From the NCBI GenBank assembly GCA_963749655.1, contig CAVVOB010000030.1, positions 1 through 64,000 of the forward strand: a DNA stretch of 64,000 nt, read 5' to 3'. Made by a program: the position numbers and the translations under genes. The notes under the pieces were generated by a model. That model worked only from the letters and a program-made list of their open reading frames with translations. It was not told where the DNA came from and ran no database searches. Source of the DNA: Nitrospirota bacterium. GTDB lineage: Bacteria; Nitrospirota; UBA9217. This document shows, piece after piece, positions 1 to 64,000 of the stretch (the first letter of the stretch is position 1; every line of letters begins with the position of its first letter).

Positions 1-42
1 TGCAGTTCATCGTACCCTCTTTATATTGAAAGGAGTCAACAT

Positions 43-441
43 ATGCCGTCCACCCGCAGTACACTATTTCTGCCGCTCGCTATTTCCATTCTCGTTCTCC
101 TCATCGCTTCAGGAACGATATCGGCCCAGGTCCCGCTGCGGTCGTACGATACGACACTTAAGAACATGTTCGACGCAATTCAGTCGAAATCGTACGACAA
201 GTTCATGGTTGATGCCGATGAGCGGTTCAAGTCCGGTTTCACCCCCAAGATGTTCGAAGAACTGGCCCGGCAGCTCGGGCCGAAGCTGAAAAAGGGCTAT
301 GCCGTGGCGTTCCTGACGACGTTGTACCAGCAGGAATATATCGTCTACGTCTGGAAGCTTACCTTCAAGGACGTTAAAGATGATCTGCTTGTCACCCTGT
401 TTATCAAGGACGGAAACGTCAGCGGCCTGGTGACCCGCTGA
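43..441 (+). CDS. Secreted hypothetical protein (DUF3887-like small alpha/beta domain)
   Basis: AAGGAG RBS upstream; hydrophobic N-terminal signal ending ISA; 132 aa; family call tentative. Confidence 0.6.
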   Translation: MPSTRSTLFLPLAISILVLLIASGTISAQVPLRSYDTTLKNMFDAIQSKSYDKFMVDADERFKSGFTPKMFEELARQLGPKLKKGYAVAFLTTLYQQEYIVYVWKLTFKDVKDDLLVTLFIKDGNVSGLVTR

Positions 442-469
442 TTCCATACTCGAGACGAGGAAGGCGTCC

Positions 470-1426
470 ATGTCTGCTCTGATACGCATCTTCAAGGCAT
501 TGCTGGTCCTTGCGGTCCTGTTAGTGGTCGTGGCCGGGTTCATGATCGCTTTTTCCTGGGCGCCGGACAAAGCAGCTGAAGAGCTCATCGGCCGGTGGGC
601 GCCGCCGCCCTCGACCTTTGTGGACGTGAAGGGCCTGAAGGTGCATATGCGGGACGAGGGGCCCCGCAACGACCCGGCGCCGCTCGTTCTGATCCATGGG
701 ACTTCGGCCAGCCTGCATACCTGGGAAGGGTGGGTCGATGCGCTGAAAACAAGGCGGCGGGTGATCACCATGGACCTGCCGGACTTCGGCCTGACCGGTC
801 CGAACGCCCGGAACGACTACAGCAGCGATGCCTACAGGCAGTTCATTCTTGACCTGCTCGACACCCTGGGCGTGCAGCGCTGCGTTTTGGGAGGAAATTC
901 GCTCGGCGGAGACATCGCCTGGCACGTTGCCGTCGCATCGCCGTCGCGGGTGGAGAGGCTGATCCTCGTTGATTCCGGCGGCTATCCCCTGATCTCCCAG
1001 TCTATCCCGATCGTTTTTACGATTGCGAACACGCCGGTGCTGAACCAATTGATCCTCTATACACAGCCTCGCGGCATGGTCGCGTCGAGCCTGCGCGCGG
1101 TGTACGGAGATCCCTCCCGCGTGACGCCGCAGCTCGTGGACCGGTACGACCAGCTGACGCTGCGCCAGGGCAATCGGCGGGCGCTGCTGCGCCGGTTCCA
1201 GCAAATGGACTTCGGCGCCCAGGCCGGCCTCATCAGAACGATCAGACAGCCGACGCTCATTCTCTGGGGCGGCCGGGACAAGCTGATCCCCCCCGACGAC
1301 GCCCGCAGGTTTCAAAGCGACATTGCGAACAGCCGGCTGGTGATATTCGACGGCCTGGGACACGTGCCCCAGGAGGAAGATCCGGGCCGGACCGCGGCCG
1401 AGGTGATCTCATTTTTAGAGCAGTAA
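470..1426 (+). CDS. Alpha/beta-fold hydrolase, N-terminally anchored
   Basis: LIHG oxyanion motif, GNSLGG nucleophile elbow, WGGRD acid, GHVPQEE catalytic His. Confidence 0.9.
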   Translation: MSALIRIFKALLVLAVLLVVVAGFMIAFSWAPDKAAEELIGRWAPPPSTFVDVKGLKVHMRDEGPRNDPAPLVLIHGTSASLHTWEGWVDALKTRRRVITMDLPDFGLTGPNARNDYSSDAYRQFILDLLDTLGVQRCVLGGNSLGGDIAWHVAVASPSRVERLILVDSGGYPLISQSIPIVFTIANTPVLNQLILYTQPRGMVASSLRAVYGDPSRVTPQLVDRYDQLTLRQGNRRALLRRFQQMDFGAQAGLIRTIRQPTLILWGGRDKLIPPDDARRFQSDIANSRLVIFDGLGHVPQEEDPGRTAAEVISFLEQ

Positions 1427-1448
1427 GAGCGTGAAATACGCAAAAAGG

Positions 1449-1530
1449 CAGGACAGGAACCGACTGCCCGACGGGGTTACCGGATAACATCAGGATAAAA
1501 ACCTGCAAGTCGATCCTGTGAGCCCTGTTG
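1449..1530. repeat. Degenerate inverted repeat of the (A)CAGGA.../...TCCTGT type
   Basis: caggacaggaa...caggat versus atcctgt...ccctgt just downstream of the hydrolase. Confidence 0.35.
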
Positions 1531-1579
1531 TCTTGACAATATATCCGCCTCCCGCGCAGGACTCCGGAATGATGATGGT

Positions 1580-1807
1580 ATGAAACGGTGATGCCTGGAC
1601 CGGGAGGCAACGAAACGCCTGCAGGACGACAGGCGGACGCGCGTTCCTTCACTGGACCTCGTATGGAAGGCGGCCGGGGAAAAAGCCCGCGCCTTGAACA
1701 TGAGCGACTACGGCGTGCTGGTCGTCAGGGATCGGGAGGGCGATTTCCTCGTTTTCGTCGAGGAGCAGAGCCCCGAGAAGATGTATACGCAGTGGGAGTG
1801 CCGGTAG
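1580..1807 (+). CDS. Putative 75-aa selenoprotein (M-K-R-U-C...), not in ORF track
   Basis: ATG AAA CGG TGA TGC followed by an open frame with host-like codon usage to TAG at 1805-1807; fdhA in this window shows Sec use. Confidence 0.35.
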
Positions 1808-1878
1808 TGAAGGGATAAAACCGGGAGATGCGGTGAATCACGGATTCATCGGAACTTGACCGTGAAGACATTCCCGGT

Positions 1879-2253
1879 TCAGATCGTCCATCTCCTGTTG
1901 AAAGGCGCCATCTCTTTCAGCAGGGGGAGCACGAAAAGGTAAAGCAGCATGCCGACGACATCAGCTGCCAGGTCCAAGAGGGAAGACGAGCGGTAGACCA
2001 GGAAATGCTGCACGATCTCGATTGCACAGCCGTAGGCGAAGAGGGTAACAAGCTTCGGCGCGCGGAATCCGGTCTTCGGCCACGAAAAGTCGACAAGAAA
2101 GGCCAGCGTGAAAAACGCAGAGATATGTTCGATCTTGTCGTTCACATTCCGGACACCCGGAATGGACCTGCTGGTTACGGCGAGATAGGATATGGCGACC
2201 AGGGCTGCTGCCAGCAGCAGGCGATACCAGCGGGTGTCGTGTTGTGTCTGCAT
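1879..2253 (-). CDS. VanZ family membrane protein
   Basis: DKIEH...F, EIVQHF..YRSSSLLDLAAD motifs; GAAGGAG RBS before ATG at 2253. Confidence 0.8.
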   Translation of the reverse strand: MQTQHDTRWYRLLLAAALVAISYLAVTSRSIPGVRNVNDKIEHISAFFTLAFLVDFSWPKTGFRAPKLVTLFAYGCAIEIVQHFLVYRSSSLLDLAADVVGMLLYLFVLPLLKEMAPFNRRWTI

Positions 2254-2656
2254 GCACTGCTCCTTCACCCGGACGAGCCGGGATCCAAATACGGTTATCG
2301 TTTACAAATGCCTGCGTATAAACGCAAGTATTTCAAGGTCCGACTCCACGAGAGGGGGAAGAGTTCAAGTCGGGGACATGGATTATAATGCAGGGACAGG
2401 GTAACCTTTTCTGAGATCAATTCCGCAAAGCTCGCCAATGCATGTGAGAACGGGAGAGGGCCACGAGCTGCCTGCGGGATACTCTCTCCTCCCTGTCCTG
2501 TGCAATTTGCCGCGGGGAGTTTTTTCCAACACAGCTCCTGCCGGCCCATGATAAGCGAAGGGCGCTGCCGCAGTCAAGGGGTTCCTCATTTGCGCAGGAT
2601 TTTCCGGCTTTTCAGTTCCGGACATTTATGATAAGATAGAACCGCTCGGAGGACCT

Positions 2657-3316
2657 ATGATAAACGCCATTGCCGCAAGCGCAGTAAAAAGGGGAAGCCG
2701 GTTCGGAATGATCGCCGGACTGGCCTTTATGCTGCTCGCCCCTGCAGCCCGCGCCCAGTCCGTGCAGGACGTGGTCACGGGCATCGAGAACCACTACAAG
2801 AACGTATCGGACCTGACCGCCAAGGTGGATCAGAAAAACAACCTCAAAGCTATCGGGAAGACACAGACCTTCGCCGGCACGCTGTCCATCAAGAAACCGG
2901 GAAAGCTGCGGTTGGACTATACGAACGGCCAGATCATCCTCATCAACGGAAAGTCGGCGCTGTTCTACTCAAAAAAAAGCAATCAAGTCGTGAAGAAGGT
3001 TTTTACGGATTTTGAACACATGAATATCCCCGTGCTGTTCCTGCTCGGCGCCGCCCATATCCGCGATGATTTCGACGTGCTCCAGGCCGATCCCACGACG
3101 CCCCGCTCCCTTGAGCTGCTTCCCTTGAAATCAGGGGCCGCCATGAAAAAGCTGCTCCTCCGGTCCGACGAAGCGGGGCGGATCACGGCACTCGAGATCT
3201 TCGACCGGTCGGGGAACACGTCCGAGGTCCTCTTCTCGGACATCAGCGAGAACACCGGCCCAGACGACAAGGTCTTTCTCTTCACGCCCCCCAAGGGGAC
3301 GGAGATCATAGAATAA
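2657..3316 (+). CDS. lolA: Outer-membrane lipoprotein carrier protein LolA family
   Basis: Signal peptide; GTLSIKKPGKLRLDY motif; C-terminal FLFTPPKGTEII. Confidence 0.8.
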   Translation: MINAIAASAVKRGSRFGMIAGLAFMLLAPAARAQSVQDVVTGIENHYKNVSDLTAKVDQKNNLKAIGKTQTFAGTLSIKKPGKLRLDYTNGQIILINGKSALFYSKKSNQVVKKVFTDFEHMNIPVLFLLGAAHIRDDFDVLQADPTTPRSLELLPLKSGAAMKKLLLRSDEAGRITALEIFDRSGNTSEVLFSDISENTGPDDKVFLFTPPKGTEIIE

Positions 3317-3403
3317 CAGTCCCGGTTACGCCTGTCCTCGCAGGGCGGGCATTTTTCGTGATTCGATACTTGCAGCTTGAGTTTTTCTTCATGGAGGATT
3401 CCC

Positions 3404-3901
3404 ATGGCCGCTGAAAATTCATTCGATATCGTTTCAAAAATCAACATGTCCGAAGTCACGAACGCCGTGACGCAGGCGCTGAAGGAGATCGGTCAGCGCT
3501 TCGATTTCAAGGGCAGCAAGTCGAGCATCACCGAGGAAAAGGACGGGCTCGTCATCGTCTCCGACGACGAGTACAAGCTGAAAAGCGTTATCGACATTCT
3601 GCAGGGCAAGCTCGTGAAACGCGGAGTGCCGGTCAAGAATTTATCCTACGGCAAGATGGAAGCGGCCCTGGCCGGCACAGTCCGCCAGCGTCTGACGCTT
3701 CAACAGGGGATCCCCACGGAGAAGGCCAAGGAGATCGTAAAGGCGATCAAGGATTCCAAGATCAAGGTCCAGGCGTCGATCCAGGCGGACCAGGTGCGCG
3801 TATCGGGCAAGAACCGGGACGACCTCCAGACCGTGATCCAGCTGCTCAAGGGGAAGGACTTCGGCATCGAACTTCAATTCGACAATTACCGGAGCAATTG
3901 A
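3404..3901 (+). CDS. yajQ: YajQ family nucleotide (c-di-GMP)-binding protein
   Basis: [44 protein letters not shown]; GGAGG RBS. Confidence 0.95.
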
Positions 3902-4030
3902 GTGAATTGCGGAAGAGCGGCCGGTCTTATGGATCGTGCTGCCATTGCCGCGCTGTCTGTCCCCCTCACTTGCGGGAGCCCCCCTTCTCTAACTTCCGAT
4001 GCCCCCGTTCGCCTAACCAATGAATTAACC

Positions 4031-4058
4031 TTGCATTTATCGCCCAAACTGATATAAT
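4031..4058 (+). promoter_or_regulatory. Sigma70-like promoter of chemosensory operon
   Basis: TTGCAT-16 nt-TATAAT about 30 nt upstream of ATG 4089. Confidence 0.5.
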
Positions 4059-4088
4059 TTCGTCGATTATGCTCAGTAGGGAGATTGC

Positions 4089-5280
4089 ATGAGTCTTGTC
4101 GGCAGACTGGAAGATCTCGCGCTACCCGATATCTTCCAGATCATCAGTTTGAGTAAAAAAACAGGCACTCTCGTGGTGCGAAGCCGTAAAGGCACGGGCA
4201 TGGTCGTTTTCAAGAACGGCCAGGTGATCCAGGCCGCGAGCGACAACATCCGCGACTCCCTCGGCAATATCCTCGTATCTCAGGGCATGCTTGACGAAGC
4301 AGTTCTGTCGCGCGCGCTGGCGCTCCAAAAGAGGCAGCCCGACACGCCGCTCGGCATGATCCTGGTCGAGATGGGCTCGGTATCAACCCAGACCATCGAA
4401 ACCGTCATCCGCAAGCAGATCGAGGAGATCATCTACGATCTCCTGGCCTGGGAGGAGGGCTTCTTCAACTTCGAGCTCGGCGAGATCGCTCCCAAGGACA
4501 AGATCGAGATCGACACGCAGGAGTTCCTCCTGAAGTCGGGTATCAGCGCCGAATACCTGCTCATGGAGGGGACCAGGATCCTCGATGAAAAACGCAGCAA
4601 GGACGGCAAGCGTGCGCCTGCGCCGCCCCGGCACGCCCCGGCCCCGCCCGCGGCGGCCCCCGCGCCCCCGTCGAAGCCGCCGGCCGCCCAGCATGTCAGC
4701 TATGAGCCGGCCAAGGAAGAGTTCCGCACCCGCATCGAGAAGGAGGAGCCGCGGCGCGAGATCACGGCACTCAAATCGATGTTCGACGAGCTTCGCTTCC
4801 CGACCGCCACGGCGGAGGTGACGCTGCTCATCCTGCGGTATGCCAGCGAAGTCGTGAACCGCGCCGTGCTGTTCATGGTGAAAAAAGACGAAGTCCGCGG
4901 TTTGGGGCAGTTCGGCATCGAGCTGAAGGGAAAATCGGCGGACCAGGTGGTGAGAAACATCAAGCTCCCGCTGGACAAGCAGTCGGTGTTCCTCACGGTG
5001 GTCGAGACCCGCCGCACCTATATCGGGCCGCTCGAAACGAATGAATGCAACACCTATCTTGCGACCGAGCTCGGCGGCGCCGTGCCCGGACAGGTGATGG
5101 CGATCCCGCTCATCGTGGACGGCAAGCTCGCGCTCGTGGTATACGGCGACAACCTCCCCGAGCAGAAATCGATTACCGGCATCGACACCCTAAGATATCT
5201 TCATGAACCAGGCAGGCATGGCACTGGAAAAGGCCCTCCTTGAAAAACGCATCGCCGAACTGCAGAAGGAGAGAAAATGA
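4089..5280 (+). CDS. DUF4388 domain + GAF-like domain protein (apparent +1 frameshift near 5192)
   Basis: MSLVGRLEDLALPDIFQIISLSKKTGTL N-terminus; Pro/Ala linker; removing one base restores ...IFMNQAGMALEKALLEKRIAELQKERK, ending in an ATGA overlap with cheY. Confidence 0.8.
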
Positions 5281-5648
5281 AAAATGTCCTTGTCGTCGAG
5301 GATTCCAAGGCCATCCGGTCCATGATCAGGGTGGCGCTCGAGGAGATCGGCGGGTTTTTTGTAGTGGAGGCCGGCAACGGGTTCGAGGCCCTCAAGACGC
5401 TGCCGAGCAGGCCCTTTGAACTCATCATCACCGACATCAATATGCCCGACATCAACGGCCTGGAGCTCATCGGGTACGTCAAGTCCAATCCCACCTATCG
5501 CGGCACGCCGCTCATCATCGTCAGCACGGAAAAATCGGAGGAAGACAAGAAGCGCGGGCTGGCGCTCGGCGCCGCGGGGTACATCATCAAACCCTTTAAG
5601 AAGGAAGACCTCGTGGCCATGGTCATGCAGGTCGTGGGGGGGAAGTAA
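5277..5648 (+). CDS. cheY: CheY-like single-domain response regulator
   Basis: VVED, ITDINMP phosphoacceptor, ST, KPF. Confidence 0.85.
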   Translation: MKNVLVVEDSKAIRSMIRVALEEIGGFFVVEAGNGFEALKTLPSRPFELIITDINMPDINGLELIGYVKSNPTYRGTPLIIVSTEKSEEDKKRGLALGAAGYIIKPFKKEDLVAMVMQVVGGK

Positions 5649-5652
5649 CGGT

Positions 5653-5755
5653 ATTGCGGATTGTAGATTTCGAATTGCGGAATGAAAATCGGGGTCAGTG
5701 TGCCGGTATTTAAGCGGTTTCACAAATCCGAAATCCGCAATTCACAATTCGAAAT
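5653..5755. repeat. Heptamer-periodic inverted repeat (ATTGCGG-type)
   Basis: attgcgg attgtag atttcga attgcgg ... tccgaaa tccgcaa ttcacaa ttcgaaa between cheY and cheA. Confidence 0.85.
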
Positions 5756-5761
5756 TTTATT

Positions 5762-7765
5762 ATGGCTAAATCCGACCGCTCCATAAAAGATTTTCTCGCA
5801 GAGGCCGAGGACATCCTGGAAGCCGCGAACCAGTCGCTGCTTGCGCTCGATGCGGCCGAGGCCGAGGGCAGGAGCGACCCGGACCAGGTGAATACCCTGT
5901 TCCGCGCCGTGCATTCCTTCAAGGGCCTGGCGGGCATGTTCGACCTGAAGGAGCCCCAGGAGCTTTCCCACAAGCTTGAATTTCTGCTCGACGAACTCCG
6001 CTTGGGCAAAGTGGCCCTGGGCCGCGACGTTCTCAACGTTCTCGGAGAAACGGTGGACCAGCTGGGCCTGCAGGTGCAGCAGGCGGGCAAGGGCAGGCCT
6101 TTCGACGACGTCTCGGCGGCCGTCGTGCGCATCGAGAACGTGCTCAAGGCGGCGCCGGCTGCGGCGTCGGGCAGGGACCTCGCCGAACAGATCAATCTCG
6201 ACCGAGGCATCCTGCAGGTCCTGACGGAATACGAGGAGCATCGGCTCCGCGAGTGCGTCCGTGCGCGGAAGAACCTTTTCCTCCTCAAGGTCGAGTTCGA
6301 CCTCGCATCGTTCGAGCCGGGCATCAAGGAGCTCAACGCGGCGCTGAAGAAGATCGGCGAGATCATCTGTACCCTGCCGACCGCCGGCGGCGGGGCGGGG
6401 ATCAGTTTTTCCATCGTCCTCGGTACGACCGAGAGCCGGGAAGCGGTTGCGTCAACGGTCACGACTCCTCACGCGACGATCGAGCCTGTCGAATATGCCG
6501 ACGGTCGGCGGTCGGAGGAGTCGAGAGCGGAGGCCGGCGCTCTCAAATCCGTGAGCAACACGGTGCGGGTGGACATCTTCCGCCTCGACAGCCTCATGAA
6601 CATCGTGGGCGAAATGCACATGATCAAAAACGTCGTAGGAAGGATCGTGAGGGAGCTGCGGTCCATCGAGGGGGTCGGCGCCCTGTCCTCTGACCTGCAC
6701 AAGGCCCAGCGTGCCATGGAGAGAAGGCTCAATGATCTTCAGGAAGGCATTCTCGATGTGAGGATGGTACCCGTGGGCCAGATTTTCACCCGTCTTTCCC
6801 AGGTCGTCCGGAGATACGTCCGGGAGGCGGGCAAGGAAATCGACCTTGAACTGCGGGGCGAAGAGACGGAGCTCGACAAGCTGATGATCGAAGACCTTGC
6901 AGACCCGCTCATGCACCTCATCAGGAACGCAATCGACCACGGGATCGAACCTCCCGAAATCCGCAAGGAGCGCGGCAAGCCCGAGCAGGGGCGAGTGGTC
7001 CTGAGCGCCTTTCCCAAGGGCAACCATGTGGTCATCACCGTCGAGGACGACGGCGCGGGCATCGATGCGGCCGACGTCCTTGCCAAGGCAGTCGAGAAGG
7101 GGCTGGTCCGGCCCGACCACGGACTGGACCTCCGGAACGACCGGAGGGAGATCCTGGAGCTGATATACCTGCCGGGATTTACGACCCGGGAAACCGTGAC
7201 CGAAATTTCCGGCCGCGGGGTGGGCATGGATGTCGTAAAGCGAAACGTTTCCAAGCTCTCCGGTATGATCGACATCCAGACCGAGCCCGGAGCCGGCACG
7301 GTCTTTACGCTGACGATCCCCATCACGCTCGCCATCATCAAGGCGCTGATCGTGGAAGCCGGCGGGCAGATCTTTGCGATACCGCTCAGCTCAGTGCTGG
7401 AGATCCAGCAGGCCGCCTCCGGGGACATTGAGACGGTCGAGGGCCGGGAGGTGAAGTCGGTCCGCGACGAGACCGTGCCGCTGCTGCGGATCACCCGGGT
7501 CTTTCATCTGGCCGAGCAGCGCGAGCGCGCCAGTTTCTACGTCATTCTCGTCGGCCTGGCCGAGCGCCGCGTCGGCATCATAGTCGACAGCCTGCGGGAC
7601 CAGCAGGAGATCGTGATCAAGCCTCTGGGCAAGCGGCTTTCCGACGTTCCGGGCATAGCCGGCGCAACCGAGCTCGGCGACCGCAGGGGCGTGGTGCTGG
7701 TCCTCGATGTGGAATCGCTCATCGAAGGGATGCTAAAGAAAACGGTCTTGTCGTCGATAAGATAG
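5762..7765 (+). CDS. cheA: Chemotaxis histidine kinase CheA
   Basis: Hpt FRAVHSFKG, HLIRNAIDHG, DDGAG, ISGRGVGMDVV, C-terminal CheW-like domain. Confidence 0.95.
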   Translation: MAKSDRSIKDFLAEAEDILEAANQSLLALDAAEAEGRSDPDQVNTLFRAVHSFKGLAGMFDLKEPQELSHKLEFLLDELRLGKVALGRDVLNVLGETVDQLGLQVQQAGKGRPFDDVSAAVVRIENVLKAAPAAASGRDLAEQINLDRGILQVLTEYEEHRLRECVRARKNLFLLKVEFDLASFEPGIKELNAALKKIGEIICTLPTAGGGAGISFSIVLGTTESREAVASTVTTPHATIEPVEYADGRRSEESRAEAGALKSVSNTVRVDIFRLDSLMNIVGEMHMIKNVVGRIVRELRSIEGVGALSSDLHKAQRAMERRLNDLQEGILDVRMVPVGQIFTRLSQVVRRYVREAGKEIDLELRGEETELDKLMIEDLADPLMHLIRNAIDHGIEPPEIRKERGKPEQGRVVLSAFPKGNHVVITVEDDGAGIDAADVLAKAVEKGLVRPDHGLDLRNDRREILELIYLPGFTTRETVTEISGRGVGMDVVKRNVSKLSGMIDIQTEPGAGTVFTLTIPITLAIIKALIVEAGGQIFAIPLSSVLEIQQAASGDIETVEGREVKSVRDETVPLLRITRVFHLAEQRERASFYVILVGLAERRVGIIVDSLRDQQEIVIKPLGKRLSDVPGIAGATELGDRRGVVLVLDVESLIEGMLKKTVLSSIR

Positions 7766-7815
7766 GGGTACGACCGGGGCGCCCGCAGGGGGGGCACGGT
7801 GACTCGGGGGGGGTT

Positions 7816-8610
7816 GTGTACGAGGAATTCTACAGCCTGACGGAAAAACCATTCAACAAGACGCCTGACCCGCGATTCCTCTACCAGAGCCGGAAGCATG
7901 CTGAAGCGCTTGCACGGATCCAGCATGCCGTCGAAGAGCAGGACATCGTGCTGCTGACCGGCGAGATCGGGTCGGGGAAAACAACGCTCTCCCGGGCATT
8001 CATCGATTCTCTTGACAACAGCTATCATCCTGCGCTGATCATCAACCCCCGTTTTTCGCCGGCGCAGCTCCTGCATACGGTCGCGCTGCGTCTCGGTATG
8101 GACCATACGCCGCGGCATCGGCACGAGCTCCTGGAAGGGATCAATGCCAAGCTCTTTGAACTTTACGAAGCCTCGCGTCGCCCGGTGATCATCATCGACG
8201 AGGCCCAGCTCATTCCCGGCAAGTCGACCTTCGAAGAGCTGAGGCTGCTCACCAATTTCCAGCTGGACGACAGAAATCTCCTGGCGATCGTGCTGATCGG
8301 CCAGACTGAGCTGCGCGAGCGCCTGAACCGCAAACCGTACCGTGCCCTCCGGCAGCGCATCGGGATGCAGTATCACCTGGGCGCGCTCGATCGCGACGAT
8401 ACGGAGTCCTATGTCGTTCACCGGCTCCGGGTGGCGGGAAGGATGGCACCTCTGTTCGACGCAGCCGCCCTTTCGCTCATCTATGAGCATTCCGGCGGCA
8501 TTCCGCGCCGCATCAACATTATCGCGGGAAATGCTCTGGTCGAAGGGTTCGGGAGAGGGGTTTCGACCATAGGACCGGAGATCATCGAAAGCGTGGTCAA
8601 CGACTCATAG
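7816..8610 (+). CDS. ExeA/GspA-type AAA+ ATPase
   Basis: YEEFYSLTEKPF..TPDP, Walker A GEIGSGKT, IIDEAQ, GGIPRRIN. Confidence 0.9.
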   Translation: MYEEFYSLTEKPFNKTPDPRFLYQSRKHAEALARIQHAVEEQDIVLLTGEIGSGKTTLSRAFIDSLDNSYHPALIINPRFSPAQLLHTVALRLGMDHTPRHRHELLEGINAKLFELYEASRRPVIIIDEAQLIPGKSTFEELRLLTNFQLDDRNLLAIVLIGQTELRERLNRKPYRALRQRIGMQYHLGALDRDDTESYVVHRLRVAGRMAPLFDAAALSLIYEHSGGIPRRINIIAGNALVEGFGRGVSTIGPEIIESVVNDS

Positions 8611-8694
8611 GCAGAGAGCAGAGAGCAGAGAGCAGAGAGCAGAGAGCAGAGAGCAGAGAATCCTCCCCTCTGCGCCATGCCTTATGCGCTTTGC
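8611..8694. repeat. Heptamer-periodic inverted repeat: (GCAGAGA)x7 plus degenerate complementary arm
   Basis: Seven perfect copies at 8611-8659; cctctgc gccatgc cttatgc gctttgc at 8667-8694. Confidence 0.9.
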
Positions 8695-8722
8695 ATGTTT
8701 TTGTAACAGGAGTCAATGCGAT

Positions 8723-9370
8723 ATGGATATTCTGGCAGCCCGAAAAAAGGCGGCTGAAAAAGCGCGTTCTCAGAAAAGCCCGGAAACCGCGGCGACTGAG
8801 GCGACCGTCTCCGCTCCGGACACGGGCGCTCCGACGCTTCGGGCTGACGAGCAGGTTCCGGCTCCGCCTGCAGCAGGGACGTCCGCGGACAACGCGCCGG
8901 AGGAGGCCGATGGGCTCGGGACCGGAGATACTGCGGCTGAGCAGGCGCCGCTTGAAGAGGTTGAGCTGTTGTCCTTCCGCCTCGGCGACGAGCACTATGC
9001 CGTGATGGTCGACGATGTGCGGGAGGTCCTCAAGCCCCGCGATCTCACGCCGGTGCCGAATACGCCGGATTATGTGCTGGGCGTCACATCGCTCCGGGGC
9101 ACGATGCTGCCGGTCGTCGATCTGTGCATTCGCCTCGGTCTGGCGCCGGGCGTCCGTGACGAGAAATCACGGATCATTGTGATCAGTCCCGACGAGGAGG
9201 ATGTAGGACTTCTGGCTGACCGGGTAACCGGGGTGTTCCGGGTGTCGCCCGATGCCGTCAAGCCGGCTCCGGAAAACATCGAGCAGGGCGCCGAGTTTCT
9301 GCGGGGCATCGTGCGCAAGGACGACAGGCTGTTTATCCTGCTCGACGTAGGGAAAATAACGGGGGTATAA
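8723..9370 (+). CDS. cheW: CheW with disordered N-terminal extension
   Basis: LLSFRLGDEHYA, VPNTPDYVLGVTSLRGTMLPVVDL; AGGAG RBS favours ATG 8723. Confidence 0.9.
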   Translation: MDILAARKKAAEKARSQKSPETAATEATVSAPDTGAPTLRADEQVPAPPAAGTSADNAPEEADGLGTGDTAAEQAPLEEVELLSFRLGDEHYAVMVDDVREVLKPRDLTPVPNTPDYVLGVTSLRGTMLPVVDLCIRLGLAPGVRDEKSRIIVISPDEEDVGLLADRVTGVFRVSPDAVKPAPENIEQGAEFLRGIVRKDDRLFILLDVGKITGV

Positions 9371-9459
9371 ATTGCAGATTGCGGATTGCGAATTGCGGAC
9401 CACGCACCGGAGGCGTACAATCGTTCGCGGCCGACATTTGCAGCCCGAAATCTACAATT
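9370..9459. repeat. Heptamer-periodic inverted repeat (ATTGCGG-type)
   Basis: attgcag attgcgg attgcga attgcgg ... cccgaaa tctacaa t. Confidence 0.75.
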
Positions 9460-9478
9460 GAGAAGGAGGTATAAGACA

Positions 9479-12100
9479 ATGAAGGAGAACATGAGACGCC
9501 GTATTCCCGCTGTTCTGCTGGCGGTGCTCGTGGCGATGACCGTGCTGGGCGCATGCGGCAATCCCAACAAAAAGTCGACATCGCCCGCGACTGCGCCGGG
9601 ATTGTCATCGGCAACTGCGGTCGGCCTTGACCGGTGCACCGCATGCCATGCGACCCAGACCGCTGACTGGCTCACCACGAAGCACGCGAACCTCGACCCC
9701 GACGGCACCCTGGACAGCACGGGCAATCCGACCCTGACTGAGATTACCGGGTGCACCACGCGCTGTCACGATCCGCTCCGTGACAGCGGCAGGCTTGTTG
9801 CCGGATATACCGGCAATGTAGCCCGGCCGGTGATCGGCTGCGAATCCTGTCATGGAGGGGGCAGCCTTCACATGGACGGCGGCGGCGGCACGGGAAACAT
9901 GGGCTTTGCGGCCCTGCCGGCGGGTAAGGTCGGCCCGACCGCAGTCTCGGCCCAATTCAACACCTGTACCTCCTGCCATCAGCTTCTGGACAGCGCCGGT
10001 ACGGGCGTGGCGACTGCCGAGCATGCGACGACGGCGCCCACGGGCGCGGCTAATGTCATCACCGACACGCACTTTGCCACTCCGCTTACCTATGTTACCG
10101 GCGTATACCAGGACGTCACGGGCTATGTCATGGATTTCTCGAGCGAGAGCGTGTGCTCTGATTGCCACAACCCGCACGGCACCGCCGAGGTGAACAAGCA
10201 GTGGGCCCAATCCGCCCATGCCGACACGACCGGGTCCGCAGCCTGGGCGCACTACAACTGGTCGACAAGGCAGAATTGCCAGCGGTGCCATACCACGACA
10301 GGATATATCGCCTATAACACGGCGATCGGGAAAAAAGATGCGTCGCAGGCGTCTCTTATCAACACCGGAACGCTTGCCTCGTCGCCGGTGACATCGTCCT
10401 ACACCTGGGCGCCGGAGATGCTCGAGTGCAGAGGTTGCCATGTCGACAACAAGGGAACGCTGCGCAATCCCGGCGTCTCCTATACGGCCCCTTATGATAA
10501 CTATACCGTGTCCGGCACCACGGTCACGACCTATTCACGCGCGTCATTCGCCTATCCCGACGTGTCGGGTTCGAATGTCTGCCTGCTCTGTCATACCGGG
10601 CGTGCGAATGGAGACACGATCAAGAATCTGAACCAGGCCGGCGTGACGAGCGCGGACATGGGTAACTTCAGCTTTATCAACGACCATCACTTCACCGCCG
10701 CTGCCACGGTATTCGGGGCCGGCGGATATGAATACAGCAGCCGGTCCTATGAGGACCCCTCCTATTATGTGCACAAGAAGATCGGGACAGCCGATGTGCC
10801 GAACACAGGCAGCAACGGCCCCTGCGCCGGCTGTCATATGTCGACTGCGGAAAAACACCTGTTCTTGCCCGTGGGAACGACTACCGGCGACGTGTTCGGA
10901 ACGATCACCGCGGTAACCTCGACAATATGCGCAAACTGCCACACCTGGTCAGGGGGCGAGGCCCTGCCCATGTCCGCGGAAATGCTGGAGCGCCAGAAGA
11001 GCTACCTTGCCGATGCCTTGAGCGCAGTCGACAAGGTGATGGAGAGGGGAGACCTGTACAAGAGGCCCGCATCAACCAGCATCTACCGCGTACGGAGCCT
11101 GTCGTTGATCTCGGCAGGCACGGCAACGGTTACGAACGGGAGTGCGGTCGTTACCGGGCAGACGACGAACTGGGCGGAGACCGGCCTGGAGCCGGGAGAC
11201 CAGTTCCGCATGAGCAGCGGCGGCACGTGGTACGACATCCTGTCCGTGGATGCGGCAAACCAGATCACGCTCACTGCCGCCTACGCAGGCACAACCGTCG
11301 CGACCGGCGCTGCTTATGAAATCAGAAAGGCCGAGTCCGTCACGGTACAGAATGGAAACAATGTCGTCACCGGCATTGGGACCAACTGGGACTTCACAAC
11401 CTCTGATGGAACGGCTGCGATCTTCCCCGGCGACCAGTTCCGCGTTGATTCAGAAGGTACGTGGTACACGATCTCAACTGTGGATGCGCCCACGCAGATC
11501 ACCCTGACGACAGCTTATCTGGGGTCATCAGCCACCGTGTCGGCCTTCTCTATCCGCAATGCCGCCGGTCTGGTGTCGGTGAACAATGCAAGCACGGCGG
11601 TAACGGCGGTTGACGTGAACTGGACCGCCCTCGATGTTGCCAAGGGCGATTTCTTCCGCGTCGACACTGACGGGACCTGGTATACGCTCGCCAGCACGCC
11701 GACAGTCAGCACGTTGACGCTGACCGCGTCGTACACCGGGTCAACGGTCGCAGGCGGATCCTACACCATCATCAGGAGCACGGCCACCAGGAATTGGCTC
11801 AACCGGGGAGATGGGGACCTGACGGGGAACACGACGGGCAAGAACAACATGGGCGCCTGTCTCAACCGCGTCATGCTCGATCCCTCCCAGGAGCCGGGCG
11901 CGTTTGCCCACAACCGCTACTATGTGAAGCGGCTGCTCTACGACGCCATTGACTGGATGGATGACGGCGTCCTGAACTACTCCACGGGCGCGACGCTGAC
12001 GGCGATCAAGAACGGGTCAAATCCGGTCTGGATCAACGGGGCAATCTCTTATCTGCTGCCCTTTGGGACCTTTACCAATTCTTCTCTCGAGCGGCCTTAG
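9479..12100 (+). CDS. OmcB/OmcC-like outer-surface multiheme c-type cytochrome lipoprotein with three inserted beta-repeats
   Basis: Lipobox LGAC; 9 CxxCH + 1 CxxxCH; C-terminal NNMGA..EPGAFAHNRYYVKRLLYDAIDWMDDG resembles Geobacter OmcB; AGGAGG RBS. Confidence 0.8.
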   Translation: MKENMRRRIPAVLLAVLVAMTVLGACGNPNKKSTSPATAPGLSSATAVGLDRCTACHATQTADWLTTKHANLDPDGTLDSTGNPTLTEITGCTTRCHDPLRDSGRLVAGYTGNVARPVIGCESCHGGGSLHMDGGGGTGNMGFAALPAGKVGPTAVSAQFNTCTSCHQLLDSAGTGVATAEHATTAPTGAANVITDTHFATPLTYVTGVYQDVTGYVMDFSSESVCSDCHNPHGTAEVNKQWAQSAHADTTGSAAWAHYNWSTRQNCQRCHTTTGYIAYNTAIGKKDASQASLINTGTLASSPVTSSYTWAPEMLECRGCHVDNKGTLRNPGVSYTAPYDNYTVSGTTVTTYSRASFAYPDVSGSNVCLLCHTGRANGDTIKNLNQAGVTSADMGNFSFINDHHFTAAATVFGAGGYEYSSRSYEDPSYYVHKKIGTADVPNTGSNGPCAGCHMSTAEKHLFLPVGTTTGDVFGTITAVTSTICANCHTWSGGEALPMSAEMLERQKSYLADALSAVDKVMERGDLYKRPASTSIYRVRSLSLISAGTATVTNGSAVVTGQTTNWAETGLEPGDQFRMSSGGTWYDILSVDAANQITLTAAYAGTTVATGAAYEIRKAESVTVQNGNNVVTGIGTNWDFTTSDGTAAIFPGDQFRVDSEGTWYTISTVDAPTQITLTTAYLGSSATVSAFSIRNAAGLVSVNNASTAVTAVDVNWTALDVAKGDFFRVDTDGTWYTLASTPTVSTLTLTASYTGSTVAGGSYTIIRSTATRNWLNRGDGDLTGNTTGKNNMGACLNRVMLDPSQEPGAFAHNRYYVKRLLYDAIDWMDDGVLNYSTGATLTAIKNGSNPVWINGAISYLLPFGTFTNSSLERP

Positions 12101-12183
12101 GGGCCGATGACGCAGCGTACGGCGGTTCTCGGCAGCATCAGCCGTACGACAGAACACTATCCGATTACTGACGGGAGGTAGTC

Positions 12184-13191
12184 ATGGACAACGAAGTGCA
12201 ATGGAAAAAATGGATAGCGATGGCGGTCCTCGGCCTGTTCTTTGCGGTCGGGTGCGCGACGCTCAAGGAATCGCGGGCGATCCTGCCGATCAAGGAATAC
12301 GAAAAATTGATCGCCGGACGTCTCGACGCCGACTATATCGGCACGGATGCATGCCTCAAGGCCTGCCACAATCACGATAAGACCCGGCGCGATTTCGATC
12401 TTTCCACCATGGGCGCCCAGCTCTCGAGGGAATCGGGGCTGCCCCTGGTGAACTGCGAGAGCTGCCATGGAGCAGGAAGCCTGGCGATCGAGAACCTTAC
12501 CCCGGACAAGATAGCGGCCGATGCCCGGGCCGGAAGGAAGACCGCCTGCGACTTCAAAACATTTGTAGACATCAAAAACCTGCCTGCGCAGGCGAAGTCG
12601 CTGATCTGCCTCAAGTGTCATTCCGCGAATGCGACCTTCAACCTGCACAACTGGAACTCGAGCGTCCACAGCCTCGCCGACGTTTCGTGCTCCGACTGCC
12701 ATCCCATCCACGGGACCCACAACCTGAAGGTCCGGGCGCGGGACATGGCGGACATGTGCGACAAATGCCATCCCGACGTGCAGGCCGCGTTCAGGCTGCC
12801 CAACCACCATCCGGTGCCGGAGAAGAAGGTGTTCTGCAACGACTGCCACGACCCCCACGGCGGAACCAACGAAAAGAGCCTGAGGCGGGACACGGTCAAG
12901 GCCACCTGCACGCAGTGCCATGCGGAAAAAGAGGGCCCGTTCCTGTATGAGCATGCCGACGTCACTGAGGACTGCAGGACCTGCCATACGCCGCACGGCT
13001 CGGTCAACAACAGGCTGCTCAAGATGCGCGAACCGTTCCTGTGCCTGCAGTGCCACGCCTCGCACCGCGTCGGCAGTTCGACGAGCACGGAGACCAAGAC
13101 GGCCTACTACACACGCTGCACCGACTGTCATTCACAAATCCACGGAACGGACCTGCCGTCGACGAGCGGCAAGGGCAACTTTACGCAATAA
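12184..13191 (+). CDS. DmsE/MtrA-family decaheme cytochrome c (lipoprotein-type N-terminus)
   Basis: 9 CxxCH + 1 CxxxCH; CHAEKEGPFLYEH and CHSQIHG motifs typical of MtrA; AVGC lipobox. Confidence 0.88.
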   Translation: MDNEVQWKKWIAMAVLGLFFAVGCATLKESRAILPIKEYEKLIAGRLDADYIGTDACLKACHNHDKTRRDFDLSTMGAQLSRESGLPLVNCESCHGAGSLAIENLTPDKIAADARAGRKTACDFKTFVDIKNLPAQAKSLICLKCHSANATFNLHNWNSSVHSLADVSCSDCHPIHGTHNLKVRARDMADMCDKCHPDVQAAFRLPNHHPVPEKKVFCNDCHDPHGGTNEKSLRRDTVKATCTQCHAEKEGPFLYEHADVTEDCRTCHTPHGSVNNRLLKMREPFLCLQCHASHRVGSSTSTETKTAYYTRCTDCHSQIHGTDLPSTSGKGNFTQ

Positions 13192-13203
13192 GGAGGCTCG
13201 ACC

Positions 13204-15108
13204 ATGAAAAAGCACACATTCATTGTACTGATTATTCTGCTTTGGGCCTCGATTGCGGCGGCCCAGCAGGCTCCGGAGACCAAGACGCAGGAACCGAAGG
13301 GTGAGGTGTTCGAGGGGAACATAGGGCCGACCTACAACTGGGTGAACCTCGACGGCAGCAGCCGGGCCTCGGAGTATGAATACCTCAAAAACAGGGACAG
13401 CATCGGCACGGACCTTCACATCGAGTACGATCCGCTCCCGAATCGTTTTTCCATAGAGACGCACTACCTGAACAGCAAGGACTACTTCGGAGAGATGGAC
13501 TATGCGTACCGCGACGTGGTGCTCTTTAATTTTCTGGCCCGCGGCGTGTACCACAACCTCGATCACGTTTCTCTGGGCGTCGATGATCCCGCCACGACTT
13601 CGCCGAGCTTTACGGACCTGAACCCCGGCGACACCTATGCCATCGAGAACACCCTCCGCAAGGGATTTATCCGGTTCAAAACCCCGGACTTCCCCTTCCA
13701 TCTGTACGCGGACATGACGACCATCGACCGCACCGGCACGATACAGCAGCGCTTCCTGCGGAGCTTCACCAGCAGCCTGGACAAAGTATCGGAGTCCCGG
13801 GACATCGACTGGAGCTCGGAGGAGATCCGGACAGGCCTGAACAGTCACCTGGGGCCCGTTGAAGTCGATTACAGCCATACGGAGAAGAAATTCTCATCCA
13901 GCGGCACGGACCGGGTCCTCTCGGACATGATCGGCTCGACGACGCTCTACCACAACCTGGTGCCGGACCTGAAATCGTCCGTTGATACGATCAAGATCCA
14001 TACGTCGCTCACCGGCCGGATCGTAGCCTCGGCGAGCTATGCAGACGGCACGAAAAAGAACAGCGACAGCAATGCAAAGACCGAATACCAGAACTCGGCC
14101 GGCGACCTGACGCTCACGCCCCTGCCAGGTCTGGTGATTTCTGCAAAATACCGGCATTACGATACCGACAACAGCCACCCAGACACGATAACCATGACGA
14201 ACCTTTCGAGCCTGGTGAGCAACAACACCTTCAGTATCCGCGACTCCATTTCCTCGAAGCGCGACGTGGTGTCCGGCCTCGTCCGGTACCGCGTAACTCC
14301 GCGCCTGACGGTCAAGGGAGAATATGTGGTCGACGCGATCAGCCGGGACCTCGGGAGCGATCCGAGCCAGTGGGACGTTGCCCAGCGCACGTCCAAGTTC
14401 ACGGGCAAGCTCGGCCTCACGTACCGGATGATGAGCAAGCTGTTTCTGACTGCGGACTACAGCGCCACTCAGGTGGAAAATCCGGCTTACGCCGACGATC
14501 CCGATCACACAACCAATGCCAAGGCCACGGTAACCTGGTCGCCTCTTCAGCAGGTCATCGCGCTGGTGAGTTATGGCGATATCCAGGAGAAGCGAAGCGA
14601 CCTGACCGCGCCGACCGGCGGCGGGAACAGGAAGGTGGACCGGACCCAGACCCTCGGGAGCCTCACGTTCCTCGTGGGGAAAGGCTCTTCGATCACGGCA
14701 AGCTACATGTACTATCAGAACAAGACGAAGGAGACGCTCACCTGGACCGATGAATCGGGTAACTTCATTCTCGAGGACGGCGTCCCTTACAGCGATAAAG
14801 CCCAGGTCCTTTCCTTGTCCGGCAGCCAGGCCCTGTCCGAGGGCATTGTGGCGACAATCGACGCGAGCAAATGCTTCTCCAAGGGCAATTTCAGGGTGGA
14901 CGGGTCTGTGGCCGGAACGTCGGGCATCGACACCCTCTCGGACCTGAATGTGGTGGAGGACATTTACACGGCGGGACTGGAAGTGCAATTCAACAGGAAT
15001 ACGGGCAGCGATCTGCGCTACCAGTACCGGCAGTACGACGACCGGATCGACAACACCCAGGACGGCAGGGTGAATACGGCCATGGCCACATTTTACGTGA
15101 AGTGGTAG
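13204..15108 (+). CDS. MtrB/PioB-like outer-membrane beta-barrel porin
   Basis: Signal peptide, amphipathic beta-strand pattern, terminal aromatic (FYVKW), directly follows the decaheme gene. Confidence 0.8.
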   Translation: MKKHTFIVLIILLWASIAAAQQAPETKTQEPKGEVFEGNIGPTYNWVNLDGSSRASEYEYLKNRDSIGTDLHIEYDPLPNRFSIETHYLNSKDYFGEMDYAYRDVVLFNFLARGVYHNLDHVSLGVDDPATTSPSFTDLNPGDTYAIENTLRKGFIRFKTPDFPFHLYADMTTIDRTGTIQQRFLRSFTSSLDKVSESRDIDWSSEEIRTGLNSHLGPVEVDYSHTEKKFSSSGTDRVLSDMIGSTTLYHNLVPDLKSSVDTIKIHTSLTGRIVASASYADGTKKNSDSNAKTEYQNSAGDLTLTPLPGLVISAKYRHYDTDNSHPDTITMTNLSSLVSNNTFSIRDSISSKRDVVSGLVRYRVTPRLTVKGEYVVDAISRDLGSDPSQWDVAQRTSKFTGKLGLTYRMMSKLFLTADYSATQVENPAYADDPDHTTNAKATVTWSPLQQVIALVSYGDIQEKRSDLTAPTGGGNRKVDRTQTLGSLTFLVGKGSSITASYMYYQNKTKETLTWTDESGNFILEDGVPYSDKAQVLSLSGSQALSEGIVATIDASKCFSKGNFRVDGSVAGTSGIDTLSDLNVVEDIYTAGLEVQFNRNTGSDLRYQYRQYDDRIDNTQDGRVNTAMATFYVKW

Positions 15109-15120
15109 CGGGAGGGACGG

Positions 15121-16047
15121 ATGAATCGATCAATTCGGATGTTGATTATCGCGCTGATTCTGTTCGCTGCTCCGGCGCTCGCGGCTGACAAGACGGTGGG
15201 TGTGATCATGTCGGGGAACGTATCATACTACCAGGAGGTTCACCGGTCCTTCGTCAGCACTCTGGTAAAGGAGGGATACGACCACCGCAAGGTGGACACC
15301 CTGCTCCAGATGCCCTCGCCCGACCCGCTTTCATGGACAAACGCAGCGCGAAAGCTCGTGGTGGCCGATGTCAATGTGCTGGTCACCTACGGCGCCCCCG
15401 CGTCGCTGGCGGCGATCAGGGAGACGAAGAGCATCCCCCTCGCGTTCGCCGCGGTCTATGACCCGGCTGCGATCGGCGTCGCCGCGAAGAACGTAACGGG
15501 CATAAGCTCCAAGGTGCCGATGACAAGCCTGCTCAAGTATCTGAAGAAGCTGGTGCCCTTCACCAGGCTTGCCATTGTCTACAACGAACTGGAGCCCGAC
15601 TCGGTCAGGCAGGCCGAAGAGCTGCTCCAGCTCGAAAACCAGTATGGTTTTCAGACGGTCAAGATGAGCATCAAGAAGGCGGACGAAGCTAGGAAGCTGG
15701 TGTTCACCGGCAAGGCCGACGCGGTCTTTTTGTCCGTCAGCGCGGCGGTCAATGAAGCGCTCGAAGCGATAATCAAGAACGCCCATGCCGCCAAGGTCCC
15801 CACGATCAGCCAGATCGGCGGCACGGCCGACCAGGGCGTCATCCTGAGCCTGTCGCCCAGCGCGGCGGAGCAGGGCGAGGCGGCCGGCCGTCTTGCTGCG
15901 CGCCTGCTGCGGGGCGAGAACCCCGCCGGGATCCCCGTCGAGGTGCCCAAGATGGTCGAGCTGGTACTGAACCTGAAGGAAGCCGGGACGATCGGCGTCA
16001 AGGTCCCTTTTGATCTCATAACCGATGCGACCAGGGTGATCAAATGA
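15121..16047 (+). CDS. Periplasmic ABC-type substrate-binding protein (ABC_sub_bind family), no permease adjacent
   Basis: Signal peptide; [24 protein letters not shown] motifs; stop overlaps MCP start (ATGA). Confidence 0.85.
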
Positions 16048-18137
16048 AGCTGTTGGAAACCATGAGCCTGAAGACGCGGGCGGTCCTCGTCACGGGCGGC
16101 ATCATCCTGCTGGTGATGCTTGTCAATACAATGGTGAACGTCTATATCGTCAAGAGCCGGTACCAGGAGGCGCTTATCGGGCGGGCGGCCGCCCTGGCCG
16201 AAGGGCTCCGGAAGGACATCAACAGGGCCGTCGGATTCGGCCTCCCGCTCAACGCGCTGGAAGGCATGGGAGACAAGCTGCGCAGCCTGGTCGAGGAGGA
16301 CCCGGATTTTTCCTATGCCATGATTATGGACACGGACGCCCGGGTGCTCTACGCCAGCGACCGGACCAAGGAAAACGAAATTCTCAAGGACAAGGCGAGC
16401 CTGACTGCGCTCTCGGCGGCGACGACAATGGTCCAGTCCTATTCCGACAGCACGGGGGGGCACTATGAACAGGCTATGCCCCTCCTGAGCGCCGATCGGA
16501 AAAAGATCGGCGTGTTCCGGATATCGATCAAGGACGCTGCGGTCAACATGCCGGTACAGCGCCTTCTGCTGTGGTCGCTGCTGATCGGCCTCATGAGTTT
16601 TGCGGTCGCCACCATGCTGGTCTACCTGTTCATGCACCGCGGCATCACCCAGCCCATCACTCATATGTCCCAGGCTGCGGCCGTCATGGCCTCGGGCGAC
16701 CTGACCCGCGAGATCACGGTGCAGGGTCAGACCGAGATCGACAACCTGAGCGGCGCCATCAACACGTTGTCGGCCAACCTGCGTGAAATGCTCGGTAAGA
16801 TACGGACCACCGGCTCCGGCCTGTCGGAAGCAATGAAGCTCATGAGCGGAGCCGCTATCAAGATGAGCGAGGGCGCCAGGGTGCAGCAGGAATCGACGGA
16901 GCAGACCGCCATGGTCGTCAACGAAATGGTTGCCTCCATCCGGGGCGTCGACGAGAACGCGCGGGACATGTCCCGCGCCGCTACGGATGCCTCTTCGTCG
17001 GCTTCGGAAATGGCCTCGTCCGTCGAGGAAGTGGCCAGGAACACGGGGGCGCTTGCATCGGCTGTCGAGGACACGGCTTCTTCCATTGAACAGATGATCG
17101 CGTCCATCAAGCAGGTGGCGGAAAACACCGACGCGCTCTCCGCGTCGGCGGAGCAGACCTCGGCGTCCATCACCGAGATGAGCGCCTCAGTCAAGGAAGT
17201 GGAGCAGCGTGCCGTGGAATCGGCCCGTCTGGCGGAGCGGGTCTCCCGGGAAGCCTCGGAGCGGGGAATGAACGCCGTGGGCGAGGCGATCAAGGGCATG
17301 CAGAACATCAAGAACGCCGTCGAGGCTACCTCCGCGGTGGTGAACCGCCTCGGGAAGCGGTCTCAGGAGATCGGACAGATCCTCAAGGTCATCGATGAAG
17401 TCACGGACCAGACCAGCCTGCTGGCCCTGAACGCGGCCATCCTGGCCGCCCAGGCGGGCGAGCACGGTAAGGGGTTCGCCGTGGTTGCCGACGAGATCAA
17501 GGATCTGGCGGAACGGACCGCCGCATCGACGCAGGAAATTTCCGGCCTCATCGCCTCGGTGCAGGAGGAGACCGCTGAAAGCGTGAAGGCCATGGCGAGG
17601 GGCATGGAGGCCGTGGAGACCGGAGAGTCCCTGGTGAACGTGGCCAGCGATGTTCTGGAGCAGGTCGCCGCAAGCTCGCGGCAGTCGGCCGAGATGGCGC
17701 GGGCCATCGAGAAAACCACGGCTGAGCAGGCCAAGGGCGTGTCGCAGATCACGGAAGCGTCGGTCAGCGTGGCAGACCAGGTAGAACAGATCGCAGGGGC
17801 GATGCAGGAGCAGCAAAGGGGCAGCAAACGGATCGCAACGGCCGCCGAGCGCATGCGTGATATCACGCGGCAGGTAAAGACCGCGACGCAGGAGCAGACC
17901 ACCGGGAGCAGGCAGATCGCAAACGCCGTCGTGTCCGTCACCGAACAGGCCGGCCAGGTCGCCAAGTCGACCTCCGAGCAGCGGCTCGGCATGCAGCAGA
18001 TCAGCGAGGCCATCGCCCGCATCCAGAAAATCACCCAGGACACGGTCGATGTTTCCATCGAAATGGACATGGCGGTGCAGACGCTCAAGTCAAAGGCCGA
18101 TTCCCTCCAGGCGGAGCTCGACGGCTTCAGGTTCTAA
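16044..18137 (+). CDS. Methyl-accepting chemotaxis protein (2 TM, HAMP, extended signalling domain)
   Basis: [37 protein letters not shown] hairpin tip. Confidence 0.95.
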
Positions 18138-18187
18138 GAGGCACTGCCTGCAGACCGATGAATCAAAATCAAGACCCGTAAACCTGT

Positions 18188-18269
18188 CTCACACAAAGCC
18201 ACAAAGACAGGGAGCATGAAAAAATGCACAATTCCATTCCGCTTCGTGTGCTCCACGCCTTTGTGTGAG
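18188..18269. repeat. 9-mer-type inverted repeat (CACAAAG arms)
   Basis: ctcacacaaag-ccacaaag...ggagca / tgctcc...ctttgtgtgag. Confidence 0.7.
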
Positions 18270-18389
18270 CATCGGTTTTGTTTTTGACTCAAAAAATTTA
18301 CTCAAAAATCAGGTTCTTGTTTGCAAAGCACTCTGAGGCAGAAGCAAGTGGTACATGACGGAACCGGGAAGATAAGCGAGGGAGACACT

Positions 18390-21185
18390 GTGATTATCGG
18401 CGTACGACAACGGCTCATCATCCTGATTTTTACGGGCATCTTCCTGACTATGGGGGCGACCGGGGTCTATCGCTATTTCGCGGAGGAACGGGGCATCGAG
18501 GCCTACGCCCGCAGCCAGGGCGAGCAGTCCTGCAAGCTCATGGCCGAGCTTGCGGTTCCGTATCTGATAACATCAGATTACAGCGGGCTGCATGCAATGG
18601 TCCAGAACTTCATTCATACGCCCGATGCCCAGGAAGTCACCATCACTGACTACGAAGGACGCAAACTGGTGCAGAGCGCAAAATCGTCCCTGTCCGAGCA
18701 GCGTATCGGGATCGGCCCCCTGCCGATCGCCTCGGACGCTACGCGGCTCGGCGAGATCCGGATTTCCGTCTACCCGGCCGACATGAAGAGCAGACTTCGG
18801 TCATTCGCAGCAGCGGCCGTTTTTGAAAACATCCTTACTTTTCTCATTCTGTCCATCATCCTCTATTTATCATTGACCCGGACGATTACGGCACCGATCA
18901 AGGAGCTGGGGAGCACGCTGAAGAACGTTATCGACCGGAAGGATTTCACGCTCCGCGTCTCGGAACACCGCGGCGACGAGGTAGGCGAGCTCGCTTCGGG
19001 GGTGAACTACCTCATCGAGCGCCTGGAGCAGTTCGTCGTGGAAATGGGCGCCATTTCTTCACGGATCAGCGAGTTGAACCCGGCGATCGCCGCGGACACG
19101 TCGGTGGTCAGGCACAACGCCGAAACGGAGGCGGAAGCCGTTGCGAACGTGTCGGCGTCGGTGACCCAGATGTCGACGTCCATCCAGTCCATTGCAGAAA
19201 GCGCGGAAAGCCTGACGGTCTCGGCAGAAGAGACCTCGTCGGCCATTTTGGAAATGAATGCATCAAACCAGGAAGTGGCCCGGCACACCGCCGAGCTGAC
19301 CTCCTCGGTCGAGGACGTGACCACGTCGGTCACCGAGATGATCGCTTCTATCCGCGAAGTTGCCGGACACGTGGACAGTCTCTCTTCCGCTGCCGAAGAG
19401 ACTTCGGCATCGGCAATCGAGATCGAGGCGACAGTGCGGGAAGTCGAGAAGGCGGCGATCGAGTCGAGCAAACTTTCGCTGAAGGTATCGGCCGAGGCAA
19501 GGGACAGCGGCGTCCGGTCGATCCACGAGACCGCCAAGGCCATCACGACGATCAAGGAAGCGGTGGAGCGGTACTCCGATCTCGTCACGAGGCTCGGGAA
19601 GCGTTCGGAGGAGATCGGCAAGATCCTCGGCGTGATCGTCGAGGTGACGGAGCGGACGAACCTTCTCGCGCTGAACGCGTCGATCCTTGCGGCCCAGGCG
19701 GGCGAGCACGGCAGGGGATTCGCCGTGGTGGCGGAAGAGATCAAGGCGCTGGCCGACCGGACCTCGGGATCGGCGCAGGACATCGCGAAGCTGATCACCG
19801 CGGTCCAGAAGGAGGCCAAGGACGCCGTCGCGGCGCTGGCCGGAAGCATCACGGCCGTTGACGAGGGCGTGCTCCGTTCCCAGCAGGCCAATGCCGCACT
19901 CGACAAGATCCTGGAGAGTTCGGCGCGCTCGGCGGAGATGGCCTCCATGATCGAGCGGGCCATGACCGAGCAGGCCCGGGGGATCAGGCAGGTCAGCGAG
20001 GCCGTTGTGAACGTGAAGCAGATGACCGGCGAGATCGCCCAGGCGACCGAGGCCCAGAGCAAGGGCACCGAAATGATCCTTCGCGCCGCGGAGGACATGC
20101 GCGATATATCGCGGCGCGTCAAGATCGCCATGGCCGAGCAGGGGCGGGGAGGACAGCAGATCGCCGTCGCCGCCGACAACGTCACGATGCGGGCGGGTAG
20201 AATCGCCTCGGCCACAAAGGAGCAGCGCCTGGCGATCCAGAGGATCCTCGAGACGCTGCAGCGCATAGAGGACTTCCCGCGGCAGAACGAGAAGCGCATG
20301 GAAAGCATGGGGCTGGCGGTCAAAACGCTCGGGGAACAGTCCGACCTGCTCAGCCAGGAAATCGTCACGATGACGGTCGGCAAGGGACGCCGAGCCCGAA
20401 CCAGCGGCACCTTGCGCATGGGCGTTGTCCCGCTCGATTCACCGGCCGAAATGCACCGCCGGTTTTCCCCGCTGGCCGATTATCTCGGCCGGTCGCTGGG
20501 CAAGCGGGTGGAGCTTTCGATCGCTGTTGATTTTGAACAGACCATCAAAGAGCTCGCGGACGGAGCCACGGACCTGGCTTTCCTGACCCCGACCACCTAC
20601 GTCGCTGCACGACAAAAATGCGGAGCACTACTCCTGGTCAAAGCTCTCCGGAACGGAGTTCCCTATACCCATGCCGCCGTGGTCACCAGGACGGGCAGTG
20701 GAATAACGCGGCTCGAAGACCTGAAGGGAAAACGGTTTGCTTTCGGAGACCGGATGTCCACGTCCAGCCACCTGATCCCGCGTTACCTGCTGGCTCAGGC
20801 GGGGATCGGACTCCCTGAGCTGAAGACCTATGTCTATCTGGGCCATCACGACGATGTAGCGAAGGCCGTTCTGGCGGGCGAGTATGATGCCGGCGGCATG
20901 CGCGAGTCGACGGCGAAGTCCTTTGCCGATCGCGGACTTGTCGTGCTTAAATCTTCCATGGAAATCCCTGAGTTCAATATCTGCGCGTCCCGGGACCTGG
21001 ACCCGCTCACAGCGGAGAACCTGAAGCGGGCGCTCCTGGCCGCAGACCGGAAGGACCGGGAACAGGCCCGTATGCTGGAATTGCTCGATCCTGATTATAC
21101 AGGCTTCACCGCCGCCGTTGACGGAGATTATGACGGGATCAGGGGCGTCATGGAAACAGTGGGCAAGGCGGAGACCGCAGGATAG
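18390..21185 (+). CDS. MCP fused C-terminally to a PhnD-type phosphate/phosphonate-binding domain
   Basis: 2 TM, HAMP, MA tip [20 protein letters not shown]; C-terminal LRMGVVP...[20 protein letters not shown]...[10 protein letters not shown]; GTG start with GGAG RBS. Confidence 0.9.
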
Positions 21186-21227
21186 CAGGTGCGGCGTCGC
21201 ACCTTATTCACGGGGGAGACGAAGGTC

Positions 21228-23336
21228 ATGCAAGTGCGAGAGATGATGAAGCGGAAGATCGGCGACCGGATCGATGCCAGCATGGGCATGAAATTTATGA
21301 TCGCCATGACCGGCGTCATCGCGGTCATTATGGTGCTCGGTACGGCTTTTGTCAGCCGGATGCTCCTGCAGTACCAGTACTCCATCATCGAGGCCCGGGG
21401 GCGCGAGACCGGGACGGTCCTCGGCAAGGCGATCGTCGACCGTCTCATCGCGAACGACCAGATCGGCCTGAACATGCTCGTCGCGGATGTGGTGAAGTCC
21501 CCGGAGATCCTGTCGGTCGTGATCATGAATACGGAGGGCCGCCCCATTACCTCGGCGCGGGCCAGCTTCAACCGGGGCAATGAAGTCGTCAACGGGATCC
21601 TGAGCGGGGAAAAAACAGAGAGTGTGGCCCAGCTCGCGGAGTCCCTCCGGAAGGCGGCTTCTCCCGTCGAAGTGTCGGTGGACATTTCGTTCGAGGGCAC
21701 GAAGCTCGGCGAAGTGCGGATGGCCTTTTCCCGCGCCCAGGTGCAGGCCAACGCGCGGCAGGTCGTCCTGACGCTGCTCGGGACGAGCGTCCTGATCATC
21801 GCGATTCTTGCGGCGATGATCTATTACATGGTGCGAAGGATGATCGTGCTGCCGACCAGGGCCGTGGAGGCCGTGGCCTCGAAGGTCGCCGGCGGAGATC
21901 TTTCGCAGAGCGTTCGCGTTCGGTCCATGGACGAGGTCGGCATGCTCGGAAGGGGCCTGAACCGCATGGCCATCGGGCTCAAGGGCATGATCGAGAGTGT
22001 CCGCGACGCCGCCGGCAAGACCGACGCAGTCTGGAAGGAAGTCAAGCGAATGTCGGCGGAAATATCGGACGGGAGCACCGTGCAGGCCGAATCCGTCGAG
22101 GAGGCCTCGTCGTCCGTCAACGAAATGCATTTTTCGCTCAAAGAAATCGCGGGAAACGTCGAGGACCTGTATAAGACGTCCGAACAGACCTCCTCGTCCG
22201 TCATCGAGATGTCCGCGTCGATCCACGAGGTGGCCCGGACGATGTCGGACCTTTCGATCTCCATCGAGGAGACGTCGACGTCCATCACCCAGATGTCCGC
22301 CGCGGTCCGGCAGATCGCCGAGAACGTCGAGGTACTGTCCTCGGCGGCTGAGGACACGGCCGCGTCGGCGACAGAGATCAGCGCTTCCGTGAAGGAAGTG
22401 GAAGTCAACGCAAAGGAATCGGCCTCGCTTGCCGAGGCCGTGGCGTCCGATGCCGAGCAGCTCGGCATGCGGTCCATCGAAAAAACCATCGACGGCATGA
22501 ACCGCATCCAGGAGACGTCTCACCGGACCGCCGGCGTGGTGAACCGGCTGGGAGAAAAGGCGGAGAATATCGGGGCCATCCTGACGGTCATCGAGGATAT
22601 AACGGACCAGACGTCGCTTCTGGCGTTGAACGCATCCATCCTTGCGGCGCAGGCGGGCGAGCACGGCAAGGGCTTCGCCGTCGTCGCCAGCGAGGTCCGG
22701 GAGCTGGCGAACCGCACCGCAAAGTCGACCAAGGAGATTGCAGAGCTGATCGGTTCGGTCCAGGAGGGATCGCGGGAGGCAGTCGGCGCCATGCAGGAAG
22801 GCGCGACGTTCGTGGAAGAAGGCGTGCGCCTCGCCCTGGACACGCGGGACGCGCTGCGGAAGATTCTGGAACGCGCCGATCTTTCACGCGACATGAGCAG
22901 GAGCATCAACAAGGCGGCCAGCGAGCAGGCTAAGGGGATCAGGCAGGTGAGCGACGCCGTGGCCAAGATCAACGAGATGTCCCACCAGATCTCGCGCGCT
23001 GCAGCCGAGCAGAAGGCCGGCAGCGAGCAGATCGCGAGGGCAACGGACCGGATGCGGGAGCTTACGCACTTCGTCAAGAACTCCACCGGCGAGCAGGCAA
23101 AGGGCAGCAAGGACATCACGGCGACCGTCGAAAACATGAGCTCCAAGATCGGTCTGGTCAACCGCGCAGCAGTGGAAGTCCAGGCAGGCAGCGATCTGAT
23201 CGTCAAGGCGATTGAGCGGATCAAGGAGATTGCCAAGGCGAATGCCGACCTCGCCGGCGGCCTGCATGTCGCCATGGACGTCATGGCCACCCAGTCGGAC
23301 ATGCTCAAAAAGGAAATCGAGAAATTCAGGACCTGA
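21228..23336 (+). CDS. Methyl-accepting chemotaxis protein
   Basis: 2 TM, HAMP (DEVGML), [27 protein letters not shown]. Confidence 0.95.
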
Positions 23337-23504
23337 CGGGCGGCGAATAAAGGTCATGAGTCACGCAGCAAGGAAGACAGAAGCGACCTCCTTGCCCCGG
23401 CTACTTGACCCTTGCCCCTGTCCGGCAAATTCCTGCAGAACGGAAGGGGTGGACGCGGTCCCCGGGCTATCCGGAATCTGCATCTGATATTCGCAAGGAG
23501 CGGC

Positions 23505-24023
23505 ATGAAGGCGTCGAAGGACAAGAAAGCGGTTGTCGTTGAGGACACGGTGCAGCTGGTGACGTTCCATGTCGGCGCGGAGGAATACGGGCTGGACATC
23601 GGCTGCATCACCGAGGCCATCCGTCCGCTCAGAGTCACACCGCTTCCGCATATGCCCGAGTTCATCGAGGGCGTGATCAATCTTCGGGGCGCCATCATCC
23701 CCGTCGTCGACCTCCGGAAGCGGTTTGTGCTTGCACAGGTCCGGAACGACCCCCGGAAGCTGCGCATGTTGATCACGCGGGGCGCGGTCGCGACGCCGCA
23801 GCGGGGCAGGGACCTCCTCGGACTTGTCGTCGACAGCGTGCAGGAGGTCCTGCACGTGCCGAAAAAGGACATCGACCCGGCGCCGCAGGCTGCAACCGGC
23901 GAGGCGGCGGGATTCATCGCCGGCATGGGCAAGGTGGGCGACCGGCTCATCATCCTTCTGGACATCACCAAAATCCTGAGCCAGCAGGAACGATCGGCGC
24001 TGGCGGAGGCGGGAAATGTCTGA
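23505..24023 (+). CDS. cheW: CheW
   Basis: QLVTFHVGAEEYG, PEFIEGVINLRGAIIPVVDL; AAGGAG RBS. Confidence 0.92.
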   Translation: MKASKDKKAVVVEDTVQLVTFHVGAEEYGLDIGCITEAIRPLRVTPLPHMPEFIEGVINLRGAIIPVVDLRKRFVLAQVRNDPRKLRMLITRGAVATPQRGRDLLGLVVDSVQEVLHVPKKDIDPAPQAATGEAAGFIAGMGKVGDRLIILLDITKILSQQERSALAEAGNV

Positions 24024-26007
24024 CCTGGAATCGTTGGAGAAGAGGCTCGGGAGCGCCGATGCCGAAGACCGGCGCGAGGCTGTCGTGGACCTGGGCCGCC
24101 GCGGCGGTGAAGCCGTGCCGCTGCTGCTTCGCGCCCTGGGCGATCTCGACTGGCGCGTGCGAAAGACCGCAGTGGAGGCGCTGGTCTCGATCAGCGGGAC
24201 CGTGGTCATCGAAGGGCTGATCCAGGCGCTCAATGCCGGTGACAACGCCGGCGCCCGGAATTCAGCCATTGAGGCGCTTGTTCAGATCGGCGAGCCGTCG
24301 GCAGACGCCCTGCTCGGCATCATTGAAACGCCCGATCCGGATGTCCGGAAGTCCGTAGTCGACATTTTCGGCGACATGAGGGACCGGTACGCCGTGCCCG
24401 CCCTGATCGCACGCCTCGGAGATGAAGACGAAAATGTCCGCGTCGCGGCAGCAGAAGCCCTCGGCAAGATACGCGATCCCCGGGCCGTCGACGCCCTGCT
24501 GTCGTGCCTCTCGCGCTACGATCAGGGATGGCTGGACTACGCCGCCGCGGAGGCGCTGGGAGAAATCGGCGACGAACGGGCGCTCGTCCCGCTCCTGTCC
24601 GCGCTCGGCAGAAGCAGCCTGCGGGAGCCGGTCCTGGAGTCCCTCGGCAAGATCGGCAATGCTTCGGCCCTCGCGCCTCTGATTGCCAGCCTTTCGGACC
24701 CTCTCCGGATCGTCCGCGAAGTGTCGGTTGTTGCGATCGCGGCGATCTACCGCAAAAGCGCGGCGCTGGCCAGACAGAAGATCATCGCCACGGTTCGCAT
24801 GGGGATGACCGATCGCGCTGTTGCTTTTCTCGAAGAGATCCTCGTCACCAGCTCCGGCGAGTTGCAGAAGGCGGCGATCACGCTTCTCGGATGGAGCGGC
24901 AAGGAAGGTTCGATCAGGAAACTGCTCGCGTTCATCCGGGAGGAAGACCTCGCGGAAGCGGTCGCCCAGTCACTGACGTTCCTCAACCGGTCCACTGCCG
25001 GATTCCTGCTGGAGTACCTCTCGAACGATAATGCCCTCGTCCGCAGGGCGGTTGCTCTGGTTCTGGGCGAACTGGGCCTGCCGGAGTCGGAGGATTCCCT
25101 GATCATGCTGCTGAAGGATGAGAACGGCCATGTGCGGAGCAGCGCAGCCGATGCCCTCGGCCGCATGCGGAGCAGGAGGGCCGCTGCGCCGCTGACTGCG
25201 CTGCTGACCGATGAGTACCAGAGCGTCCAGGAATCCGCCATTCATGCCCTGGCGGAGATCGGCGACGAGTCCGTCATCGAGGGGCTGGTGCAGGAATTTT
25301 CCTCCCACCAGGCCTTCCTTCGCCGCAACATCGCCCTGCTCCTGGGAAAGTTTAAGAGTGAACGGTCCGCCGAGGCGCTCTCCTTTGCGCTCAAGGACGA
25401 GGAGCCCGACGTGAGGAAGGCGGTTGTTGCGGCGCTCGGCAACACGCCCGGCGACAAAGCGCTGCGGCCGCTTCTGCTCGCTGCCGCCGACGACGATCCC
25501 GAGGTCAGGATGCTCGCTGCGGAGGCGATCGGCAAGATCGAGACTCCTGAGGCGCGCGAGGCCCTGATCCTGCTGCTCGAGGACGCGGACCTCTGGGTCA
25601 GGGCCGCCGCCGCCCGCGGCCTGGGGCGGTTCGGCGGCGAGGCCCTTGCCGGGATACTCATCGCCCATATCAGAAACGCCACCGACATCTTTCTTCTTGC
25701 GATCGTCGAGGTGCTTGGCAGGATGAAGCACCCGAACGCGGCCGCGACGCTCGTTGCGCTCGCCGGACACGACGATCCCGAAGTGCGCAAGACCGTGCTC
25801 ACTGCCCTGGCCGGCTATGAAGAGCCGTTCGTGGAGCAGACCGTCATCGCCCGTCTTGCCGATCCTCACTGGAGCGTTCGGAAAGCGGCGGTCGAAGTCC
25901 TGAGCCGGAAGCGCACATCCGACGGAGAAGCTTTCCTGGCGAACATGGTCGAGGGAGATCCCGATCCAGCGGTGCGCCAGGCGGCCAGAGAGGCGCTGAA
26001 AAAATAA
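24016..26007 (+). CDS. HEAT-repeat (PBS lyase-like) protein
   Basis: Many D.D..VR..AA.ALG repeats. Confidence 0.9.
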   Translation: MSDLESLEKRLGSADAEDRREAVVDLGRRGGEAVPLLLRALGDLDWRVRKTAVEALVSISGTVVIEGLIQALNAGDNAGARNSAIEALVQIGEPSADALLGIIETPDPDVRKSVVDIFGDMRDRYAVPALIARLGDEDENVRVAAAEALGKIRDPRAVDALLSCLSRYDQGWLDYAAAEALGEIGDERALVPLLSALGRSSLREPVLESLGKIGNASALAPLIASLSDPLRIVREVSVVAIAAIYRKSAALARQKIIATVRMGMTDRAVAFLEEILVTSSGELQKAAITLLGWSGKEGSIRKLLAFIREEDLAEAVAQSLTFLNRSTAGFLLEYLSNDNALVRRAVALVLGELGLPESEDSLIMLLKDENGHVRSSAADALGRMRSRRAAAPLTALLTDEYQSVQESAIHALAEIGDESVIEGLVQEFSSHQAFLRRNIALLLGKFKSERSAEALSFALKDEEPDVRKAVVAALGNTPGDKALRPLLLAAADDDPEVRMLAAEAIGKIETPEAREALILLLEDADLWVRAAAARGLGRFGGEALAGILIAHIRNATDIFLLAIVEVLGRMKHPNAAATLVALAGHDDPEVRKTVLTALAGYEEPFVEQTVIARLADPHWSVRKAAVEVLSRKRTSDGEAFLANMVEGDPDPAVRQAAREALKK

Positions 26008-26885
26008 TGTTCGAAGAGCAGATCATTCCGCTGCCCGATGACGTTTTCCGGCTGCTCAGGGACTTCATCCACGGCTACTGCGGAATCTATTTTGACAACG
26101 GGTCGCAGTTCCTGCTCCAGCGCCGCCTGTCCCGCCGGCTCGAGCAGCACCGCCTCAAGAGCTTCGAAGAGTACTATCACTTCCTCCGGTACGACCGCAA
26201 GCGGGAGGAAGAGCTCGTCATTCTCATCGACAACCTGACCACCAATGAAACGTATTTTTTCAGGGAGAGCCCGCAGCTCAAGGCTTTTTCCGACGAGATC
26301 CTGCCCGAGCTGCGCAGCCGGCTGGCGGACCGGAAGGTGCTGAGGATCTGGAGCGCGGGCTGCTCCACCGGCGAGGAGCCCTATACCATCGCCATCCTGC
26401 TGCTCGAGTCCGGGGACTGGTGGCGCGACTGGCAGATAGAGATCCACGGAAGCGATATCAACCAGCGCGTGCTCCACACCGCACGCAAAGGCGTGTACAA
26501 GAAAAGCGCTCACCGGGCAACAAGCCCTGAAATGCTGACCAAGTATTTCGTCGCCGACGAAAAGGGCGACTACCGGATCATCGACCGGGTCAAGGAGCTG
26601 GTTTCGTTCAGCTCCGTGAACCTTCTCGACCCCTTCAAAACCAGCCTCATTACCAACATGGATGTCATCTTCTGCCGTAACGTAATCATCTACTTCGACC
26701 GGGAAGCAAAGAAGAAGGTCATCGAGAGTTTTCACAACAAGCTCCGCGACGGGGGGTATCTTCTTCTGGGCCATTCCGAGTCCCTGATCAACATATCGAA
26801 CGCCTTCATGCTTCGTACGCTCAAGAACGACATGGTCTACCAGAAGCCGCTAAGGGGAAAAGTTGAAATTGCCGAGTACAAATAA
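26007..26885 (+). CDS. cheR: Chemotaxis methyltransferase CheR
   Basis: TTNETYFFRE, IWSAGCSTGEEPYT, IFCRNVIIYFD, LGHSES. Confidence 0.97.
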   Translation: MFEEQIIPLPDDVFRLLRDFIHGYCGIYFDNGSQFLLQRRLSRRLEQHRLKSFEEYYHFLRYDRKREEELVILIDNLTTNETYFFRESPQLKAFSDEILPELRSRLADRKVLRIWSAGCSTGEEPYTIAILLLESGDWWRDWQIEIHGSDINQRVLHTARKGVYKKSAHRATSPEMLTKYFVADEKGDYRIIDRVKELVSFSSVNLLDPFKTSLITNMDVIFCRNVIIYFDREAKKKVIESFHNKLRDGGYLLLGHSESLINISNAFMLRTLKNDMVYQKPLRGKVEIAEYK

Positions 26886-26960
26886 CCGGTCCCGGCGTCA
26901 CGGCAGGGGGCACGGAGGCACGGCGCCGGGAGACCGGGATTCTGGCCGGGAGCGCAGCCG

Positions 26961-28034
26961 ATGAAAAAGGTCAAGGCTCTGGTCGTCGACGACTCAGCTT
27001 ACAATCGCACGACGATCGCCGACATGCTCTCGACTGCGGGGATCGGCGTGGTCGGGAGCGCGACTGACGGCGTCGATGCCATAGCGAAGACGCTCCGCCT
27101 TCAGCCGGACGTGATCACGCTGGATCTCGAGATGCCGAACATGGACGGCTTTACCTTCCTTCGGTGGCTCATGAAGGAGCGGCCCACGCCGGTCATCGTG
27201 CTTTCCTCACGTTCCGACAGCCGCAGCGTTTTCCGGGCACTCGAGCTCGGCGCCGTGGAATTCGTTGCAAAACCGGAGTCCCGTATTTCGCGCAGCCTCG
27301 AGACGATACGGGAAGAACTGATACGGAAAGTGGCAGCCGTGCTTGACCTTGAAATGGAAAAGGTCAAGTCGACGATCGACCTCCTGAACCGCGAACAAGC
27401 CCCTCCTGTGGCACGGAAGGAGGATGAGGCGCAGCGGGAACCGGGTCCCATCGAGGTCGTTGCCATCGCCTCGTCCACCGGCGGCCCTCCCGCGCTGCAG
27501 GCGATTCTGATGAATCTTCCCGCGGATCTCGGCGCAGCCATCGTGATAGCACAGCACATGCCCGCAGGGTTTACCCGGAGCTTTGCCGAGCGGTTGAACA
27601 AGCTTTCAGCGCTCGTCATCCGGGAGGCTGCAGCGGGCGATCGCGTGGAACGCGGGACGGTGCTGATCGCGCCTGGAGGATATCATCTCCTCGTCAGGCG
27701 AAACCGCTCCACCCTTGCGGCAGAGGTGGTCCGGCACAGCCCTTCGGACATGTATGTACCCTCTGCGGACCGCATGATGGCGTCTGTTGCCGAGGCATGC
27801 GGGCCCGCCACGCTTGGGATCGTCCTGACCGGCATGGGCAACGACGGCTCACGGGGCGTAGTCGAAATCAAGCAACGCCATGGGCGGTGTCTCGCCGAAA
27901 GCCGGGAAAGTGCAGTCGTATTCGGCATGCCGCAGGAGGCCATCCGGACCGGCGCTGTCGAAATGGCGCTTCCGCTCGGGAAAATGGCCGAAGAGATCGC
28001 CAAACGGTGCGCTCCGCACGCAGCCGGCAGGTGA
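26961..28034 (+). CDS. cheB: Chemotaxis methylesterase CheB (REC + CheB)
   Basis: TLDLEMP, ASSTGGP, QHMP, LTGMGNDG, VFGMP. Confidence 0.97.
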   Translation: MKKVKALVVDDSAYNRTTIADMLSTAGIGVVGSATDGVDAIAKTLRLQPDVITLDLEMPNMDGFTFLRWLMKERPTPVIVLSSRSDSRSVFRALELGAVEFVAKPESRISRSLETIREELIRKVAAVLDLEMEKVKSTIDLLNREQAPPVARKEDEAQREPGPIEVVAIASSTGGPPALQAILMNLPADLGAAIVIAQHMPAGFTRSFAERLNKLSALVIREAAAGDRVERGTVLIAPGGYHLLVRRNRSTLAAEVVRHSPSDMYVPSADRMMASVAEACGPATLGIVLTGMGNDGSRGVVEIKQRHGRCLAESRESAVVFGMPQEAIRTGAVEMALPLGKMAEEIAKRCAPHAAGR

Positions 28035-28061
28035 AAAGGCGCGCCGGGGCCCAAATCGCGC

Positions 28062-28090
28062 TTGATAATTTATCGTGACTCGACTATAAT
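28062..28090 (+). promoter_or_regulatory. Internal sigma70-like promoter
   Basis: TTGATA-17 nt-TATAAT upstream of the GAF gene. Confidence 0.55.
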
Positions 28091-28218
28091 TGTTGCTATT
28101 GCACTGTTCGCAGGGTCGAGAGTGCCGTAGTGCGGGCAGCAGGGACCATTGTCGTCCCGGACCATGGTCCGGACGGCGGAGCGAAGGCATCCTGATCGGC
28201 TGCAACGGGAGGGCATCA

Positions 28219-29043
28219 ATGGAAAAAGAACCCGCATCGATTTCGAAAAAGGTGGAGGAATTTCTCCAGGTCTTCAAGAAAGGCGAGGAATTCACGCAGG
28301 AGCTGCTGAAGGAAAACGAAAAGCTCCGTTACCGGCTCGCCCAGCTCGAGGAAGTAACCAAATTTTCCGACCGGGAAGGAACGTTCAAGGTCCATTCCCT
28401 TGAGGAGCGCATCAAGTTTCTGGAGGATGAAAACAAAAGCCTCATCGAACGCTATCGCGTCGTCGAGGAGGAGAACAAGGACTTCGCCAACCGCTATATC
28501 GAGGTCGAGGCGGAAAACAACAACCTGGCCAACCTCTACGTGGCAAGCTACCAGCTGCACTCCACCCTCGATTTCAGCGAGAGCCTCAAGATCATTCTCG
28601 AAATCGTCATGAACCTCATCGGCGCAGAGGAATTTTCGATCATGATGCTCGATGAAAAGACCAACGAACTGACCATTGTGGCCCAGGAGGGCATGGGGCC
28701 CGAGGCCCGCGCCAGCGTCAAACTGGGAGAGGGAATCATCGGCGGGTCAGCCAAGTCGGGCGAGGCGTTCTATCGTGAGGGCGATCCGAAGAACCTGCAG
28801 GGAGTGGATTACCTCCACCCGCTCGTCGTCATTCCGCTCAAGATCAAGGAGCATGTGATCGGCGTCATCGTGATCTACAAGCTTCTGGTGCAGAAGGAGC
28901 AGTTCACCAACGTGGATTACGAACTCTTCACCATGCTTGCCGGCCATGCGGCCACAGCGCTCTTTTCCTCAAAGCTCTACTCGCAGTCGGAGCGGAAGCT
29001 CACCACGATCCAGAGCTTTCTTGATCTGCTGAAGGAAAAATAA
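28219..29043 (+). CDS. Coiled-coil + GAF domain protein
   Basis: N-terminal coiled coil; LANLYVASYQLHSTLDF; PLKIKEHVIGVI; LAGHAATAL; GGAGG RBS. Confidence 0.85.
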   Translation: MEKEPASISKKVEEFLQVFKKGEEFTQELLKENEKLRYRLAQLEEVTKFSDREGTFKVHSLEERIKFLEDENKSLIERYRVVEEENKDFANRYIEVEAENNNLANLYVASYQLHSTLDFSESLKIILEIVMNLIGAEEFSIMMLDEKTNELTIVAQEGMGPEARASVKLGEGIIGGSAKSGEAFYREGDPKNLQGVDYLHPLVVIPLKIKEHVIGVIVIYKLLVQKEQFTNVDYELFTMLAGHAATALFSSKLYSQSERKLTTIQSFLDLLKEK

Positions 29044-29057
29044 CCGGAGGTTAGCAC

Positions 29058-29435
29058 ATGCCCGAGTACAATTTTCTGGTGGTTGAAGACTCCCCGACGA
29101 TGCGTCAATTGATCTCTTTTGCCCTGAAGCGCATCCCCGGAAGCAGGATCGTCGAGGCGAACGACGGCATCGACGCCCTCAAGAAGCTTTCAACCCAGAA
29201 GTTCGACATCATCCTAACCGACATCAACATGCCCATCATGGACGGCCTGAAGCTGGTTTCCATGGTGCGGAACGACCCGGCGCACAAAACCATCCCGATC
29301 GTCATCATCACCACGGAAGGCGCCGAGGAGGACCGCAAGCGCGGGCTTGCACTCGGCGCCAACGCATACATCCCGAAGCCGATCCAGACAGCGGACCTTT
29401 TGAATGTGGTGAACGGGATACTGGGGAACAAGTGA
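29058..29435 (+). CDS. cheY: CheY-like response regulator
   Basis: VVEDS, LTDINMP, TTE, KPI. Confidence 0.88.
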   Translation: MPEYNFLVVEDSPTMRQLISFALKRIPGSRIVEANDGIDALKKLSTQKFDIILTDINMPIMDGLKLVSMVRNDPAHKTIPIVIITTEGAEEDRKRGLALGANAYIPKPIQTADLLNVVNGILGNK

Positions 29436-29627
29436 CCACAGCAGGATAAACAACGAATACGCGAAGGACGGGGAGATGGTCTGGTTTCCCGTCCTTTTTT
29501 ACCGCTGGTCGTCTGTCCTGCCTTTGCCGTAGTCGCTACAGAAGACTTCCTGAAAAGATCGTAAGAGGGAATCATTGCTGCGCTTGAGAGATCCCGGAAG
29601 ATGACCTCTCATCCGATTGTAGTGCTC

Positions 29628-31808
29628 TTACTCGCGTTTCATTTCCTTATTCATCTTGGCTTCCAGTAATTCGTACAACTTCGTTTCAAGAGCATCCAAA
29701 ACCACTCGATAATCGACGCTTTCTGTCTCCGATACTACACTGCCTTTTAAGAGCGACTTCCACAGTATTTTGCCAGTGCTCACCGAGACGGCCTTTATAT
29801 CGATATCCTCATAACATGTTCTTAACGGGTGATGCACCCCCATTGCTGGGATCTCAGCTATAACCACCGCGTCGGCGCTTACCAACTTTCCGACATACTG
29901 AGCTCTCTCCTTGGTCAAGCCGGTTAGCGATAACTTTTGCTCATTCAGTATCGCATCAAGTTTCGCCCTCTCGATGCAATCATATCCCAGTCGCAGCAAC
30001 ATAAGCTCAAGCTTGTCGCTATTCCTTTTCGCAACACCCTGCCCCTCGTGCGACCGCTCGTTCAGCCACTGGATGTGATGTTCAACAGGCAGCACGACAT
30101 ATGCCTGGACCCGATCCTTGCTCATTTGCGGGTCCATATACGTGCTCTCTTTCAAATCGTAATTGAAGCTGGAAATGTCCGGTCGTGCAAAACGTCCAAC
30201 GAGCGACTTGTCATTGGGATTGTAATAGCGGATCCTTTCATAGTCTGCAAGCGCCTTGTCCTTCTGGCCGGTTTTTTCATAACAACCGGCCCGTTGCTTC
30301 AACCATTCGATACGATCGCCGAACTTTAATGCCGCTGAATACGATGCAATCGCTGCCGAATACTCGCCACCACGAAAATGGTCCTCAGCCCGGAAAGCAT
30401 CAGCCTCTCCCTGCAAGGTCCACAATAGCGGGTTAACGCTAGCATAGGTCATTTCTTGTCTTGCGAACCCCGACATGGCTTCATAAGAACCTCCCCATTT
30501 AGGCTGCAAGGAGGCAATATATTCGTGCCTTACCTGGAGTGTCCGTTTATCGTTCTCCACCGCCTTTTGAAGCATCTGTTTTGCCGTAAAAGGCATCTTC
30601 GACGCTGCGGCAATCCTCACCAGCCAAGCATAGGCAGGTGTGAGCGACGGATTTTTGCTGATTGCGGTTTCAAGGTCCTTGGCAGCGTCATTGTAGCGCT
30701 GCTGCTGGGCGACAAGCTTTTCCGCAGGGACCCCGCTTACATATGTGCCGTCGCGCGCTATGTATCCATCGGGTATTTTGAAAATTCCTCTCGCAGCATA
30801 GGCGATATATGAACCTGTCTTCTCTACCCATAAATCCATGTCTGACGGTAAAAAGAATTTTTTGTCCGCAAAGTTGTCAAATCCTTGCTGCAGAACGGAC
30901 TCATACTGTGCATCCTTCTTATATAGATCCAGCGCATTTTCAAACCATTTTTCAAGTGCTGTATAATCATGAGTTGAAACTTGCTGTACGATATTGTATC
31001 CGGGAGCGCCCTTAAATTCTGACATGTGCTTCAGGGCCATATTATTCATTTCGACCTGCTGCCATCCGGTCTTACCCTGCGAACCGCTGCTCTGGTCAAG
31101 GGCATTGGCAATTGCACTATGGACACCCCAGGCAAGAAGACTGCCGTTTACGTCGGGCGAACCAAAAGTGCCAGCCACTGCAAATGCCTTCATATTGATC
31201 GCATCGATCTGAAAAAAGGGCAGGTAATCTTGGGCTTTCTTGAAACGAAAATGAAAGTTTCCAATTCCGACGCGCTTTATTTCCCAGTCGGTGTGCGATA
31301 TAACTTCATCGCCATCGACGACGATAGTGCATGTATTTCCGTCTTGTTCATATTTCAGGAGTGCTTTTTTGAGCTCCAGGCGGATCCAAGGCGGCGCCGA
31401 AGAAGGTTGAGATGGATTATAATCAGGCGTAAAATGAGTGACGGTAACCTGACCGATCGGTATTTTAGTCCGGCTTCGGTCCCCAAAGGATCCTCTCCGC
31501 ACACAAAAAGCTGTTTTCTCATTTGCATCAATTTCCCAGAAGATATTATTCCAGGCCTTATTCCGGACGTGGTAGATATCGCGACCGACTTGTTTCACCT
31601 CGAAGCTCGTGAGAGGCGTATAAGGTCCCGGCTGACCTTTGCCGAACGACAAGGCGAAAACAACTTGCTCTTGATCGGGAGAAATGACTATTACAGCGCT
31701 GTTAATATCAACTGTTATTCGTCCGTAAACCGCCTCTCCCGAAGCTATTTGAGTCAGGAACGTCAATACTAACACCACTACCAGATTGCATAATTGTATC
31801 CGGAGCAT
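29628..31808 (-). CDS. Secreted DUF4034 + TPR protein with C-terminal CsgG/FlgO-like domain
   Basis: SLQPKWGGSYEAM motif, TPR helices, IERAKLDAILNEQKLSLTGL...GKLVSADAV; GGAGG RBS. Confidence 0.7.
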   Translation of the reverse strand: MLRIQLCNLVVVLVLTFLTQIASGEAVYGRITVDINSAVIVISPDQEQVVFALSFGKGQPGPYTPLTSFEVKQVGRDIYHVRNKAWNNIFWEIDANEKTAFCVRRGSFGDRSRTKIPIGQVTVTHFTPDYNPSQPSSAPPWIRLELKKALLKYEQDGNTCTIVVDGDEVISHTDWEIKRVGIGNFHFRFKKAQDYLPFFQIDAINMKAFAVAGTFGSPDVNGSLLAWGVHSAIANALDQSSGSQGKTGWQQVEMNNMALKHMSEFKGAPGYNIVQQVSTHDYTALEKWFENALDLYKKDAQYESVLQQGFDNFADKKFFLPSDMDLWVEKTGSYIAYAARGIFKIPDGYIARDGTYVSGVPAEKLVAQQQRYNDAAKDLETAISKNPSLTPAYAWLVRIAAASKMPFTAKQMLQKAVENDKRTLQVRHEYIASLQPKWGGSYEAMSGFARQEMTYASVNPLLWTLQGEADAFRAEDHFRGGEYSAAIASYSAALKFGDRIEWLKQRAGCYEKTGQKDKALADYERIRYYNPNDKSLVGRFARPDISSFNYDLKESTYMDPQMSKDRVQAYVVLPVEHHIQWLNERSHEGQGVAKRNSDKLELMLLRLGYDCIERAKLDAILNEQKLSLTGLTKERAQYVGKLVSADAVVIAEIPAMGVHHPLRTCYEDIDIKAVSVSTGKILWKSLLKGSVVSETESVDYRVVLDALETKLYELLEAKMNKEMKRE

Positions 31809-31891
31809 CACAATGTCCTCCCCCCAACCGGCAAGTTTGCTTTCGTTGATAGCATGCCTTATGGTGCCTGGCATCGCAGTGCCTTGATTCG

Positions 31892-33781
31892 TCAGTGATT
31901 CATTTCCTTCAGTAGTGTTTCTTCCAGTTTTTTAAACAATTTAGCTTCTTCGGTGTCGAATATTAATTCATGAAAATTCACAAGGGACTGGTCAATTACT
32001 ACGCTGCCTTTTAAAAGTGACTTCCAGAGAACTTTACCGGTACTCACCGACACCGCCTTGATATCGATGTCTTTAACATATGTCCTCGTTGAATGATACA
32101 CACGTTGAGAATTTGTTGCGATTATTACTGCGTCCGCCCTCATCACCCGCCCCACTGTCTGCGCACTTTCATGAGTAAGACTCGCTGGAGATATTGCCCG
32201 TTCCTCTAAAATCGAATTCAAAGAGCCCCTGTCGACGCACTCGCTCCCCAACCTCATGAGTGTGAGCTCAATCCTGTCCGTAATTCTTCTTGCAGCTCTC
32301 TGGTCTATATCCGTGTACGAAAAATCAGAGCTTGGATTTAGCCGTTCGACCGGTAACACAAGATATGATCGGATCTTGCTCTTGCCAATCTTGGGGTCTA
32401 CATAACTCTTGTCGCTGATCTCGAAGTTCAAATCTATCGTGTCAGCCAGCGAACCCGGTACGTAGCTCTTTGTATCCCGTAAGGCGTATGTTCGAAATTT
32501 TTCCATATCGGTACGCGCCAGCTCATTCTGGCCTAACGAAGAATGAACAAACGATCTCCATCTGAACAGCCGTGGAATATCGCCGTATCTGAGTGCTGAA
32601 GAGTATAGTTCCACGGCAAGTGCATTATTTTTGGTTCGGGATGCATTGGCGGCACGTATCGCGTCTGTTTCTCCCTGCAATGACCACAACCGCGGATTTA
32701 GGTCAGCTAGAGGAGCAACCTGCGCGGCAAAACTTTCCATTTCTTCAAGAGAACCTCCCCATCGAGGCTGCAGCGATTCCATGTAAGCGCTTCGCACGGA
32801 GAACGATCGTTTATCCTTCTCTTCAGCTTTTTGAACTATCTGTTTTGCGGAATACGGCATATGTGTTGCTTTGGCCAGCTTAATAAGCCAAGTGTACGCC
32901 GGCATCAATGATGGACTCTTGTTCGCCGCAGTCTGCAGATCCTTGGCAGCCTCGTCAAAGTGCAGTTGCATTTCGTTTTTTTGAGCTTGTAATGCTTCAC
33001 TCTTGAACATGTACCCCTTTGCATCAAAACCTTGATTCGCCCTGTACATGCCGCGTGCCGCATAGGCAGTAGACGATTTTGTCGCAGCAACCCATGCATC
33101 CAGGTCCTTTAATGCAAAATTTCTTTGATTGAACGTTTCAAATGATTCGTCAAGGTAGCATTCATATTGCGCATCCTGCTCATACTGCTGCAGCATCGTG
33201 TCGAACAATTTTTCTAATCCCTGATAATCACGACGGAAAAGCAAAGATGCTATTTTGTACGTCGACGGCGCTCCGTAATCCAGGCACTTGTTCAAAGCCT
33301 CGTTATGTTTTCGCGCCCGCTCCGTTATCTGTCTTGCGTCTTCAACCTTTACCTTTTTTACTTCTGCATTTTTTTCTACCCGATAAAACCGGAAATCGAC
33401 CGTCGACGTCGAGGTCTGTCCCGGGATCATTAGCGGGGTAAAGACCTGCAGAACACTGGTATCCGGCACCGTAACAGCCTTTTCAAGAGTTATCGTGCCG
33501 CTACCCTTCGTGATTGTTTGCATCGTATTCCCGATGAGAGACATTGTGCTGCCTGAAGAATCGTCTTTCTGGATCAAAAGATTGATAAGCGCCGAATCTG
33601 CAGCAATGCTGTACTCGATCTTCACCTTGATCCGCACTTCACTGCCCGATTTAAGTGGAATTGAGGGATCAGGAGACAGTTCGAGTATCTTGATGAAATT
33701 TCTTTCGTTGCTTGTGTCGGCGTAACTCGGTGAGAACAGCAATAAGATAAGGACTGATGAATACCAAAGAGCTCTATTCAT
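31892..33781 (-). CDS. Paralogous secreted DUF4034 + TPR protein
   Basis: SLQPRWGGSLEEM; shares DIDIKAVSVSTGK.LWKSLLKGSVV with its neighbour; signal peptide ending SYA. Confidence 0.7.
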   Translation of the reverse strand: MNRALWYSSVLILLLFSPSYADTSNERNFIKILELSPDPSIPLKSGSEVRIKVKIEYSIAADSALINLLIQKDDSSGSTMSLIGNTMQTITKGSGTITLEKAVTVPDTSVLQVFTPLMIPGQTSTSTVDFRFYRVEKNAEVKKVKVEDARQITERARKHNEALNKCLDYGAPSTYKIASLLFRRDYQGLEKLFDTMLQQYEQDAQYECYLDESFETFNQRNFALKDLDAWVAATKSSTAYAARGMYRANQGFDAKGYMFKSEALQAQKNEMQLHFDEAAKDLQTAANKSPSLMPAYTWLIKLAKATHMPYSAKQIVQKAEEKDKRSFSVRSAYMESLQPRWGGSLEEMESFAAQVAPLADLNPRLWSLQGETDAIRAANASRTKNNALAVELYSSALRYGDIPRLFRWRSFVHSSLGQNELARTDMEKFRTYALRDTKSYVPGSLADTIDLNFEISDKSYVDPKIGKSKIRSYLVLPVERLNPSSDFSYTDIDQRAARRITDRIELTLMRLGSECVDRGSLNSILEERAISPASLTHESAQTVGRVMRADAVIIATNSQRVYHSTRTYVKDIDIKAVSVSTGKVLWKSLLKGSVVIDQSLVNFHELIFDTEEAKLFKKLEETLLKEMNH

Positions 33782-34206
33782 TGATTCCCTCCGCAAGCGA
33801 ATGAGTCTGCAGTGTAGGCGCATCATGCTCAACTACTGATCCATGCTGATCTGGTTCTAATAAAGTTGATCCAAAAGCGGCTGTAGGTGGTGTGGTAATG
33901 AAGAAAACGTGAAGCCGTTGACGCGTTCGTGCACACGATGACGTGATGAAGTATCGGAAAATCTGCTTTTGCGGGAAAGAGGGACCCCGCAAAGAGAGTA
34001 TAATAAATTTTTCGATTATGGCAAGAAAATTATCGGGGGATTTTAAGGGTACACACCGCCAACAGCGCATCGTTTACGCGTAGCAAAGGGGAAGCAGGGG
34101 CCTGTACAGGAAGGAAGTGTGGTAATACCAATTGCCACAGAGATGTTAGAAGGTCCGTAAATAGAATTATGGTTCTGCCCTGGTTTGATCGCTATCCTTC
34201 TGGCAC

Positions 34207-35265
34207 TTATCGAGGATAGGCATCATTCTCGCGACCTGCCCCTTTTTCCCGCAGCTGCCCGCAGGCCGCGGAGATGTCTCTTCCGCGCGACTCGCGCACC
34301 GGCGCGGTATAGTTGCTCCTTACCAAAATGTCCTGGAAGCGGCGGACCGCCGCCTCATCGGGCCTTTTGAACTCGCTCCCGGGAAAGGGATTGAAGGGGA
34401 TGAGGTTGATTTTGCACTTCATGCCCCGCAGCATCTTCGCAAGCCTTTCCGCGTCTTCTGCAGCATCATTCACCCCTTTCAACAGCACATATTCAAAGGT
34501 GATCCTGCGTCTCGGGTCAAGAGGAAAACGCCTGCAGGCAGCCAGCAGCTCCCTGATGGGATAGCGCCGGTTCACCGGCATGATGGCGTCGCGGACAGCA
34601 TCGGTCGTTGCGTTCAGCGAGACCGCCAGGTTCACCTTCACGCCGGACGCCCCCAGTTTTCCGATTTCGGGCACCAGACCGTCCGTGGACACGGTCACCC
34701 TGCGCGGCGAAAACCCCAGGCCTTTTTCCGACGTGATGATCCGGAGCGCCCTGATTACTTCGTCGAAATTTGCGAGCGGTTCGCCCATACCCATGAGAAC
34801 GATATTCGTTATGCTCCGGGCCCCTTCCCGTTTCAGAAGGCGGGAGATTTCCAGCACCTGGTCGGAGATTTCCCAGAACCGGAGGTTTCGGATAAAACCT
34901 CCGCGGCCCGTCAGGCAGAAACGGCACGCCTGCATGCAGCCGACCTGGGATGAAATGCAGAGCGTCAATCTGTCCTTATCGGGGATCAAAACGGACTCGC
35001 AGGTGTGCCGGTCCTGGAGCGCAAACAGAAATTTTCTGGTACCATCGGCCGACGATTCGGTCCTGGCGATAACGGGCAGGGAGACGAAAAAACGCGACGT
35101 CAGCACCTCCCGCTCCGCCTTCGAGATGTTGGTCATCTCCTCAAAGGACCGGGCGTGATGTGAATAGATCCAGGCCCAGATCTGGCCCGCCCTGTATTTT
35201 TTCATGCCTTGTTCGATGAGGGCGGTTTGGAGCGCCTCAAAGTCCAATGATTTAATATTGATCAT
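34207..35265 (-). CDS. rlmN: Dual-specificity 23S rRNA/tRNA methyltransferase RlmN
   Basis: CISSQVGCMQACRFC radical-SAM motif, MGMGEP, AACGQL. Confidence 0.96.
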   Translation of the reverse strand: MINIKSLDFEALQTALIEQGMKKYRAGQIWAWIYSHHARSFEEMTNISKAEREVLTSRFFVSLPVIARTESSADGTRKFLFALQDRHTCESVLIPDKDRLTLCISSQVGCMQACRFCLTGRGGFIRNLRFWEISDQVLEISRLLKREGARSITNIVLMGMGEPLANFDEVIRALRIITSEKGLGFSPRRVTVSTDGLVPEIGKLGASGVKVNLAVSLNATTDAVRDAIMPVNRRYPIRELLAACRRFPLDPRRRITFEYVLLKGVNDAAEDAERLAKMLRGMKCKINLIPFNPFPGSEFKRPDEAAVRRFQDILVRSNYTAPVRESRGRDISAACGQLREKGAGRENDAYPR

Positions 35266-35624
35266 TATCCGGTCCGTAATTCCGTAATGTTGAAGCTCCT
35301 GTCAGGAAGCTGCGGGAAAGCTCCATTCTTAACGTAGAGAATGGAGCTTATCCGTTCTCTAATCCCGCGATAAGCTGCCGGGAATGCGCTCCCTCGGGAA
35401 TTCATTCGTGAGCAGAATCTAACATCTTTAACCCTCAAAATCAAGCTGACAAAAAAAGGCATACCGGGAATCGACGGTGTAGCGTTTTCGGGCATGCTTT
35501 GCAGTAGTGTTGTTGAGTATCGTATTGTTTATTAAGGAATTCATACGGCAGCAGCAGAAAAAGGGCGAGTATGACAATTGCAGTATCTCTACCGGGTGTG
35601 TACTTCCCCACAAGGAGCGGCAAG

Positions 35625-36020
35625 ATGCCGATAAAATCCATGACAAGAAGGATTCTCATAGTCGATGATGAGCCGACCATCCTGCTGACGCTTTCCTATG
35701 CACTGCGGTCCGACGATGTGGAGGTCATTACCGCCAGCAGACTTGAGCCCGCAGAGGAAGCCCTCAGCCGCTATCGTTTCGACCTGGTTATCGTCGATAT
35801 CCGCATGTCGGGGGTGCTCGGCGTGGAGGGACTGGAACTGCTGAGCTACATCAAACGCCAGTGGCCCGATACGGAGGTGATCATCATGACCGCCTATGGG
35901 TCGGACGAGATGAAGCGGGATGCCTACGAGCGGGGGGCCAAGCATTACTACAACAAGCCGATCGACATCGACGATCTTTTCCAGCGCATACGCGAAATGG
36001 GGATTCCCGTCAAGCAATAG
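35625..36020 (+). CDS. Single-domain response regulator
   Basis: ILIVDDE, VDIRM, MTAYG, KPID; AAGGAG RBS. Confidence 0.88.
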   Translation: MPIKSMTRRILIVDDEPTILLTLSYALRSDDVEVITASRLEPAEEALSRYRFDLVIVDIRMSGVLGVEGLELLSYIKRQWPDTEVIIMTAYGSDEMKRDAYERGAKHYYNKPIDIDDLFQRIREMGIPVKQ

Positions 36021-36088
36021 AAGTTAGTTCGGGGTGGGGTTGTGCCGGAACGCGGCACAGGAGCGCGATCCAAAGGGGGACGAAAGTA

Positions 36089-36466
36089 ATGCTGAAAAAA
36101 GTTCTGGTAATAGATGATTCTGCATTGATCCACCAGATGTATAAGATGGTCCTGATGCGATACAAGTGCAGCATCATAAATGCCATGAACGGCCAGGATG
36201 GGATCGACAAGCTTGCAAAGAATCCCGATGCCAATCTGATCCTGCTCGACATCAATATGCCGATGATGAACGGGCTGGAATTCATCAGGAAGGTGAAGGA
36301 ACTCGGCAAGTACGATCACATCCCCATCGTCATTGTCAGCACCGAAGGCAAGGAGGAAGATACGATGCGCGGCCTGGCACTTGGTGCAAAAGGATACGTA
36401 AAGAAGCCCTTCCAGCCGAGCGACCTCCATGCGTTGATCGAGAAGCTTTATCCGTCGGGCAAATGA
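36089..36466 (+). CDS. CheY-like response regulator
   Basis: VLVIDDS, LLDINMP, STEG, KPF. Confidence 0.88.
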   Translation: MLKKVLVIDDSALIHQMYKMVLMRYKCSIINAMNGQDGIDKLAKNPDANLILLDINMPMMNGLEFIRKVKELGKYDHIPIVIVSTEGKEEDTMRGLALGAKGYVKKPFQPSDLHALIEKLYPSGK

Positions 36467-36662
36467 TAAACAGAGAAAGGCGTGGATTCGAAGGCCCTGC
36501 CTGCGCCGCCAGAAAGGGTTGCGGCAGGAGCATGCCGAGATTCATCATAACGTCAGCCCCCTGTCTCGCGGCCCTCTGCATGCCAGCAAGCTTTGTACGG
36601 GCCGGGATCAGGATGGGCATCCTGCCTCGGCAGAACGCACTTGAGCTTTACACCATGTACAG

Positions 36663-37537
36663 CTAGCTGGAACCGGGGCTTTCCGGTGCGGGCTGATTCT
36701 TCTGCTGCTGATGGTAGAGAATGAGGTACTCTTTTTCCAGGTCATCGAATTTCGCCTGAAGCTGCAAGAGCAGGCGGGACTTTTTCTTCAACTGATCCTC
36801 GGCTTCCCAGTTTGGTCCTCAGATCGTCCAGTTCTCCCTCTTCCCCGTGGTGCGAAGACTTTGACACCCGCGAACCCGGCGTGTCGACCGCTGCCCGAGC
36901 GGCATCCCGGCTGACGGCTGCAAACTTCTGCTTCAGTTCTTCCGCTGTCTGACGAACTCCGACAAGGTCCGAAACCGCATCCCGGTACCTCCGAGTCAAT
37001 GTTCTGAGCTCCCGGAAGCCTTTTTGCACTGCATCGTATACGTTTGCCGCCGTCCCTTCCGCGGCGATTCTTTCAATTGCGTTGAACAAAGCCGGCCGGT
37101 TTTGTTCGATGTTCTGCGTCAGGGAAATCTGTTCCGTTGCTTCCCTGCGGAAGCTGATGATCCCGACGCGGTCGTCAACTTCGAGCAAGGAAATAAAAAG
37201 CTTCAGAGCCCCTTTCCAGTAGGCCGACGGGTCCGCCCTCGCCATGGCCTCGGAGCCGTCAACAAGAAGAACGATGTCGCATCCCCGGTCCAGCGCTTCG
37301 GGGAAATCCAGGGTGCTCGTCGAAGGCAGCGAAACAAGGGCGATCGGATCGGGATTCACCAGCGCCGCCGGTCCCTCTGCAGCCGAAGAAACAGCATGCG
37401 ATGACGTCGGCGGCTCACCCCGGACGGTCTCAGGTCTGCTTTCGGCATGGCATGTGTCCACACAGAAAGGGAGCGCCCGGGCTGAGCATCAGAACGACGA
37501 GTCCGACTGCAACATATGTCAATTGTGTGCTGGACAT
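36663..37537 (-). CDS. Secreted partial-VWA + coiled-coil protein (apparent +1 frameshifts near 37462 and 36807)
   Basis: MIDAS DIVLLVDGSEAM; signal peptide lies in an upstream frame; coiled-coil end ...FDDLEKEYLILY in a downstream frame. Confidence 0.55.
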
Positions 37538-37686
37538 GCCTCTAGAGATTTTATCGGCAAAATGTCGGATATCTTTAATGAAATCAGATCATGCCTGTGC
37601 AGCTGTTCGTAAAGAAAACAGTAAAATCACGTGACAAATCATGGATCTCTGACGAAAACGGCGGTCCGCGGAAAAACAGAAAAACC

Positions 37687-37716
37687 TTGACACTTTCAAC
37701 GCGGAGATGTTATTTT
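37687..37716 (+). promoter_or_regulatory. Possible sigma70 promoter of the C1/Wood-Ljungdahl cluster
   Basis: TTGACA-18 nt-TATTTT with TG extension. Confidence 0.4.
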
Positions 37717-37741
37717 GTTCTACTATTTTGAGGAGATCGGC

Positions 37742-38521
37742 TTGAAAATCGCAATTACCGGCAAGGGTGGCGTGGGCAAAACCACGCTGGCCGGACTCCT
37801 GGCGCGATTGTACGCTTCGGAGGGGAAAAAGGTTCTGGCTGTTGATGCTGACCCTGATGCCAATCTGGCGTCGGCGCTGGGGATCGAGCCGGAGGCAGCG
37901 GCCCGTGCGCTGCCGCTTGCGGAACAGTCGGACATGATCGAGGAGCGCACCGGCTCCCGTCCCGGCGCTCCCGGGGGCATGTTCAGCATCAATCCAAAGG
38001 TAGACGATATCCCGGAAGCGTATGGTGTCGAGTATCAAGGCGTACGGCTTCTGGTCATGGGGAAATCGAAGGAGGCTGCGGCGGGGTGCTACTGTCCCGA
38101 GCATGTTCTCCTGCGCCGCCTTGTCAGTCATCTGATCCTGCGGCGTAATGAAGTGGTCATTCTCGATATGGAGGCCGGCATCGAGCACCTTACCCGCGGC
38201 ACCGCAAGCGGCGTGAATGCCTTCATCGTCGTGGTCGAGCCCGGCCAGCGGAGCCTCCAGACCGCGCGGCACGTGGAGAACCTGGCGAAAGGTCTCGGCA
38301 TCAAGAACGTCTTCGTCGTCGGGAACAAGATCAAGCAGGAGAGCGACAAGACGTTCATTGCCGGGCACCTCGAGGGCATGAAGGTCCTGGGCTTCATGAG
38401 CTATGCCGACGAAACGGTCAAGGCTGACCTGGACGGCAGGTCGCCTTATGATGCATCGCCGCGCGCTGTTGACGAGGCCCGGGTCATCAAAACCGCGCTC
38501 GACCGGTTGATGCAGCCGTAA
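37742..38521 (+). CDS. cooC: CooC/AcsF nickel-insertion ATPase
   Basis: GKGGVGKTT, DADPDAN, GCYCP, DMEAGIEHL. Confidence 0.92.
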   Translation: MKIAITGKGGVGKTTLAGLLARLYASEGKKVLAVDADPDANLASALGIEPEAAARALPLAEQSDMIEERTGSRPGAPGGMFSINPKVDDIPEAYGVEYQGVRLLVMGKSKEAAAGCYCPEHVLLRRLVSHLILRRNEVVILDMEAGIEHLTRGTASGVNAFIVVVEPGQRSLQTARHVENLAKGLGIKNVFVVGNKIKQESDKTFIAGHLEGMKVLGFMSYADETVKADLDGRSPYDASPRAVDEARVIKTALDRLMQP

Positions 38522-38528
38522 CCACATC

Positions 38529-39107
38529 GTGAAACAGGCGATCAGAAAACAGGCTCTGGCAGCGCGCGACAGCATGCCGACGGAACAGCGGAGAAAGAAG
38601 AGCCGGGAGATTGAAGAACGGCTCTTTGCCCTTCCTGAATTTCAATCGGCGCGGGTCGTCATGTTCTTCGCTTCATTCCGCAGTGAAGTCGAAACTGAGC
38701 CGATGATCCTCCGGGCGCTCCGGGCCGGCAAACGGGTGGTCCTGCCGAAAGTAACAGGCAAGGAACTTGCCTTATACGAGATCGGGGATTTCGGCGCCGA
38801 TATGGAAAGAGGCGCATGGGGAATCCCGGAACCGAAGACGTTCGCTCCCGCGAAGCTGGATGAGATCGATCTCATCATCATGCCGGGCGCGGCTTTCGAC
38901 GAGCAGGGAAACCGGCTTGGGTACGGCGCGGGTTTTTATGACAAGCTGCTGTCCGCATTCAAGCGAACAGCCGTCGCACTTGCTTTTGAAGCGCAGATCG
39001 TATCGAATGTTCCCGTTGCTCCCCATGATATTCCGGTCGGAAAGATCGTGACCGAGAAAAGGGTAATAACAACGCAGAGGGCAGAGGGCAAAGGGCAGAG
39101 AGCATAG
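38529..39107 (+). CDS. 5-formyltetrahydrofolate cyclo-ligase
   Basis: [29 protein letters not shown]. Confidence 0.95.
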
Positions 39108-39152
39108 CGCGTGGGGCAAAAGCAGTTACGCTAGGCCCCCTCCGCACTCTGC
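39074..39152. repeat. Heptamer-periodic inverted repeat (GCAGAGG-type) overlapping the 3' end of the cyclo-ligase gene
   Basis: gcagagg gcagagg gcaaagg gcagaga gcatagc ... cctccgc actctgc. Confidence 0.8.
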
Positions 39153-39171
39153 AGTTCCTGCAGGTTCATCC

Positions 39172-39738
39172 ATGGACATAAAAAAAATCGAAAAAGGCGT
39201 CTTGCTCATTCTGGAAGGAATCGGCGAAGATCCGTCCCGACCTGGTCTTAAGGACACTCCGACCCGGGTCGCCGAGATGTACGGCGAGATCTTTTCGGGC
39301 ATCAAGGCCGACACTGCGGAACTCATGAAACCCATGGCCGGCGAGAGCCACGACGAGATGGTGATGATCCGCGACATTCCGTTCCACTCCATGTGCGAGC
39401 ATCATCTTCTGCCGTTCTCGGGCAAGGCGCACATCGCCTACATCCCGGGGGCGGGAAAGATCGTGGGCATCAGCAGCCTTGCAAAGGCGCTCGAAGTGTT
39501 TGCCAAGAGGCCGCAGGTACAGGAGCGGCTGACCGCGCAGTTCATCGATCTGATCGTCGAGCGGCTCAAGCCCAAGGGCGCCATGGTCGTGATCGACGCC
39601 GAACACCTGTGTATGAGCATGCGCGGCGTGAAGAAGCCCGGCGCCCGTGTTGTCACGTCGGCGGTGCGCGGCAGCTTCCGCAGCAAGGAATCGACGCGCA
39701 TGGAGATGCTCGAGCTGCTGACGAAGCAGGAAAAGTAG
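39172..39738 (+). CDS. folE: GTP cyclohydrolase I
   Basis: [27 protein letters not shown]. Confidence 0.97.
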
Positions 39739-39864
39739 GACTAATCACAAAGCATCAGATCAATACGGTTCAAGCCTTCGAGCACTTTATTTTTCTTTCA
39801 ATTTCGCATTCAACGTCCGATAATACAGAGTTGATCAACGTCAGGAACCTCAGGAGTAATATAT

Positions 39865-41952
39865 ATGGCATCGAACGATATCTGTACCCTTGAACCATAT
39901 CGTCCCTACGGCGCCGATATCAAGGAAACAAGGCCCTACTCGCCGTGCCGCGCGGCCTGTCCCGCGCATACCGACGTCCAGGCCTACGTGGGCCTGATCG
40001 CCCAGGGCCGCTACACCGAAGCCTTCGAGGTCATCACGTCGGTGAACCCCATCGCGTCGGTCTGCTCCATGATCTGCCATCATCCCTGCGAGCAGTCCTG
40101 CAGGCGCTGCGGCGTCGACGAGCCGCTGGCCGTCAGGCACCTCAAACGCTTCGCCATCGAGCAGTCGCGGGATTACCGCCGCGCAAAACGGAAGCTCACC
40201 GCCAAGACAAGAGGCAAGAGCGTGGGCATCATCGGCTCCGGCCCCTCGGGCCTCACTGCGGCGCGCGACCTTGCAGATATGGGTTACAACGTCACGATCT
40301 ACGAAAAGCATCCCGTACTCGGCGGCATGCTCGCTGCCGCGATCCCTCCGTACCGTCTGCCGAGAGAAGTGCTGAAAGAAGATATCGATGACGTTGTTTC
40401 CAGGGGCGTCGAGGTCAGGACGAACTTCGAGATCGGCAAGGACGCGAAGCTCGATGACCTTGCAAAGCAGCACGATGCGGTCCTGGTCGCCATCGGCCTG
40501 TCCCAGAGCCGGTCGCTCAACATCCCGGGCGTCGACGGGCCCGGCGTCCTGCTCGCCATTCCCTATCTCGAAGACGTTGCCTTCGGGCGCAAGCCCGACC
40601 TGGGCAAAAGCGTGCTTGTCATCGGCGGCGGAAACGTGGCCATGGACGTGGCGCGCTCTGCCCGCAGGCTCGGCGTCGAGAAGGTCGAGATGGTCTGCCT
40701 GGAGAACGAGCAGGAGATCCCGGCCTGGAAATGGGAAGTGGACGAAGCCGTTGAAGAGGCGGTCAAGATCAACTACCGCTGGGGGCCGAAGGCGGTGGTG
40801 CGCGAGAACGGCAAGGTCGCGGGCCTGGAAGTGACCAAGGTGCTGTCCGTGTTCGACGCAAACAAGCGCTTTGCTCCGACCTTCGATACGAACACTACGA
40901 CGGTGCTCAGGGCCGAAACGATCATCATTACCATCGGCCAGATGTCGAAGAACGATCTGTTCAACGACAGCCCGGTGAAGATGGACAAGGGCCGGGTCAC
41001 CTGGAACCAGGCGACCCATATGAGTACGGGCAAGAACATCTTCGTGGCAGGCGAGGTCGTGACCGGCCCGGGATCAGCCATCGCTGCGGTCGCGAACGGC
41101 CGACGCGCGGCCCTCGCGATGCACCTCTTCCTCCAGGGTGAGACCATTGAAGGCAGACTGCCGGTCCAGGAGAAGGAAAAGATCGGTCAGATGCCGTCGG
41201 AGGTCGTTGAGCTGGTGGCAAAGGCGCCGCGGATGAAGATCAAGCACCTGGCCCCCGAGGTCCGCGTCAAGACGATGACGCATTTCGAGGAAGGTTTTAC
41301 CGAGCAGGAAGCGCTCGAAGAGGCCGGCAGGTGCCGCGGCTGCGGCGGCGGAGCCGTGGTCGACCAGAAAAAGTGCATGGCCTGTCTCACCTGCCTGCGC
41401 GTGTGCCCCTACGGGGCCCCGGTCGTCGAAGCCTATTCCACAATCCGGCCCGAGTACTGCCAGGCCTGCGGCCTCTGCGCGCCTGAATGTCCTGCCCAGG
41501 CCATCAGCATGGTAAGCTACGATGTGCGTGAAATCAGGAACACCATCCCGGCCCTCGTCGGAAAAAGTGAAGCCAAAAGGCAGGAACCCCTGATCGTCGC
41601 CCTGATGTGCAACCACCATGCAAAGGTCATGGGGGTGCCGGCGAATGTAAAGGCTGTTCCGGTCCACTGCACCAGCAGGATCGATACCCTCGATCTGCTC
41701 AAGGCCTTTGAAGCAGGGGCAGACGGCGTCGCCGTTGTGCGCTGTGAAAGCGGCACCTGCAAGTACCGCGACATCGAGCCGCGGGTGAATGCCCGGGTCA
41801 AGCGCGTTCAGGACCTGATCGGCAGCCTGGGCATCGACAAGGCCAGGATAGAGATCCTTTCAGTCGCCCCCGGGAACGGGAGCAACACCTATGCAGCAGC
41901 CTGCGCGGAATTTTCCGAGCGGATGAAAAAACTGGCGCCAGCCGGAAAATAA
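39865..41952 (+). CDS. GltD/NfnB-like FAD/NAD(P)H oxidoreductase fused to 2x[4Fe-4S] ferredoxin and MvhD/FlpD domains
   Basis: PCRAACP, ICHHPCEQSCRR, GSGPSG, GGGNVAMD, two CxxCxxCxxxCP, VHCTSRID...GADGV..RCESGTCKY. Confidence 0.85.
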   Translation: MASNDICTLEPYRPYGADIKETRPYSPCRAACPAHTDVQAYVGLIAQGRYTEAFEVITSVNPIASVCSMICHHPCEQSCRRCGVDEPLAVRHLKRFAIEQSRDYRRAKRKLTAKTRGKSVGIIGSGPSGLTAARDLADMGYNVTIYEKHPVLGGMLAAAIPPYRLPREVLKEDIDDVVSRGVEVRTNFEIGKDAKLDDLAKQHDAVLVAIGLSQSRSLNIPGVDGPGVLLAIPYLEDVAFGRKPDLGKSVLVIGGGNVAMDVARSARRLGVEKVEMVCLENEQEIPAWKWEVDEAVEEAVKINYRWGPKAVVRENGKVAGLEVTKVLSVFDANKRFAPTFDTNTTTVLRAETIIITIGQMSKNDLFNDSPVKMDKGRVTWNQATHMSTGKNIFVAGEVVTGPGSAIAAVANGRRAALAMHLFLQGETIEGRLPVQEKEKIGQMPSEVVELVAKAPRMKIKHLAPEVRVKTMTHFEEGFTEQEALEEAGRCRGCGGGAVVDQKKCMACLTCLRVCPYGAPVVEAYSTIRPEYCQACGLCAPECPAQAISMVSYDVREIRNTIPALVGKSEAKRQEPLIVALMCNHHAKVMGVPANVKAVPVHCTSRIDTLDLLKAFEAGADGVAVVRCESGTCKYRDIEPRVNARVKRVQDLIGSLGIDKARIEILSVAPGNGSNTYAAACAEFSERMKKLAPAGK

Positions 41953-41993
41953 AAGCTTGGAACAATGAGCATGATGATAAAGGAGCATTGACC

Positions 41994-42695
41994 ATGATCG
42001 TAGGATCGCAAAAACCAATTGAAGAAATCTGGAACATGGTAAAGGACTTCAAGAAGGTCCTGGTGTTCGGATGCAACACCTGCGTGGCCATCTGCCATGC
42101 GGGCGGCGAGAAGGAAGCCGAGACCATCGCGTCGCTGATCAGGATGAAGGCATCGCAGGAAGGCAGGCAGATGACCGTGGATCACCTGGGCGTGATGCGC
42201 CACTGCGAGCCCGAGTACTTCGAGCCAGTCATCGACAAGGTCAAGTCCTACGACCTCGTCCTCTCGACCGCCTGCGGCGTGGGCGTGAACTTCCTGTCCG
42301 ACCGGACCGGCACGGTGCCGGTCTATCCCGGCATCAACACCTCCTTCTACGGCGCCGTGGAAGCGCCCGGCGTGTTCAAAGAGCTCTGCGCCGGATGCGG
42401 CAACTGCATTCTCCACCTGACCGGCGGCCTCTGCCCCATTGCCCGCTGCTCCAAGACGCTCATGAACGGTCCCTGCGGCGGCACGAACAAGGGCAAGTGC
42501 GAGGTCTCGAACGAGATCGACTGCGTGTGGTATCTCATCGTCGAGCGGATGAAGAAGCTCGGCACGCTCGACAAGCTCACCGAGATCCAGCCGCCGAGGA
42601 ACTGGTCCACGTCCCGTGACGGCGGACCGCGGCGCGTGTCGCTGGAGCATATCCGCGAGTACGAGGAAAAGGAAGCGGCAAAGGCAGGGAAATAG
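41994..42695 (+). CDS. metV: Methylene-THF reductase small subunit MetV
   Basis: CAGCGNC...GGLCPIARCSKTLMNGPCGG...GKCEV..DCVW. Confidence 0.9.
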   Translation: MIVGSQKPIEEIWNMVKDFKKVLVFGCNTCVAICHAGGEKEAETIASLIRMKASQEGRQMTVDHLGVMRHCEPEYFEPVIDKVKSYDLVLSTACGVGVNFLSDRTGTVPVYPGINTSFYGAVEAPGVFKELCAGCGNCILHLTGGLCPIARCSKTLMNGPCGGTNKGKCEVSNEIDCVWYLIVERMKKLGTLDKLTEIQPPRNWSTSRDGGPRRVSLEHIREYEEKEAAKAGK

Positions 42696-42713
42696 CAGCA
42701 AAAGATCATTTTA

Positions 42714-42811
42714 GCCACAGAGAACACAGAGAACACAGAGGACACAGAAGTAATGAAAAAGTTCAGGCTTCGCTGTAAATTTATATTTTTTCCCTCTGTG
42801 ACCTCTGTGGC
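42714..42811. repeat. 9-mer-periodic inverted repeat (CACAGAGAA-type)
   Basis: gccacagagaacacagagaacacagaggacacag ... ctctgtgacctctgtggc between metV and metF. Confidence 0.85.
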
Positions 42812-42845
42812 AATAAATAGGTTTTATTCCTGGAGGTATTGATAG

Positions 42846-43817
42846 ATGAAGAGCGGAAGCACACTGGAAAAAGTACTTGCCAGCGGCAAGCCTGCGGTCA
42901 CGGCGGAACTGGGACCGCCCATGAGCGCGGACGGCCACGAGGTCGTGAAGAAGGCGCAGCTTCTGAAAGGATTCTGCGACGCGGCGAACATCACCGACTG
43001 CCAGACGGCGGTCGTGCGTATCTCGAGCATCGCGGCTGCGGCCATCGCCTATCAGAACGGCCTCGAGCCGGTCATGCAGATGACCTGCCGGGACCGGAAC
43101 CGCATCGCCATCCAGGCGGATCTCCTCGGCGCCGCGGCCCTGGGCCTCAAGAACTGTCTCTGCCTCGCTGGCGACCACCAGAAGTTCAGCGCCGCGGGCA
43201 AGCTCAAGGGCCATCCCGGCGCCAAGAACGTCTACGACGTTGATACGTGCCAGCTCGTCGGCATCCTTAAAAAGATGCGCGATGAAGGCAAGCAGGAAGG
43301 CGGCGATCCATTGGAAGTCGCCCCCAAATTCTTCGTCGGCGCATCGTGGACCCCCATGGGCGATCCCATCGATTTCCGGCCGATCAATCTTCTCAAGAAG
43401 GTGAATGCGGGAGCGGATTTCATCCAGACCCAGGGCATCTACGATATGTCGCTTTTCCGCGAGCAGATGGCGAAGATCAGGAACATGGGCCTTCATGAGC
43501 GAACGGCGATCCTTGCCGGCATCATCGTACCGAAGAGCGCCATGATGCTGAAGTACATGGACTCCTCGGTGGCCGGCGTGTCTGTCCCGAAGGAGATGAT
43601 CGACCGGATGAACAAGGCAAAGGCCGCGGCAGGCGACGACAAGAAGAAGATGAAGGAGCTGCAGGAGCAGGAAGGCCTCAAGATCACGGTGGAGCTTATC
43701 CATCAGGCGCTCGAGACGCCGGGCGTAAAAGGCGTTCATATCCAGGCGATCGAATGGGAGAGCGCCATCGAAGGGATCGTGAAGGCTGCGGGACTGTATC
43801 CGAGGCCGCAGGTGTAG
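42846..43817 (+). CDS. metF: Methylenetetrahydrofolate reductase
   Basis: TAELGPP, QMTCRDRNRIAIQADLLG, GADFIQTQ. Confidence 0.93.
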   Translation: MKSGSTLEKVLASGKPAVTAELGPPMSADGHEVVKKAQLLKGFCDAANITDCQTAVVRISSIAAAAIAYQNGLEPVMQMTCRDRNRIAIQADLLGAAALGLKNCLCLAGDHQKFSAAGKLKGHPGAKNVYDVDTCQLVGILKKMRDEGKQEGGDPLEVAPKFFVGASWTPMGDPIDFRPINLLKKVNAGADFIQTQGIYDMSLFREQMAKIRNMGLHERTAILAGIIVPKSAMMLKYMDSSVAGVSVPKEMIDRMNKAKAAAGDDKKKMKELQEQEGLKITVELIHQALETPGVKGVHIQAIEWESAIEGIVKAAGLYPRPQV

Positions 43818-43823
43818 CGGATC

Positions 43824-43853
43824 CGTGAGGAGTGAGGAGTTAGGCGTAAGGGG
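43824..43853. repeat. Heptamer repeat, purine arm only (GTGAGGA-type)
   Basis: gtgagga gtgagga gttaggc gtaaggg after metF. Confidence 0.7.
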
Positions 43854-43864
43854 AATAATTCAAA

Positions 43865-44665
43865 ATGCCGAAAATAACCGTTCTCGACATATATAAGAAG
43901 AAGGCCGAAGGCAGAAAGATCACCATGCTGACGGCCTATGATTTCCCCACGGCCCAGATCGTGGACCAGGCCGGGATCGATATGATCCTCGTGGGCGACT
44001 CGCTTGGCATGGTGGTCCAGGGCGTGACCAGTACGCTTCCGGTCACTATGGACGAGATGATCTATCACACGAAGATGGTGTCGCGCGCAGCCCAGTCGGC
44101 CATGGTGGTGGGCGACATGCCGTTTCTGTCCTACCAGACCCACAAGGCGGAAGCTGTCCGGAATGCCGGGCGGTTCCTCAAAGAAGCCGGGGCGGAGGCG
44201 GTCAAGCTCGAGGGCGGAAGCCAGATGGCCGAGGCGATCAGGGCGATCGTTGATGCAGGCATTCCCGTCGTGGCCCATATCGGGCTCACCCCTCAGTATG
44301 TCCACATGCTCGGAGGGTTTAAAGTCCAGGGCAAGGACGATGCGGCCCGCGAAAAGATCCTTGCCGACGCCCGGGCTGTTCAGGATGCCGGCGCTTTTTC
44401 CGTTGTCCTTGAAGCCATGCCCGCGTCCCTGGCAAAGGAAATCCACGGAATGCTCCATATACCAACTATTGGAATCGGGGCAGGCCCGGAGTGCGACGGC
44501 CAGGTGCTGGTCATCCATGACATCCTGGGGCTCTTCGACCGGTTCACGCCCAAGTTTGTAAAAAAATATGCGAACCTGAAGGAACAGGCGCTCAAAGCGG
44601 TCCGGGAGTACAAACAGGATGTTGAGACCGGAAAATTTCCCGGAGAAGAGCATAGTTTCAAGTAA
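43865..44665 (+). CDS. panB: 3-methyl-2-oxobutanoate hydroxymethyltransferase
   Basis: [33 protein letters not shown]. Confidence 0.97.
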
Positions 44666-44791
44666 TTTCAAGAGGAAATAAGAGTGGACTTTGGTAACAG
44701 AGACAGGGCTACCTTTCGTAGCGTCGTCTATTTTTATCAATGAAATTTATACGTTAATTAAAAAAAATTGTCCGTACCTGTTTCATTTTTC

Positions 44792-44821
44792 TTGACTCAC
44801 CAGATGGGTGCTCGCTATAAT
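44792..44821 (+). promoter_or_regulatory. Sigma70-like promoter upstream of thyX
   Basis: TTGACT-18 nt-TATAAT. Confidence 0.55.
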
Positions 44822-44901
44822 GTCCTTCCCCTGTCATCCGATTTTCCCCTTTCTCATGAGTCCGGGGTGTCCAGGGGCGCACTCGACGAGGAGGGGATAC
44901 C

Positions 44902-45630
44902 ATGCCTGAAGCAACATTGAACGTAGTTCTCCTCCGGCATACGCCGGAGCCCGAAGAGGTCGTGGCAATGGCCGCAAAGCTGTGCTACAGTCCCTCGGGA
45001 GTTGAAGAGCTGAAAGAAAAGATCGAGGCCAAGGACCAGGCGGCCTTTGTGGAGAAGCTGGCGTCGGTCGGGCACCTGTCTCCGATCGAGCATGTGTCTT
45101 TTTCCTTCGGCATCGAAGGCATCTCGCGGGCCTGCTCGCACCAGCTGGTGCGCCACCGGGTGGCGTCGTACTCGCAGCAGAGCCAGCGCTACGTCAGGGA
45201 AGAGCAGTTCGACTACGTCATTCCGCCGAGCATCAAGCAGGACCCCGCGCTCGTTCAGGAATTCGAACGGTGCATGGCAGAGGCGCAGGACAATTACACG
45301 AAGGTCCTGAAGCGCCTCGAAGAGCTCGGCTACAAAGGCGAAGCGGGACAGCAGGACGCGCGCTATCTTCTGCCGAATGCGGCGGAGACGAAAATAGTAG
45401 TCACGATGAACGCCAGGGAACTCCTGCACTTCTTCCGCGTGCGCACCTGCAACCGGGCGCAGTGGGAGATTCGGGAAATGGCGGAGCGGATGCTTGCGCA
45501 GGTGAAAAAGGCGGCGCCCACGATCTTTGCGAAATCAGGGCCGGCATGCCTCTATGCGCCCTGCCCCGAAGGCAAGATGACCTGCGGCAAGGTTGAAGAA
45601 GTAAGGAAGAAGTTCGGAGTGAAGAAATAA
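44902..45630 (+). CDS. thyX: FAD-dependent thymidylate synthase
   Basis: SRACSHQLVRHRVASYSQQSQRY, AQWEIR. Confidence 0.97.
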   Translation: MPEATLNVVLLRHTPEPEEVVAMAAKLCYSPSGVEELKEKIEAKDQAAFVEKLASVGHLSPIEHVSFSFGIEGISRACSHQLVRHRVASYSQQSQRYVREEQFDYVIPPSIKQDPALVQEFERCMAEAQDNYTKVLKRLEELGYKGEAGQQDARYLLPNAAETKIVVTMNARELLHFFRVRTCNRAQWEIREMAERMLAQVKKAAPTIFAKSGPACLYAPCPEGKMTCGKVEEVRKKFGVKK

Positions 45631-45637
45631 TATTTGG

Positions 45638-45720
45638 AGGGGCAAGGGGCCAAGTAGCAAGGGGCCAGGGAACAGTGAACGACGTTTCCGGACCCCGTGC
45701 CACCTGGTCCTTGGACCCTG
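45638..45720. repeat. Approximately 8-mer-periodic inverted repeat (GGGCCAAG-type)
   Basis: ggggcaag gggccaag tagcaag gggccagg ... cctggtcc ttggaccc. Confidence 0.7.
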
Positions 45721-45733
45721 AAGTCAAGGTCCC

Positions 45734-46505
45734 ATGGGTTTCACCATAGCAGTTGCAGGCAAGGGCGGCACGGGCAAGACCAGCCTCTGCGGCCTGACCA
45801 TTCGATATTTGACAGAGAAGAAAAAGGGGGCCGTGCTCGCCGTCGACGCCGACGCGAACGCAAACCTCCACGACGTGCTCGGGGCTGAATGTCCACGCCA
45901 CGGTCGGCCGGCTGCGGGAAACCTCTCTCGAAGCCATCAAGTCCACTGCTCCGCGTCCGGGCGGCATGAGCATGGAGCAGCTCTTCGATTACCAGATCCA
46001 GCAGGCGCTCGTCGAGGCAAGAGGCTTCGACCTGCTCGTCATGGGCAGGCCCGAGGGCGCGGGCTGCTACTGCGCGGCAAACAACATCATCCGCAAATAC
46101 ATGGACAAGCTGGCCGACACCTATCCCTACACGGTGATGGACAACGAGGCCGGTCTTGAGCATCTTTCCCGCCGCACGACGCAGGACACGGACCTGCTCA
46201 TGATCATCAGCGATTCTTCGGTGCGCGGCATCATGACCGCGGGCCGGATCGGCGGACTGGTCAAAGAGCTGAATCTGAACGTCAAGCGAACGGTGCTGAT
46301 CGTGAACCGCGTGCAGGACGGCACCAGAGAAGACAAGGCGCTTCTCCAGGCGATCGGACAGCAGGGCGTGGAATTCGCGGGCTTTGTTCCCGCAGACGAG
46401 ATGATCTTTGAATACGACTTGAACGGCAGGCCGCTTGTCCAGCTTCCTGCAGATTCGAAGGCGCTGAAGAGTTTTTTCACCATCATGGACAAGCTCGTGC
46501 CGTGA
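45734..46505 (+). CDS. cooC: Second CooC/AcsF ATPase (apparent +1 frameshift near 45884)
   Basis: GKGGTGKT in the first frame; GRPEGAGCYC and DNEAGLEHLSR in the second; one extra G in GGGG joins them. Confidence 0.85.
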
Positions 46506-46589
46506 AGCGTGAAAAGTAAGAGGTGAAACGTGAAACGCACGCCGCAGCCGGCTTTTTACATTTTCCTTTTCACGTTTAACGTTTCACGC
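46501..46589. repeat. Heptamer-periodic inverted repeat (CGTGAAA-type)
   Basis: cgtgaag cgtgaaa agtaaga ggtgaaa cgtgaaa ... tttcacg tttaacg tttcacg. Confidence 0.85.
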
Positions 46590-46594
46590 CGCTC

Positions 46595-47479
46595 ATGAAC
46601 AAAACCGTCGCCATCATAGGCGCAGGCCGTGTCGGCAGCTCAATCGGTTTTCTGCTGAAACAGGCAGGATACCCGATAGCGGCGGTGACGGCCCGTTCGA
46701 CGGCATCCGCGGAAAAAGCAGCGGCTGTTGTAAGCGGGGCAGAGCCCCTGACGGATGTGGTAAAGGCGGCGTCGCGGGCCGACATCGTTCTTATCACAAC
46801 GCCGGACCGCGCGATCAAAGAGGTGTGCGACACGATCGCAGCGGGCGGAGGGTTCAAAAGAGGCTCCCTGGTCGCGCATACCTCGGGGGCCCATACGCTG
46901 GACCTTCTTGAGGCGGCTTTAACGCGCGGCGCGAAGCGGGCGGTTATTCATCCGCTTCAATCCGTGCCGAGCGCGGAGCAGGGCATTCGGACGCTCCCGG
47001 GATCGTATTTTCGCATCGAAGCCGATTCCGAGGCGCTGGCAACGGCGCGCAGCATCGTCGGGGCGCTGGGCGGAATCGAACTGGAGATGCCGAAGTGGAG
47101 CTCCGACCAGGACTCCGCAGCCCTCTACCATGCGGGCGCAGTTGCGGTATCCAATTATTTCGTAGCCCTTGTTGATTACGGATTGAAGTTTTACGAGGCG
47201 CTGGGAGCGGACAGGAAAGAGGCGCTCAAGGCTGTTCTGCCGCTCATCAAGGGGACGCTTCATAACATGGAAACCCTGGGCGTCCCCGGGGCACTGACGG
47301 GGCCGATCATGCGGGGCGACGGCGAAACGGTGAAGCGTCATCTGGACGCCATGGAGCGGCGTACTCCGGAGCTTATGCGTCTCTACCGGGAACTGGCAAT
47401 CCAGACGGTCAGGTCAGCCAAGGATAAGGGCAGTATAACGGCGCAGACGGCGGAAGAACTGCTTAGGTTACTTCGGTGA
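46595..47479 (+). CDS. Rossmann-like + DUF2520 protein (PanG-type ketopantoate reductase candidate)
   Basis: IIGAGRVG, HTSGA, HPLQS, LYHAGAV..SNY, LTGPIMRGD. Confidence 0.85.
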   Translation: MNKTVAIIGAGRVGSSIGFLLKQAGYPIAAVTARSTASAEKAAAVVSGAEPLTDVVKAASRADIVLITTPDRAIKEVCDTIAAGGGFKRGSLVAHTSGAHTLDLLEAALTRGAKRAVIHPLQSVPSAEQGIRTLPGSYFRIEADSEALATARSIVGALGGIELEMPKWSSDQDSAALYHAGAVAVSNYFVALVDYGLKFYEALGADRKEALKAVLPLIKGTLHNMETLGVPGALTGPIMRGDGETVKRHLDAMERRTPELMRLYRELAIQTVRSAKDKGSITAQTAEELLRLLR

Positions 47480-47549
47480 GGAGTCAGGCGTAAGGAGTGA
47501 GGAGATTTTTCTCTGTTTTTCCCCTTACTCCTAACATTTCACTCCTCAC
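47476..47549. repeat. Heptamer-periodic inverted repeat (GTGAGGA-type)
   Basis: gtgagga gtcaggc gtaagga gtgagga ... cccttac tcctaac atttcac tcctcac. Confidence 0.88.
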
Positions 47550-47579
47550 TGTTTTACTTTGAAAGGAGAAGTATCGAAC

Positions 47580-48368
47580 ATGCTAATTATCGGAGAAAAA
47601 ATCAGTGTAATCGCGAAGAAGGTCCGGGAGGCCCTGGGCAAGATGGACCCCAAGCCGCTGCAGGAGCTCGCCGTGGCGCAGGACAAGGCAGGCGCGCACT
47701 TTATCGATATTTCGATCGGCCCGGCCGAGGAGAACGGCCCCCAGCTCATGGATTGGGCGGTGAAGGTCCTGCAGGAAGCAGTGCAGAAGCCGCTCTGTCT
47801 CGATACAACGAATATAAAGGCGATGGAAGCCGGCCTCAAGGCCCACAACAACACCTGGGGCGCGCCGATCATCAACTCCACTTCCAACGAGCCCGAGCGG
47901 TTCCCGATGATGGAGCTTGCCGGAAAGTACAACGCCAAGATCATCGCGCTCACGCTCGGCAAGGGCAGCATCCCGGCTGACGCCGAGGACCGCTGCGTCA
48001 TCGCGTCCGAGATCATGGCCCGCGGCATGGAGTACGGCGTGCCCATGGAGAACCTGTTCCTGGACCCGCTCATTCTCCAGATCTGCACCATGCAGGACCA
48101 GGGCAGGCAGGCCATCCGCGCCATCAAGATGTTCCAGGAGCTGAATGATCCGCCGATGCAGACCGTGGTCGGCCTGTCGAACATTTCGAACGGCGCGCCC
48201 AAGCATGTCCGGCCGATCATCAACCGGAACTTCCTGACCATGCTGATCTACGAGGGGCTGACCGCCGCCATCATCGATCCGCTCGACAAGGACATGATGG
48301 ACACGGTCAAAACGATCGAAATGATCATGTGCAAGAAGATGTACGCGCATTCGTACCTCGATATGTAA
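47580..48368 (+). CDS. acsE: Methyl-THF:corrinoid Fe-S protein methyltransferase
   Basis: MLIIGE start, LDTTN, IINST, LDPL, VGLSNISNG; pterin-binding fold; acs context. Confidence 0.92.
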   Translation: MLIIGEKISVIAKKVREALGKMDPKPLQELAVAQDKAGAHFIDISIGPAEENGPQLMDWAVKVLQEAVQKPLCLDTTNIKAMEAGLKAHNNTWGAPIINSTSNEPERFPMMELAGKYNAKIIALTLGKGSIPADAEDRCVIASEIMARGMEYGVPMENLFLDPLILQICTMQDQGRQAIRAIKMFQELNDPPMQTVVGLSNISNGAPKHVRPIINRNFLTMLIYEGLTAAIIDPLDKDMMDTVKTIEMIMCKKMYAHSYLDM

Positions 48369-48462
48369 GAACCGGTTGAGATGCGGGAACGGTCGCGGAA
48401 TACCTGTTGTTCCTGATTGGCAAATCTGTTAATATGCGTGATATTTTACCGAGGAGGCTTGC

Positions 48463-49403
48463 ATGGCACTCGTAATACCTAAGGAAACATACAGCGGAAA
48501 GATCTACAATGTACAACTCGGCAGCGGCGCAAAGACCGTGACGATCGGCGGGGCCAGCGCGCTCCCCTTTCTTGGGTTCGAAGGCGCGTTCCCGAACAAG
48601 CCCGCCGTCGCGCTCGAAGATCATGGACATCGCGCCGGACGACTGGCCCGAGACGGTGAAGAAGGCCGTTCGGCGGAGCGTCGTCCAATCCCGTATCGTG
48701 GGCCAAGTTCTGCCAGCAGAGCGGCGCGGACATGGTCGCGCTCAGGCTCATGGGCACCCATCCCGACCAGAAGAACAAAAGCGCCGAAGAAGCGGCCAAG
48801 GTGGCGGCGGAAGTCGCGGCTGCGATCGATATCCCGCTCGTGATCCTGGGCTGCGGTCATGTGGAAAAGGACACCCAGGTGCTCCAGGCCGTCGCAGCTG
48901 CCACACGCGGCAAGAACTGCGCCATCGGCAAGGCCGTGGAAGAAAACTACAAGACCATCGCGGCAGCAGCAATGGCGAACGACCACAAGCTGATCGCCAT
49001 GAGCCAGCTCGACGTGAACCTGGCAAAGCAGCTCAACATCCTGCTCTCCCAGATGGGCTTCGACAAGGAGCGGATCATCATGGACCCCATGTCGTCCGCC
49101 CTGGGCTACGGCCTCGAATACACCTACAGCGTGATGGAGCGCATCCGCCTCGCCGCGCTCCTGCAGAACGATCCCATGATGCAGACGCCGATCGTGTGCG
49201 ACATCGGCCTGAACGTCTGGAAGGTGAAAGAGACGATGGCGCCCGAGGTTGAAATGCCGGAATGGGGCGGCCTCGAAGACCGCGCCCTGGCCTGGGAAGC
49301 GGTCACCGCCTCCGCCATGGTCACTGCCGGCGCTGACATGCTGATCATGCGGCATCCCGGCGCAGCGGCAAAGGCAAAGGAAGTCATCGCGGAACTGATG
49401 TAA
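48463..49403 (+). CDS. acsD: Corrinoid Fe-S protein small subunit (apparent +1 frameshifts near 48619 and 48671)
   Basis: KETYSGKI..V.LG, DVNLAKQLN, IIMDP..ALGYGLEYTYSVMERIR, MRHP. Confidence 0.9.
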
Positions 49404-49408
49404 GGACC

Positions 49409-49485
49409 GTAAAGAGCATAGTGCAGAGCGCATAGTGCAGAGCGCAAAGCGTAAGTGTTCTACGCCATGCTCCATGCCCTCTGCG
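49409..49485. repeat. Heptamer-periodic inverted repeat (GCA.AG-type)
   Basis: gcatagt gcagagc gcatagt gcagagc gcaaagc ... gccatgc tccatgc cctctgc. Confidence 0.82.
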
Positions 49486-49526
49486 AAATCATAAATTATT
49501 GATTCTTCTGTAAAGGAGTAAATAAC

Positions 49527-50867
49527 ATGGCACTCTCCGGTGTTGAAATATTCAAGCATCTCCCGAAAACCAACTGCAAAAAATGCGGTCATCCGACCTG
49601 CCTTGCCTTTGCCATGAAGCTTGCGGCGAAACAGGCGAGCCTCGATGCCTGCCCTGACGCGTCCGAGGATGCAAAGAAGATCCTGGGCGAATCCGCAGCG
49701 CCTCCCATCCGGGACATCACGCTCGGCACGGGCGGCAAGGCCGTCAAGGTGGGCGGCGAGATCTGCATGTTCCGCCATGAGAAGAAATTCTTCAATCCCA
49801 ACGTGTTCGCCGTCGCCATCAAGGCCTCCGAGGCCGGCGACGCCGCGGCAAAGAAGATCGAGGCGGTCAAGGCCTCCGAGATCGACCGCGTGGGCCAGAA
49901 GCTCCGCGTCGATGCCATCGCCGTGACCGACGAGGGCGGCGACGCGGCGAAGTTCGCCGCAGTCGTGAAGCAGGTGGTCGACGGCGCGCCCGGCGTGCCG
50001 GTCATCCTCGTCTCCAAGACGCCGGCGACGATCGAAGCGGGCATCGCGCACTGCGCGGACAAGAAGCCCCTGATCTATGCCGCGACCGCCGAGAACGCCG
50101 AAGCCATGGCAAAGATCGCGAAAGAGAAAAAGGCCTCCCTGGCCGTGGCTGCCGACGGTCTGGACGCCCTCACGGCGCTGTCCGAGAAGGTGAAGGCCCT
50201 CGGCGTGGACGACCTGGTCCTCGACTCCGGAGCGCGCAAGGCCAAGGACATGATCGAGCACTTCACCATCATGCGCCGGGCGGCGATCAAGAAGAACTTC
50301 AAGCCCCTGGGCTATCCCATCATCACCTTCGCGACCCGCGACAATTCCGTGTCCGAGGCCATTGCCGCCGCGATCGGGACCATGAAGTACGCCTCCATCA
50401 TCATCCTGAGCAGCGTGGAAAAGTGGAAGATGCTCGCGCTCCTGTCGCTCCGGCAGAACATCTACACCGACCCGCAGGTGCCGATGCAGGTCGCGCAGAA
50501 CATCTACAAGGTCGGCGACGCGAAGGAAAACTCGCCGCTCATGATCACGACCAATTTCTCCCTCTCCTACTTCATCGTCCGCGGCGAAGTGGAGAACAGC
50601 AAGGTGCCGTCGTGGCTCGCGGTCATGGACAATGAAGGCCTGTCGGTGCTCACGGCCTGGGCCGCGGGAAAGTTCACGGCAAGCAAGATCGCGCAGTTCG
50701 TGACCGAGAGCGGCGTGGAGAAGAACATCAGCCACAAGGAGCTCATCATTCCCGGGTACGTGGCGGTGCTTTCCGGCGCGCTCGAGGAAAAGCTGCCGGG
50801 CTGGAAGATCACCGTGGGACCGCGCGAAGCGAACCAGCTCCCGACGTTCCTGAAAGCAAGAGCATAA
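49527..50867 (+). CDS. acsC: Corrinoid Fe-S protein large subunit
   Basis: LPKTNCKKCGHPTCLAFAM, FRHEKKF, IYTDPQ, TTNFSL, GLSVLTAWAAGKF, GPRE. Confidence 0.96.
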   Translation: MALSGVEIFKHLPKTNCKKCGHPTCLAFAMKLAAKQASLDACPDASEDAKKILGESAAPPIRDITLGTGGKAVKVGGEICMFRHEKKFFNPNVFAVAIKASEAGDAAAKKIEAVKASEIDRVGQKLRVDAIAVTDEGGDAAKFAAVVKQVVDGAPGVPVILVSKTPATIEAGIAHCADKKPLIYAATAENAEAMAKIAKEKKASLAVAADGLDALTALSEKVKALGVDDLVLDSGARKAKDMIEHFTIMRRAAIKKNFKPLGYPIITFATRDNSVSEAIAAAIGTMKYASIIILSSVEKWKMLALLSLRQNIYTDPQVPMQVAQNIYKVGDAKENSPLMITTNFSLSYFIVRGEVENSKVPSWLAVMDNEGLSVLTAWAAGKFTASKIAQFVTESGVEKNISHKELIIPGYVAVLSGALEEKLPGWKITVGPREANQLPTFLKARA

Positions 50868-50874
50868 AACGCCC

Positions 50875-50940
50875 GTGAGGCGTGAGGAGTGAGGAGTGAG
50901 GGGTTGCTTATTCCCCTTACGCCTAACCCCTTACTCCTTC
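50875..50940. repeat. Heptamer-periodic inverted repeat (GTGAGGA-type)
   Basis: gtgaggc gtgagga gtgagga gtgaggg ... cccttac gcctaac cccttac. Confidence 0.88.
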
Positions 50941-50964
50941 CGGCATTTCTAAAGGAGTCGTTCC

Positions 50965-53166
50965 ATGTCGAAATTAATTGCCACCGGGGCCATTCTGGGC
51001 TCCCACTACTATGTCAAGCAGGCCGAGGCCCTCGTGGAGAAGGCCATTTCCGAGAAAGGCGCGGATTTCAAGTTCGAATTCCCCGACACGGCCTATTTCC
51101 TGCCGCAGATGTTCGCCATGACGGGATTCGAGGTCCATACCCTCGGGGACATGAAGACGGCGCTCGAAAAAAACGTGAAGCCCCTTCTCACGGAAGCCCC
51201 TGACGACCATCTGTACAAGCCCTACCTGGGCGAGGCGCTGGACGCCGGCATGGCGGCGCTCTTTGCCCAGGAAATGATCATGGCCATCCGGTATATCTAC
51301 GGCCAGGAACCGGTGAAGGACGATTCGCTCGGACTGACCTACAACGGGTTCATCTCCGACACGATCCTCCGAAACCTGGGCGTGCAGCTCGTGGACGGCT
51401 CCATGCCGGGCTACGTCGTCATCATCGGCGCGGCGGACAGCGACGAGCAGGCCTTCGAGATCGCCCGAGATCTCCAGCAGAAAAATATTCTCACGTTCCT
51501 GTGCGGCAACGTGAACGGGGAAAGCTGCACCAAGCAGCTCCTCCGCAAAGGCGTGCAGCTCGGCTGGGACACGCGCCTGGTGCCGCTCGGACCGGAAGTC
51601 GAGCATGCCATCTACGCCCTGAACTGGGCCGCCCGCGCGGGCATCACCTTCGGCGGTATGAAGGGCGGGGACTTCAAGCGTATCCTCAAGTACTCCAAGG
51701 ACAAGGTGTTCGCCTTTGCCATGGTGCTGGGCCCCCTGAACGACCGGATCTGGACCACGGGCGCAGGCGCGATCAACATGGGATTCCCGGCCATCGCGAA
51801 CACGGACATTCCGACCATCCATCCCACGGGCGTCACGATCTACGAAGAAGTTGCCAAGGAGCTCGACCCGAAGAACCTGGTGCAAAAGTGCATCGAGGTG
51901 CGCGGTCTCAAGATCACCGTTTCCAAACCTCCGATTCCGGTGGCCTACGGCCCGGCCTTCGAGGGAGAGCGCATCCGCAAGGAAGACATGCACATCGAGA
52001 TGGGCGGTCAGCGGACGCCGGCCTTCGAATGGCTCCATACCGTCGACCTGTCCGCAGTCGAGGACGGCAAGGTGACGATCGTGGGCACGGATGCCGAAGC
52101 CCGCTACAAGAAGGGCGGCCAGATGCCTCTCGGCGTCTATGTCGAGGTTGCCGGCCGCAAGATGCAGAAGGACTTCGAGCCGGTGCTGGAGCGCAAGATC
52201 CACCACTTCATCAACGAGGCGCAGGGCATCTGGCACATGGGCCAGCGCGACCAGAACTGGTTCCGCGTCAGCAAGGCGGCCCTGGGCGAGGGATTCGAGC
52301 TCCGGCACTTCGGCGACATCCTGGCGACCCAGCTCAAGCACAAGTTCAATAACATCGTGGACAAAGTCCAGGTCGTCCTGTACGTCGATGATGCCGATGT
52401 GAAGGCAAAGCTCGATGAGGCGCGCAAGGCCTATCTCGAGCGCGACGTGCGCCTTGCTTCGATGACCGACGAATCGGTGGACACGTTCTATTCCTGCATC
52501 CTCTGCCAGAGCTTCGCACCGAACCACGTCTGCGTGGTCTCGCCCGAGCGGCTCGGGTTGTGCGGCGCTTACAACTGGCTCGATGCCAAGGCCGCCTACG
52601 AGATCGATCCGAACGGCGCGAACCAGCCGGTGGCCAAGGGCGAAGTCCTCGACACGGTCAAGGGCCGCTGGAAAGGCGTCGACGAGTACGTGTACACGAA
52701 CTCGCACCAGGCGCTCGAATACTTCAACGCCTATTCCATCATGGACGCGCCGATGACCTCCTGCGGCTGCTTCGAATGCATCGTGGCCATCGTGCCCGAG
52801 GCGAACGGCGTGATGATCGTGAACCGCGGCTTTACGGGCATGACCCCCATCGGCATGAAGTTCTCCACCCTTGCGGGCACCGTGGGCGGCGGCGCGCAGA
52901 CCCCGGGCTTCATGGGCATCGGGCGGTTCTTCCTTACCAGTAAAAAATTCCTTTCCGCCGAAGGCGGGTTCAAGCGCATTGTCTGGATGACCAAGAACCT
53001 GAAGGAGTCCTTTGCCGAGGCCTTCAAGCAGCGGGCCGAGGAAGAGGGCATTCCCGATCTTATCGACAAGATCGCCGACGAGACGGTGGCGGAAGATTCG
53101 GACAAGCTGATGGCGTTTCTCACCGAGAAGGGGCATCCGGCCCTCACCATGGACCCGATGTTCTAG
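50965..53166 (+). CDS. acsB: Acetyl-CoA synthase (bacterial type with N-terminal domain)
   Basis: FPDTAY.LP, YGPAFEGERIR, CILCQSFAPNHVC..PERLGLCG, PMTSCGCFE. Confidence 0.97.
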   Translation: MSKLIATGAILGSHYYVKQAEALVEKAISEKGADFKFEFPDTAYFLPQMFAMTGFEVHTLGDMKTALEKNVKPLLTEAPDDHLYKPYLGEALDAGMAALFAQEMIMAIRYIYGQEPVKDDSLGLTYNGFISDTILRNLGVQLVDGSMPGYVVIIGAADSDEQAFEIARDLQQKNILTFLCGNVNGESCTKQLLRKGVQLGWDTRLVPLGPEVEHAIYALNWAARAGITFGGMKGGDFKRILKYSKDKVFAFAMVLGPLNDRIWTTGAGAINMGFPAIANTDIPTIHPTGVTIYEEVAKELDPKNLVQKCIEVRGLKITVSKPPIPVAYGPAFEGERIRKEDMHIEMGGQRTPAFEWLHTVDLSAVEDGKVTIVGTDAEARYKKGGQMPLGVYVEVAGRKMQKDFEPVLERKIHHFINEAQGIWHMGQRDQNWFRVSKAALGEGFELRHFGDILATQLKHKFNNIVDKVQVVLYVDDADVKAKLDEARKAYLERDVRLASMTDESVDTFYSCILCQSFAPNHVCVVSPERLGLCGAYNWLDAKAAYEIDPNGANQPVAKGEVLDTVKGRWKGVDEYVYTNSHQALEYFNAYSIMDAPMTSCGCFECIVAIVPEANGVMIVNRGFTGMTPIGMKFSTLAGTVGGGAQTPGFMGIGRFFLTSKKFLSAEGGFKRIVWMTKNLKESFAEAFKQRAEEEGIPDLIDKIADETVAEDSDKLMAFLTEKGHPALTMDPMF

Positions 53167-53434
53167 AAACAGCGGAAGCGGCAGGAAGTACGCACCGGGC
53201 GGAGGGAACAGCCTGTCGGCTGAAGCGGACAGGATTTCCCGCACCGCCCGGCGCAACGATCTTTTGAAAGAGATGAAGCAATGCTGAGCACCGGCATGGT
53301 AATCATGCAATGATATTGTCGCGCAGGCCGAGAGCGTGCCGAGAGGCACACACCAGACCCACGACCAGGAAGGTTTCAAGACCGGGCTGCCGAAAAAACT
53401 GAGGCGGCCTTTCCTGTCTTAAGAGGACGGAGCA

Positions 53435-53917
53435 ATGGAAGATAAACTGGAAGGAATCATCACGCGGTATCAGGAGAACGAAGGCAATCTGATCTCGATC
53501 CTTCAGGACATCGAGAGCGAGTTCGGCTATCTGCGCGAGGACGCCATCAACTGGGTCTCGGAGCGGCTCGATGTTCCGCCGGCGAAGTTTTTCGGCATCG
53601 CCACGTTTTACGCCCAGTTCCACCTGAAGCCCAAGGGCAAGAACGTGATCACCGCATGCTGCGGCACCGCGTGCCACGTCAAGGGCTCCGAACGGCTGAT
53701 CAACAGCCTGGTCAAGGAGCTGGCCATTCCCAACGGCGAGGACACGTCGGAAGACCTCAACTTCACCGTGGAAAAGGTCAACTGCGTGGGCGCCTGCAGC
53801 ATCGCGCCGGTCATCATCATCAATAAAACCGTGCACGGCAAGATGACGCCGGACAAGCTTATGAAAGAGACGAAGACCCTCAAGGAGGGGAAGAAGGAGT
53901 ATACGGATTACATTTAA
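53435..53917 (+). CDS. NuoE/HydC-like [2Fe-2S] subunit of the formate dehydrogenase complex
   Basis: ATFYAQF, CCGTACHVKG, CVGACSIAPV. Confidence 0.92.
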   Translation: MEDKLEGIITRYQENEGNLISILQDIESEFGYLREDAINWVSERLDVPPAKFFGIATFYAQFHLKPKGKNVITACCGTACHVKGSERLINSLVKELAIPNGEDTSEDLNFTVEKVNCVGACSIAPVIIINKTVHGKMTPDKLMKETKTLKEGKKEYTDYI

Positions 53918-53919
53918 GG

Positions 53920-54039
53920 CGTGAAACGGGCAACGTAAAACGTAAAACGTGAAACGGGTAACGTCAAGCGTGAGATGTAAGATCTTGTACCTTTCCCCTT
54001 TCACGTTTTGTCTAACCTTTCACGTCTGACGTTTCACGC
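53920..54039. repeat. Heptamer-periodic inverted repeat (CGTGAAA-type, about 9 units in left arm)
   Basis: cgtgaaa cgggcaa cgtaaaa cgtaaaa cgtgaaa cgggtaa cgtcaag cgtgaga ... tttcacg tctgacg tttcacg. Confidence 0.88.
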
Positions 54040-54054
54040 ATTTTTGGGGTGACC

Positions 54055-55833
54055 ATGAGTAAGGACGTTTCAATAAAAATCTGCATGGGAACAGGCGGCA
54101 TTGCCGCGGGCGGCGAAGCGGTGATGTCCTTGTTTACCAAGACGCTTGCCTCCGCCGGCGTCAAGGCATCGGTGGAGAGAAACTGCTCGGTCCACAAAGT
54201 GGGGTGCCGCGGCTTCTGCGCCCGCGACGTGCTCGTGGACGTAATTGTCGACGGCGTCAAGTCGACCTATCAATACATCAAGCCGGACATGGTCGAGCGG
54301 ATCGTGCAGGAGCACATCCTCGGGGAAACGCCCGTGGGCGATTGGCTCGTCAAGGACGATTATCATACGTTTCATGACAAGCAGATCAAGGTCGTTCTGT
54401 CCGACTGCGGTGAGGTGGACCCCGAGGACATCAACTCCTATATCGGCCGCGGCGGGTATGAGGCGGCAAAGACGGTGCTCACCTCGATGGCCCCCCAGGG
54501 CGTCATCGACATCATCAAGGCGTCGGGTCTTCGCGGCCGCGGCGGCGCCGGTTTCCCCACGGGGACCAAATGGGACATGGCGATCAAGGCTCCGGGGCCC
54601 GCCAAATATCTGATCTGCAATGCCGACGAAGGCGACCCGGGCGCCTTCATGGACCGCTCTGTCGTCGAGGGCAATCCGCACGCTGTGCTCGAAGGCATGA
54701 TCATCGGCGCCTACGCCATCGGAGCGCCCTACGGCTACGTGTACATCCGGGCGGAGTACCCCCTTGCCGTTGAACGCCTCCACCTCGCGATCAAGCAGGC
54801 AAAGGAGCAGGGGTACCTCGGCAAGAACATCCTCGGCAAGGGCTTCGATTTCAATATCAAAGTGAAACTCGGCGCAGGCGCCTTCGTGTGCGGCGAAGAA
54901 ACCGCGCTGATCGCCTCCATCGAAGGCAAACGGGGACAGCCGCGCGCCAAGCCGCCCTTCCCGGTCCAGAAGGGGCTGTGGGGCAAGCCGACCATCATCA
55001 ACAACGTCGAGACCCTCGCCAACGTACCGTACATCATCCGCAGGGGCGCGGAGTGGTATGCAGGCATGGGCACCGAGAAGAGCAAGGGGACCAAAGTTTT
55101 CGCGCTGACAGGCAAGATACAGAACTCGGGCCTGATCGAAGTGCCGATGGGCATCCCGCTCAAAGAGGTCATCTACGATATCGGCGGCGGCATCGAAGGC
55201 GGAAGGAAACTCAAGGCCGTCCAGACCGGCGGTCCTTCCGGCGGATGCATTCCTGCGAGCATCGTGGAAACCACGCTCGACTATGAGTCCCTGGGCAAGG
55301 TCGGTTCGATCATGGGCTCCGGCGGCATGGTGGTCCTGGATGAGACGGACTGCATGGTAAACGTCGCCAAGTACTTCCTCCAGTTCACGCAGTCGGAGTC
55401 CTGCGGGAAGTGCGTGCCCTGCCGCGTGGGCACCAAGCGGCTTCTCGAGATCCTGACCCGGATCACCGAGGGCAGGGGCAGGGAGGACGATATCGAGCTC
55501 CTGGAGAGTCTGAGCAGCGACGTGAAGACGTCGTCCCTCTGCGGCCTCGGCCAGAGCGCGCCCAACCCGGTCCTCTCCACGATCAAGTATTATCGCGACG
55601 AGTACGAGGCACATATTTTCGAGAAGCGCTGTCCCGCAGGCGTGTGCAAGGACCTCCTCTCCTACAGCATCGTCGAGCAGTTCTGCAAAGGCTGCACCGC
55701 CTGCACCCGGGTCTGTCCGGCCGGCGCGATCATCGGCGAGAAGAAGAAGCCGCACAAGATCGTCCAGGACATCTGCATCAAGTGCGGGGCCTGCTTTGAG
55801 ACCTGCAAGTTCAAGGCGATTAAAAAAGGCTGA
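54055..55833 (+). CDS. NuoF/HydB-like FMN/NADH-binding subunit with C-terminal ferredoxin domain
   Basis: GLRGRGGAGFPTG, NADEGDPGAFMDR, CGEETAL, GGPSGG, ESCGKCVPCR, two C-terminal CxxCxxCxxxC. Confidence 0.93.
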   Translation: MSKDVSIKICMGTGGIAAGGEAVMSLFTKTLASAGVKASVERNCSVHKVGCRGFCARDVLVDVIVDGVKSTYQYIKPDMVERIVQEHILGETPVGDWLVKDDYHTFHDKQIKVVLSDCGEVDPEDINSYIGRGGYEAAKTVLTSMAPQGVIDIIKASGLRGRGGAGFPTGTKWDMAIKAPGPAKYLICNADEGDPGAFMDRSVVEGNPHAVLEGMIIGAYAIGAPYGYVYIRAEYPLAVERLHLAIKQAKEQGYLGKNILGKGFDFNIKVKLGAGAFVCGEETALIASIEGKRGQPRAKPPFPVQKGLWGKPTIINNVETLANVPYIIRRGAEWYAGMGTEKSKGTKVFALTGKIQNSGLIEVPMGIPLKEVIYDIGGGIEGGRKLKAVQTGGPSGGCIPASIVETTLDYESLGKVGSIMGSGGMVVLDETDCMVNVAKYFLQFTQSESCGKCVPCRVGTKRLLEILTRITEGRGREDDIELLESLSSDVKTSSLCGLGQSAPNPVLSTIKYYRDEYEAHIFEKRCPAGVCKDLLSYSIVEQFCKGCTACTRVCPAGAIIGEKKKPHKIVQDICIKCGACFETCKFKAIKKG

Positions 55834-55840
55834 TCGAACC

Positions 55841-55875
55841 GTCAGGAGTCAGGAGTGAGGAGTCAGGAGTCAGGT
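55841..55875. repeat. Left heptamer arm flanking the four-helix-bundle gene
   Basis: gtcagga gtcagga gtgagga gtcagga gtcaggt. Confidence 0.9.
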
Positions 55876-55883
55876 GAAAAGGA

Positions 55884-56249
55884 ATGGACAAGCCACACAA
55901 AAAATTGAATGTGTGGAAGTCGGCCATTGAGCTTGTACTCGAAATATACCAGCTTACTCAGTTGTTTCCGGGAGAAGAAAAATATGGTCTCGCCAGCCAG
56001 ATGAAACGGGCCGCCGTCAGCGTGGCTAGCAACATAGCGGAGGGCGCAGCGAGAAAGACAAAGAAGGAATTTATTCAATATCTGCACATGGCACAAGGTT
56101 CAATCAGTGAATTGGATACGCAGCTTGAAATAACAAAACAACTTAAGTACGTACCAGTAGACAGGGTGTCTGCGGTAGATGTGTTGATGGAGAAAACAGA
56201 CAAAATGCTGAGCGGATTAATTAAACATCAGCAATCTCCTCACTCCTGA
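55884..56249 (+). CDS. Four-helix-bundle protein (23S rRNA IVS protein / bAvd-like family)
   Basis: L.VW, FP.EEKYGL.SQ..RAAVSVASNIAEG, F.QYL..A.GS..ELDTQL; AT-richer than its neighbours. Confidence 0.92.
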   Translation: MDKPHKKLNVWKSAIELVLEIYQLTQLFPGEEKYGLASQMKRAAVSVASNIAEGAARKTKKEFIQYLHMAQGSISELDTQLEITKQLKYVPVDRVSAVDVLMEKTDKMLSGLIKHQQSPHS

Positions 56250-56264
56250 CACCTTACTCCTTAC
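56237..56264. repeat. Right heptamer arm (complementary to 55841-55875), contains the gene's stop codon
   Basis: tcctcac tcctgac accttac tccttac. Confidence 0.9.
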
Positions 56265-56288
56265 TAAACGAACGAATGCGGAGTAAAG

Positions 56289-58961
56289 ATGGCTAACCTC
56301 ACTATAAATGGAAAACAAATAACGGTACCTGACGGCACCACGGTACTCGACGCCGCGCGCCGGAACGACATTTACATCCCGACGCTCTGCGACGACCCGC
56401 GGCTCGAGCCCTACGGCGGCTGCAGGCTCTGCCTCGTTCAGATCAAGGGCATGCCCCGTCCGGTCACGGCCTGCACCACGCCGGTCACCGAGGCCATGGA
56501 AGTGGAGACCTCGAACGCGCAGATCGAGCGGCAACGGCGCACGATCGTGGAGCTTCTGCTCTCCGACCACCCGAACGACTGCATGGTGTGCGAGCGGGCC
56601 GGCGACTGCACGCTCCAGGAGCTTGCTTACTTCCACGAAATCCGCACGAACCGCTTTGCCGGTGAGCGCCGGACCTATGCCAAAAAGGACGCGAATCCCT
56701 TCATCGAACGGGACATGGAAAAATGCATCCTCTGCGGCAAGTGCGTGCGGGTGTGCGAGGAGATCCAGGGCGTTGCCGCAATCGACATCGCGAACCGCGG
56801 ATTTACGGCAAAAGTTGCCACGGCCTTCGAGAAGGACCTGAACTGCGAGTTCTGCGGCCAGTGCGTTTCCGTCTGCCCCACCGGCGCGCTGATGGGCAAG
56901 GAGTCGCTGGGCAAGGGCAGGCAGAAGGACGTGAAGCAGGTGGAGACCGTGTGCTCCTACTGCGGCTGCGGCTGCAACCTGACGCTCCACGTGAGCAGGA
57001 ACGAAGTGGTGCGCGTCACGTCGCGCCCCGACACGGTGAACGAGGGCTGGCTCTGCGTCAAGGGCCGCTTCGGATTCAGTTTCATCAACAGCCCCGACAG
57101 GCTCACGACGCCGCTCATCAGGAAGGACGGCAAGCTCGTTCCCGCCTCGTGGGACGAGGCGTTCGGGTACATCGTCGACAAACTCACCGCCATCAAGGCG
57201 AAGCACGGCCCCGACGCCATTGGCGGCCTCTCCTCGGCCCGGTGCACGAACGAGGAAAACTACCTGTTCCAGAAATTCATCCGCGCGGGGATCGGCACGA
57301 ACAACGTCGATCACTGCGCGCGCCTCTGACACAGCTCGACTGTGGCCGGTCTGGCCACCGTATTCGGCTCCGGGGCAATGACGAACTCGATCGCCGAGAT
57401 CGAGAACAATGACGCGCTGTTCGTCATCGGCTCGAACACCAAGGAAAGCCATCCCATCATCGCGCTCCGCATGATCAAGGCAAAGCGCAAGGGCGCCAGG
57501 ATCATCGTTGCCGATCCGCGGCGGGTGCCGATGGTGCGCTTCGCCGACATCTGGCTGCAGCACCGCCCGGGCACCGACGTCGCGCTCCTGAACGGCATGA
57601 TGCACGTGATCGTGAAGGAAGGCCTTGTCAAGAAAGACTTCATCGAAGCCATGACCGAAGGATTCGACGACGCATTCCGAAAGAACCTCGAAACCTACAC
57701 GCCCGAGGCAGCGTCGAAGATCACCGGCGTTCCAGCGGACCTGATCGTGAAGGCGGCCCGCATGTACGGCAGTGCCGAGCGGGCGGGCATCTATTACACC
57801 ATGGGCATCACCCAGCACGCCCACGGCACGGAGAACGTGTTTTCCATCGCCAACCTGGCCCTCATGACCGGAAACCTCGGCAAGGAGAGCGCAGGCGTCA
57901 ACCCGCTTCGCGGACAGAACAATGTCCAGGGCTCGACGGACATGGGCTGCGTGCCGAACAACTATCCCGGCTATCAGCGCGTCACCATCCCGGCGATCCG
58001 GGAGAAGTTCGAGGCCCTCTGGAAGGTGAAACTCTCGGACAAGGAAGGCATGACCGCTACGGAGATGATCCCGGCCGCGGAGAAGGGCTCTCTGAAGGCG
58101 CTGTATATCATGGGTGAGAACCCCGTGGTCTCGGACCCCAACTGCGCTCACACCGTGAAGGCGCTCAAAACGCTCGAGCTTCTGGTGGTCCAGGACATCT
58201 TCATGACCGAAACGGCGGAGCTGGCGCACGTTGTCCTGCCCGGCTCATCCTTCGCCGAGAAGGTCGGAACGTTCACGAACACCGAGCGCCGCGTCCAGCG
58301 GGTGAGAAGGGCGGTCAACTCGCCCGGGCTTGCCATGAAAGACTCGCTCATTATCATGGAGCTGTCGAAGCGCATGGGCTATGAAATGAACTACTCGCAC
58401 ACCGTCGAGGTCTTCCGCGAGATCGGCCAGGCCTGGCCTGCTCTTGCCGGCATGAGCTACGCGCGGCTCGAGGACGGGGGGCTGCAGTGGCCCTGCCCCA
58501 CGCACGATCATCCGGGCACGCAGTTCCTGTTCAAGGGCGGGTTCCCGCGCGGGAAGGGGCGTTTCTCGCTCGTTACGTTCAAACCGTCCCATGAGGAGAC
58601 GGACAGCGAGTATCCGTTCCTCCTGACCACCGGACGGACGCTCTTCCAGTATCACACCGGCACCATGACCAGGCGCGTCAAGGCGATCAACACGATATCG
58701 CCCGAGGCCTTCATCGAGATCAATCCCGAGGACGCAAAGGCCCTTGCCGTCCGGGAGGGCTCGAGCGTGAAGGTCAGCTCGCGGCGCGGTGCGATCACGC
58801 TCAAGGTCATGGTGTCCAAGCGGCCCGCGAAAGGCGTCGTGTTCATCCCCTTCCATTTCAAGGAAGCGGCGGCCAATGCGCTCACGAGCGCCAAGGCCCT
58901 TGATCCGATCGCAAAAATTCCGGCCTTTAAAGTATCGGCAGTAAGAATCGAACAGGCATGA
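56289..58961 (+). CDS. fdhA: Selenocysteine-containing formate dehydrogenase alpha subunit with NuoG-like N-terminal Fe-S domains
   Basis: ORFs 56289-57329 and 57342-58961 are in frame: DHCARL-TGA-HSSTVAGL; CSYCGCGC, PLRGQNNVQG, GTFTNTERR. Confidence 0.93.
57342..57358 (+). promoter_or_regulatory. Bacterial SECIS hairpin
   Basis: GTGGCC-GGTCT-GGCCAC 12 nt after the in-frame TGA (57327-57329); similar to the fdhF SECIS. Confidence 0.85.
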
Positions 58962-58963
58962 CC

Positions 58964-59069
58964 CGGGAGACGTGAGACGTTAAACGTGAAACGGGAGACG
59001 GGAGAAACAATGCCCGTTGAACTAAAGATGAGTAAGAGGTTCATTTTCGTTTCACCTCTCACCTTGCAC
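58964..59069. repeat. Heptamer-periodic inverted repeat (CGTGAGA-type)
   Basis: cgggaga cgtgaga cgttaaa cgtgaaa cgggaga cgggaga ... tttcacc tctcacc. Confidence 0.8.
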
Positions 59070-59084
59070 ACCGAGGAGGACCGC

Positions 59085-59543
59085 ATGGCCGACAAGTTGG
59101 AACTCAAGCAGCAGATTCTCTTCAGCGAACTGACGGACGCAGAGCTTGGCATGATCGCTCAGAAGGTCGTAGTCGAGAACTACCGCAAGGGGCAGCCGAT
59201 CTTCAGGGAAGGCGAACCCACAAAGGGAATCTATTTGCTCAAGGCCGGCAAGGTCGAGATCTCGAAGAACACCGCAGACGGATGGAAGCAGACCCTCGCG
59301 ATCCTCGTGGAAAATCATATCTTCGGCGAGCTTTCGGTCATCGAAGACAAGCCGAAGCACGGCGCAGACGCCACGGCCATTGAAAACACCGATGTGTACC
59401 GCATCAAGACCGAGGACTTCAAGGCCTTCGAAAAAAGCGACGCGGCCATGATGTACAAGATCATGAAGACCATCGCCCGCATTGCCAGCAAGAACGTGCA
59501 CTCCATGAACGAAAAGCTGATGAAGCTCCTGATCAGCTACTGA
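59085..59543 (+). CDS. Stand-alone cyclic-nucleotide-binding domain protein
   Basis: IFREGE, YLLKAGKVEI, FGELSVI; no HTH; GAGGAGG RBS. Confidence 0.85.
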   Translation: MADKLELKQQILFSELTDAELGMIAQKVVVENYRKGQPIFREGEPTKGIYLLKAGKVEISKNTADGWKQTLAILVENHIFGELSVIEDKPKHGADATAIENTDVYRIKTEDFKAFEKSDAAMMYKIMKTIARIASKNVHSMNEKLMKLLISY

Positions 59544-59548
59544 GAAGC

Positions 59549-59612
59549 CGTGAAATGTGAGGAGTAAGGCGAGAGGTCGTTTTAATCTCCTTACTCCTAA
59601 CACCTTACTACT
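59549..59612. repeat. Heptamer-periodic inverted repeat (GTGAGGA-type)
   Basis: gtgaaat gtgagga gtaaggc gagagg ... tccttac tcctaac accttac. Confidence 0.82.
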
Positions 59613-59647
59613 ACTGAATTTTACTTTTCGAAAAGGGAGGTAGACGA

Positions 59648-61415
59648 ATGGCACTCGATCCAACGAAGCATGCAGACTGGGAAATTGCGGAAGATTCAGA
59701 AACACGAATGAAGCCGATCACCGAGATCGCGAAGAAGATGGGGCTCAACGACGACGAGCTTCTGCTGCACGGTCACTACATCGCCAAGGTGGATTTCAAG
59801 AAGGTGCTGAAGCGCTTCGAGGGCAAGCCCGACGGCAAATACATCGACGTCACGGCCATCACCCCGACGCCGCTCGGCGAAGGCAAGTCCACCTCCACCA
59901 TCGGCCTCACCCAGGGCCTGGGCAAGCGCGGCAAGAACGTGATCGCCGCGATCCGCCAGCCTTCGGGCGGCCCGACCATGAACATCAAGGGCTCGGCGGC
60001 CGGCGGCGGCCTTTCGCAGGTCATCCCGCTCACGCCGTTCTCCCTCGGCCTCACCGGCGACATCAACGCCATCATGAACGCCCACAACCTCGCCATGGTC
60101 GCGCTCACGTCGCGGATGCAGCACGAGTTCAACTACAACGACGAGCAGCTTGCGAAGACGGAAACTGAAGCGCCTCAACATCGACCCGCACAACGTGGAG
60201 ATGAAGTGGATCATGGACTTCTGCGCCCAGTCGCTGCGCGAGATCGTCATCGGCATGGGCGGCAAGACGAACGGCTTCATGATGAAGTCCGGCTTCGCCA
60301 TCGCCGTGTCGTCGGAAGTGATGGCCATCCTCGCCGTCGCCAGGGACCTGAAGGACATGCGCGAGCGCATGGGCCGGATCGTCGTGGCCTACAGCAAGGA
60401 CGGCTCCCCGGTGACGACCGAAGACCTCGACGTCGCCGGCGCCATGACCGCCTGGATGGTCGAGGCCCTGAACCCGAACCTGCTCCAGACCATCGAAGGC
60501 CAGCCCGTGTTCGTGCACGCCGGCCCCTTCGCCAATATCGCCATCGGCCAGTCCTCGATCATCGCCGACCGCATCGGCCTGAAGCTCGGCGACTACGTCG
60601 TGACCGAGTCCGGCTTTGCCGCCGACATCGGCTTCGAGAAGTTCTGGAACCTGAAGTGCCGCATCTCGGGCCTGAAGCCCCATGCCGCCGTGGTCGTCGC
60701 CACGATCCGCGCGCTCAAGTGCCACGGCGGCGCGCCCATCCCGGTGCCGGGCAAGCCCATGCCCGCGGAATACAAGGGCGAGAACGTCGGCTGGGTCGAG
60801 AAGGGCTGCGAGAACCTCATCCACCACATCAAGACCGTGAAGAAGGCGGGCATCAATCCCGTGGTCTGCATCAACGCCTTCTACACCGACACGGACAACG
60901 AGATCAAGGCCGTGCGGCAGGCTCGCCGAGGCAGCAGGCGCCCGCGTGGCCCTTTCCCGTCACTGGGAAAAGGGCGGCGACGGCGCCCTGGAATTCGCCG
61001 ACGCCGTCGTCGACGCCTGCAACGAGAAGAACGACTTCAAGCTTCCTCTATGAGCTCGATACCCCGCTCCGGAAGCGCATCGAGCTGATCGCCAAGGAAG
61101 TGTACGGCGCCGACGGCGTGGACTATACCCCTGAGGCCGAGGCAAAGGCGAAGAAGATGGAAGCGGACCCCGAGACCGCCAAGCTCGGCACCTGCATGGT
61201 GAAGACCCACCTGTCGCTCACGGACAACCCGATCCATCAAGGGCGTGCCCAAGGGCTGGAGGCTCCGCATCCGCGACATCCTGACCTACAAGGGCGCGGG
61301 CTTCGTCGTCCCGGTGGCAGGCACGATCACGCTCATGCCCGGCACGTCGTCCGACCCGGCCTATCGCCGCGTGGATGTGGATGTGGAGACGGGGAAGGTG
61401 AAAGGCGTGTTCTAA
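59648..61415 (+). CDS. fhs: Formate-tetrahydrofolate ligase (apparent +1 frameshifts near 60157, 60921, 61042, 61232)
   Basis: [46 protein letters not shown]; segments are collinear across frames. Confidence 0.9.
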
Positions 61416-61421
61416 TAAAAC

Positions 61422-61450
61422 AGTGAGAAGTAAAAAGTGAGAAGTCAGGT
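61422..61450. repeat. Heptamer repeat, purine arm only
   Basis: agtgaga agtaaaa agtgaga agtcagg. Confidence 0.6.
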
Positions 61451-61456
61451 GATGTT

Positions 61457-61493
61457 AAAAGCCCCTGCCGGATACCGCCGGCAGGGGCTTTTT
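61457..61493. terminator. Bidirectional intrinsic terminator between fhs and the convergent gene
   Basis: AAAAGCCCCTGCCGG-loop-CCGGCAGGGGCTTTTT. Confidence 0.88.
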
Positions 61494-61524
61494 GTTCGGC
61501 ATCAACGATGATGGAGAAGGAGCA

Positions 61525-61860
61525 TCAATGCCATTTCGGCAGCTGCTTCTTCAGGTCCGCGCTGTACTGTGCCAGCACATGAACGCGGTCCATCAGCAGT
61601 TCCTTGGCCTTTTCGTAGAACGGCTTGACCTCTTCGACATGAATTTTCCGGTCCTTGAACGTGGCGCCGTTAAAACAGTTGACAGCCCGGTATGCATCCA
61701 CGTCCAGGGACATTTCGATGTAGCCTGAACCCCTCGGATGACGGAGCAGATCCATCAGAATTTCTACCGCCTGGACCTCTCCGATTTGTGCAAAAAAGTC
61801 CTTCAGCCGGTCTTCTGTAACATCCTTCGGCAGGTTCTCAATGTAGATTTTTGTTGCCAT
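61525..61860 (-). CDS. RRM (RNP-1) RNA-binding protein
   Basis: KIYIENLP (RNP2), RGSGYIEM (RNP1); GGAGG RBS. Confidence 0.85.
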   Translation of the reverse strand: MATKIYIENLPKDVTEDRLKDFFAQIGEVQAVEILMDLLRHPRGSGYIEMSLDVDAYRAVNCFNGATFKDRKIHVEEVKPFYEKAKELLMDRVHVLAQYSADLKKQLPKWH

Positions 61861-62045
61861 ACAACGTGCCTCCCTGGTAATTCTCCGACTTAATAATGAT
61901 TTTTCCCGTCTCCGGAAAAGCGAGTCAACAAAAATAGTATAGCAGAAAAAAGGCGCCCCGATGACCTGATCGTGAAATAAACGCGGCGGCATTCCGGAAG
62001 TGCTTTTCGCCGCTTGCCCATTTCCCGCATTCTCCCGCAAGCCAT

Positions 62046-62071
62046 AAAAAAAGCCGCCGGAGCGGCGGCTT
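62046..62071 (-). terminator. Intrinsic terminator of the TPR gene
   Basis: AAGCCGCC-loop-GGCGGCTT-type stem with a T-run on the minus strand. Confidence 0.75.
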
Positions 62072-62095
62072 GATCGAATACGATGTCAGGGGAGA

Positions 62096-63100
62096 CTACT
62101 GACGAAAGAGCACACGGTCCATGTCTATGTTTCTGCCGCCGATGCTTTTTTGATTATGGGCCCCCGAAAGCTTCTTTCCGTCGTCCGACATCGTGAGGTC
62201 GTAGGTCTCGGTCTTCCAGTATCCGACCACGGACCTCATTTTCCAGCGCATCTGCAGTTTCAGGTTCTTGTCGCTTATCTCGAATTGGGTGACTGCTGCG
62301 TAGCTGTCCGCGGCCCTCTTCGGCGGCGTGACCACAAGGTCCCCGGCAGCGTTCTTTTCTATCGCGAATGCCTCGATGGTGAGTTCCTCGCCGCGCAAAA
62401 CGTCCTTGAAGTACCAGGTGCCGATGAAGCTCGGAATCCTCGATTTCTTCTCGGGCGGCGGCATCTTGATGATCTTCAGCTCCGTGTCCGCGGACTCGAT
62501 GGCGAGTGACGGTTTGCCTGCGAGGGCCAGGGCTTTGCTCCCCGGGGCAGCGGGCGCGGCAGCAGGCGCCGGTTCCGGGGCAGGAGCGTTCTTCCCTGCT
62601 TTGAGGTCTTCAGCGTCGACTTCGAGGGAGTAGATCTTGTTCTTTACTTCGCGCGCGTTTTTGGCGTCGGGAGCTGCCAGCAGATAGAACTTCAGGCTCT
62701 GCAGCGCTTCAGCGTAGAGCCCCGCGCGCTCCTGGGCTATGCCCAGATTGTAATAGGCAATAGCCATCCACGGCGCGCTGTTGGCGGCAGCCCCGAATTC
62801 GGCGATGGCCTTCTGATAGCCGTTCCCGTCCGTGGCTTTCGCGAAAAAAGCCGTTCCCCGTACGAAGTTTCTTTCGGCATCTTCCGGAATGGGCGGCGCG
62901 GGCTTGATGCTTAACGCGAGATTGATGATCTTTTCGCGCAGGGCATTATCAGACGGATTCTTCCTCAGCTCTGCAGCATACTGTTTCAGCGTATCCAGAG
63001 AACCACCACCGCTTGGCTTTTTCGCCGCCGATGCGATGTTGGGCGATATGAGCAAAGCCGCCGTCAGAATGGTCGTGAGAATCTGTTTCCTTACAAACAT
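62096..63100 (-). CDS. Secreted TPR protein with C-terminal beta domain
   Basis: Signal peptide (ASA), AYYNLGIAQE TPR, Pro/Ala linker. Confidence 0.7.
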   Translation of the reverse strand: MFVRKQILTTILTAALLISPNIASAAKKPSGGGSLDTLKQYAAELRKNPSDNALREKIINLALSIKPAPPIPEDAERNFVRGTAFFAKATDGNGYQKAIAEFGAAANSAPWMAIAYYNLGIAQERAGLYAEALQSLKFYLLAAPDAKNAREVKNKIYSLEVDAEDLKAGKNAPAPEPAPAAAPAAPGSKALALAGKPSLAIESADTELKIIKMPPPEKKSRIPSFIGTWYFKDVLRGEELTIEAFAIEKNAAGDLVVTPPKRAADSYAAVTQFEISDKNLKLQMRWKMRSVVGYWKTETYDLTMSDDGKKLSGAHNQKSIGGRNIDMDRVLFRQ

Positions 63101-63387
63101 AATTCGCTCCTTCATTTCGACAAATGCAAAATTATTACACTATCTGCCGAAACCCGCGTATGCAAGTCATTGTTTTTTCAAATAAATGGAATCAGCATTG
63201 TTAAATATTATACGAAAGCAAGTTGAGAGTCAAGACTAGTTTCTATGAATAACGTTTTCTCCGAAATGGGGGATTTGGTGCCCTATGCACCGGATGACAG
63301 AAGTTTTACGGGAGCCGGGCAATTGACTGATTCATAAGCATCAGGAATTAAGATATAGTATAATTGTTGATATTGGAAATTGTAAGG

Positions 63388-64000
63388 ATGTGTGCGATGA
63401 GACTGCCATTCAGTTTCAACATGTTGCAAATAGTCGTCCTACTGATGAGTCTTTTCGCCATATTGCCTTCCGGCTGCTCCAACGACACCCCCACCCAGGT
63501 CCGTCTTGAAAAAAAAGAGCCTGTAAAAAAGCTTTCAGAAAAACAGCCGCGCTTGGAGAATACGCTGCGGATCGCGGTCGGCGGCATGATAACGCCGAAA
63601 GCCGGTTTTGGCTATTATCGCCAGTTCCTTGACTATCTGGGCGAAAAGATGGGCATGAACGTGGAGTTCGTGGACCGCGACGATTATGCGGCCATCAACA
63701 GGCTTGTGAAGACCGGCGCCGTAGACGCTGCATTCGTCTGCGGGGGGCCGTACGTCGATGGTCACGACTCTTTTGGGATGGAGCTTCTTGCAGCACCGAA
63801 GGCGTATGGGAAGACCGTGTACTATTCCTACATCATCGTTCGGCACGACAGTGCGGCTGCGGGGCTTTCCGATCTGCGGGGAAAGAAATTCGCGTTCACC
63901 GATCCGCTTTCGAACTCAGGCGCCCTTGTGCCGACGTACATGCTGGCAAAGATGAACGAAACCCCGGCGTCCTTTTTCGGCTCCCTGGTGTACACGCATT
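63388..64000 (+). CDS. PhnD-type phosphate/phosphonate-binding lipoprotein (runs off the window end; not in ORF track)
   Basis: Lipobox PSGC; LRIAVGGMITP, AFVCGGPYV, YYSYIIV, LRGKKFAFTDPLSNSG. Confidence 0.85.
   Translation, partial: MCAMRLPFSFNMLQIVVLLMSLFAILPSGCSNDTPTQVRLEKKEPVKKLSEKQPRLENTLRIAVGGMITPKAGFGYYRQFLDYLGEKMGMNVEFVDRDDYAAINRLVKTGAVDAAFVCGGPYVDGHDSFGMELLAAPKAYGKTVYYSYIIVRHDSAAAGLSDLRGKKFAFTDPLSNSGALVPTYMLAKMNETPASFFGSLVYTH

Follow-up and report, generated by a model that had tools for sequence, protein, structure and literature searches.

Do the heptamer-periodic elements at the gene junctions of this Nitrospirota DNA tune the operons that hold them, or do they derive from something mobile? 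For the window, meaning the whole stretch of 64,000 nucleotides analysed here, a preliminary description had reported a family of such elements and read them either as mRNA processing or stability signals that set subunit stoichiometry or as empty derivatives of a mobile cassette. The observation is real and was partly confirmed, and the interpretation is partly supported: the operon gaps contain hairpin inserts that resemble gene-less kin of a small mobile cassette originally found in ribosomal RNA genes. The comparison then made with the STRR repeats of cyanobacteria, originally described in 1990, was apt.

Heptamer arrays in the window and the genome

Arrays were sought at the named coordinates with TRF, which detected them at 5724, 8611, 9371, 39074, 43825, 46501/46568, 49416, 50875, 53920/54010, 55841/56236, 58967, and 61422, while those at 5653, 47476, and 59549 are evident from direct reading of the sequence; a period-7 array was thereby confirmed at all 15 named sites. 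Inverted arms were detected at 47476, 46501, 53916, 55847, and 59543. The window contains a single complete cassette (55841-56265), alongside which stand about 16 arrays or hairpins that lack the gene. When the 11 named hairpins were folded as sense RNA against shuffles, z was -2.2 or lower in eight; the site at 9370 gave an intermediate value, and those at 39074 and 58964 folded no better than shuffles.

A hairpin with ATTGCGG-type arms (5651..5756; z -2.81) lies between a response-regulator gene and cheA, an array of seven perfect GCAGAGA units that faces a weak right arm (8611..8700; TRF score 98; z -3.02) lies between an AAA-ATPase gene and cheW, and a weak ATTGCGG-type hairpin found by TRF (9371..9458; z -1.73) precedes a multihaem cytochrome gene. 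The GCAGAGG array at 39074..39152 (z -0.70) overlaps the 3' end of the 5-FTHF cyclo-ligase ORF. At least two elements had been missed, a hairpin of 9-nt units (CACAGAGAA) between a MetF-associated gene and metF (42700..42825; inverted arms; z -3.64) and a GGGGCAA/GGGGCCA hairpin directly after the thyX stop codon (45638..45721; TRF at 45638-45670 and sequence reading). The CGTGAAA hairpin at 46501..46589 (TRF and inverted arms; z -2.76) has the upstream stop codon inside its first unit, and its junction measures 3-10 nt in 12 relatives and 23 nt in one more. GTGAGGA hairpins separate a DUF2520 gene from acsE (47476..47549; 30-nt arms, 77%; z -6.27, the best of the named set) and acsC from the acetyl-CoA synthase gene (50875..50941; TRF; z -3.33), and a hairpin of compound GCATAGT/GCAGAGC units precedes acsC (49409..49490; TRF; z -2.22). 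Further along are a CGTGAAA/CGTAAAA hairpin between the nuoE-like and nuoF-like genes (53918..54042; inverted arms; z -2.70), a GAGACGT array, likewise weak in its right arm, downstream of fdhA (58964..59075; TRF; z -0.99), and a GTGAGGA/GTAAGGC hairpin before fhs (59549..59615; inverted arms; z -2.71). The two sites given as single arms are indeed so: a G-rich GTGAGGA arm upstream of panB forms no hairpin (43825..43852, + strand; TRF; z -1.30), and a G-rich AGTGAGA arm follows the fhs stop codon (61416..61445, + strand; TRF and sequence). The stem at 61457..61493 (+ strand; fold z -5.28) was rejected as a family member, being an ordinary intrinsic terminator with a GC stem and a U tail. No terminator-like site was found at the elements on the + strand, in line with the reported lack of U-tails.

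The genome is a Nitrospirota MAG (86.6% complete, 5.8% contamination). The genome-wide search, which the preliminary description had proposed, detected 394 period-7 arrays at a threshold of 16 of 21 matches, against 3 in a block-shuffled genome; arrays of at least four units at 85% self-match or better numbered 161 with period 7, while every other period in the range 4-15 gave 0-6. Within 600 nt, 172 of the 394 arrays have a partner that is their reverse complement (15 of 18 or better), against 20 of 394 in a reversed-only control. Neighbouring arrays stand in G-then-C order 58 times and in C-then-G order once, and of the single arrays, 66 have the G-rich strand as sense and 32 do not. The left arm had been described as purine-rich, which fits just 68 of 107 genome-wide arm pairs; the actual rule is that G exceeds C in the left arm (100 of 107), a G-rich arm coming first and a C-rich arm second. 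Since such a palindrome is its own reverse complement, the constant polarity relative to transcription that had been reported is uninformative from the arms.

A small number of units are widespread, each occurring at 15-79 loci. In the largest families, GGAATGC, GAGTTTT, ATTGCGG, and GTGAGGA, a unit never has more than two G in a row; the GGGTCAA/GGGGCAA family contains G-tracts. Unit variation, previously put at about two positions, is confined mostly to 1-3 positions per heptamer; in GT-N-AGG-A, position 3 is A in 33%, C in 31%, and G in 34%, and the remaining positions are 79-99% conserved. In-phase runs peak at 4-5 units and then collapse (17 to 1, 31 to 1, 38 to 4), a sharp cut-off found in four unit families, and lengths in the GCANAGN family are long-tailed. 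The loops are unique, with only 3 similar pairs among 77. These data support the proposed structure-defined family, in which one architecture, with 4-5 heptamers per arm and the G-rich arm first, is built from many unit sequences.

The PF05635 cassette and the gene-less arrays

The cassette carries a gene (55884..56249, + strand) for a 121-aa four-helix-bundle protein between a 5' arm of five GTCAGGA units (55841..55877; TRF; 31 nt, 84% complementary) and a 3' arm that overlaps the gene end (56235..56265; inverted-arm detection), and a fold of the whole cassette spacer pairs the two arms (z -3.73). This cargo protein matches Pfam PF05635 (E 5e-37), NCBIfam TIGR02436 (E 1e-35), and PDB 2GSC (E 7e-28). 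XCC0516 of X. campestris is its nearest solved relative, and the solved relatives 2GSC and 2RLD were both deposited with five chains. We know of no catalytic activity of PF05635 proteins. The tail behind the cassette (56266..56288, + strand), which includes the fdhA ribosome-binding site and a GAATGCGGAG remnant, also occurs in L004 and L005, in elements that have no gene.

Five of the six PF05635 loci in the genome are flanked by inverted heptamer arms, with a different unit family at each. Inverted repeats reaching 14 of 16 or better flank 52 of 65 such loci (5 own and 60 from relatives), whereas the control yields 2 of 65; in 35 of these 52 both arms have period 7, and G-first order prevails over C-first by 41 to 1. 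The PF05635 gene has the orientation of its neighbours in 19 cases and the opposite in 2.

The arrays elsewhere in the genome resemble these cassettes. Of 384 non-cassette arrays, 61.7% differ by no more than one mismatch from an arm unit of the five resident cassettes, whereas random sets of five foreign cassettes match 14.7% (sd 5.6, maximum 33.6) and none of 1000 sets reaches 61.7%; 38% of the arrays have no match among the resident cassettes. The same comparison is weak in relatives, where just 1-3 cassettes were sampled per genome: 9 of 65 arrays match cassettes of their own genome, against 4.3 expected. Arm-unit identity follows PF05635 protein identity (Mantel, 0 of 2000 permutations). 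Across 50 relatives, the more PF05635 matches a genome has, the denser the arrays in its orthologous operon tend to be (Spearman 0.52-0.55, uncorrected for phylogeny), and relatives with 0-1 matches, at 5 arrays in 399 kb, have about tenfold fewer than the others (75 in 592 kb). No PF05635 gene remnant was detected in the 77 loops of gene-less elements. The idea of empty derivatives of a mobile cassette therefore stands as to kinship, by the common heptamers, and as to mobility, by the replacements between near-identical relatives described below, but not as to an origin by deletion; with unique loops that lack gene remnants, neither whole-element copy-and-paste nor descent by deletion is established.

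Placement, turnover, and competing explanations

According to gene calls made within the analysis, which are crude, the 5' arm starts a median of 4 nt past the upstream stop codon (n=84), and 90 arm pairs have co-directional flanking genes (72 expected), 12 convergent (14.4), and 4 divergent (19.6). The elements avoid promoter-only, divergent spacers, and their slot lies between stop codon and ribosome-binding site. Long housekeeping operons (Wood-Ljungdahl, dcw, recA-alaS, dnaX-por, and gsp) are rich in arrays. Of 80 nuoF>fdhA junctions compared, 54 measure 2-21 nt and 22 are filled, the units differing by lineage, and complete hairpins fill junctions otherwise of 2-3 nt independently in several lineages. 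Between L035 and L061, four flanking genes are 95-97% identical and two spacers 88% and 95%, but two further spacers, at just 41% and 50% identity, contain hairpins that belong to different families. Elements are thus gained and swapped at one slot over a few percent of nucleotide divergence. The L035/L061 replacement could reflect homologous recombination with a diverged strain instead of transposition, and no target-site duplication is visible. The presence/absence comparison found no conservation of the elements across relatives; presence, family, and sequence vary at the same junction.

We lean, with little more than even confidence, towards reading the elements as gene-less members of a palindromic insert family whose full form is the PF05635 cassette, selfish or near-neutral and not tuned regulators. 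The complete form would be a cassette of about 400-500 nt in which arrays of 4-5 heptamers, inverted relative to each other, enclose the four-helix-bundle gene; the gene-less copies share heptamer types with cassettes resident in the same genome. A tight junction may accommodate a hairpin because the fold would hold both flanks near each other. RNase III cuts mid-way in the 28-bp stem of the Coxiella burnetii intervening sequence, which also bears heptamers (PMC4990558), and an RNase III gene is present in this genome; by analogy, the long imperfect stems in operon mRNA are probably RNase III substrates. Cleavage would split the polycistronic RNA at the elements and free the cassette's own mRNA. 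The PF05635 protein is suspected to be a family-specific partner of the arms.

It is unlikely that the elements are plain STRR-type simple-sequence repeats, grown in place by slippage and forming hairpins by chance head-to-head placement, with no movement and no protein. Slippage would suit the long-tailed GCANAGN lengths, the difference in unit number between the close relatives L033 and L036, and the perfect GCAGAGA array, and such perfect arrays show that it also acts on arrays here; repeat number varies among Coxiella strains as well (PMC4990558), and long prokaryotic repeats of this kind are most often heptamers, per work cited in PMC4679880. It does not explain the recurrence of certain units at many loci, the 4-5-unit limit, the G-then-C order, the match to resident cassettes, whole-element replacement between 96%-identical genomes, or complete hairpins in tight junctions. 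Host-selected RNA processing or stability signals that set relative protein amounts within an operon seem just as improbable. The location in transcribed spacers (4 of 106 divergent) beside stop codons, the G-rich sense strand of single arrays, and the density in housekeeping operons agree with them, as does the control of hmw1A in H. influenzae by RNase III processing of a heptamer-repeat hairpin (PMC12721329). Against them, the same junction is empty or holds unrelated families in close relatives, two named stems fold no better than shuffles, variable positions are no more complementary within elements than between them (0.77 vs 0.76; 0.69 vs 0.67), and sense folding has no advantage over antisense (44 vs 38 of 82, p=0.30). 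The stoichiometry proposal is accordingly not borne out: with neither arm covariation nor conservation across relatives, the elements look like selfish inserts.

More doubtful still are arrays of DNA or RNA binding sites for a ring-shaped multimer, PF05635 or a host factor, with a cellular role and a secondary hairpin; nucleoid organisation and translational coupling are the roles envisaged. Position-specific conservation within units across many loci (e.g. GT-N-AGG-A) and the 4-5 units per arm beside the five-chain depositions would fit, and so would the co-divergence of arm units and protein, although simple co-inheritance of gene and arms would equally yield the latter, and a cellular role leaves the rapid replacement and patchy presence among relatives unexplained. 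Very improbable are G-quadruplex-forming repeats, as proposed for Xanthomonas GGGAATC. The G-rich strand comes first, one family has G-tracts, and related units form G-quadruplexes in vitro (Rehm et al. 2015, PMC4692102), but units of the four largest families have no more than two adjacent G.

Comparison with known systems

The closest parallels and contrasts lie in five systems. The long heptanucleotide repeats of cyanobacteria and Beggiatoaceae (TAACTGA) are likewise intergenic tandem heptamers, often just upstream of starts and patchily distributed, and are described in PMC4679880 as direct repeats only (1 indirect among 170 sets in the Beggiatoa genome), whereas the elements here are as a rule paired in inverted orientation, have arms of fixed size, and include a form that carries a gene. 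The hmw1A 5'-UTR of Haemophilus influenzae also has a heptamer-array arm in a long RNase III-processed RNA hairpin, but as reported in PMC12721329 it is a single locus with a role in phase variation, with no dispersed family or cassette, and its polarity is reversed, with pyrimidine-rich repeats on the left and the G-rich arm on the right.

REPIN-RAYT systems share abundant extragenic hairpin-forming inverted doublets, the link of each family to one single-copy gene between its own repeats with gene-repeat co-evolution, and the landing of new elements in or beside old ones (Bertels and Rainey 2011, PMC3116915). The gene here encodes a four-helix-bundle protein instead of a tyrosine transposase, with arrays within 1.2 kb at 0 of 9 Y1_Tnp loci, and the arms are tandem heptamers around loops that are not conserved among copies. 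The GGGAATC repeats of Xanthomonas and those of Nostoc are likewise dispersed intergenic heptamer arrays, with 70-75 pairs "in convergent orientation", G-rich strand first, near the upstream ORF end, few between divergent ORFs, and with length and sequence differing markedly among close relatives (Rehm et al. 2015, PMC4692102). That study interpreted them as G-quadruplex motifs, found no link to mobile elements, and nowhere mentions xcc0516, 23S, or S23 (PMC4692102). Most units here are not G4-capable, fall into many families, and match resident PF05635 cassettes.

The 23S rRNA intervening sequences of Coxiella burnetii, and of Leptospira as cited with them, likewise carry a PF05635/S23p gene in the loop of a terminal-inverted-repeat stem, with variable-number heptameric repeats adjoining the ORF, inside a host transcript (PMC4990558). 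The window cassette differs in standing between the nuoF-like and fdhA protein genes and not in 23S helix 45, and in its arms of pure heptamer arrays, alongside which the genome holds hundreds of gene-less arrays.

Heptamer arrays and their placement in operons

The 4.27-Mb assembly (39 contigs, 86.6% complete, 5.8% contamination) contributes the first 64 kb of contig C30 as the window, where Pfam assignments outline two blocks of co-directional genes that house the elements, i.e., intergenic hairpins composed of a G-rich heptamer arm, a loop, and a C-rich arm. The chemotaxis block lies at 4–12 kb, and the folate/Wood-Ljungdahl block (38–61 kb) encodes 5-FTHF cyclo-ligase, GTP cyclohydrolase, an HdrA-like protein, MetF, PanB, ThyX, AcsE, CdhD/AcsC, acetyl-CoA synthase, NuoE/F-like proteins, FdhA, a cNMP-binding protein, and Fhs. 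The formate dehydrogenase gene (56289–58961) consists of two ORFs (56289–57329 and 57342–58961) with Pfam domains spanning the break, and the split also occurs in relatives, which points to a probable in-frame selenocysteine codon. A CooC/MinD-like P-loop gene 3' of thyX (45734–46505) is divided between two overlapping frames (45734–46159 and 45966–46505), the result of a frameshift or of misassembly. A frameshift in fhs (59648–61426), suspected on the basis of our crude gene calls, was ruled out, as the full-length ORF aligns with those of relatives end to end. Upstream of thyX lies the region's best sigma-70-like match (44792–44821; TTGACT, 18 nt, TATAAT; 11/12), a possible internal promoter of the block, and a tandem repeat (28423–28538; 42-nt unit, 2.8 copies, 71% matches) is located within ORF 28090–29043.

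The period-7 arrays reported in the preliminary description were recovered as TRF calls or, at the remaining named sites, are visible in the sequence, and 43824 and 61422 indeed carry single arms only. Two hairpins had been omitted, one with 9-nt units (42700–42825) and one with heptamers (45638–45721). In sense-RNA folding, z was ≤ −2.2 for eight of the 11 named hairpins, with the strongest value (−6.27) at 47476; among the other three, one reached −1.73, and those at 39074 and 58964 folded no better than shuffled sequences. The elements lack U tails, as had been stated, with no terminator-like site on the + strand at any of them; the hairpin at 61457–61493, downstream of the 61422 arm, is an ordinary intrinsic terminator separate from the elements.

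A genome-wide search revealed period-7 inverted arms far beyond chance. With at least four units and at least 85% self-match, 161 arrays have period 7, compared with 0–6 for every other period from 4 to 15, and the excess persists at other thresholds. At a cut-off of 16/21 matches, 394 arrays were detected versus three in a block-shuffled genome, and 275 of the 394 fall outside ORFs in a genome of which 78% is called coding, according to our own crude gene calls. A reverse-complement partner (at least 15/18 matches) was located within 600 nt of 172 of the 394 arrays versus 20 of 394 in the reversed-only control, and merging yielded 107 paired elements genome-wide.

The arm richer in G than C comes first in 100 of these 107 pairs. 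The preliminary description had called the left arm purine-rich, which fits poorly, as the purine excess comes first in just 68 pairs; its constant polarity relative to transcription is uninformative, because a palindrome of G-arm, loop, and C-arm is its own reverse complement and the arms therefore carry no strand information. Among arrays taken alone, neighbors no more than 150 nt apart are ordered G-then-C in 58 cases and C-then-G in one (p about 2e-16), and an equivalent "convergent" order is described for the GGGAATC repeats of Xanthomonas (Rehm et al., PMC4692102). Stop codons in three frames were rejected as a general cause of period 7 or of the G-first order, since none of the 79 GGAATGC arrays has such stops.

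The first arm begins a median of 4 nt past the upstream stop codon (IQR −3 to 17.5, n = 84). Genes flanking the pairs are co-directional in 90 cases, convergent in 12, and divergent in four, against 72, 14.4, and 19.6 expected from spacer length, and the deficit in divergent spacers is significant (p = 1.3e-5). For single arrays, the sense strand is the G-rich one in 66 cases and not in 32. The arrays are also clustered, with seven 20-kb bins holding at least eight arrays versus 0.12 bins expected, and the dense bins correspond to long housekeeping operons (dcw, recA-recX-pilT-alaS, dnaX-ybaB-recR-porCAB, and gsp). At 39063–39107, the 5-FTHF cyclo-ligase ORF extends 16 residues beyond its Pfam domain into a GCAGAGG array, an insert that apparently took the place of the original C-terminal end and stop codon.

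By unit, the arrays comprise the families GGAATGC (79), GAGTTTT (79), ATTGCGG (34), GTGAGGA (31), GCAGAGA (19), GGGTCAA (15), and others (137). Unit variation is position-specific, as previously noted: position 3 of GTGAGGA is A in 33%, C in 31%, and G in 34% of units, and the other positions are 79–99% conserved. In-phase runs peak at four to five units and then collapse in four of five families (GTNAGGN, 17 to 1; GGAWTNN, 31 to 1; GGGNCNN, 16 to 1; NAGTTNN, 38 to 4), GCANAGN being the sole family with an SSR-like long tail of run lengths. When arms of the same element were compared with other arms of the family at the variable positions, no covariation was detected (likeness within versus between elements, 0.77 versus 0.76, n = 7; 0.69 versus 0.67 in a second family, n = 12), and a G·U-based strand test revealed no difference between sense and antisense folding (44 versus 38 of 82, p = 0.30), indicating that pairing is a property of the family consensus only. 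At about 193600–193800 on contig C12 (G000), a GAGTTTT-type hairpin is nested within GCAGAGA/ATGCTCT-type arms, which suggests that the loops of existing hairpins serve as insertion sites for newer ones.

PF05635 cassettes and their arm units

The cassette of the window (55841–56265) carries on the + strand a gene (55884–56249) for a 121-aa protein of PF05635/TIGR02436 (Pfam E 5e-37), the "23S rRNA intervening-sequence protein" family. Its arms of GTCAGGA units (31 nt, 84% complementary) form the closing stem when the 455-nt cassette spacer is folded (z −3.73). Five of the six PF05635 loci in this genome lie between inverted heptamer arms, each locus with its own family. In a sample of 65 loci, made up of the five resident cassettes and 60 mostly top-scoring ones among the matches listed for 50 relatives, flanking inverted repeats (at least 14/16) were found at 52 loci versus 2/65 in the control. 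Period 7 is present in both arms at 35 of the 52, and the arm order is G-first at 41, C-first at one, and ambiguous at 10. Period seven is usual, not obligatory: cassette arms at five loci from relatives (L103, L109, L112, L120, and L122) have 9-nt (GTTTGAACC-like) or 8-nt units, and the 9-nt arms resemble the hairpin with 9-nt units at 42700–42825. The PF05635 gene is co-oriented with its neighbors at 19 loci versus two (of the 52, 27 lack orientable flanks and four have short flanks), which fits a promoter-less gene using host transcription.

Protein identity and arm-unit identity vary together (Mantel test, 0/2000 permutations). The heptamers are within one mismatch in nine of 11 pairs of proteins that are 60–80% identical and in 3–6% of pairs below 50% identity; those of the single pair above 80% are not. 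The most telling link to PF05635 is that 61.7% of the 384 non-cassette arrays differ by at most one mismatch from arm units of this genome's own five cassettes, while random sets of five foreign cassettes match 14.7% (sd 5.6, maximum 33.6) and 0/1000 sets reach 61.7%. With one to three cassettes sampled per genome, the own-cassette match in relatives is weak (9/65 versus 4.3 expected, p = 0.03). Across 50 genomes, the number of PF05635 matches correlates with array density in the orthologous operon (rho 0.52–0.55, p about 1e-4, kinship ignored), and genomes with zero or one match contain five arrays in 399 kb, compared with 75 in 592 kb in the others. IS200/RAYT-type genes are not involved: none of the nine loci encoding a Y1 transposase (PF01797) has an array within 1.2 kb, a count that by itself has p = 0.18 given a random expectation of 17% per 1.2-kb window.

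Turnover of the elements among relatives

Relatives were recruited with the NuoF-like protein, and nearly all are titled Nitrospirota or Thermodesulfovibrionia MAGs. Their junctions proved empty or differently filled, close relatives included. The nuoF–fdhA junction measures 2–21 nt in 54 of 80 loci, mostly 2–3 nt in the form stop-NNN-ATG, and is filled with 38–1487 nt in 22, four further loci falling in neither class; no tblastn match (E ≤ 1e-8) to the PF05635 protein of the window was found at any of the 80 orthologous-operon loci. The fillings differ by lineage (ATTGCGG, GTGAGGA, AATGCGG, GACGCGG, GGGATTC, and AATGTAA types) and include one small two-gene insert and one case due to gene fusion. 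The ORF pair at this junction in L020 (11076–11668) and L021, encoding 73 and 129 aa, looks by eye like an antitoxin/PIN-toxin pair, and the junction seems to draw other small selfish inserts too. In L022 (10001–13108), the NuoF-like protein carries a fused C-terminal extension of roughly 440 aa (1035 aa in total) that has the look of a pyridine-nucleotide oxidoreductase.

The end of the cassette, GAATGCGGAGTAAAG-ATG, also occurs in gene-less elements of two relatives' loci (L004 and L005), a shared tail which suggests that the cassette lodged in an older element. At the 46501 junction, 12 loci have 3–10 nt, one has 23 nt, and 11 have 50–117 nt. Identity of flanking genes and spacers was compared for two locus pairs. 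In L035 and L061, four flanking genes are 95–97% identical and two spacers 88% and 95%, while identity falls to 41% in the cdhD–acsC spacer and 50% in the acsC–acs spacer, which contain hairpins belonging to unrelated families; the stop codon and the ribosome-binding site are the exact limits of the exchanged segment. The acsE–cdhD (~400 nt) and acs–nuoE "spacers" were excluded, being long in all relatives and probably the result of mis-set gene starts. No target-site duplication was seen by eye between filled and empty junctions, none of these pairs being near-identical.

Interpretation and comparison with known systems

The preferred reading places the elements in the PF05635 cassette family as members that lack the gene; they would be selfish or near-neutral, fast-moving inserts in operon spacers. 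The earlier proposal of empty derivatives of a mobile cassette agrees with this reading in the match of heptamers to resident cassettes and in the turnover; no PF05635 gene remnant was found in the 77 loops (at least 20 nt). Just three pairs of these loops are alike, and such uniqueness argues against simple copy-and-paste; allelic recombination could underlie some of the swaps. The other role proposed earlier, tuning of subunit stoichiometry, is not supported, since the junctions of close relatives are empty or refilled and no covariation links the arms. Cleavage of operon mRNA by RNase III at the elements is likely by analogy, as the stems resemble those of rRNA intervening sequences, which are RNase III substrates (PMC4990558), and the genome encodes an RNase III (272.8 bits). 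The elements reshape operon spacers, substitute new surroundings for ribosome-binding sites, and probably break up polycistronic mRNAs, which is relevant to annotation, operon prediction, and the interpretation of metatranscriptomes from uncultured anaerobes, this Wood-Ljungdahl Nitrospirota lineage among them.

We know of no enzymatic activity of the PF05635 protein. Both solved relatives, 2GSC and 2RLD, contain five chains, which, together with arms of four to five units, suggests a ring that may read one arm. A broader and rather unlikely reading would make PF05635 proteins the specificity partners of a widespread, unrecognised class of mobile hairpins, in a layout paralleling RAYT-REPIN with a non-enzymatic five-subunit ring that reads four to five heptamers. 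Every PF05635 paralogue would then maintain its own array family, new elements would home to the slot between stop codon and ribosome-binding site or to the loop of an older hairpin, and rRNA intervening sequences, cyanobacterial STRRs, and the Xanthomonas GGGAATC repeats would form one system. To our knowledge, neither dispersed bacterial heptamer repeats nor the very large PF05635 family has found an explanation in decades, and one genome here ties them together by four lines, namely counts, unit sequence, co-divergence, and turnover.

STRRs are heptanucleotide simple-sequence repeats of cyanobacteria. The arrays share with them tandem 7-nt units that are dispersed and mostly intergenic; however, slippage predicts no preferred length, whereas four to five units are preferred in four of five families here. 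The convergent pairs of Rehm et al. (2015) have close arrays with the G-rich strand first, as observed here, but their units contain at least three consecutive G and are G-quadruplex-capable, whereas G-runs of at least three occur here only in the GGGTCAA family (15 arrays) and are absent from GGAATGC, GAGTTTT, ATTGCGG, and GTGAGGA. Among solved structures, XCC0516 comes closest to the PF05635 protein of the window, and the Xanthomonas heptamer paper contains no mention of xcc0516, 23S, or S23 (PMC4692102). A collection scan for three GGGAATC units, 300–330 nt, and two GATTCCC units carries little weight, the spacing being guessed; it returned 19 loci, in 16 of which the longest inner ORFs have no Pfam match, those of the other three being long frames of flanking genes. 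No report linking PF05635 to dispersed heptamer arrays was found in searches of the open-access literature.

Intrinsic terminators combine a GC-rich perfect stem with a U tract, whereas the stems of the elements carry periodic mismatches. REPIN-RAYT systems consist of hairpin doublets tied to a repeat-flanked Y1 gene, whereas PF05635 is the flanked gene here, at five of six loci. Copies of REPINs or MITEs are alike throughout, including the internal sequence, in contrast to the unique loops of the elements. The MAG contains no assembled 23S rRNA. With the intervening sequence of 23S rRNA, the window shares a PF05635 ORF within stem-forming terminal inverted repeats, at 55841–56265 only; that sequence sits in a 23S helix, whereas the cassette lies between the nuoF-like and fdhA genes.

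Follow-up and report, generated by a model that had tools for sequence, protein, structure and literature searches.

A PF05635 four-helix-bundle gene held between inverted heptamer arms at a bacterial nuoF–fdhA junction

A small gene of the four-helix-bundle family PF05635, enclosed by two inverted arrays of seven-base words, separates the nuoF-like gene from fdhA in a Nitrospirota bacterium and forms with its arms a real cassette that does not arise by chance. We analysed it in a window of 64,000 nucleotides, the start of contig C30 in an assembly of 4.27 Mb. Comparison with homologous loci establishes the architecture of the cassette, its patchy presence, the pairing of protein and word, the local clustering of same-word elements, and purifying selection on the homologues. 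On balance, and with modest confidence, we favour the reading that this is a widespread cassette, held by some relatives and missing from others at one and the same operon junction, whose protein likely recognizes its own word and is thereby the likely driver behind the spread of the gene-less hairpins made of that word.

The cassette and its protein

The 121-aa gene lies in a 455-bp stretch that opens after the nuoF-like stop (55833) and closes before the fdhA start (56289) (Table 1). As the first-pass annotation had noted, it is richer in AT than its neighbors, with 44.8% GC versus 61.3% in the nuoF-like gene and 63.0% in fdhA. The left array (55841–55874) consists of 4.9 copies of the unit GTCAGGA and begins 8 nt past the nuoF-like stop, while the right array (56236–56265) holds 4.3 copies of CTCCTTA. 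The best inverted pair, 55847–55877 with 56235–56265, is 31 nt long with a complementarity of 84% and a spacing of 357 nt. Inverted period-7 arrays thus frame the gene as had been claimed, but the TCCTGAC unit assigned to the right arm occurs there exactly just once, and two positions vary between units. The arms reach into the translation signals of the cargo: AGGTG at 55872–55876, within the last left-arm word and 7 nt upstream of the ATG, probably acts as an SD-like site, and the stop codon of the gene (56247–56249) falls within the right arm. A GCGGAGTA-like site resembling the GGAG of the fdhA spacer is found in most relatives that have a spacer and is missing where nuoF and fdhA abut.

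Table 1. Coordinates of the cassette, its host genes, and neighboring heptamer elements in the window
Feature	Position	Strand	Basis
Left arm, ~5 NGTNAGG words	55841..55877	+	Array and inverted-repeat search
PF05635/TIGR02436 gene for a four-helix bundle of 121 aa (pI 9.1), predicted to fold like pentameric Xcc0516 (2GSC)	55884..56249	+	Profile match, predicted model
Right arm, inverted, ~4 words, overlapping last codons and stop of cassette gene	56235..56265	-	Array and inverted-repeat search
Spacer with GGAG ribosome-binding site of fdhA	56266..56288	+	Sequence, relatives compared
Upstream host gene, NuoF-like NADH-binding subunit	54049..55833	+	Profile match
Downstream host gene, formate dehydrogenase alpha subunit (fdhA)	56289..58961	+	Profile match
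Gene-less hairpin, NGTNAGG word, overlapping upstream stop, before acsE	47476..47549	+	Fold z = -6.1
Gene-less hairpin, NGTNAGG word, between acsC and acsB	50873..50943	+	Fold z = -6.2
Gene-less hairpin, NGTNAGG word, more degenerate, before fhs	59550..59608	+	Fold z = -2.8
Lone left arm, NGTNAGG word, before panB, without partner arm	43824..43851	+	Fold z = -0.5
Gene-less hairpin, related CGTGAAA word	46501..46588	+	Array search, fold
Gene-less hairpin, related CGTGAAA word, between nuoE-like and nuoF-like genes	53920..54040	+	Array search, fold

The host operon belongs to a co-directional cluster at ~43.8–61.4 kb that comprises panB, thyX, acsE, acsD, acsC, acsB, the NuoE- and NuoF-like subunits, formate dehydrogenase, and fhs. 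Within fdhA, an in-frame UGA (57327–57329) at the CARL-U-HSSTV site is likely read as selenocysteine. The cassette sits between protein genes and not inside an rRNA gene; the 23S gene of the source genome is unassembled. No intrinsic terminator (short GC stem plus U tract) is present on the + strand of 55700–56400, and 43000–64000 has no Rfam match. The cassette carries no transposase, PF05635 being the sole cargo. The window had been described as free of transposase and reverse transcriptase (RT), and indeed neither is named among its 52 called proteins (E ≤ 1e-30; ~20 of them without a name). The single RT of the source genome (C33:19865–20530) resembles a group II intron protein. A genome-wide search for the Y1 transposase family gave nine matches, all outside the window, and the seven inspected show no heptamer array within 150 nt upstream. 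As side observations, apparent frameshifts, possibly assembly errors, affect 45734–46505 (which we take to be a cooC-like gene), 48463–49403 (acsD), and 59648–61426 (fhs), and a GSU2204-family CXXCH (seleno)protein-like gene at 13204–15105 adjoins a decaheme cytochrome.

The cassette protein matches Pfam PF05635 with 126.8 bits (cut-off 33.8) and TIGR02436 with 122.2 bits (cut-off 24). Its predicted model (pLDDT 95.9) superimposes on Xcc0516 (2gsc_B) with a TM of 0.94 and an rmsd of 0.8, and on Avd (4DWL) with a TM of 0.76 at 11% identity; neither Pfam nor fold comparison matched it to an HUH tyrosine transposase or a GIY-YIG nuclease. The earlier label "bAvd" does not hold at the curated cut-offs, as the protein scores under them (34 of 40 bits for PF22296, 34.7 of 80 for NF033474) and is not Avd proper. 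Because the structures 2GSC and 2RLD contain five chains each and the model lies so close to 2GSC, the protein may well be homopentameric, with a basic ring like that of 2GSC and Avd. P29, Q39, R42, S46, N50, E53, and E76 are kept in at least 80% of 146 homologues, E76 in 146 of 146. Substitution patterns show purifying selection on the homologous genes, with a median dN/dS of 0.08 over 35 pairs, many of them from one Nitrospira site; for the window gene itself, synonymous sites are saturated.

Heptamer words in the genome and across the family

The source genome contains 427 arrays of period 7 versus 3 of period 5 and 21 of period 11, and the heptamer arrays are therefore not due to chance. 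By rough gene calls, 350 of 431 strong arrays are intergenic, and their length peaks at 31–32 nt (115/431). AGTT runs hold three, four, five, or six cores in 28, 33, 38, and 4 cases, the five-core count depending on how cores are drawn; runs of other words hold four full 5-base cores. We detected 117 hairpins. Arm polarity is fixed (81 pairs versus 3, over five words), and by rough gene calls hairpins are not enriched between co-directional genes (89/110 versus a background of 1729/2231). A 390-nt loop between AATGCGG arms on C21 has no long ORF. A-to-N mutagenesis was considered as the origin of word variation and dropped, as A is present at four-way variable positions on either strand.

A hairpin stands at nearly every junction of the acs–fdh cluster. 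The elements placed earlier at 47476, 50875, and 59549 do share the unit type of the cassette: all three are gene-less hairpins of the NGTNAGG word. Moreover, the window cassette has 4 of the 26 remaining NGTNAGG sites inside a distance of 15 kb (0.19 expected, p = 3e-5). Such same-word clustering is seen at three of the five cassettes of the source genome, at two by one site each, and is absent at the remaining two. Relatives also carry NGTNAGG arrays a few kb from their nuoF–fdhA junction although the junction has no gene, and the window cluster may thus be inherited with the operon. The nearby gene-less hairpins look like separate gene-less insertions or remnants. Arrays or hairpins of the words AGAGCAG, ATTGCGG, AGGGNCA, and CGTGAGA are found at further window junctions (8611–8659, 5724–5756, 9371–9459, 39074–39110, 45638–45719, 49413–49454, 58964–59005, and 61416–61445).

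The surmise that the other four-helix-bundle genes of this genome would also have period-7 inverted flanks was borne out for the stand-alone genes. TIGR02436 has seven matches in the source genome, five stand-alone and two of a long fusion type; all five stand-alone genes are framed by inverted arms, with five different words, and the fusion-type genes (C30:183261–183473 and C13:201863–202069) have no heptamer arms. The former of these two contains an in-frame internal insert that is of low complexity and resembles an inverted repeat, and the cassette paralogue at C20:75814–76074 has an apparent frameshift, possibly an assembly error. On C14, a gene-less heptamer hairpin (31448–31553) is inserted into the ATPase-domain coding sequence of a histidine kinase and keeps its reading frame, ~200 bp upstream of a cassette with the same word. 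This in-frame position beside a cognate cassette suggests that the placement of elements behind stop codons reflects a selective filter rather than strict targeting.

We then asked how general the arms are in a sample of 114 family loci (5 from the source genome, 2 junction loci, and 107 from the top of the family match list, fusions omitted) plus 60 other loci. A match was present at 173 loci and was full length at 148, leaving 146 genes after removal of one duplicate and one short-flank locus. Inverted-repeat scores of at least 12 were reached by 88 of 96 family genes and 46 of 50 genes from other phyla (134/146) versus 37 of 400 swapped flanks, and scores of at least 18 by 93/146 versus 5/400. 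The best period of the arms is 7 in 109 and 8 in 26 of the 146. Inverted arms also occur at 31 of 34 loci on viral contigs and, read by eye, at homologues on two cyanobacterial plasmids. The 32 plasmid records with a match are mostly cyanobacterial; 50,697 phage records gave none. One Picosynechococcus plasmid (L326:1400–1900) carries a cassette with 8-mer-like arms between cas10 and cmr3, in agreement with family genes noted inside cas operons in parts of PMC3936711. A count of co-orientation around the 146 cassettes (75 with both neighbors co-oriented) was set aside because the crude ORF caller had miscalled the window locus.

At the sequence level, the word tracks the protein and not the host genome. 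Among 123 loci with clear arms, arms are similar in 90% of the 92 cross-genome pairs above 70% protein identity, in 52% of those at 60–70%, and in ~1% of the 6155 pairs below 40%, many of the high-identity pairs sharing one orthologous site; the pairing also follows from plain co-inheritance. Same-genome paralogues, 23% identical at the median and including no recent identical copies, share arms in 1 of 118 pairs. Proteins of the window subfamily are accompanied by NGTNAGG-like arms at 10 or more unrelated junctions; the subfamily sits at cheY–cheA, amidohydrolase–AIM24, gmd–epimerase, T2SSE–T2SSF, GATase–His-biosynthesis, reductase–thiI, and other junctions. Some side branches of this subfamily have 8-mer arms and the rest mostly NGTNAGG-like ones. 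Words are not exclusive, as TCAGGAG arms flank another subfamily as well. With 117 hairpins in one genome, a gene that simply fell into a background hairpin is conceivable, and the heptamers would then have no functional link to the protein. The pairing data largely refute this notion, which we consider highly improbable: all five genes of the source genome have arms, built in each case from the subfamily's word and not from the one most frequent in the genome, and paralogues hardly ever share arms.

Genomes rich in arrays (at least 10 matches to two word patterns) make up 39 of the 46 with a full or near-full gene versus 3 of the 18 without, in a classification of our own in which related genomes are not independent and assemblies are incomplete. 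The exceptions are those three genomes with arrays and no gene, and seven with a gene and few arrays of the two words tested.

Junction occupancy, RNA, and reverse transcriptase

The nuoF–fdhA junction had been singled out for comparison in relatives, and this comparison shows a patchy presence. Junctions were extracted after a DNA search of 64 family genomes, and the tree keeps 33 relatives, excluding G033 (abutting, on a long branch), G016, operons that are paralogues, and junctions interrupted at the end of a contig. The two genes abut with a gap of 2–5 bp in 24 of the 33, are separated by spacers of 30–109 bp in 8, and enclose a cassette in one (G063), whose protein is 63% identical to the window protein; a gene stably conserved without arms is not what these relatives show. 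Seven of the eight spacers hold word remnants (NGTNAGG-like, ATTGCGG-like, or GACGCGG-like), and one holds none. At least six state changes are required on the junction tree, and the window operon groups with an abutting operon (support 84/92). A clade of the two loaded operons gives an AU p of 0.14, and a single old insertion followed by repeated losses is not rejected by the AU test; monophyly of the three nuoF–fdhA cargo proteins gives p = 0.055. Additionally, G017 and G039 have cassettes at the equivalent junction of paralogous operons. The relatives are too distant for a target duplication to be read.

Other junctions behave similarly. In genus g12, a junction unrelated to this one carries an intact 8-mer cassette in two genomes, a frameshifted copy in another, and in three more a gene-less hairpin built from a different word. 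At a g10 junction, the four genomes read have either a cassette, a cassette that has decayed, a gene unrelated to it, or another hairpin. These varying occupants indicate that junctions are refilled by different elements and that gene-less hairpins are not simply a cassette minus its gene. The idea that hairpins represent empty sites before insertion fails, since most cassette-free junctions are 2–5 bp gaps without a hairpin and some have a hairpin of another word. Taken at the level of sequence comparison, these data support a unit of gene plus arms that operon junctions acquire and lose. The proposed excision from mRNA finds no support in the G–U comparison described below.

The position of the hairpins can also be explained by a host regulatory system, in which the protein would be a repeat-binding post-transcriptional or chromosome-organizing regulator, the hairpins selected operon sites, and its own arms autoregulatory, with movement being incidental through recombination with the host operon. 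The strong purifying selection and the presence of a hairpin at almost each acs–fdh junction fit such a role, as does the placement of the 72 hairpins close to co-directional neighbors, which begin at a median of 7 nt beyond a stop codon and leave 23 nt to the following start codon. In Geobacter metallireducens, moreover, paired heptamer sites were put forward as sites for a global regulator (PMC2700814, in part). We nevertheless regard this explanation as quite unlikely, because 18 of the 64 family genomes, several of them 97–100% complete, have no full-length gene, decayed copies are common, the word at one junction differs between close relatives, and one hairpin lies in frame within the histidine-kinase gene.

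In the transcript, the arms could define an mRNA intervening sequence: they would pair in the operon RNA, and RNase III would free a loop of ~400 nt that adjusts the stoichiometry of the fdh subunits or serves as a mobile RNA. A precedent is the Coxiella burnetii 23S intervening sequence (IVS), whose ORF belongs to the same protein family (S23p) and whose stem of 28 bp contains tandem heptamers, the first of them being where RNase III cleaves, as given in parts of PMC4990558. The terminal inverted repeats of the window cassette are able to form a predicted stem of ~30 bp, with an arm duplex of -41.4 kcal/mol; the 455-nt insert folds with its arms paired (z = -3.7, 0/100 shuffles as stable), and the source genome encodes RNase III (rnc on C24). 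Own arms also pair better than swapped ones among close relatives (18.8 versus 17.5, p = 0.012) and for NGTNAGG (0.80 versus 0.73), but own and swapped pairing are equal for two words and own pairing is lower for one. The sense strand shows no excess of G–U over A–C, the counts being 132:111 for 105 cassettes and 82:83 for 72 hairpins, and mismatches are mostly non-wobble. Further, the gene stop lies inside the right arm, so that translation would open the stem, and a cut left unligated would break up an operon whose tight coupling is kept in 24 of 33 relatives. Excision from the mRNA is thus an unlikely, though not negligible, explanation. The single RNA run that we compared had 0.07 of words in common, with 626 of 950 contigs less than 90% alike; it gave no cover of the cassette interior, and its sole joint across the cassette, containing 34 foreign letters, fits an abutting junction of another organism.

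The fold shared with Avd at 11% identity raises a further scenario, in which the protein would act as an Avd-like cofactor that recruits an RT in trans, and the arm-bearing RNA would be copied back into the chromosome. An Avd–RT complex does make cDNA from RNA (PMC6182149, in part), and the source genome has its one RT. However, an RT occurs in 24 of the 46 genomes with a cassette gene versus 10 of the 18 without, no RT match was found in the flanks of 132 homologous loci (one query), and no RT is seen in G021, G047, or G042, all of them near-complete and rich in cassettes, although multi-copy introns may be unassembled. We therefore consider retro-copying very unlikely.

Known systems and a working model

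With the ORF-bearing 23S IVSs, as documented for Coxiella in parts of PMC4990558, the cassette shares the protein family, a length of ~430–450 nt, terminal inverted repeats of ~30 bp, heptamers upstream of the ORF, a GC content below that of the host, and a sporadic distribution. Unlike them, it is located between two protein-coding genes of one operon, its homologues are under purifying selection, and the family comprises many subfamilies with their own words and gene-less hairpins dispersed over the genome. The paired tandem hepta- and octanucleotide sites of Geobacter metallireducens, described as regulator sites, perhaps for IHF/HU, similarly occur as opposite-strand pairs whose distance varies, in gaps between genes (proB–proA, for example), and class 3 consists of five tandem heptamers MTYCTGA, the complement of which matches the TCAGGAG word seen here; the main text of that paper mentions neither "S23" nor "helix bundle" (PMC2700814, in part). 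Intergenic 7-base arrays are likewise known from Xanthomonas, where they often form convergent pairs, and from Nostoc and Beggiatoaceae. No PF05635 partner is proposed for them in the portions of PMC4692102 and PMC4679880 consulted, in which "helix" (PMC4692102) and "helix bundle" and "intervening" (PMC4679880) occur 0 times. In the open-access literature, we found no link of the PF05635 family to inverted heptamer arms beyond the Coxiella IVS; subscription papers or supplements (Table S4 of PMC2700814) could hold one. Within these bounds, we found in print the stem heptamers of the Coxiella IVS and the paired sites of Geobacter, but no family-wide tie of the PF05635 protein to heptamer arms.

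From DGR Avd, whose homology and function are treated in parts of PMC10053308 and PMC6182149, the cassette differs in having no RT, template, or variable repeat nearby and in the low identity and scores given above; fold, basic charge, and a predicted pentameric barrel are shared.

In its working, the cassette appears closest to systems that pair a gene with repeats. A gene flanked by cognate repeats, together with many gene-less copies elsewhere, is the hallmark of REP/RAYT and of NTS/Ssn, and both are found here. In REP/RAYT, a small gene is associated with cognate hairpin repeats that exist in many gene-less copies and vary with the protein lineage. The cassette protein departs from RAYT and Ssn in being all-helical, with no HUH or GIY-YIG domain and no known catalysis, and its repeats are arrays of 7–8 base words. 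Ssn nucleases, paired with NTS/SRM repeats, show the same organization of a small gene in cognate hairpin repeats, many gene-less copies, and a repeat that varies with the protein lineage (PMC11893778, in part). Our verdict from these comparisons is that the cassette is probably a variant of the ORF-bearing intervening sequences that works most like a REP/RAYT- or Ssn-type pair of gene and repeat.

The best reading, in our view, is a system of a gene and its cognate repeat, organized as in REP/RAYT or Ssn, with a likely pentameric protein that would read arms of ~5 words. In the corresponding model, the protein would assemble into a basic ring of five subunits resembling 2GSC and Avd, and each arm of 31–32 nt would present ~5 word cores, one per subunit, read most likely on single-stranded nucleic acid that is closed into a stem by the two arms. 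The ring would mark the cassette or a gene-less hairpin for copying and insertion, carried out either via its own invariant polar residues (Q39, S46, N50, E53, E76) or by a host enzyme, in the way that REP/RAYT and NTS/Ssn join protein and repeat. Insertions would survive mostly directly behind stop codons, where the left arm could supply a ribosome-binding site to the cargo gene and the downstream gene would retain its own, so that the operon still works. ORF-bearing 23S rRNA intervening sequences would then be cassettes that landed in rRNA.

A bolder version, which we put forward only tentatively and think rather improbable, holds that these cassettes are pan-bacterial minimal mobile elements without transposase, integrase, or RT, in which a pentameric Avd-like ring would read arms of five words by a code particular to its subfamily and would itself catalyse or direct the copying of cassettes and gene-less hairpins into operon junctions. 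They would be the source of the heptamer repeats of bacteria and of the ORF-bearing rRNA intervening sequences, and would provide a natural library of reprogrammable five-fold repeat readers. If it is true that the protein moves the element, the cassette would be a mobile unit without a recognizable mobility enzyme and may hint at the role of Avd before DGRs.

Three long-unexplained matters meet in this cassette: the PF05635 proteins themselves, the surplus of 7-base repeats seen across many bacterial genomes, and the question of where rRNA intervening sequences with an ORF come from. Should the protein recognize the hairpin words, the long unexplained heptamer repeats of bacteria would gain a protein partner; with an own word per subfamily and an arm length near five words, a word-swap binding test is now defined. 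The specific value of this locus is a well-sampled junction with loaded, remnant, and abutting states next to a cluster of same-word hairpins.

A parallel gene-plus-arms system is present in the source genome, where three GxxExxY (TIGR04256) genes, at C12:213511–213849, C30:320454–320798, and C17:24034–24372, all lie in inverted arrays of period 9 or 10. Hairpins resembling these period-9/10 arrays fill the nuoF–fdhA junctions of paralogous operons in genus g10.
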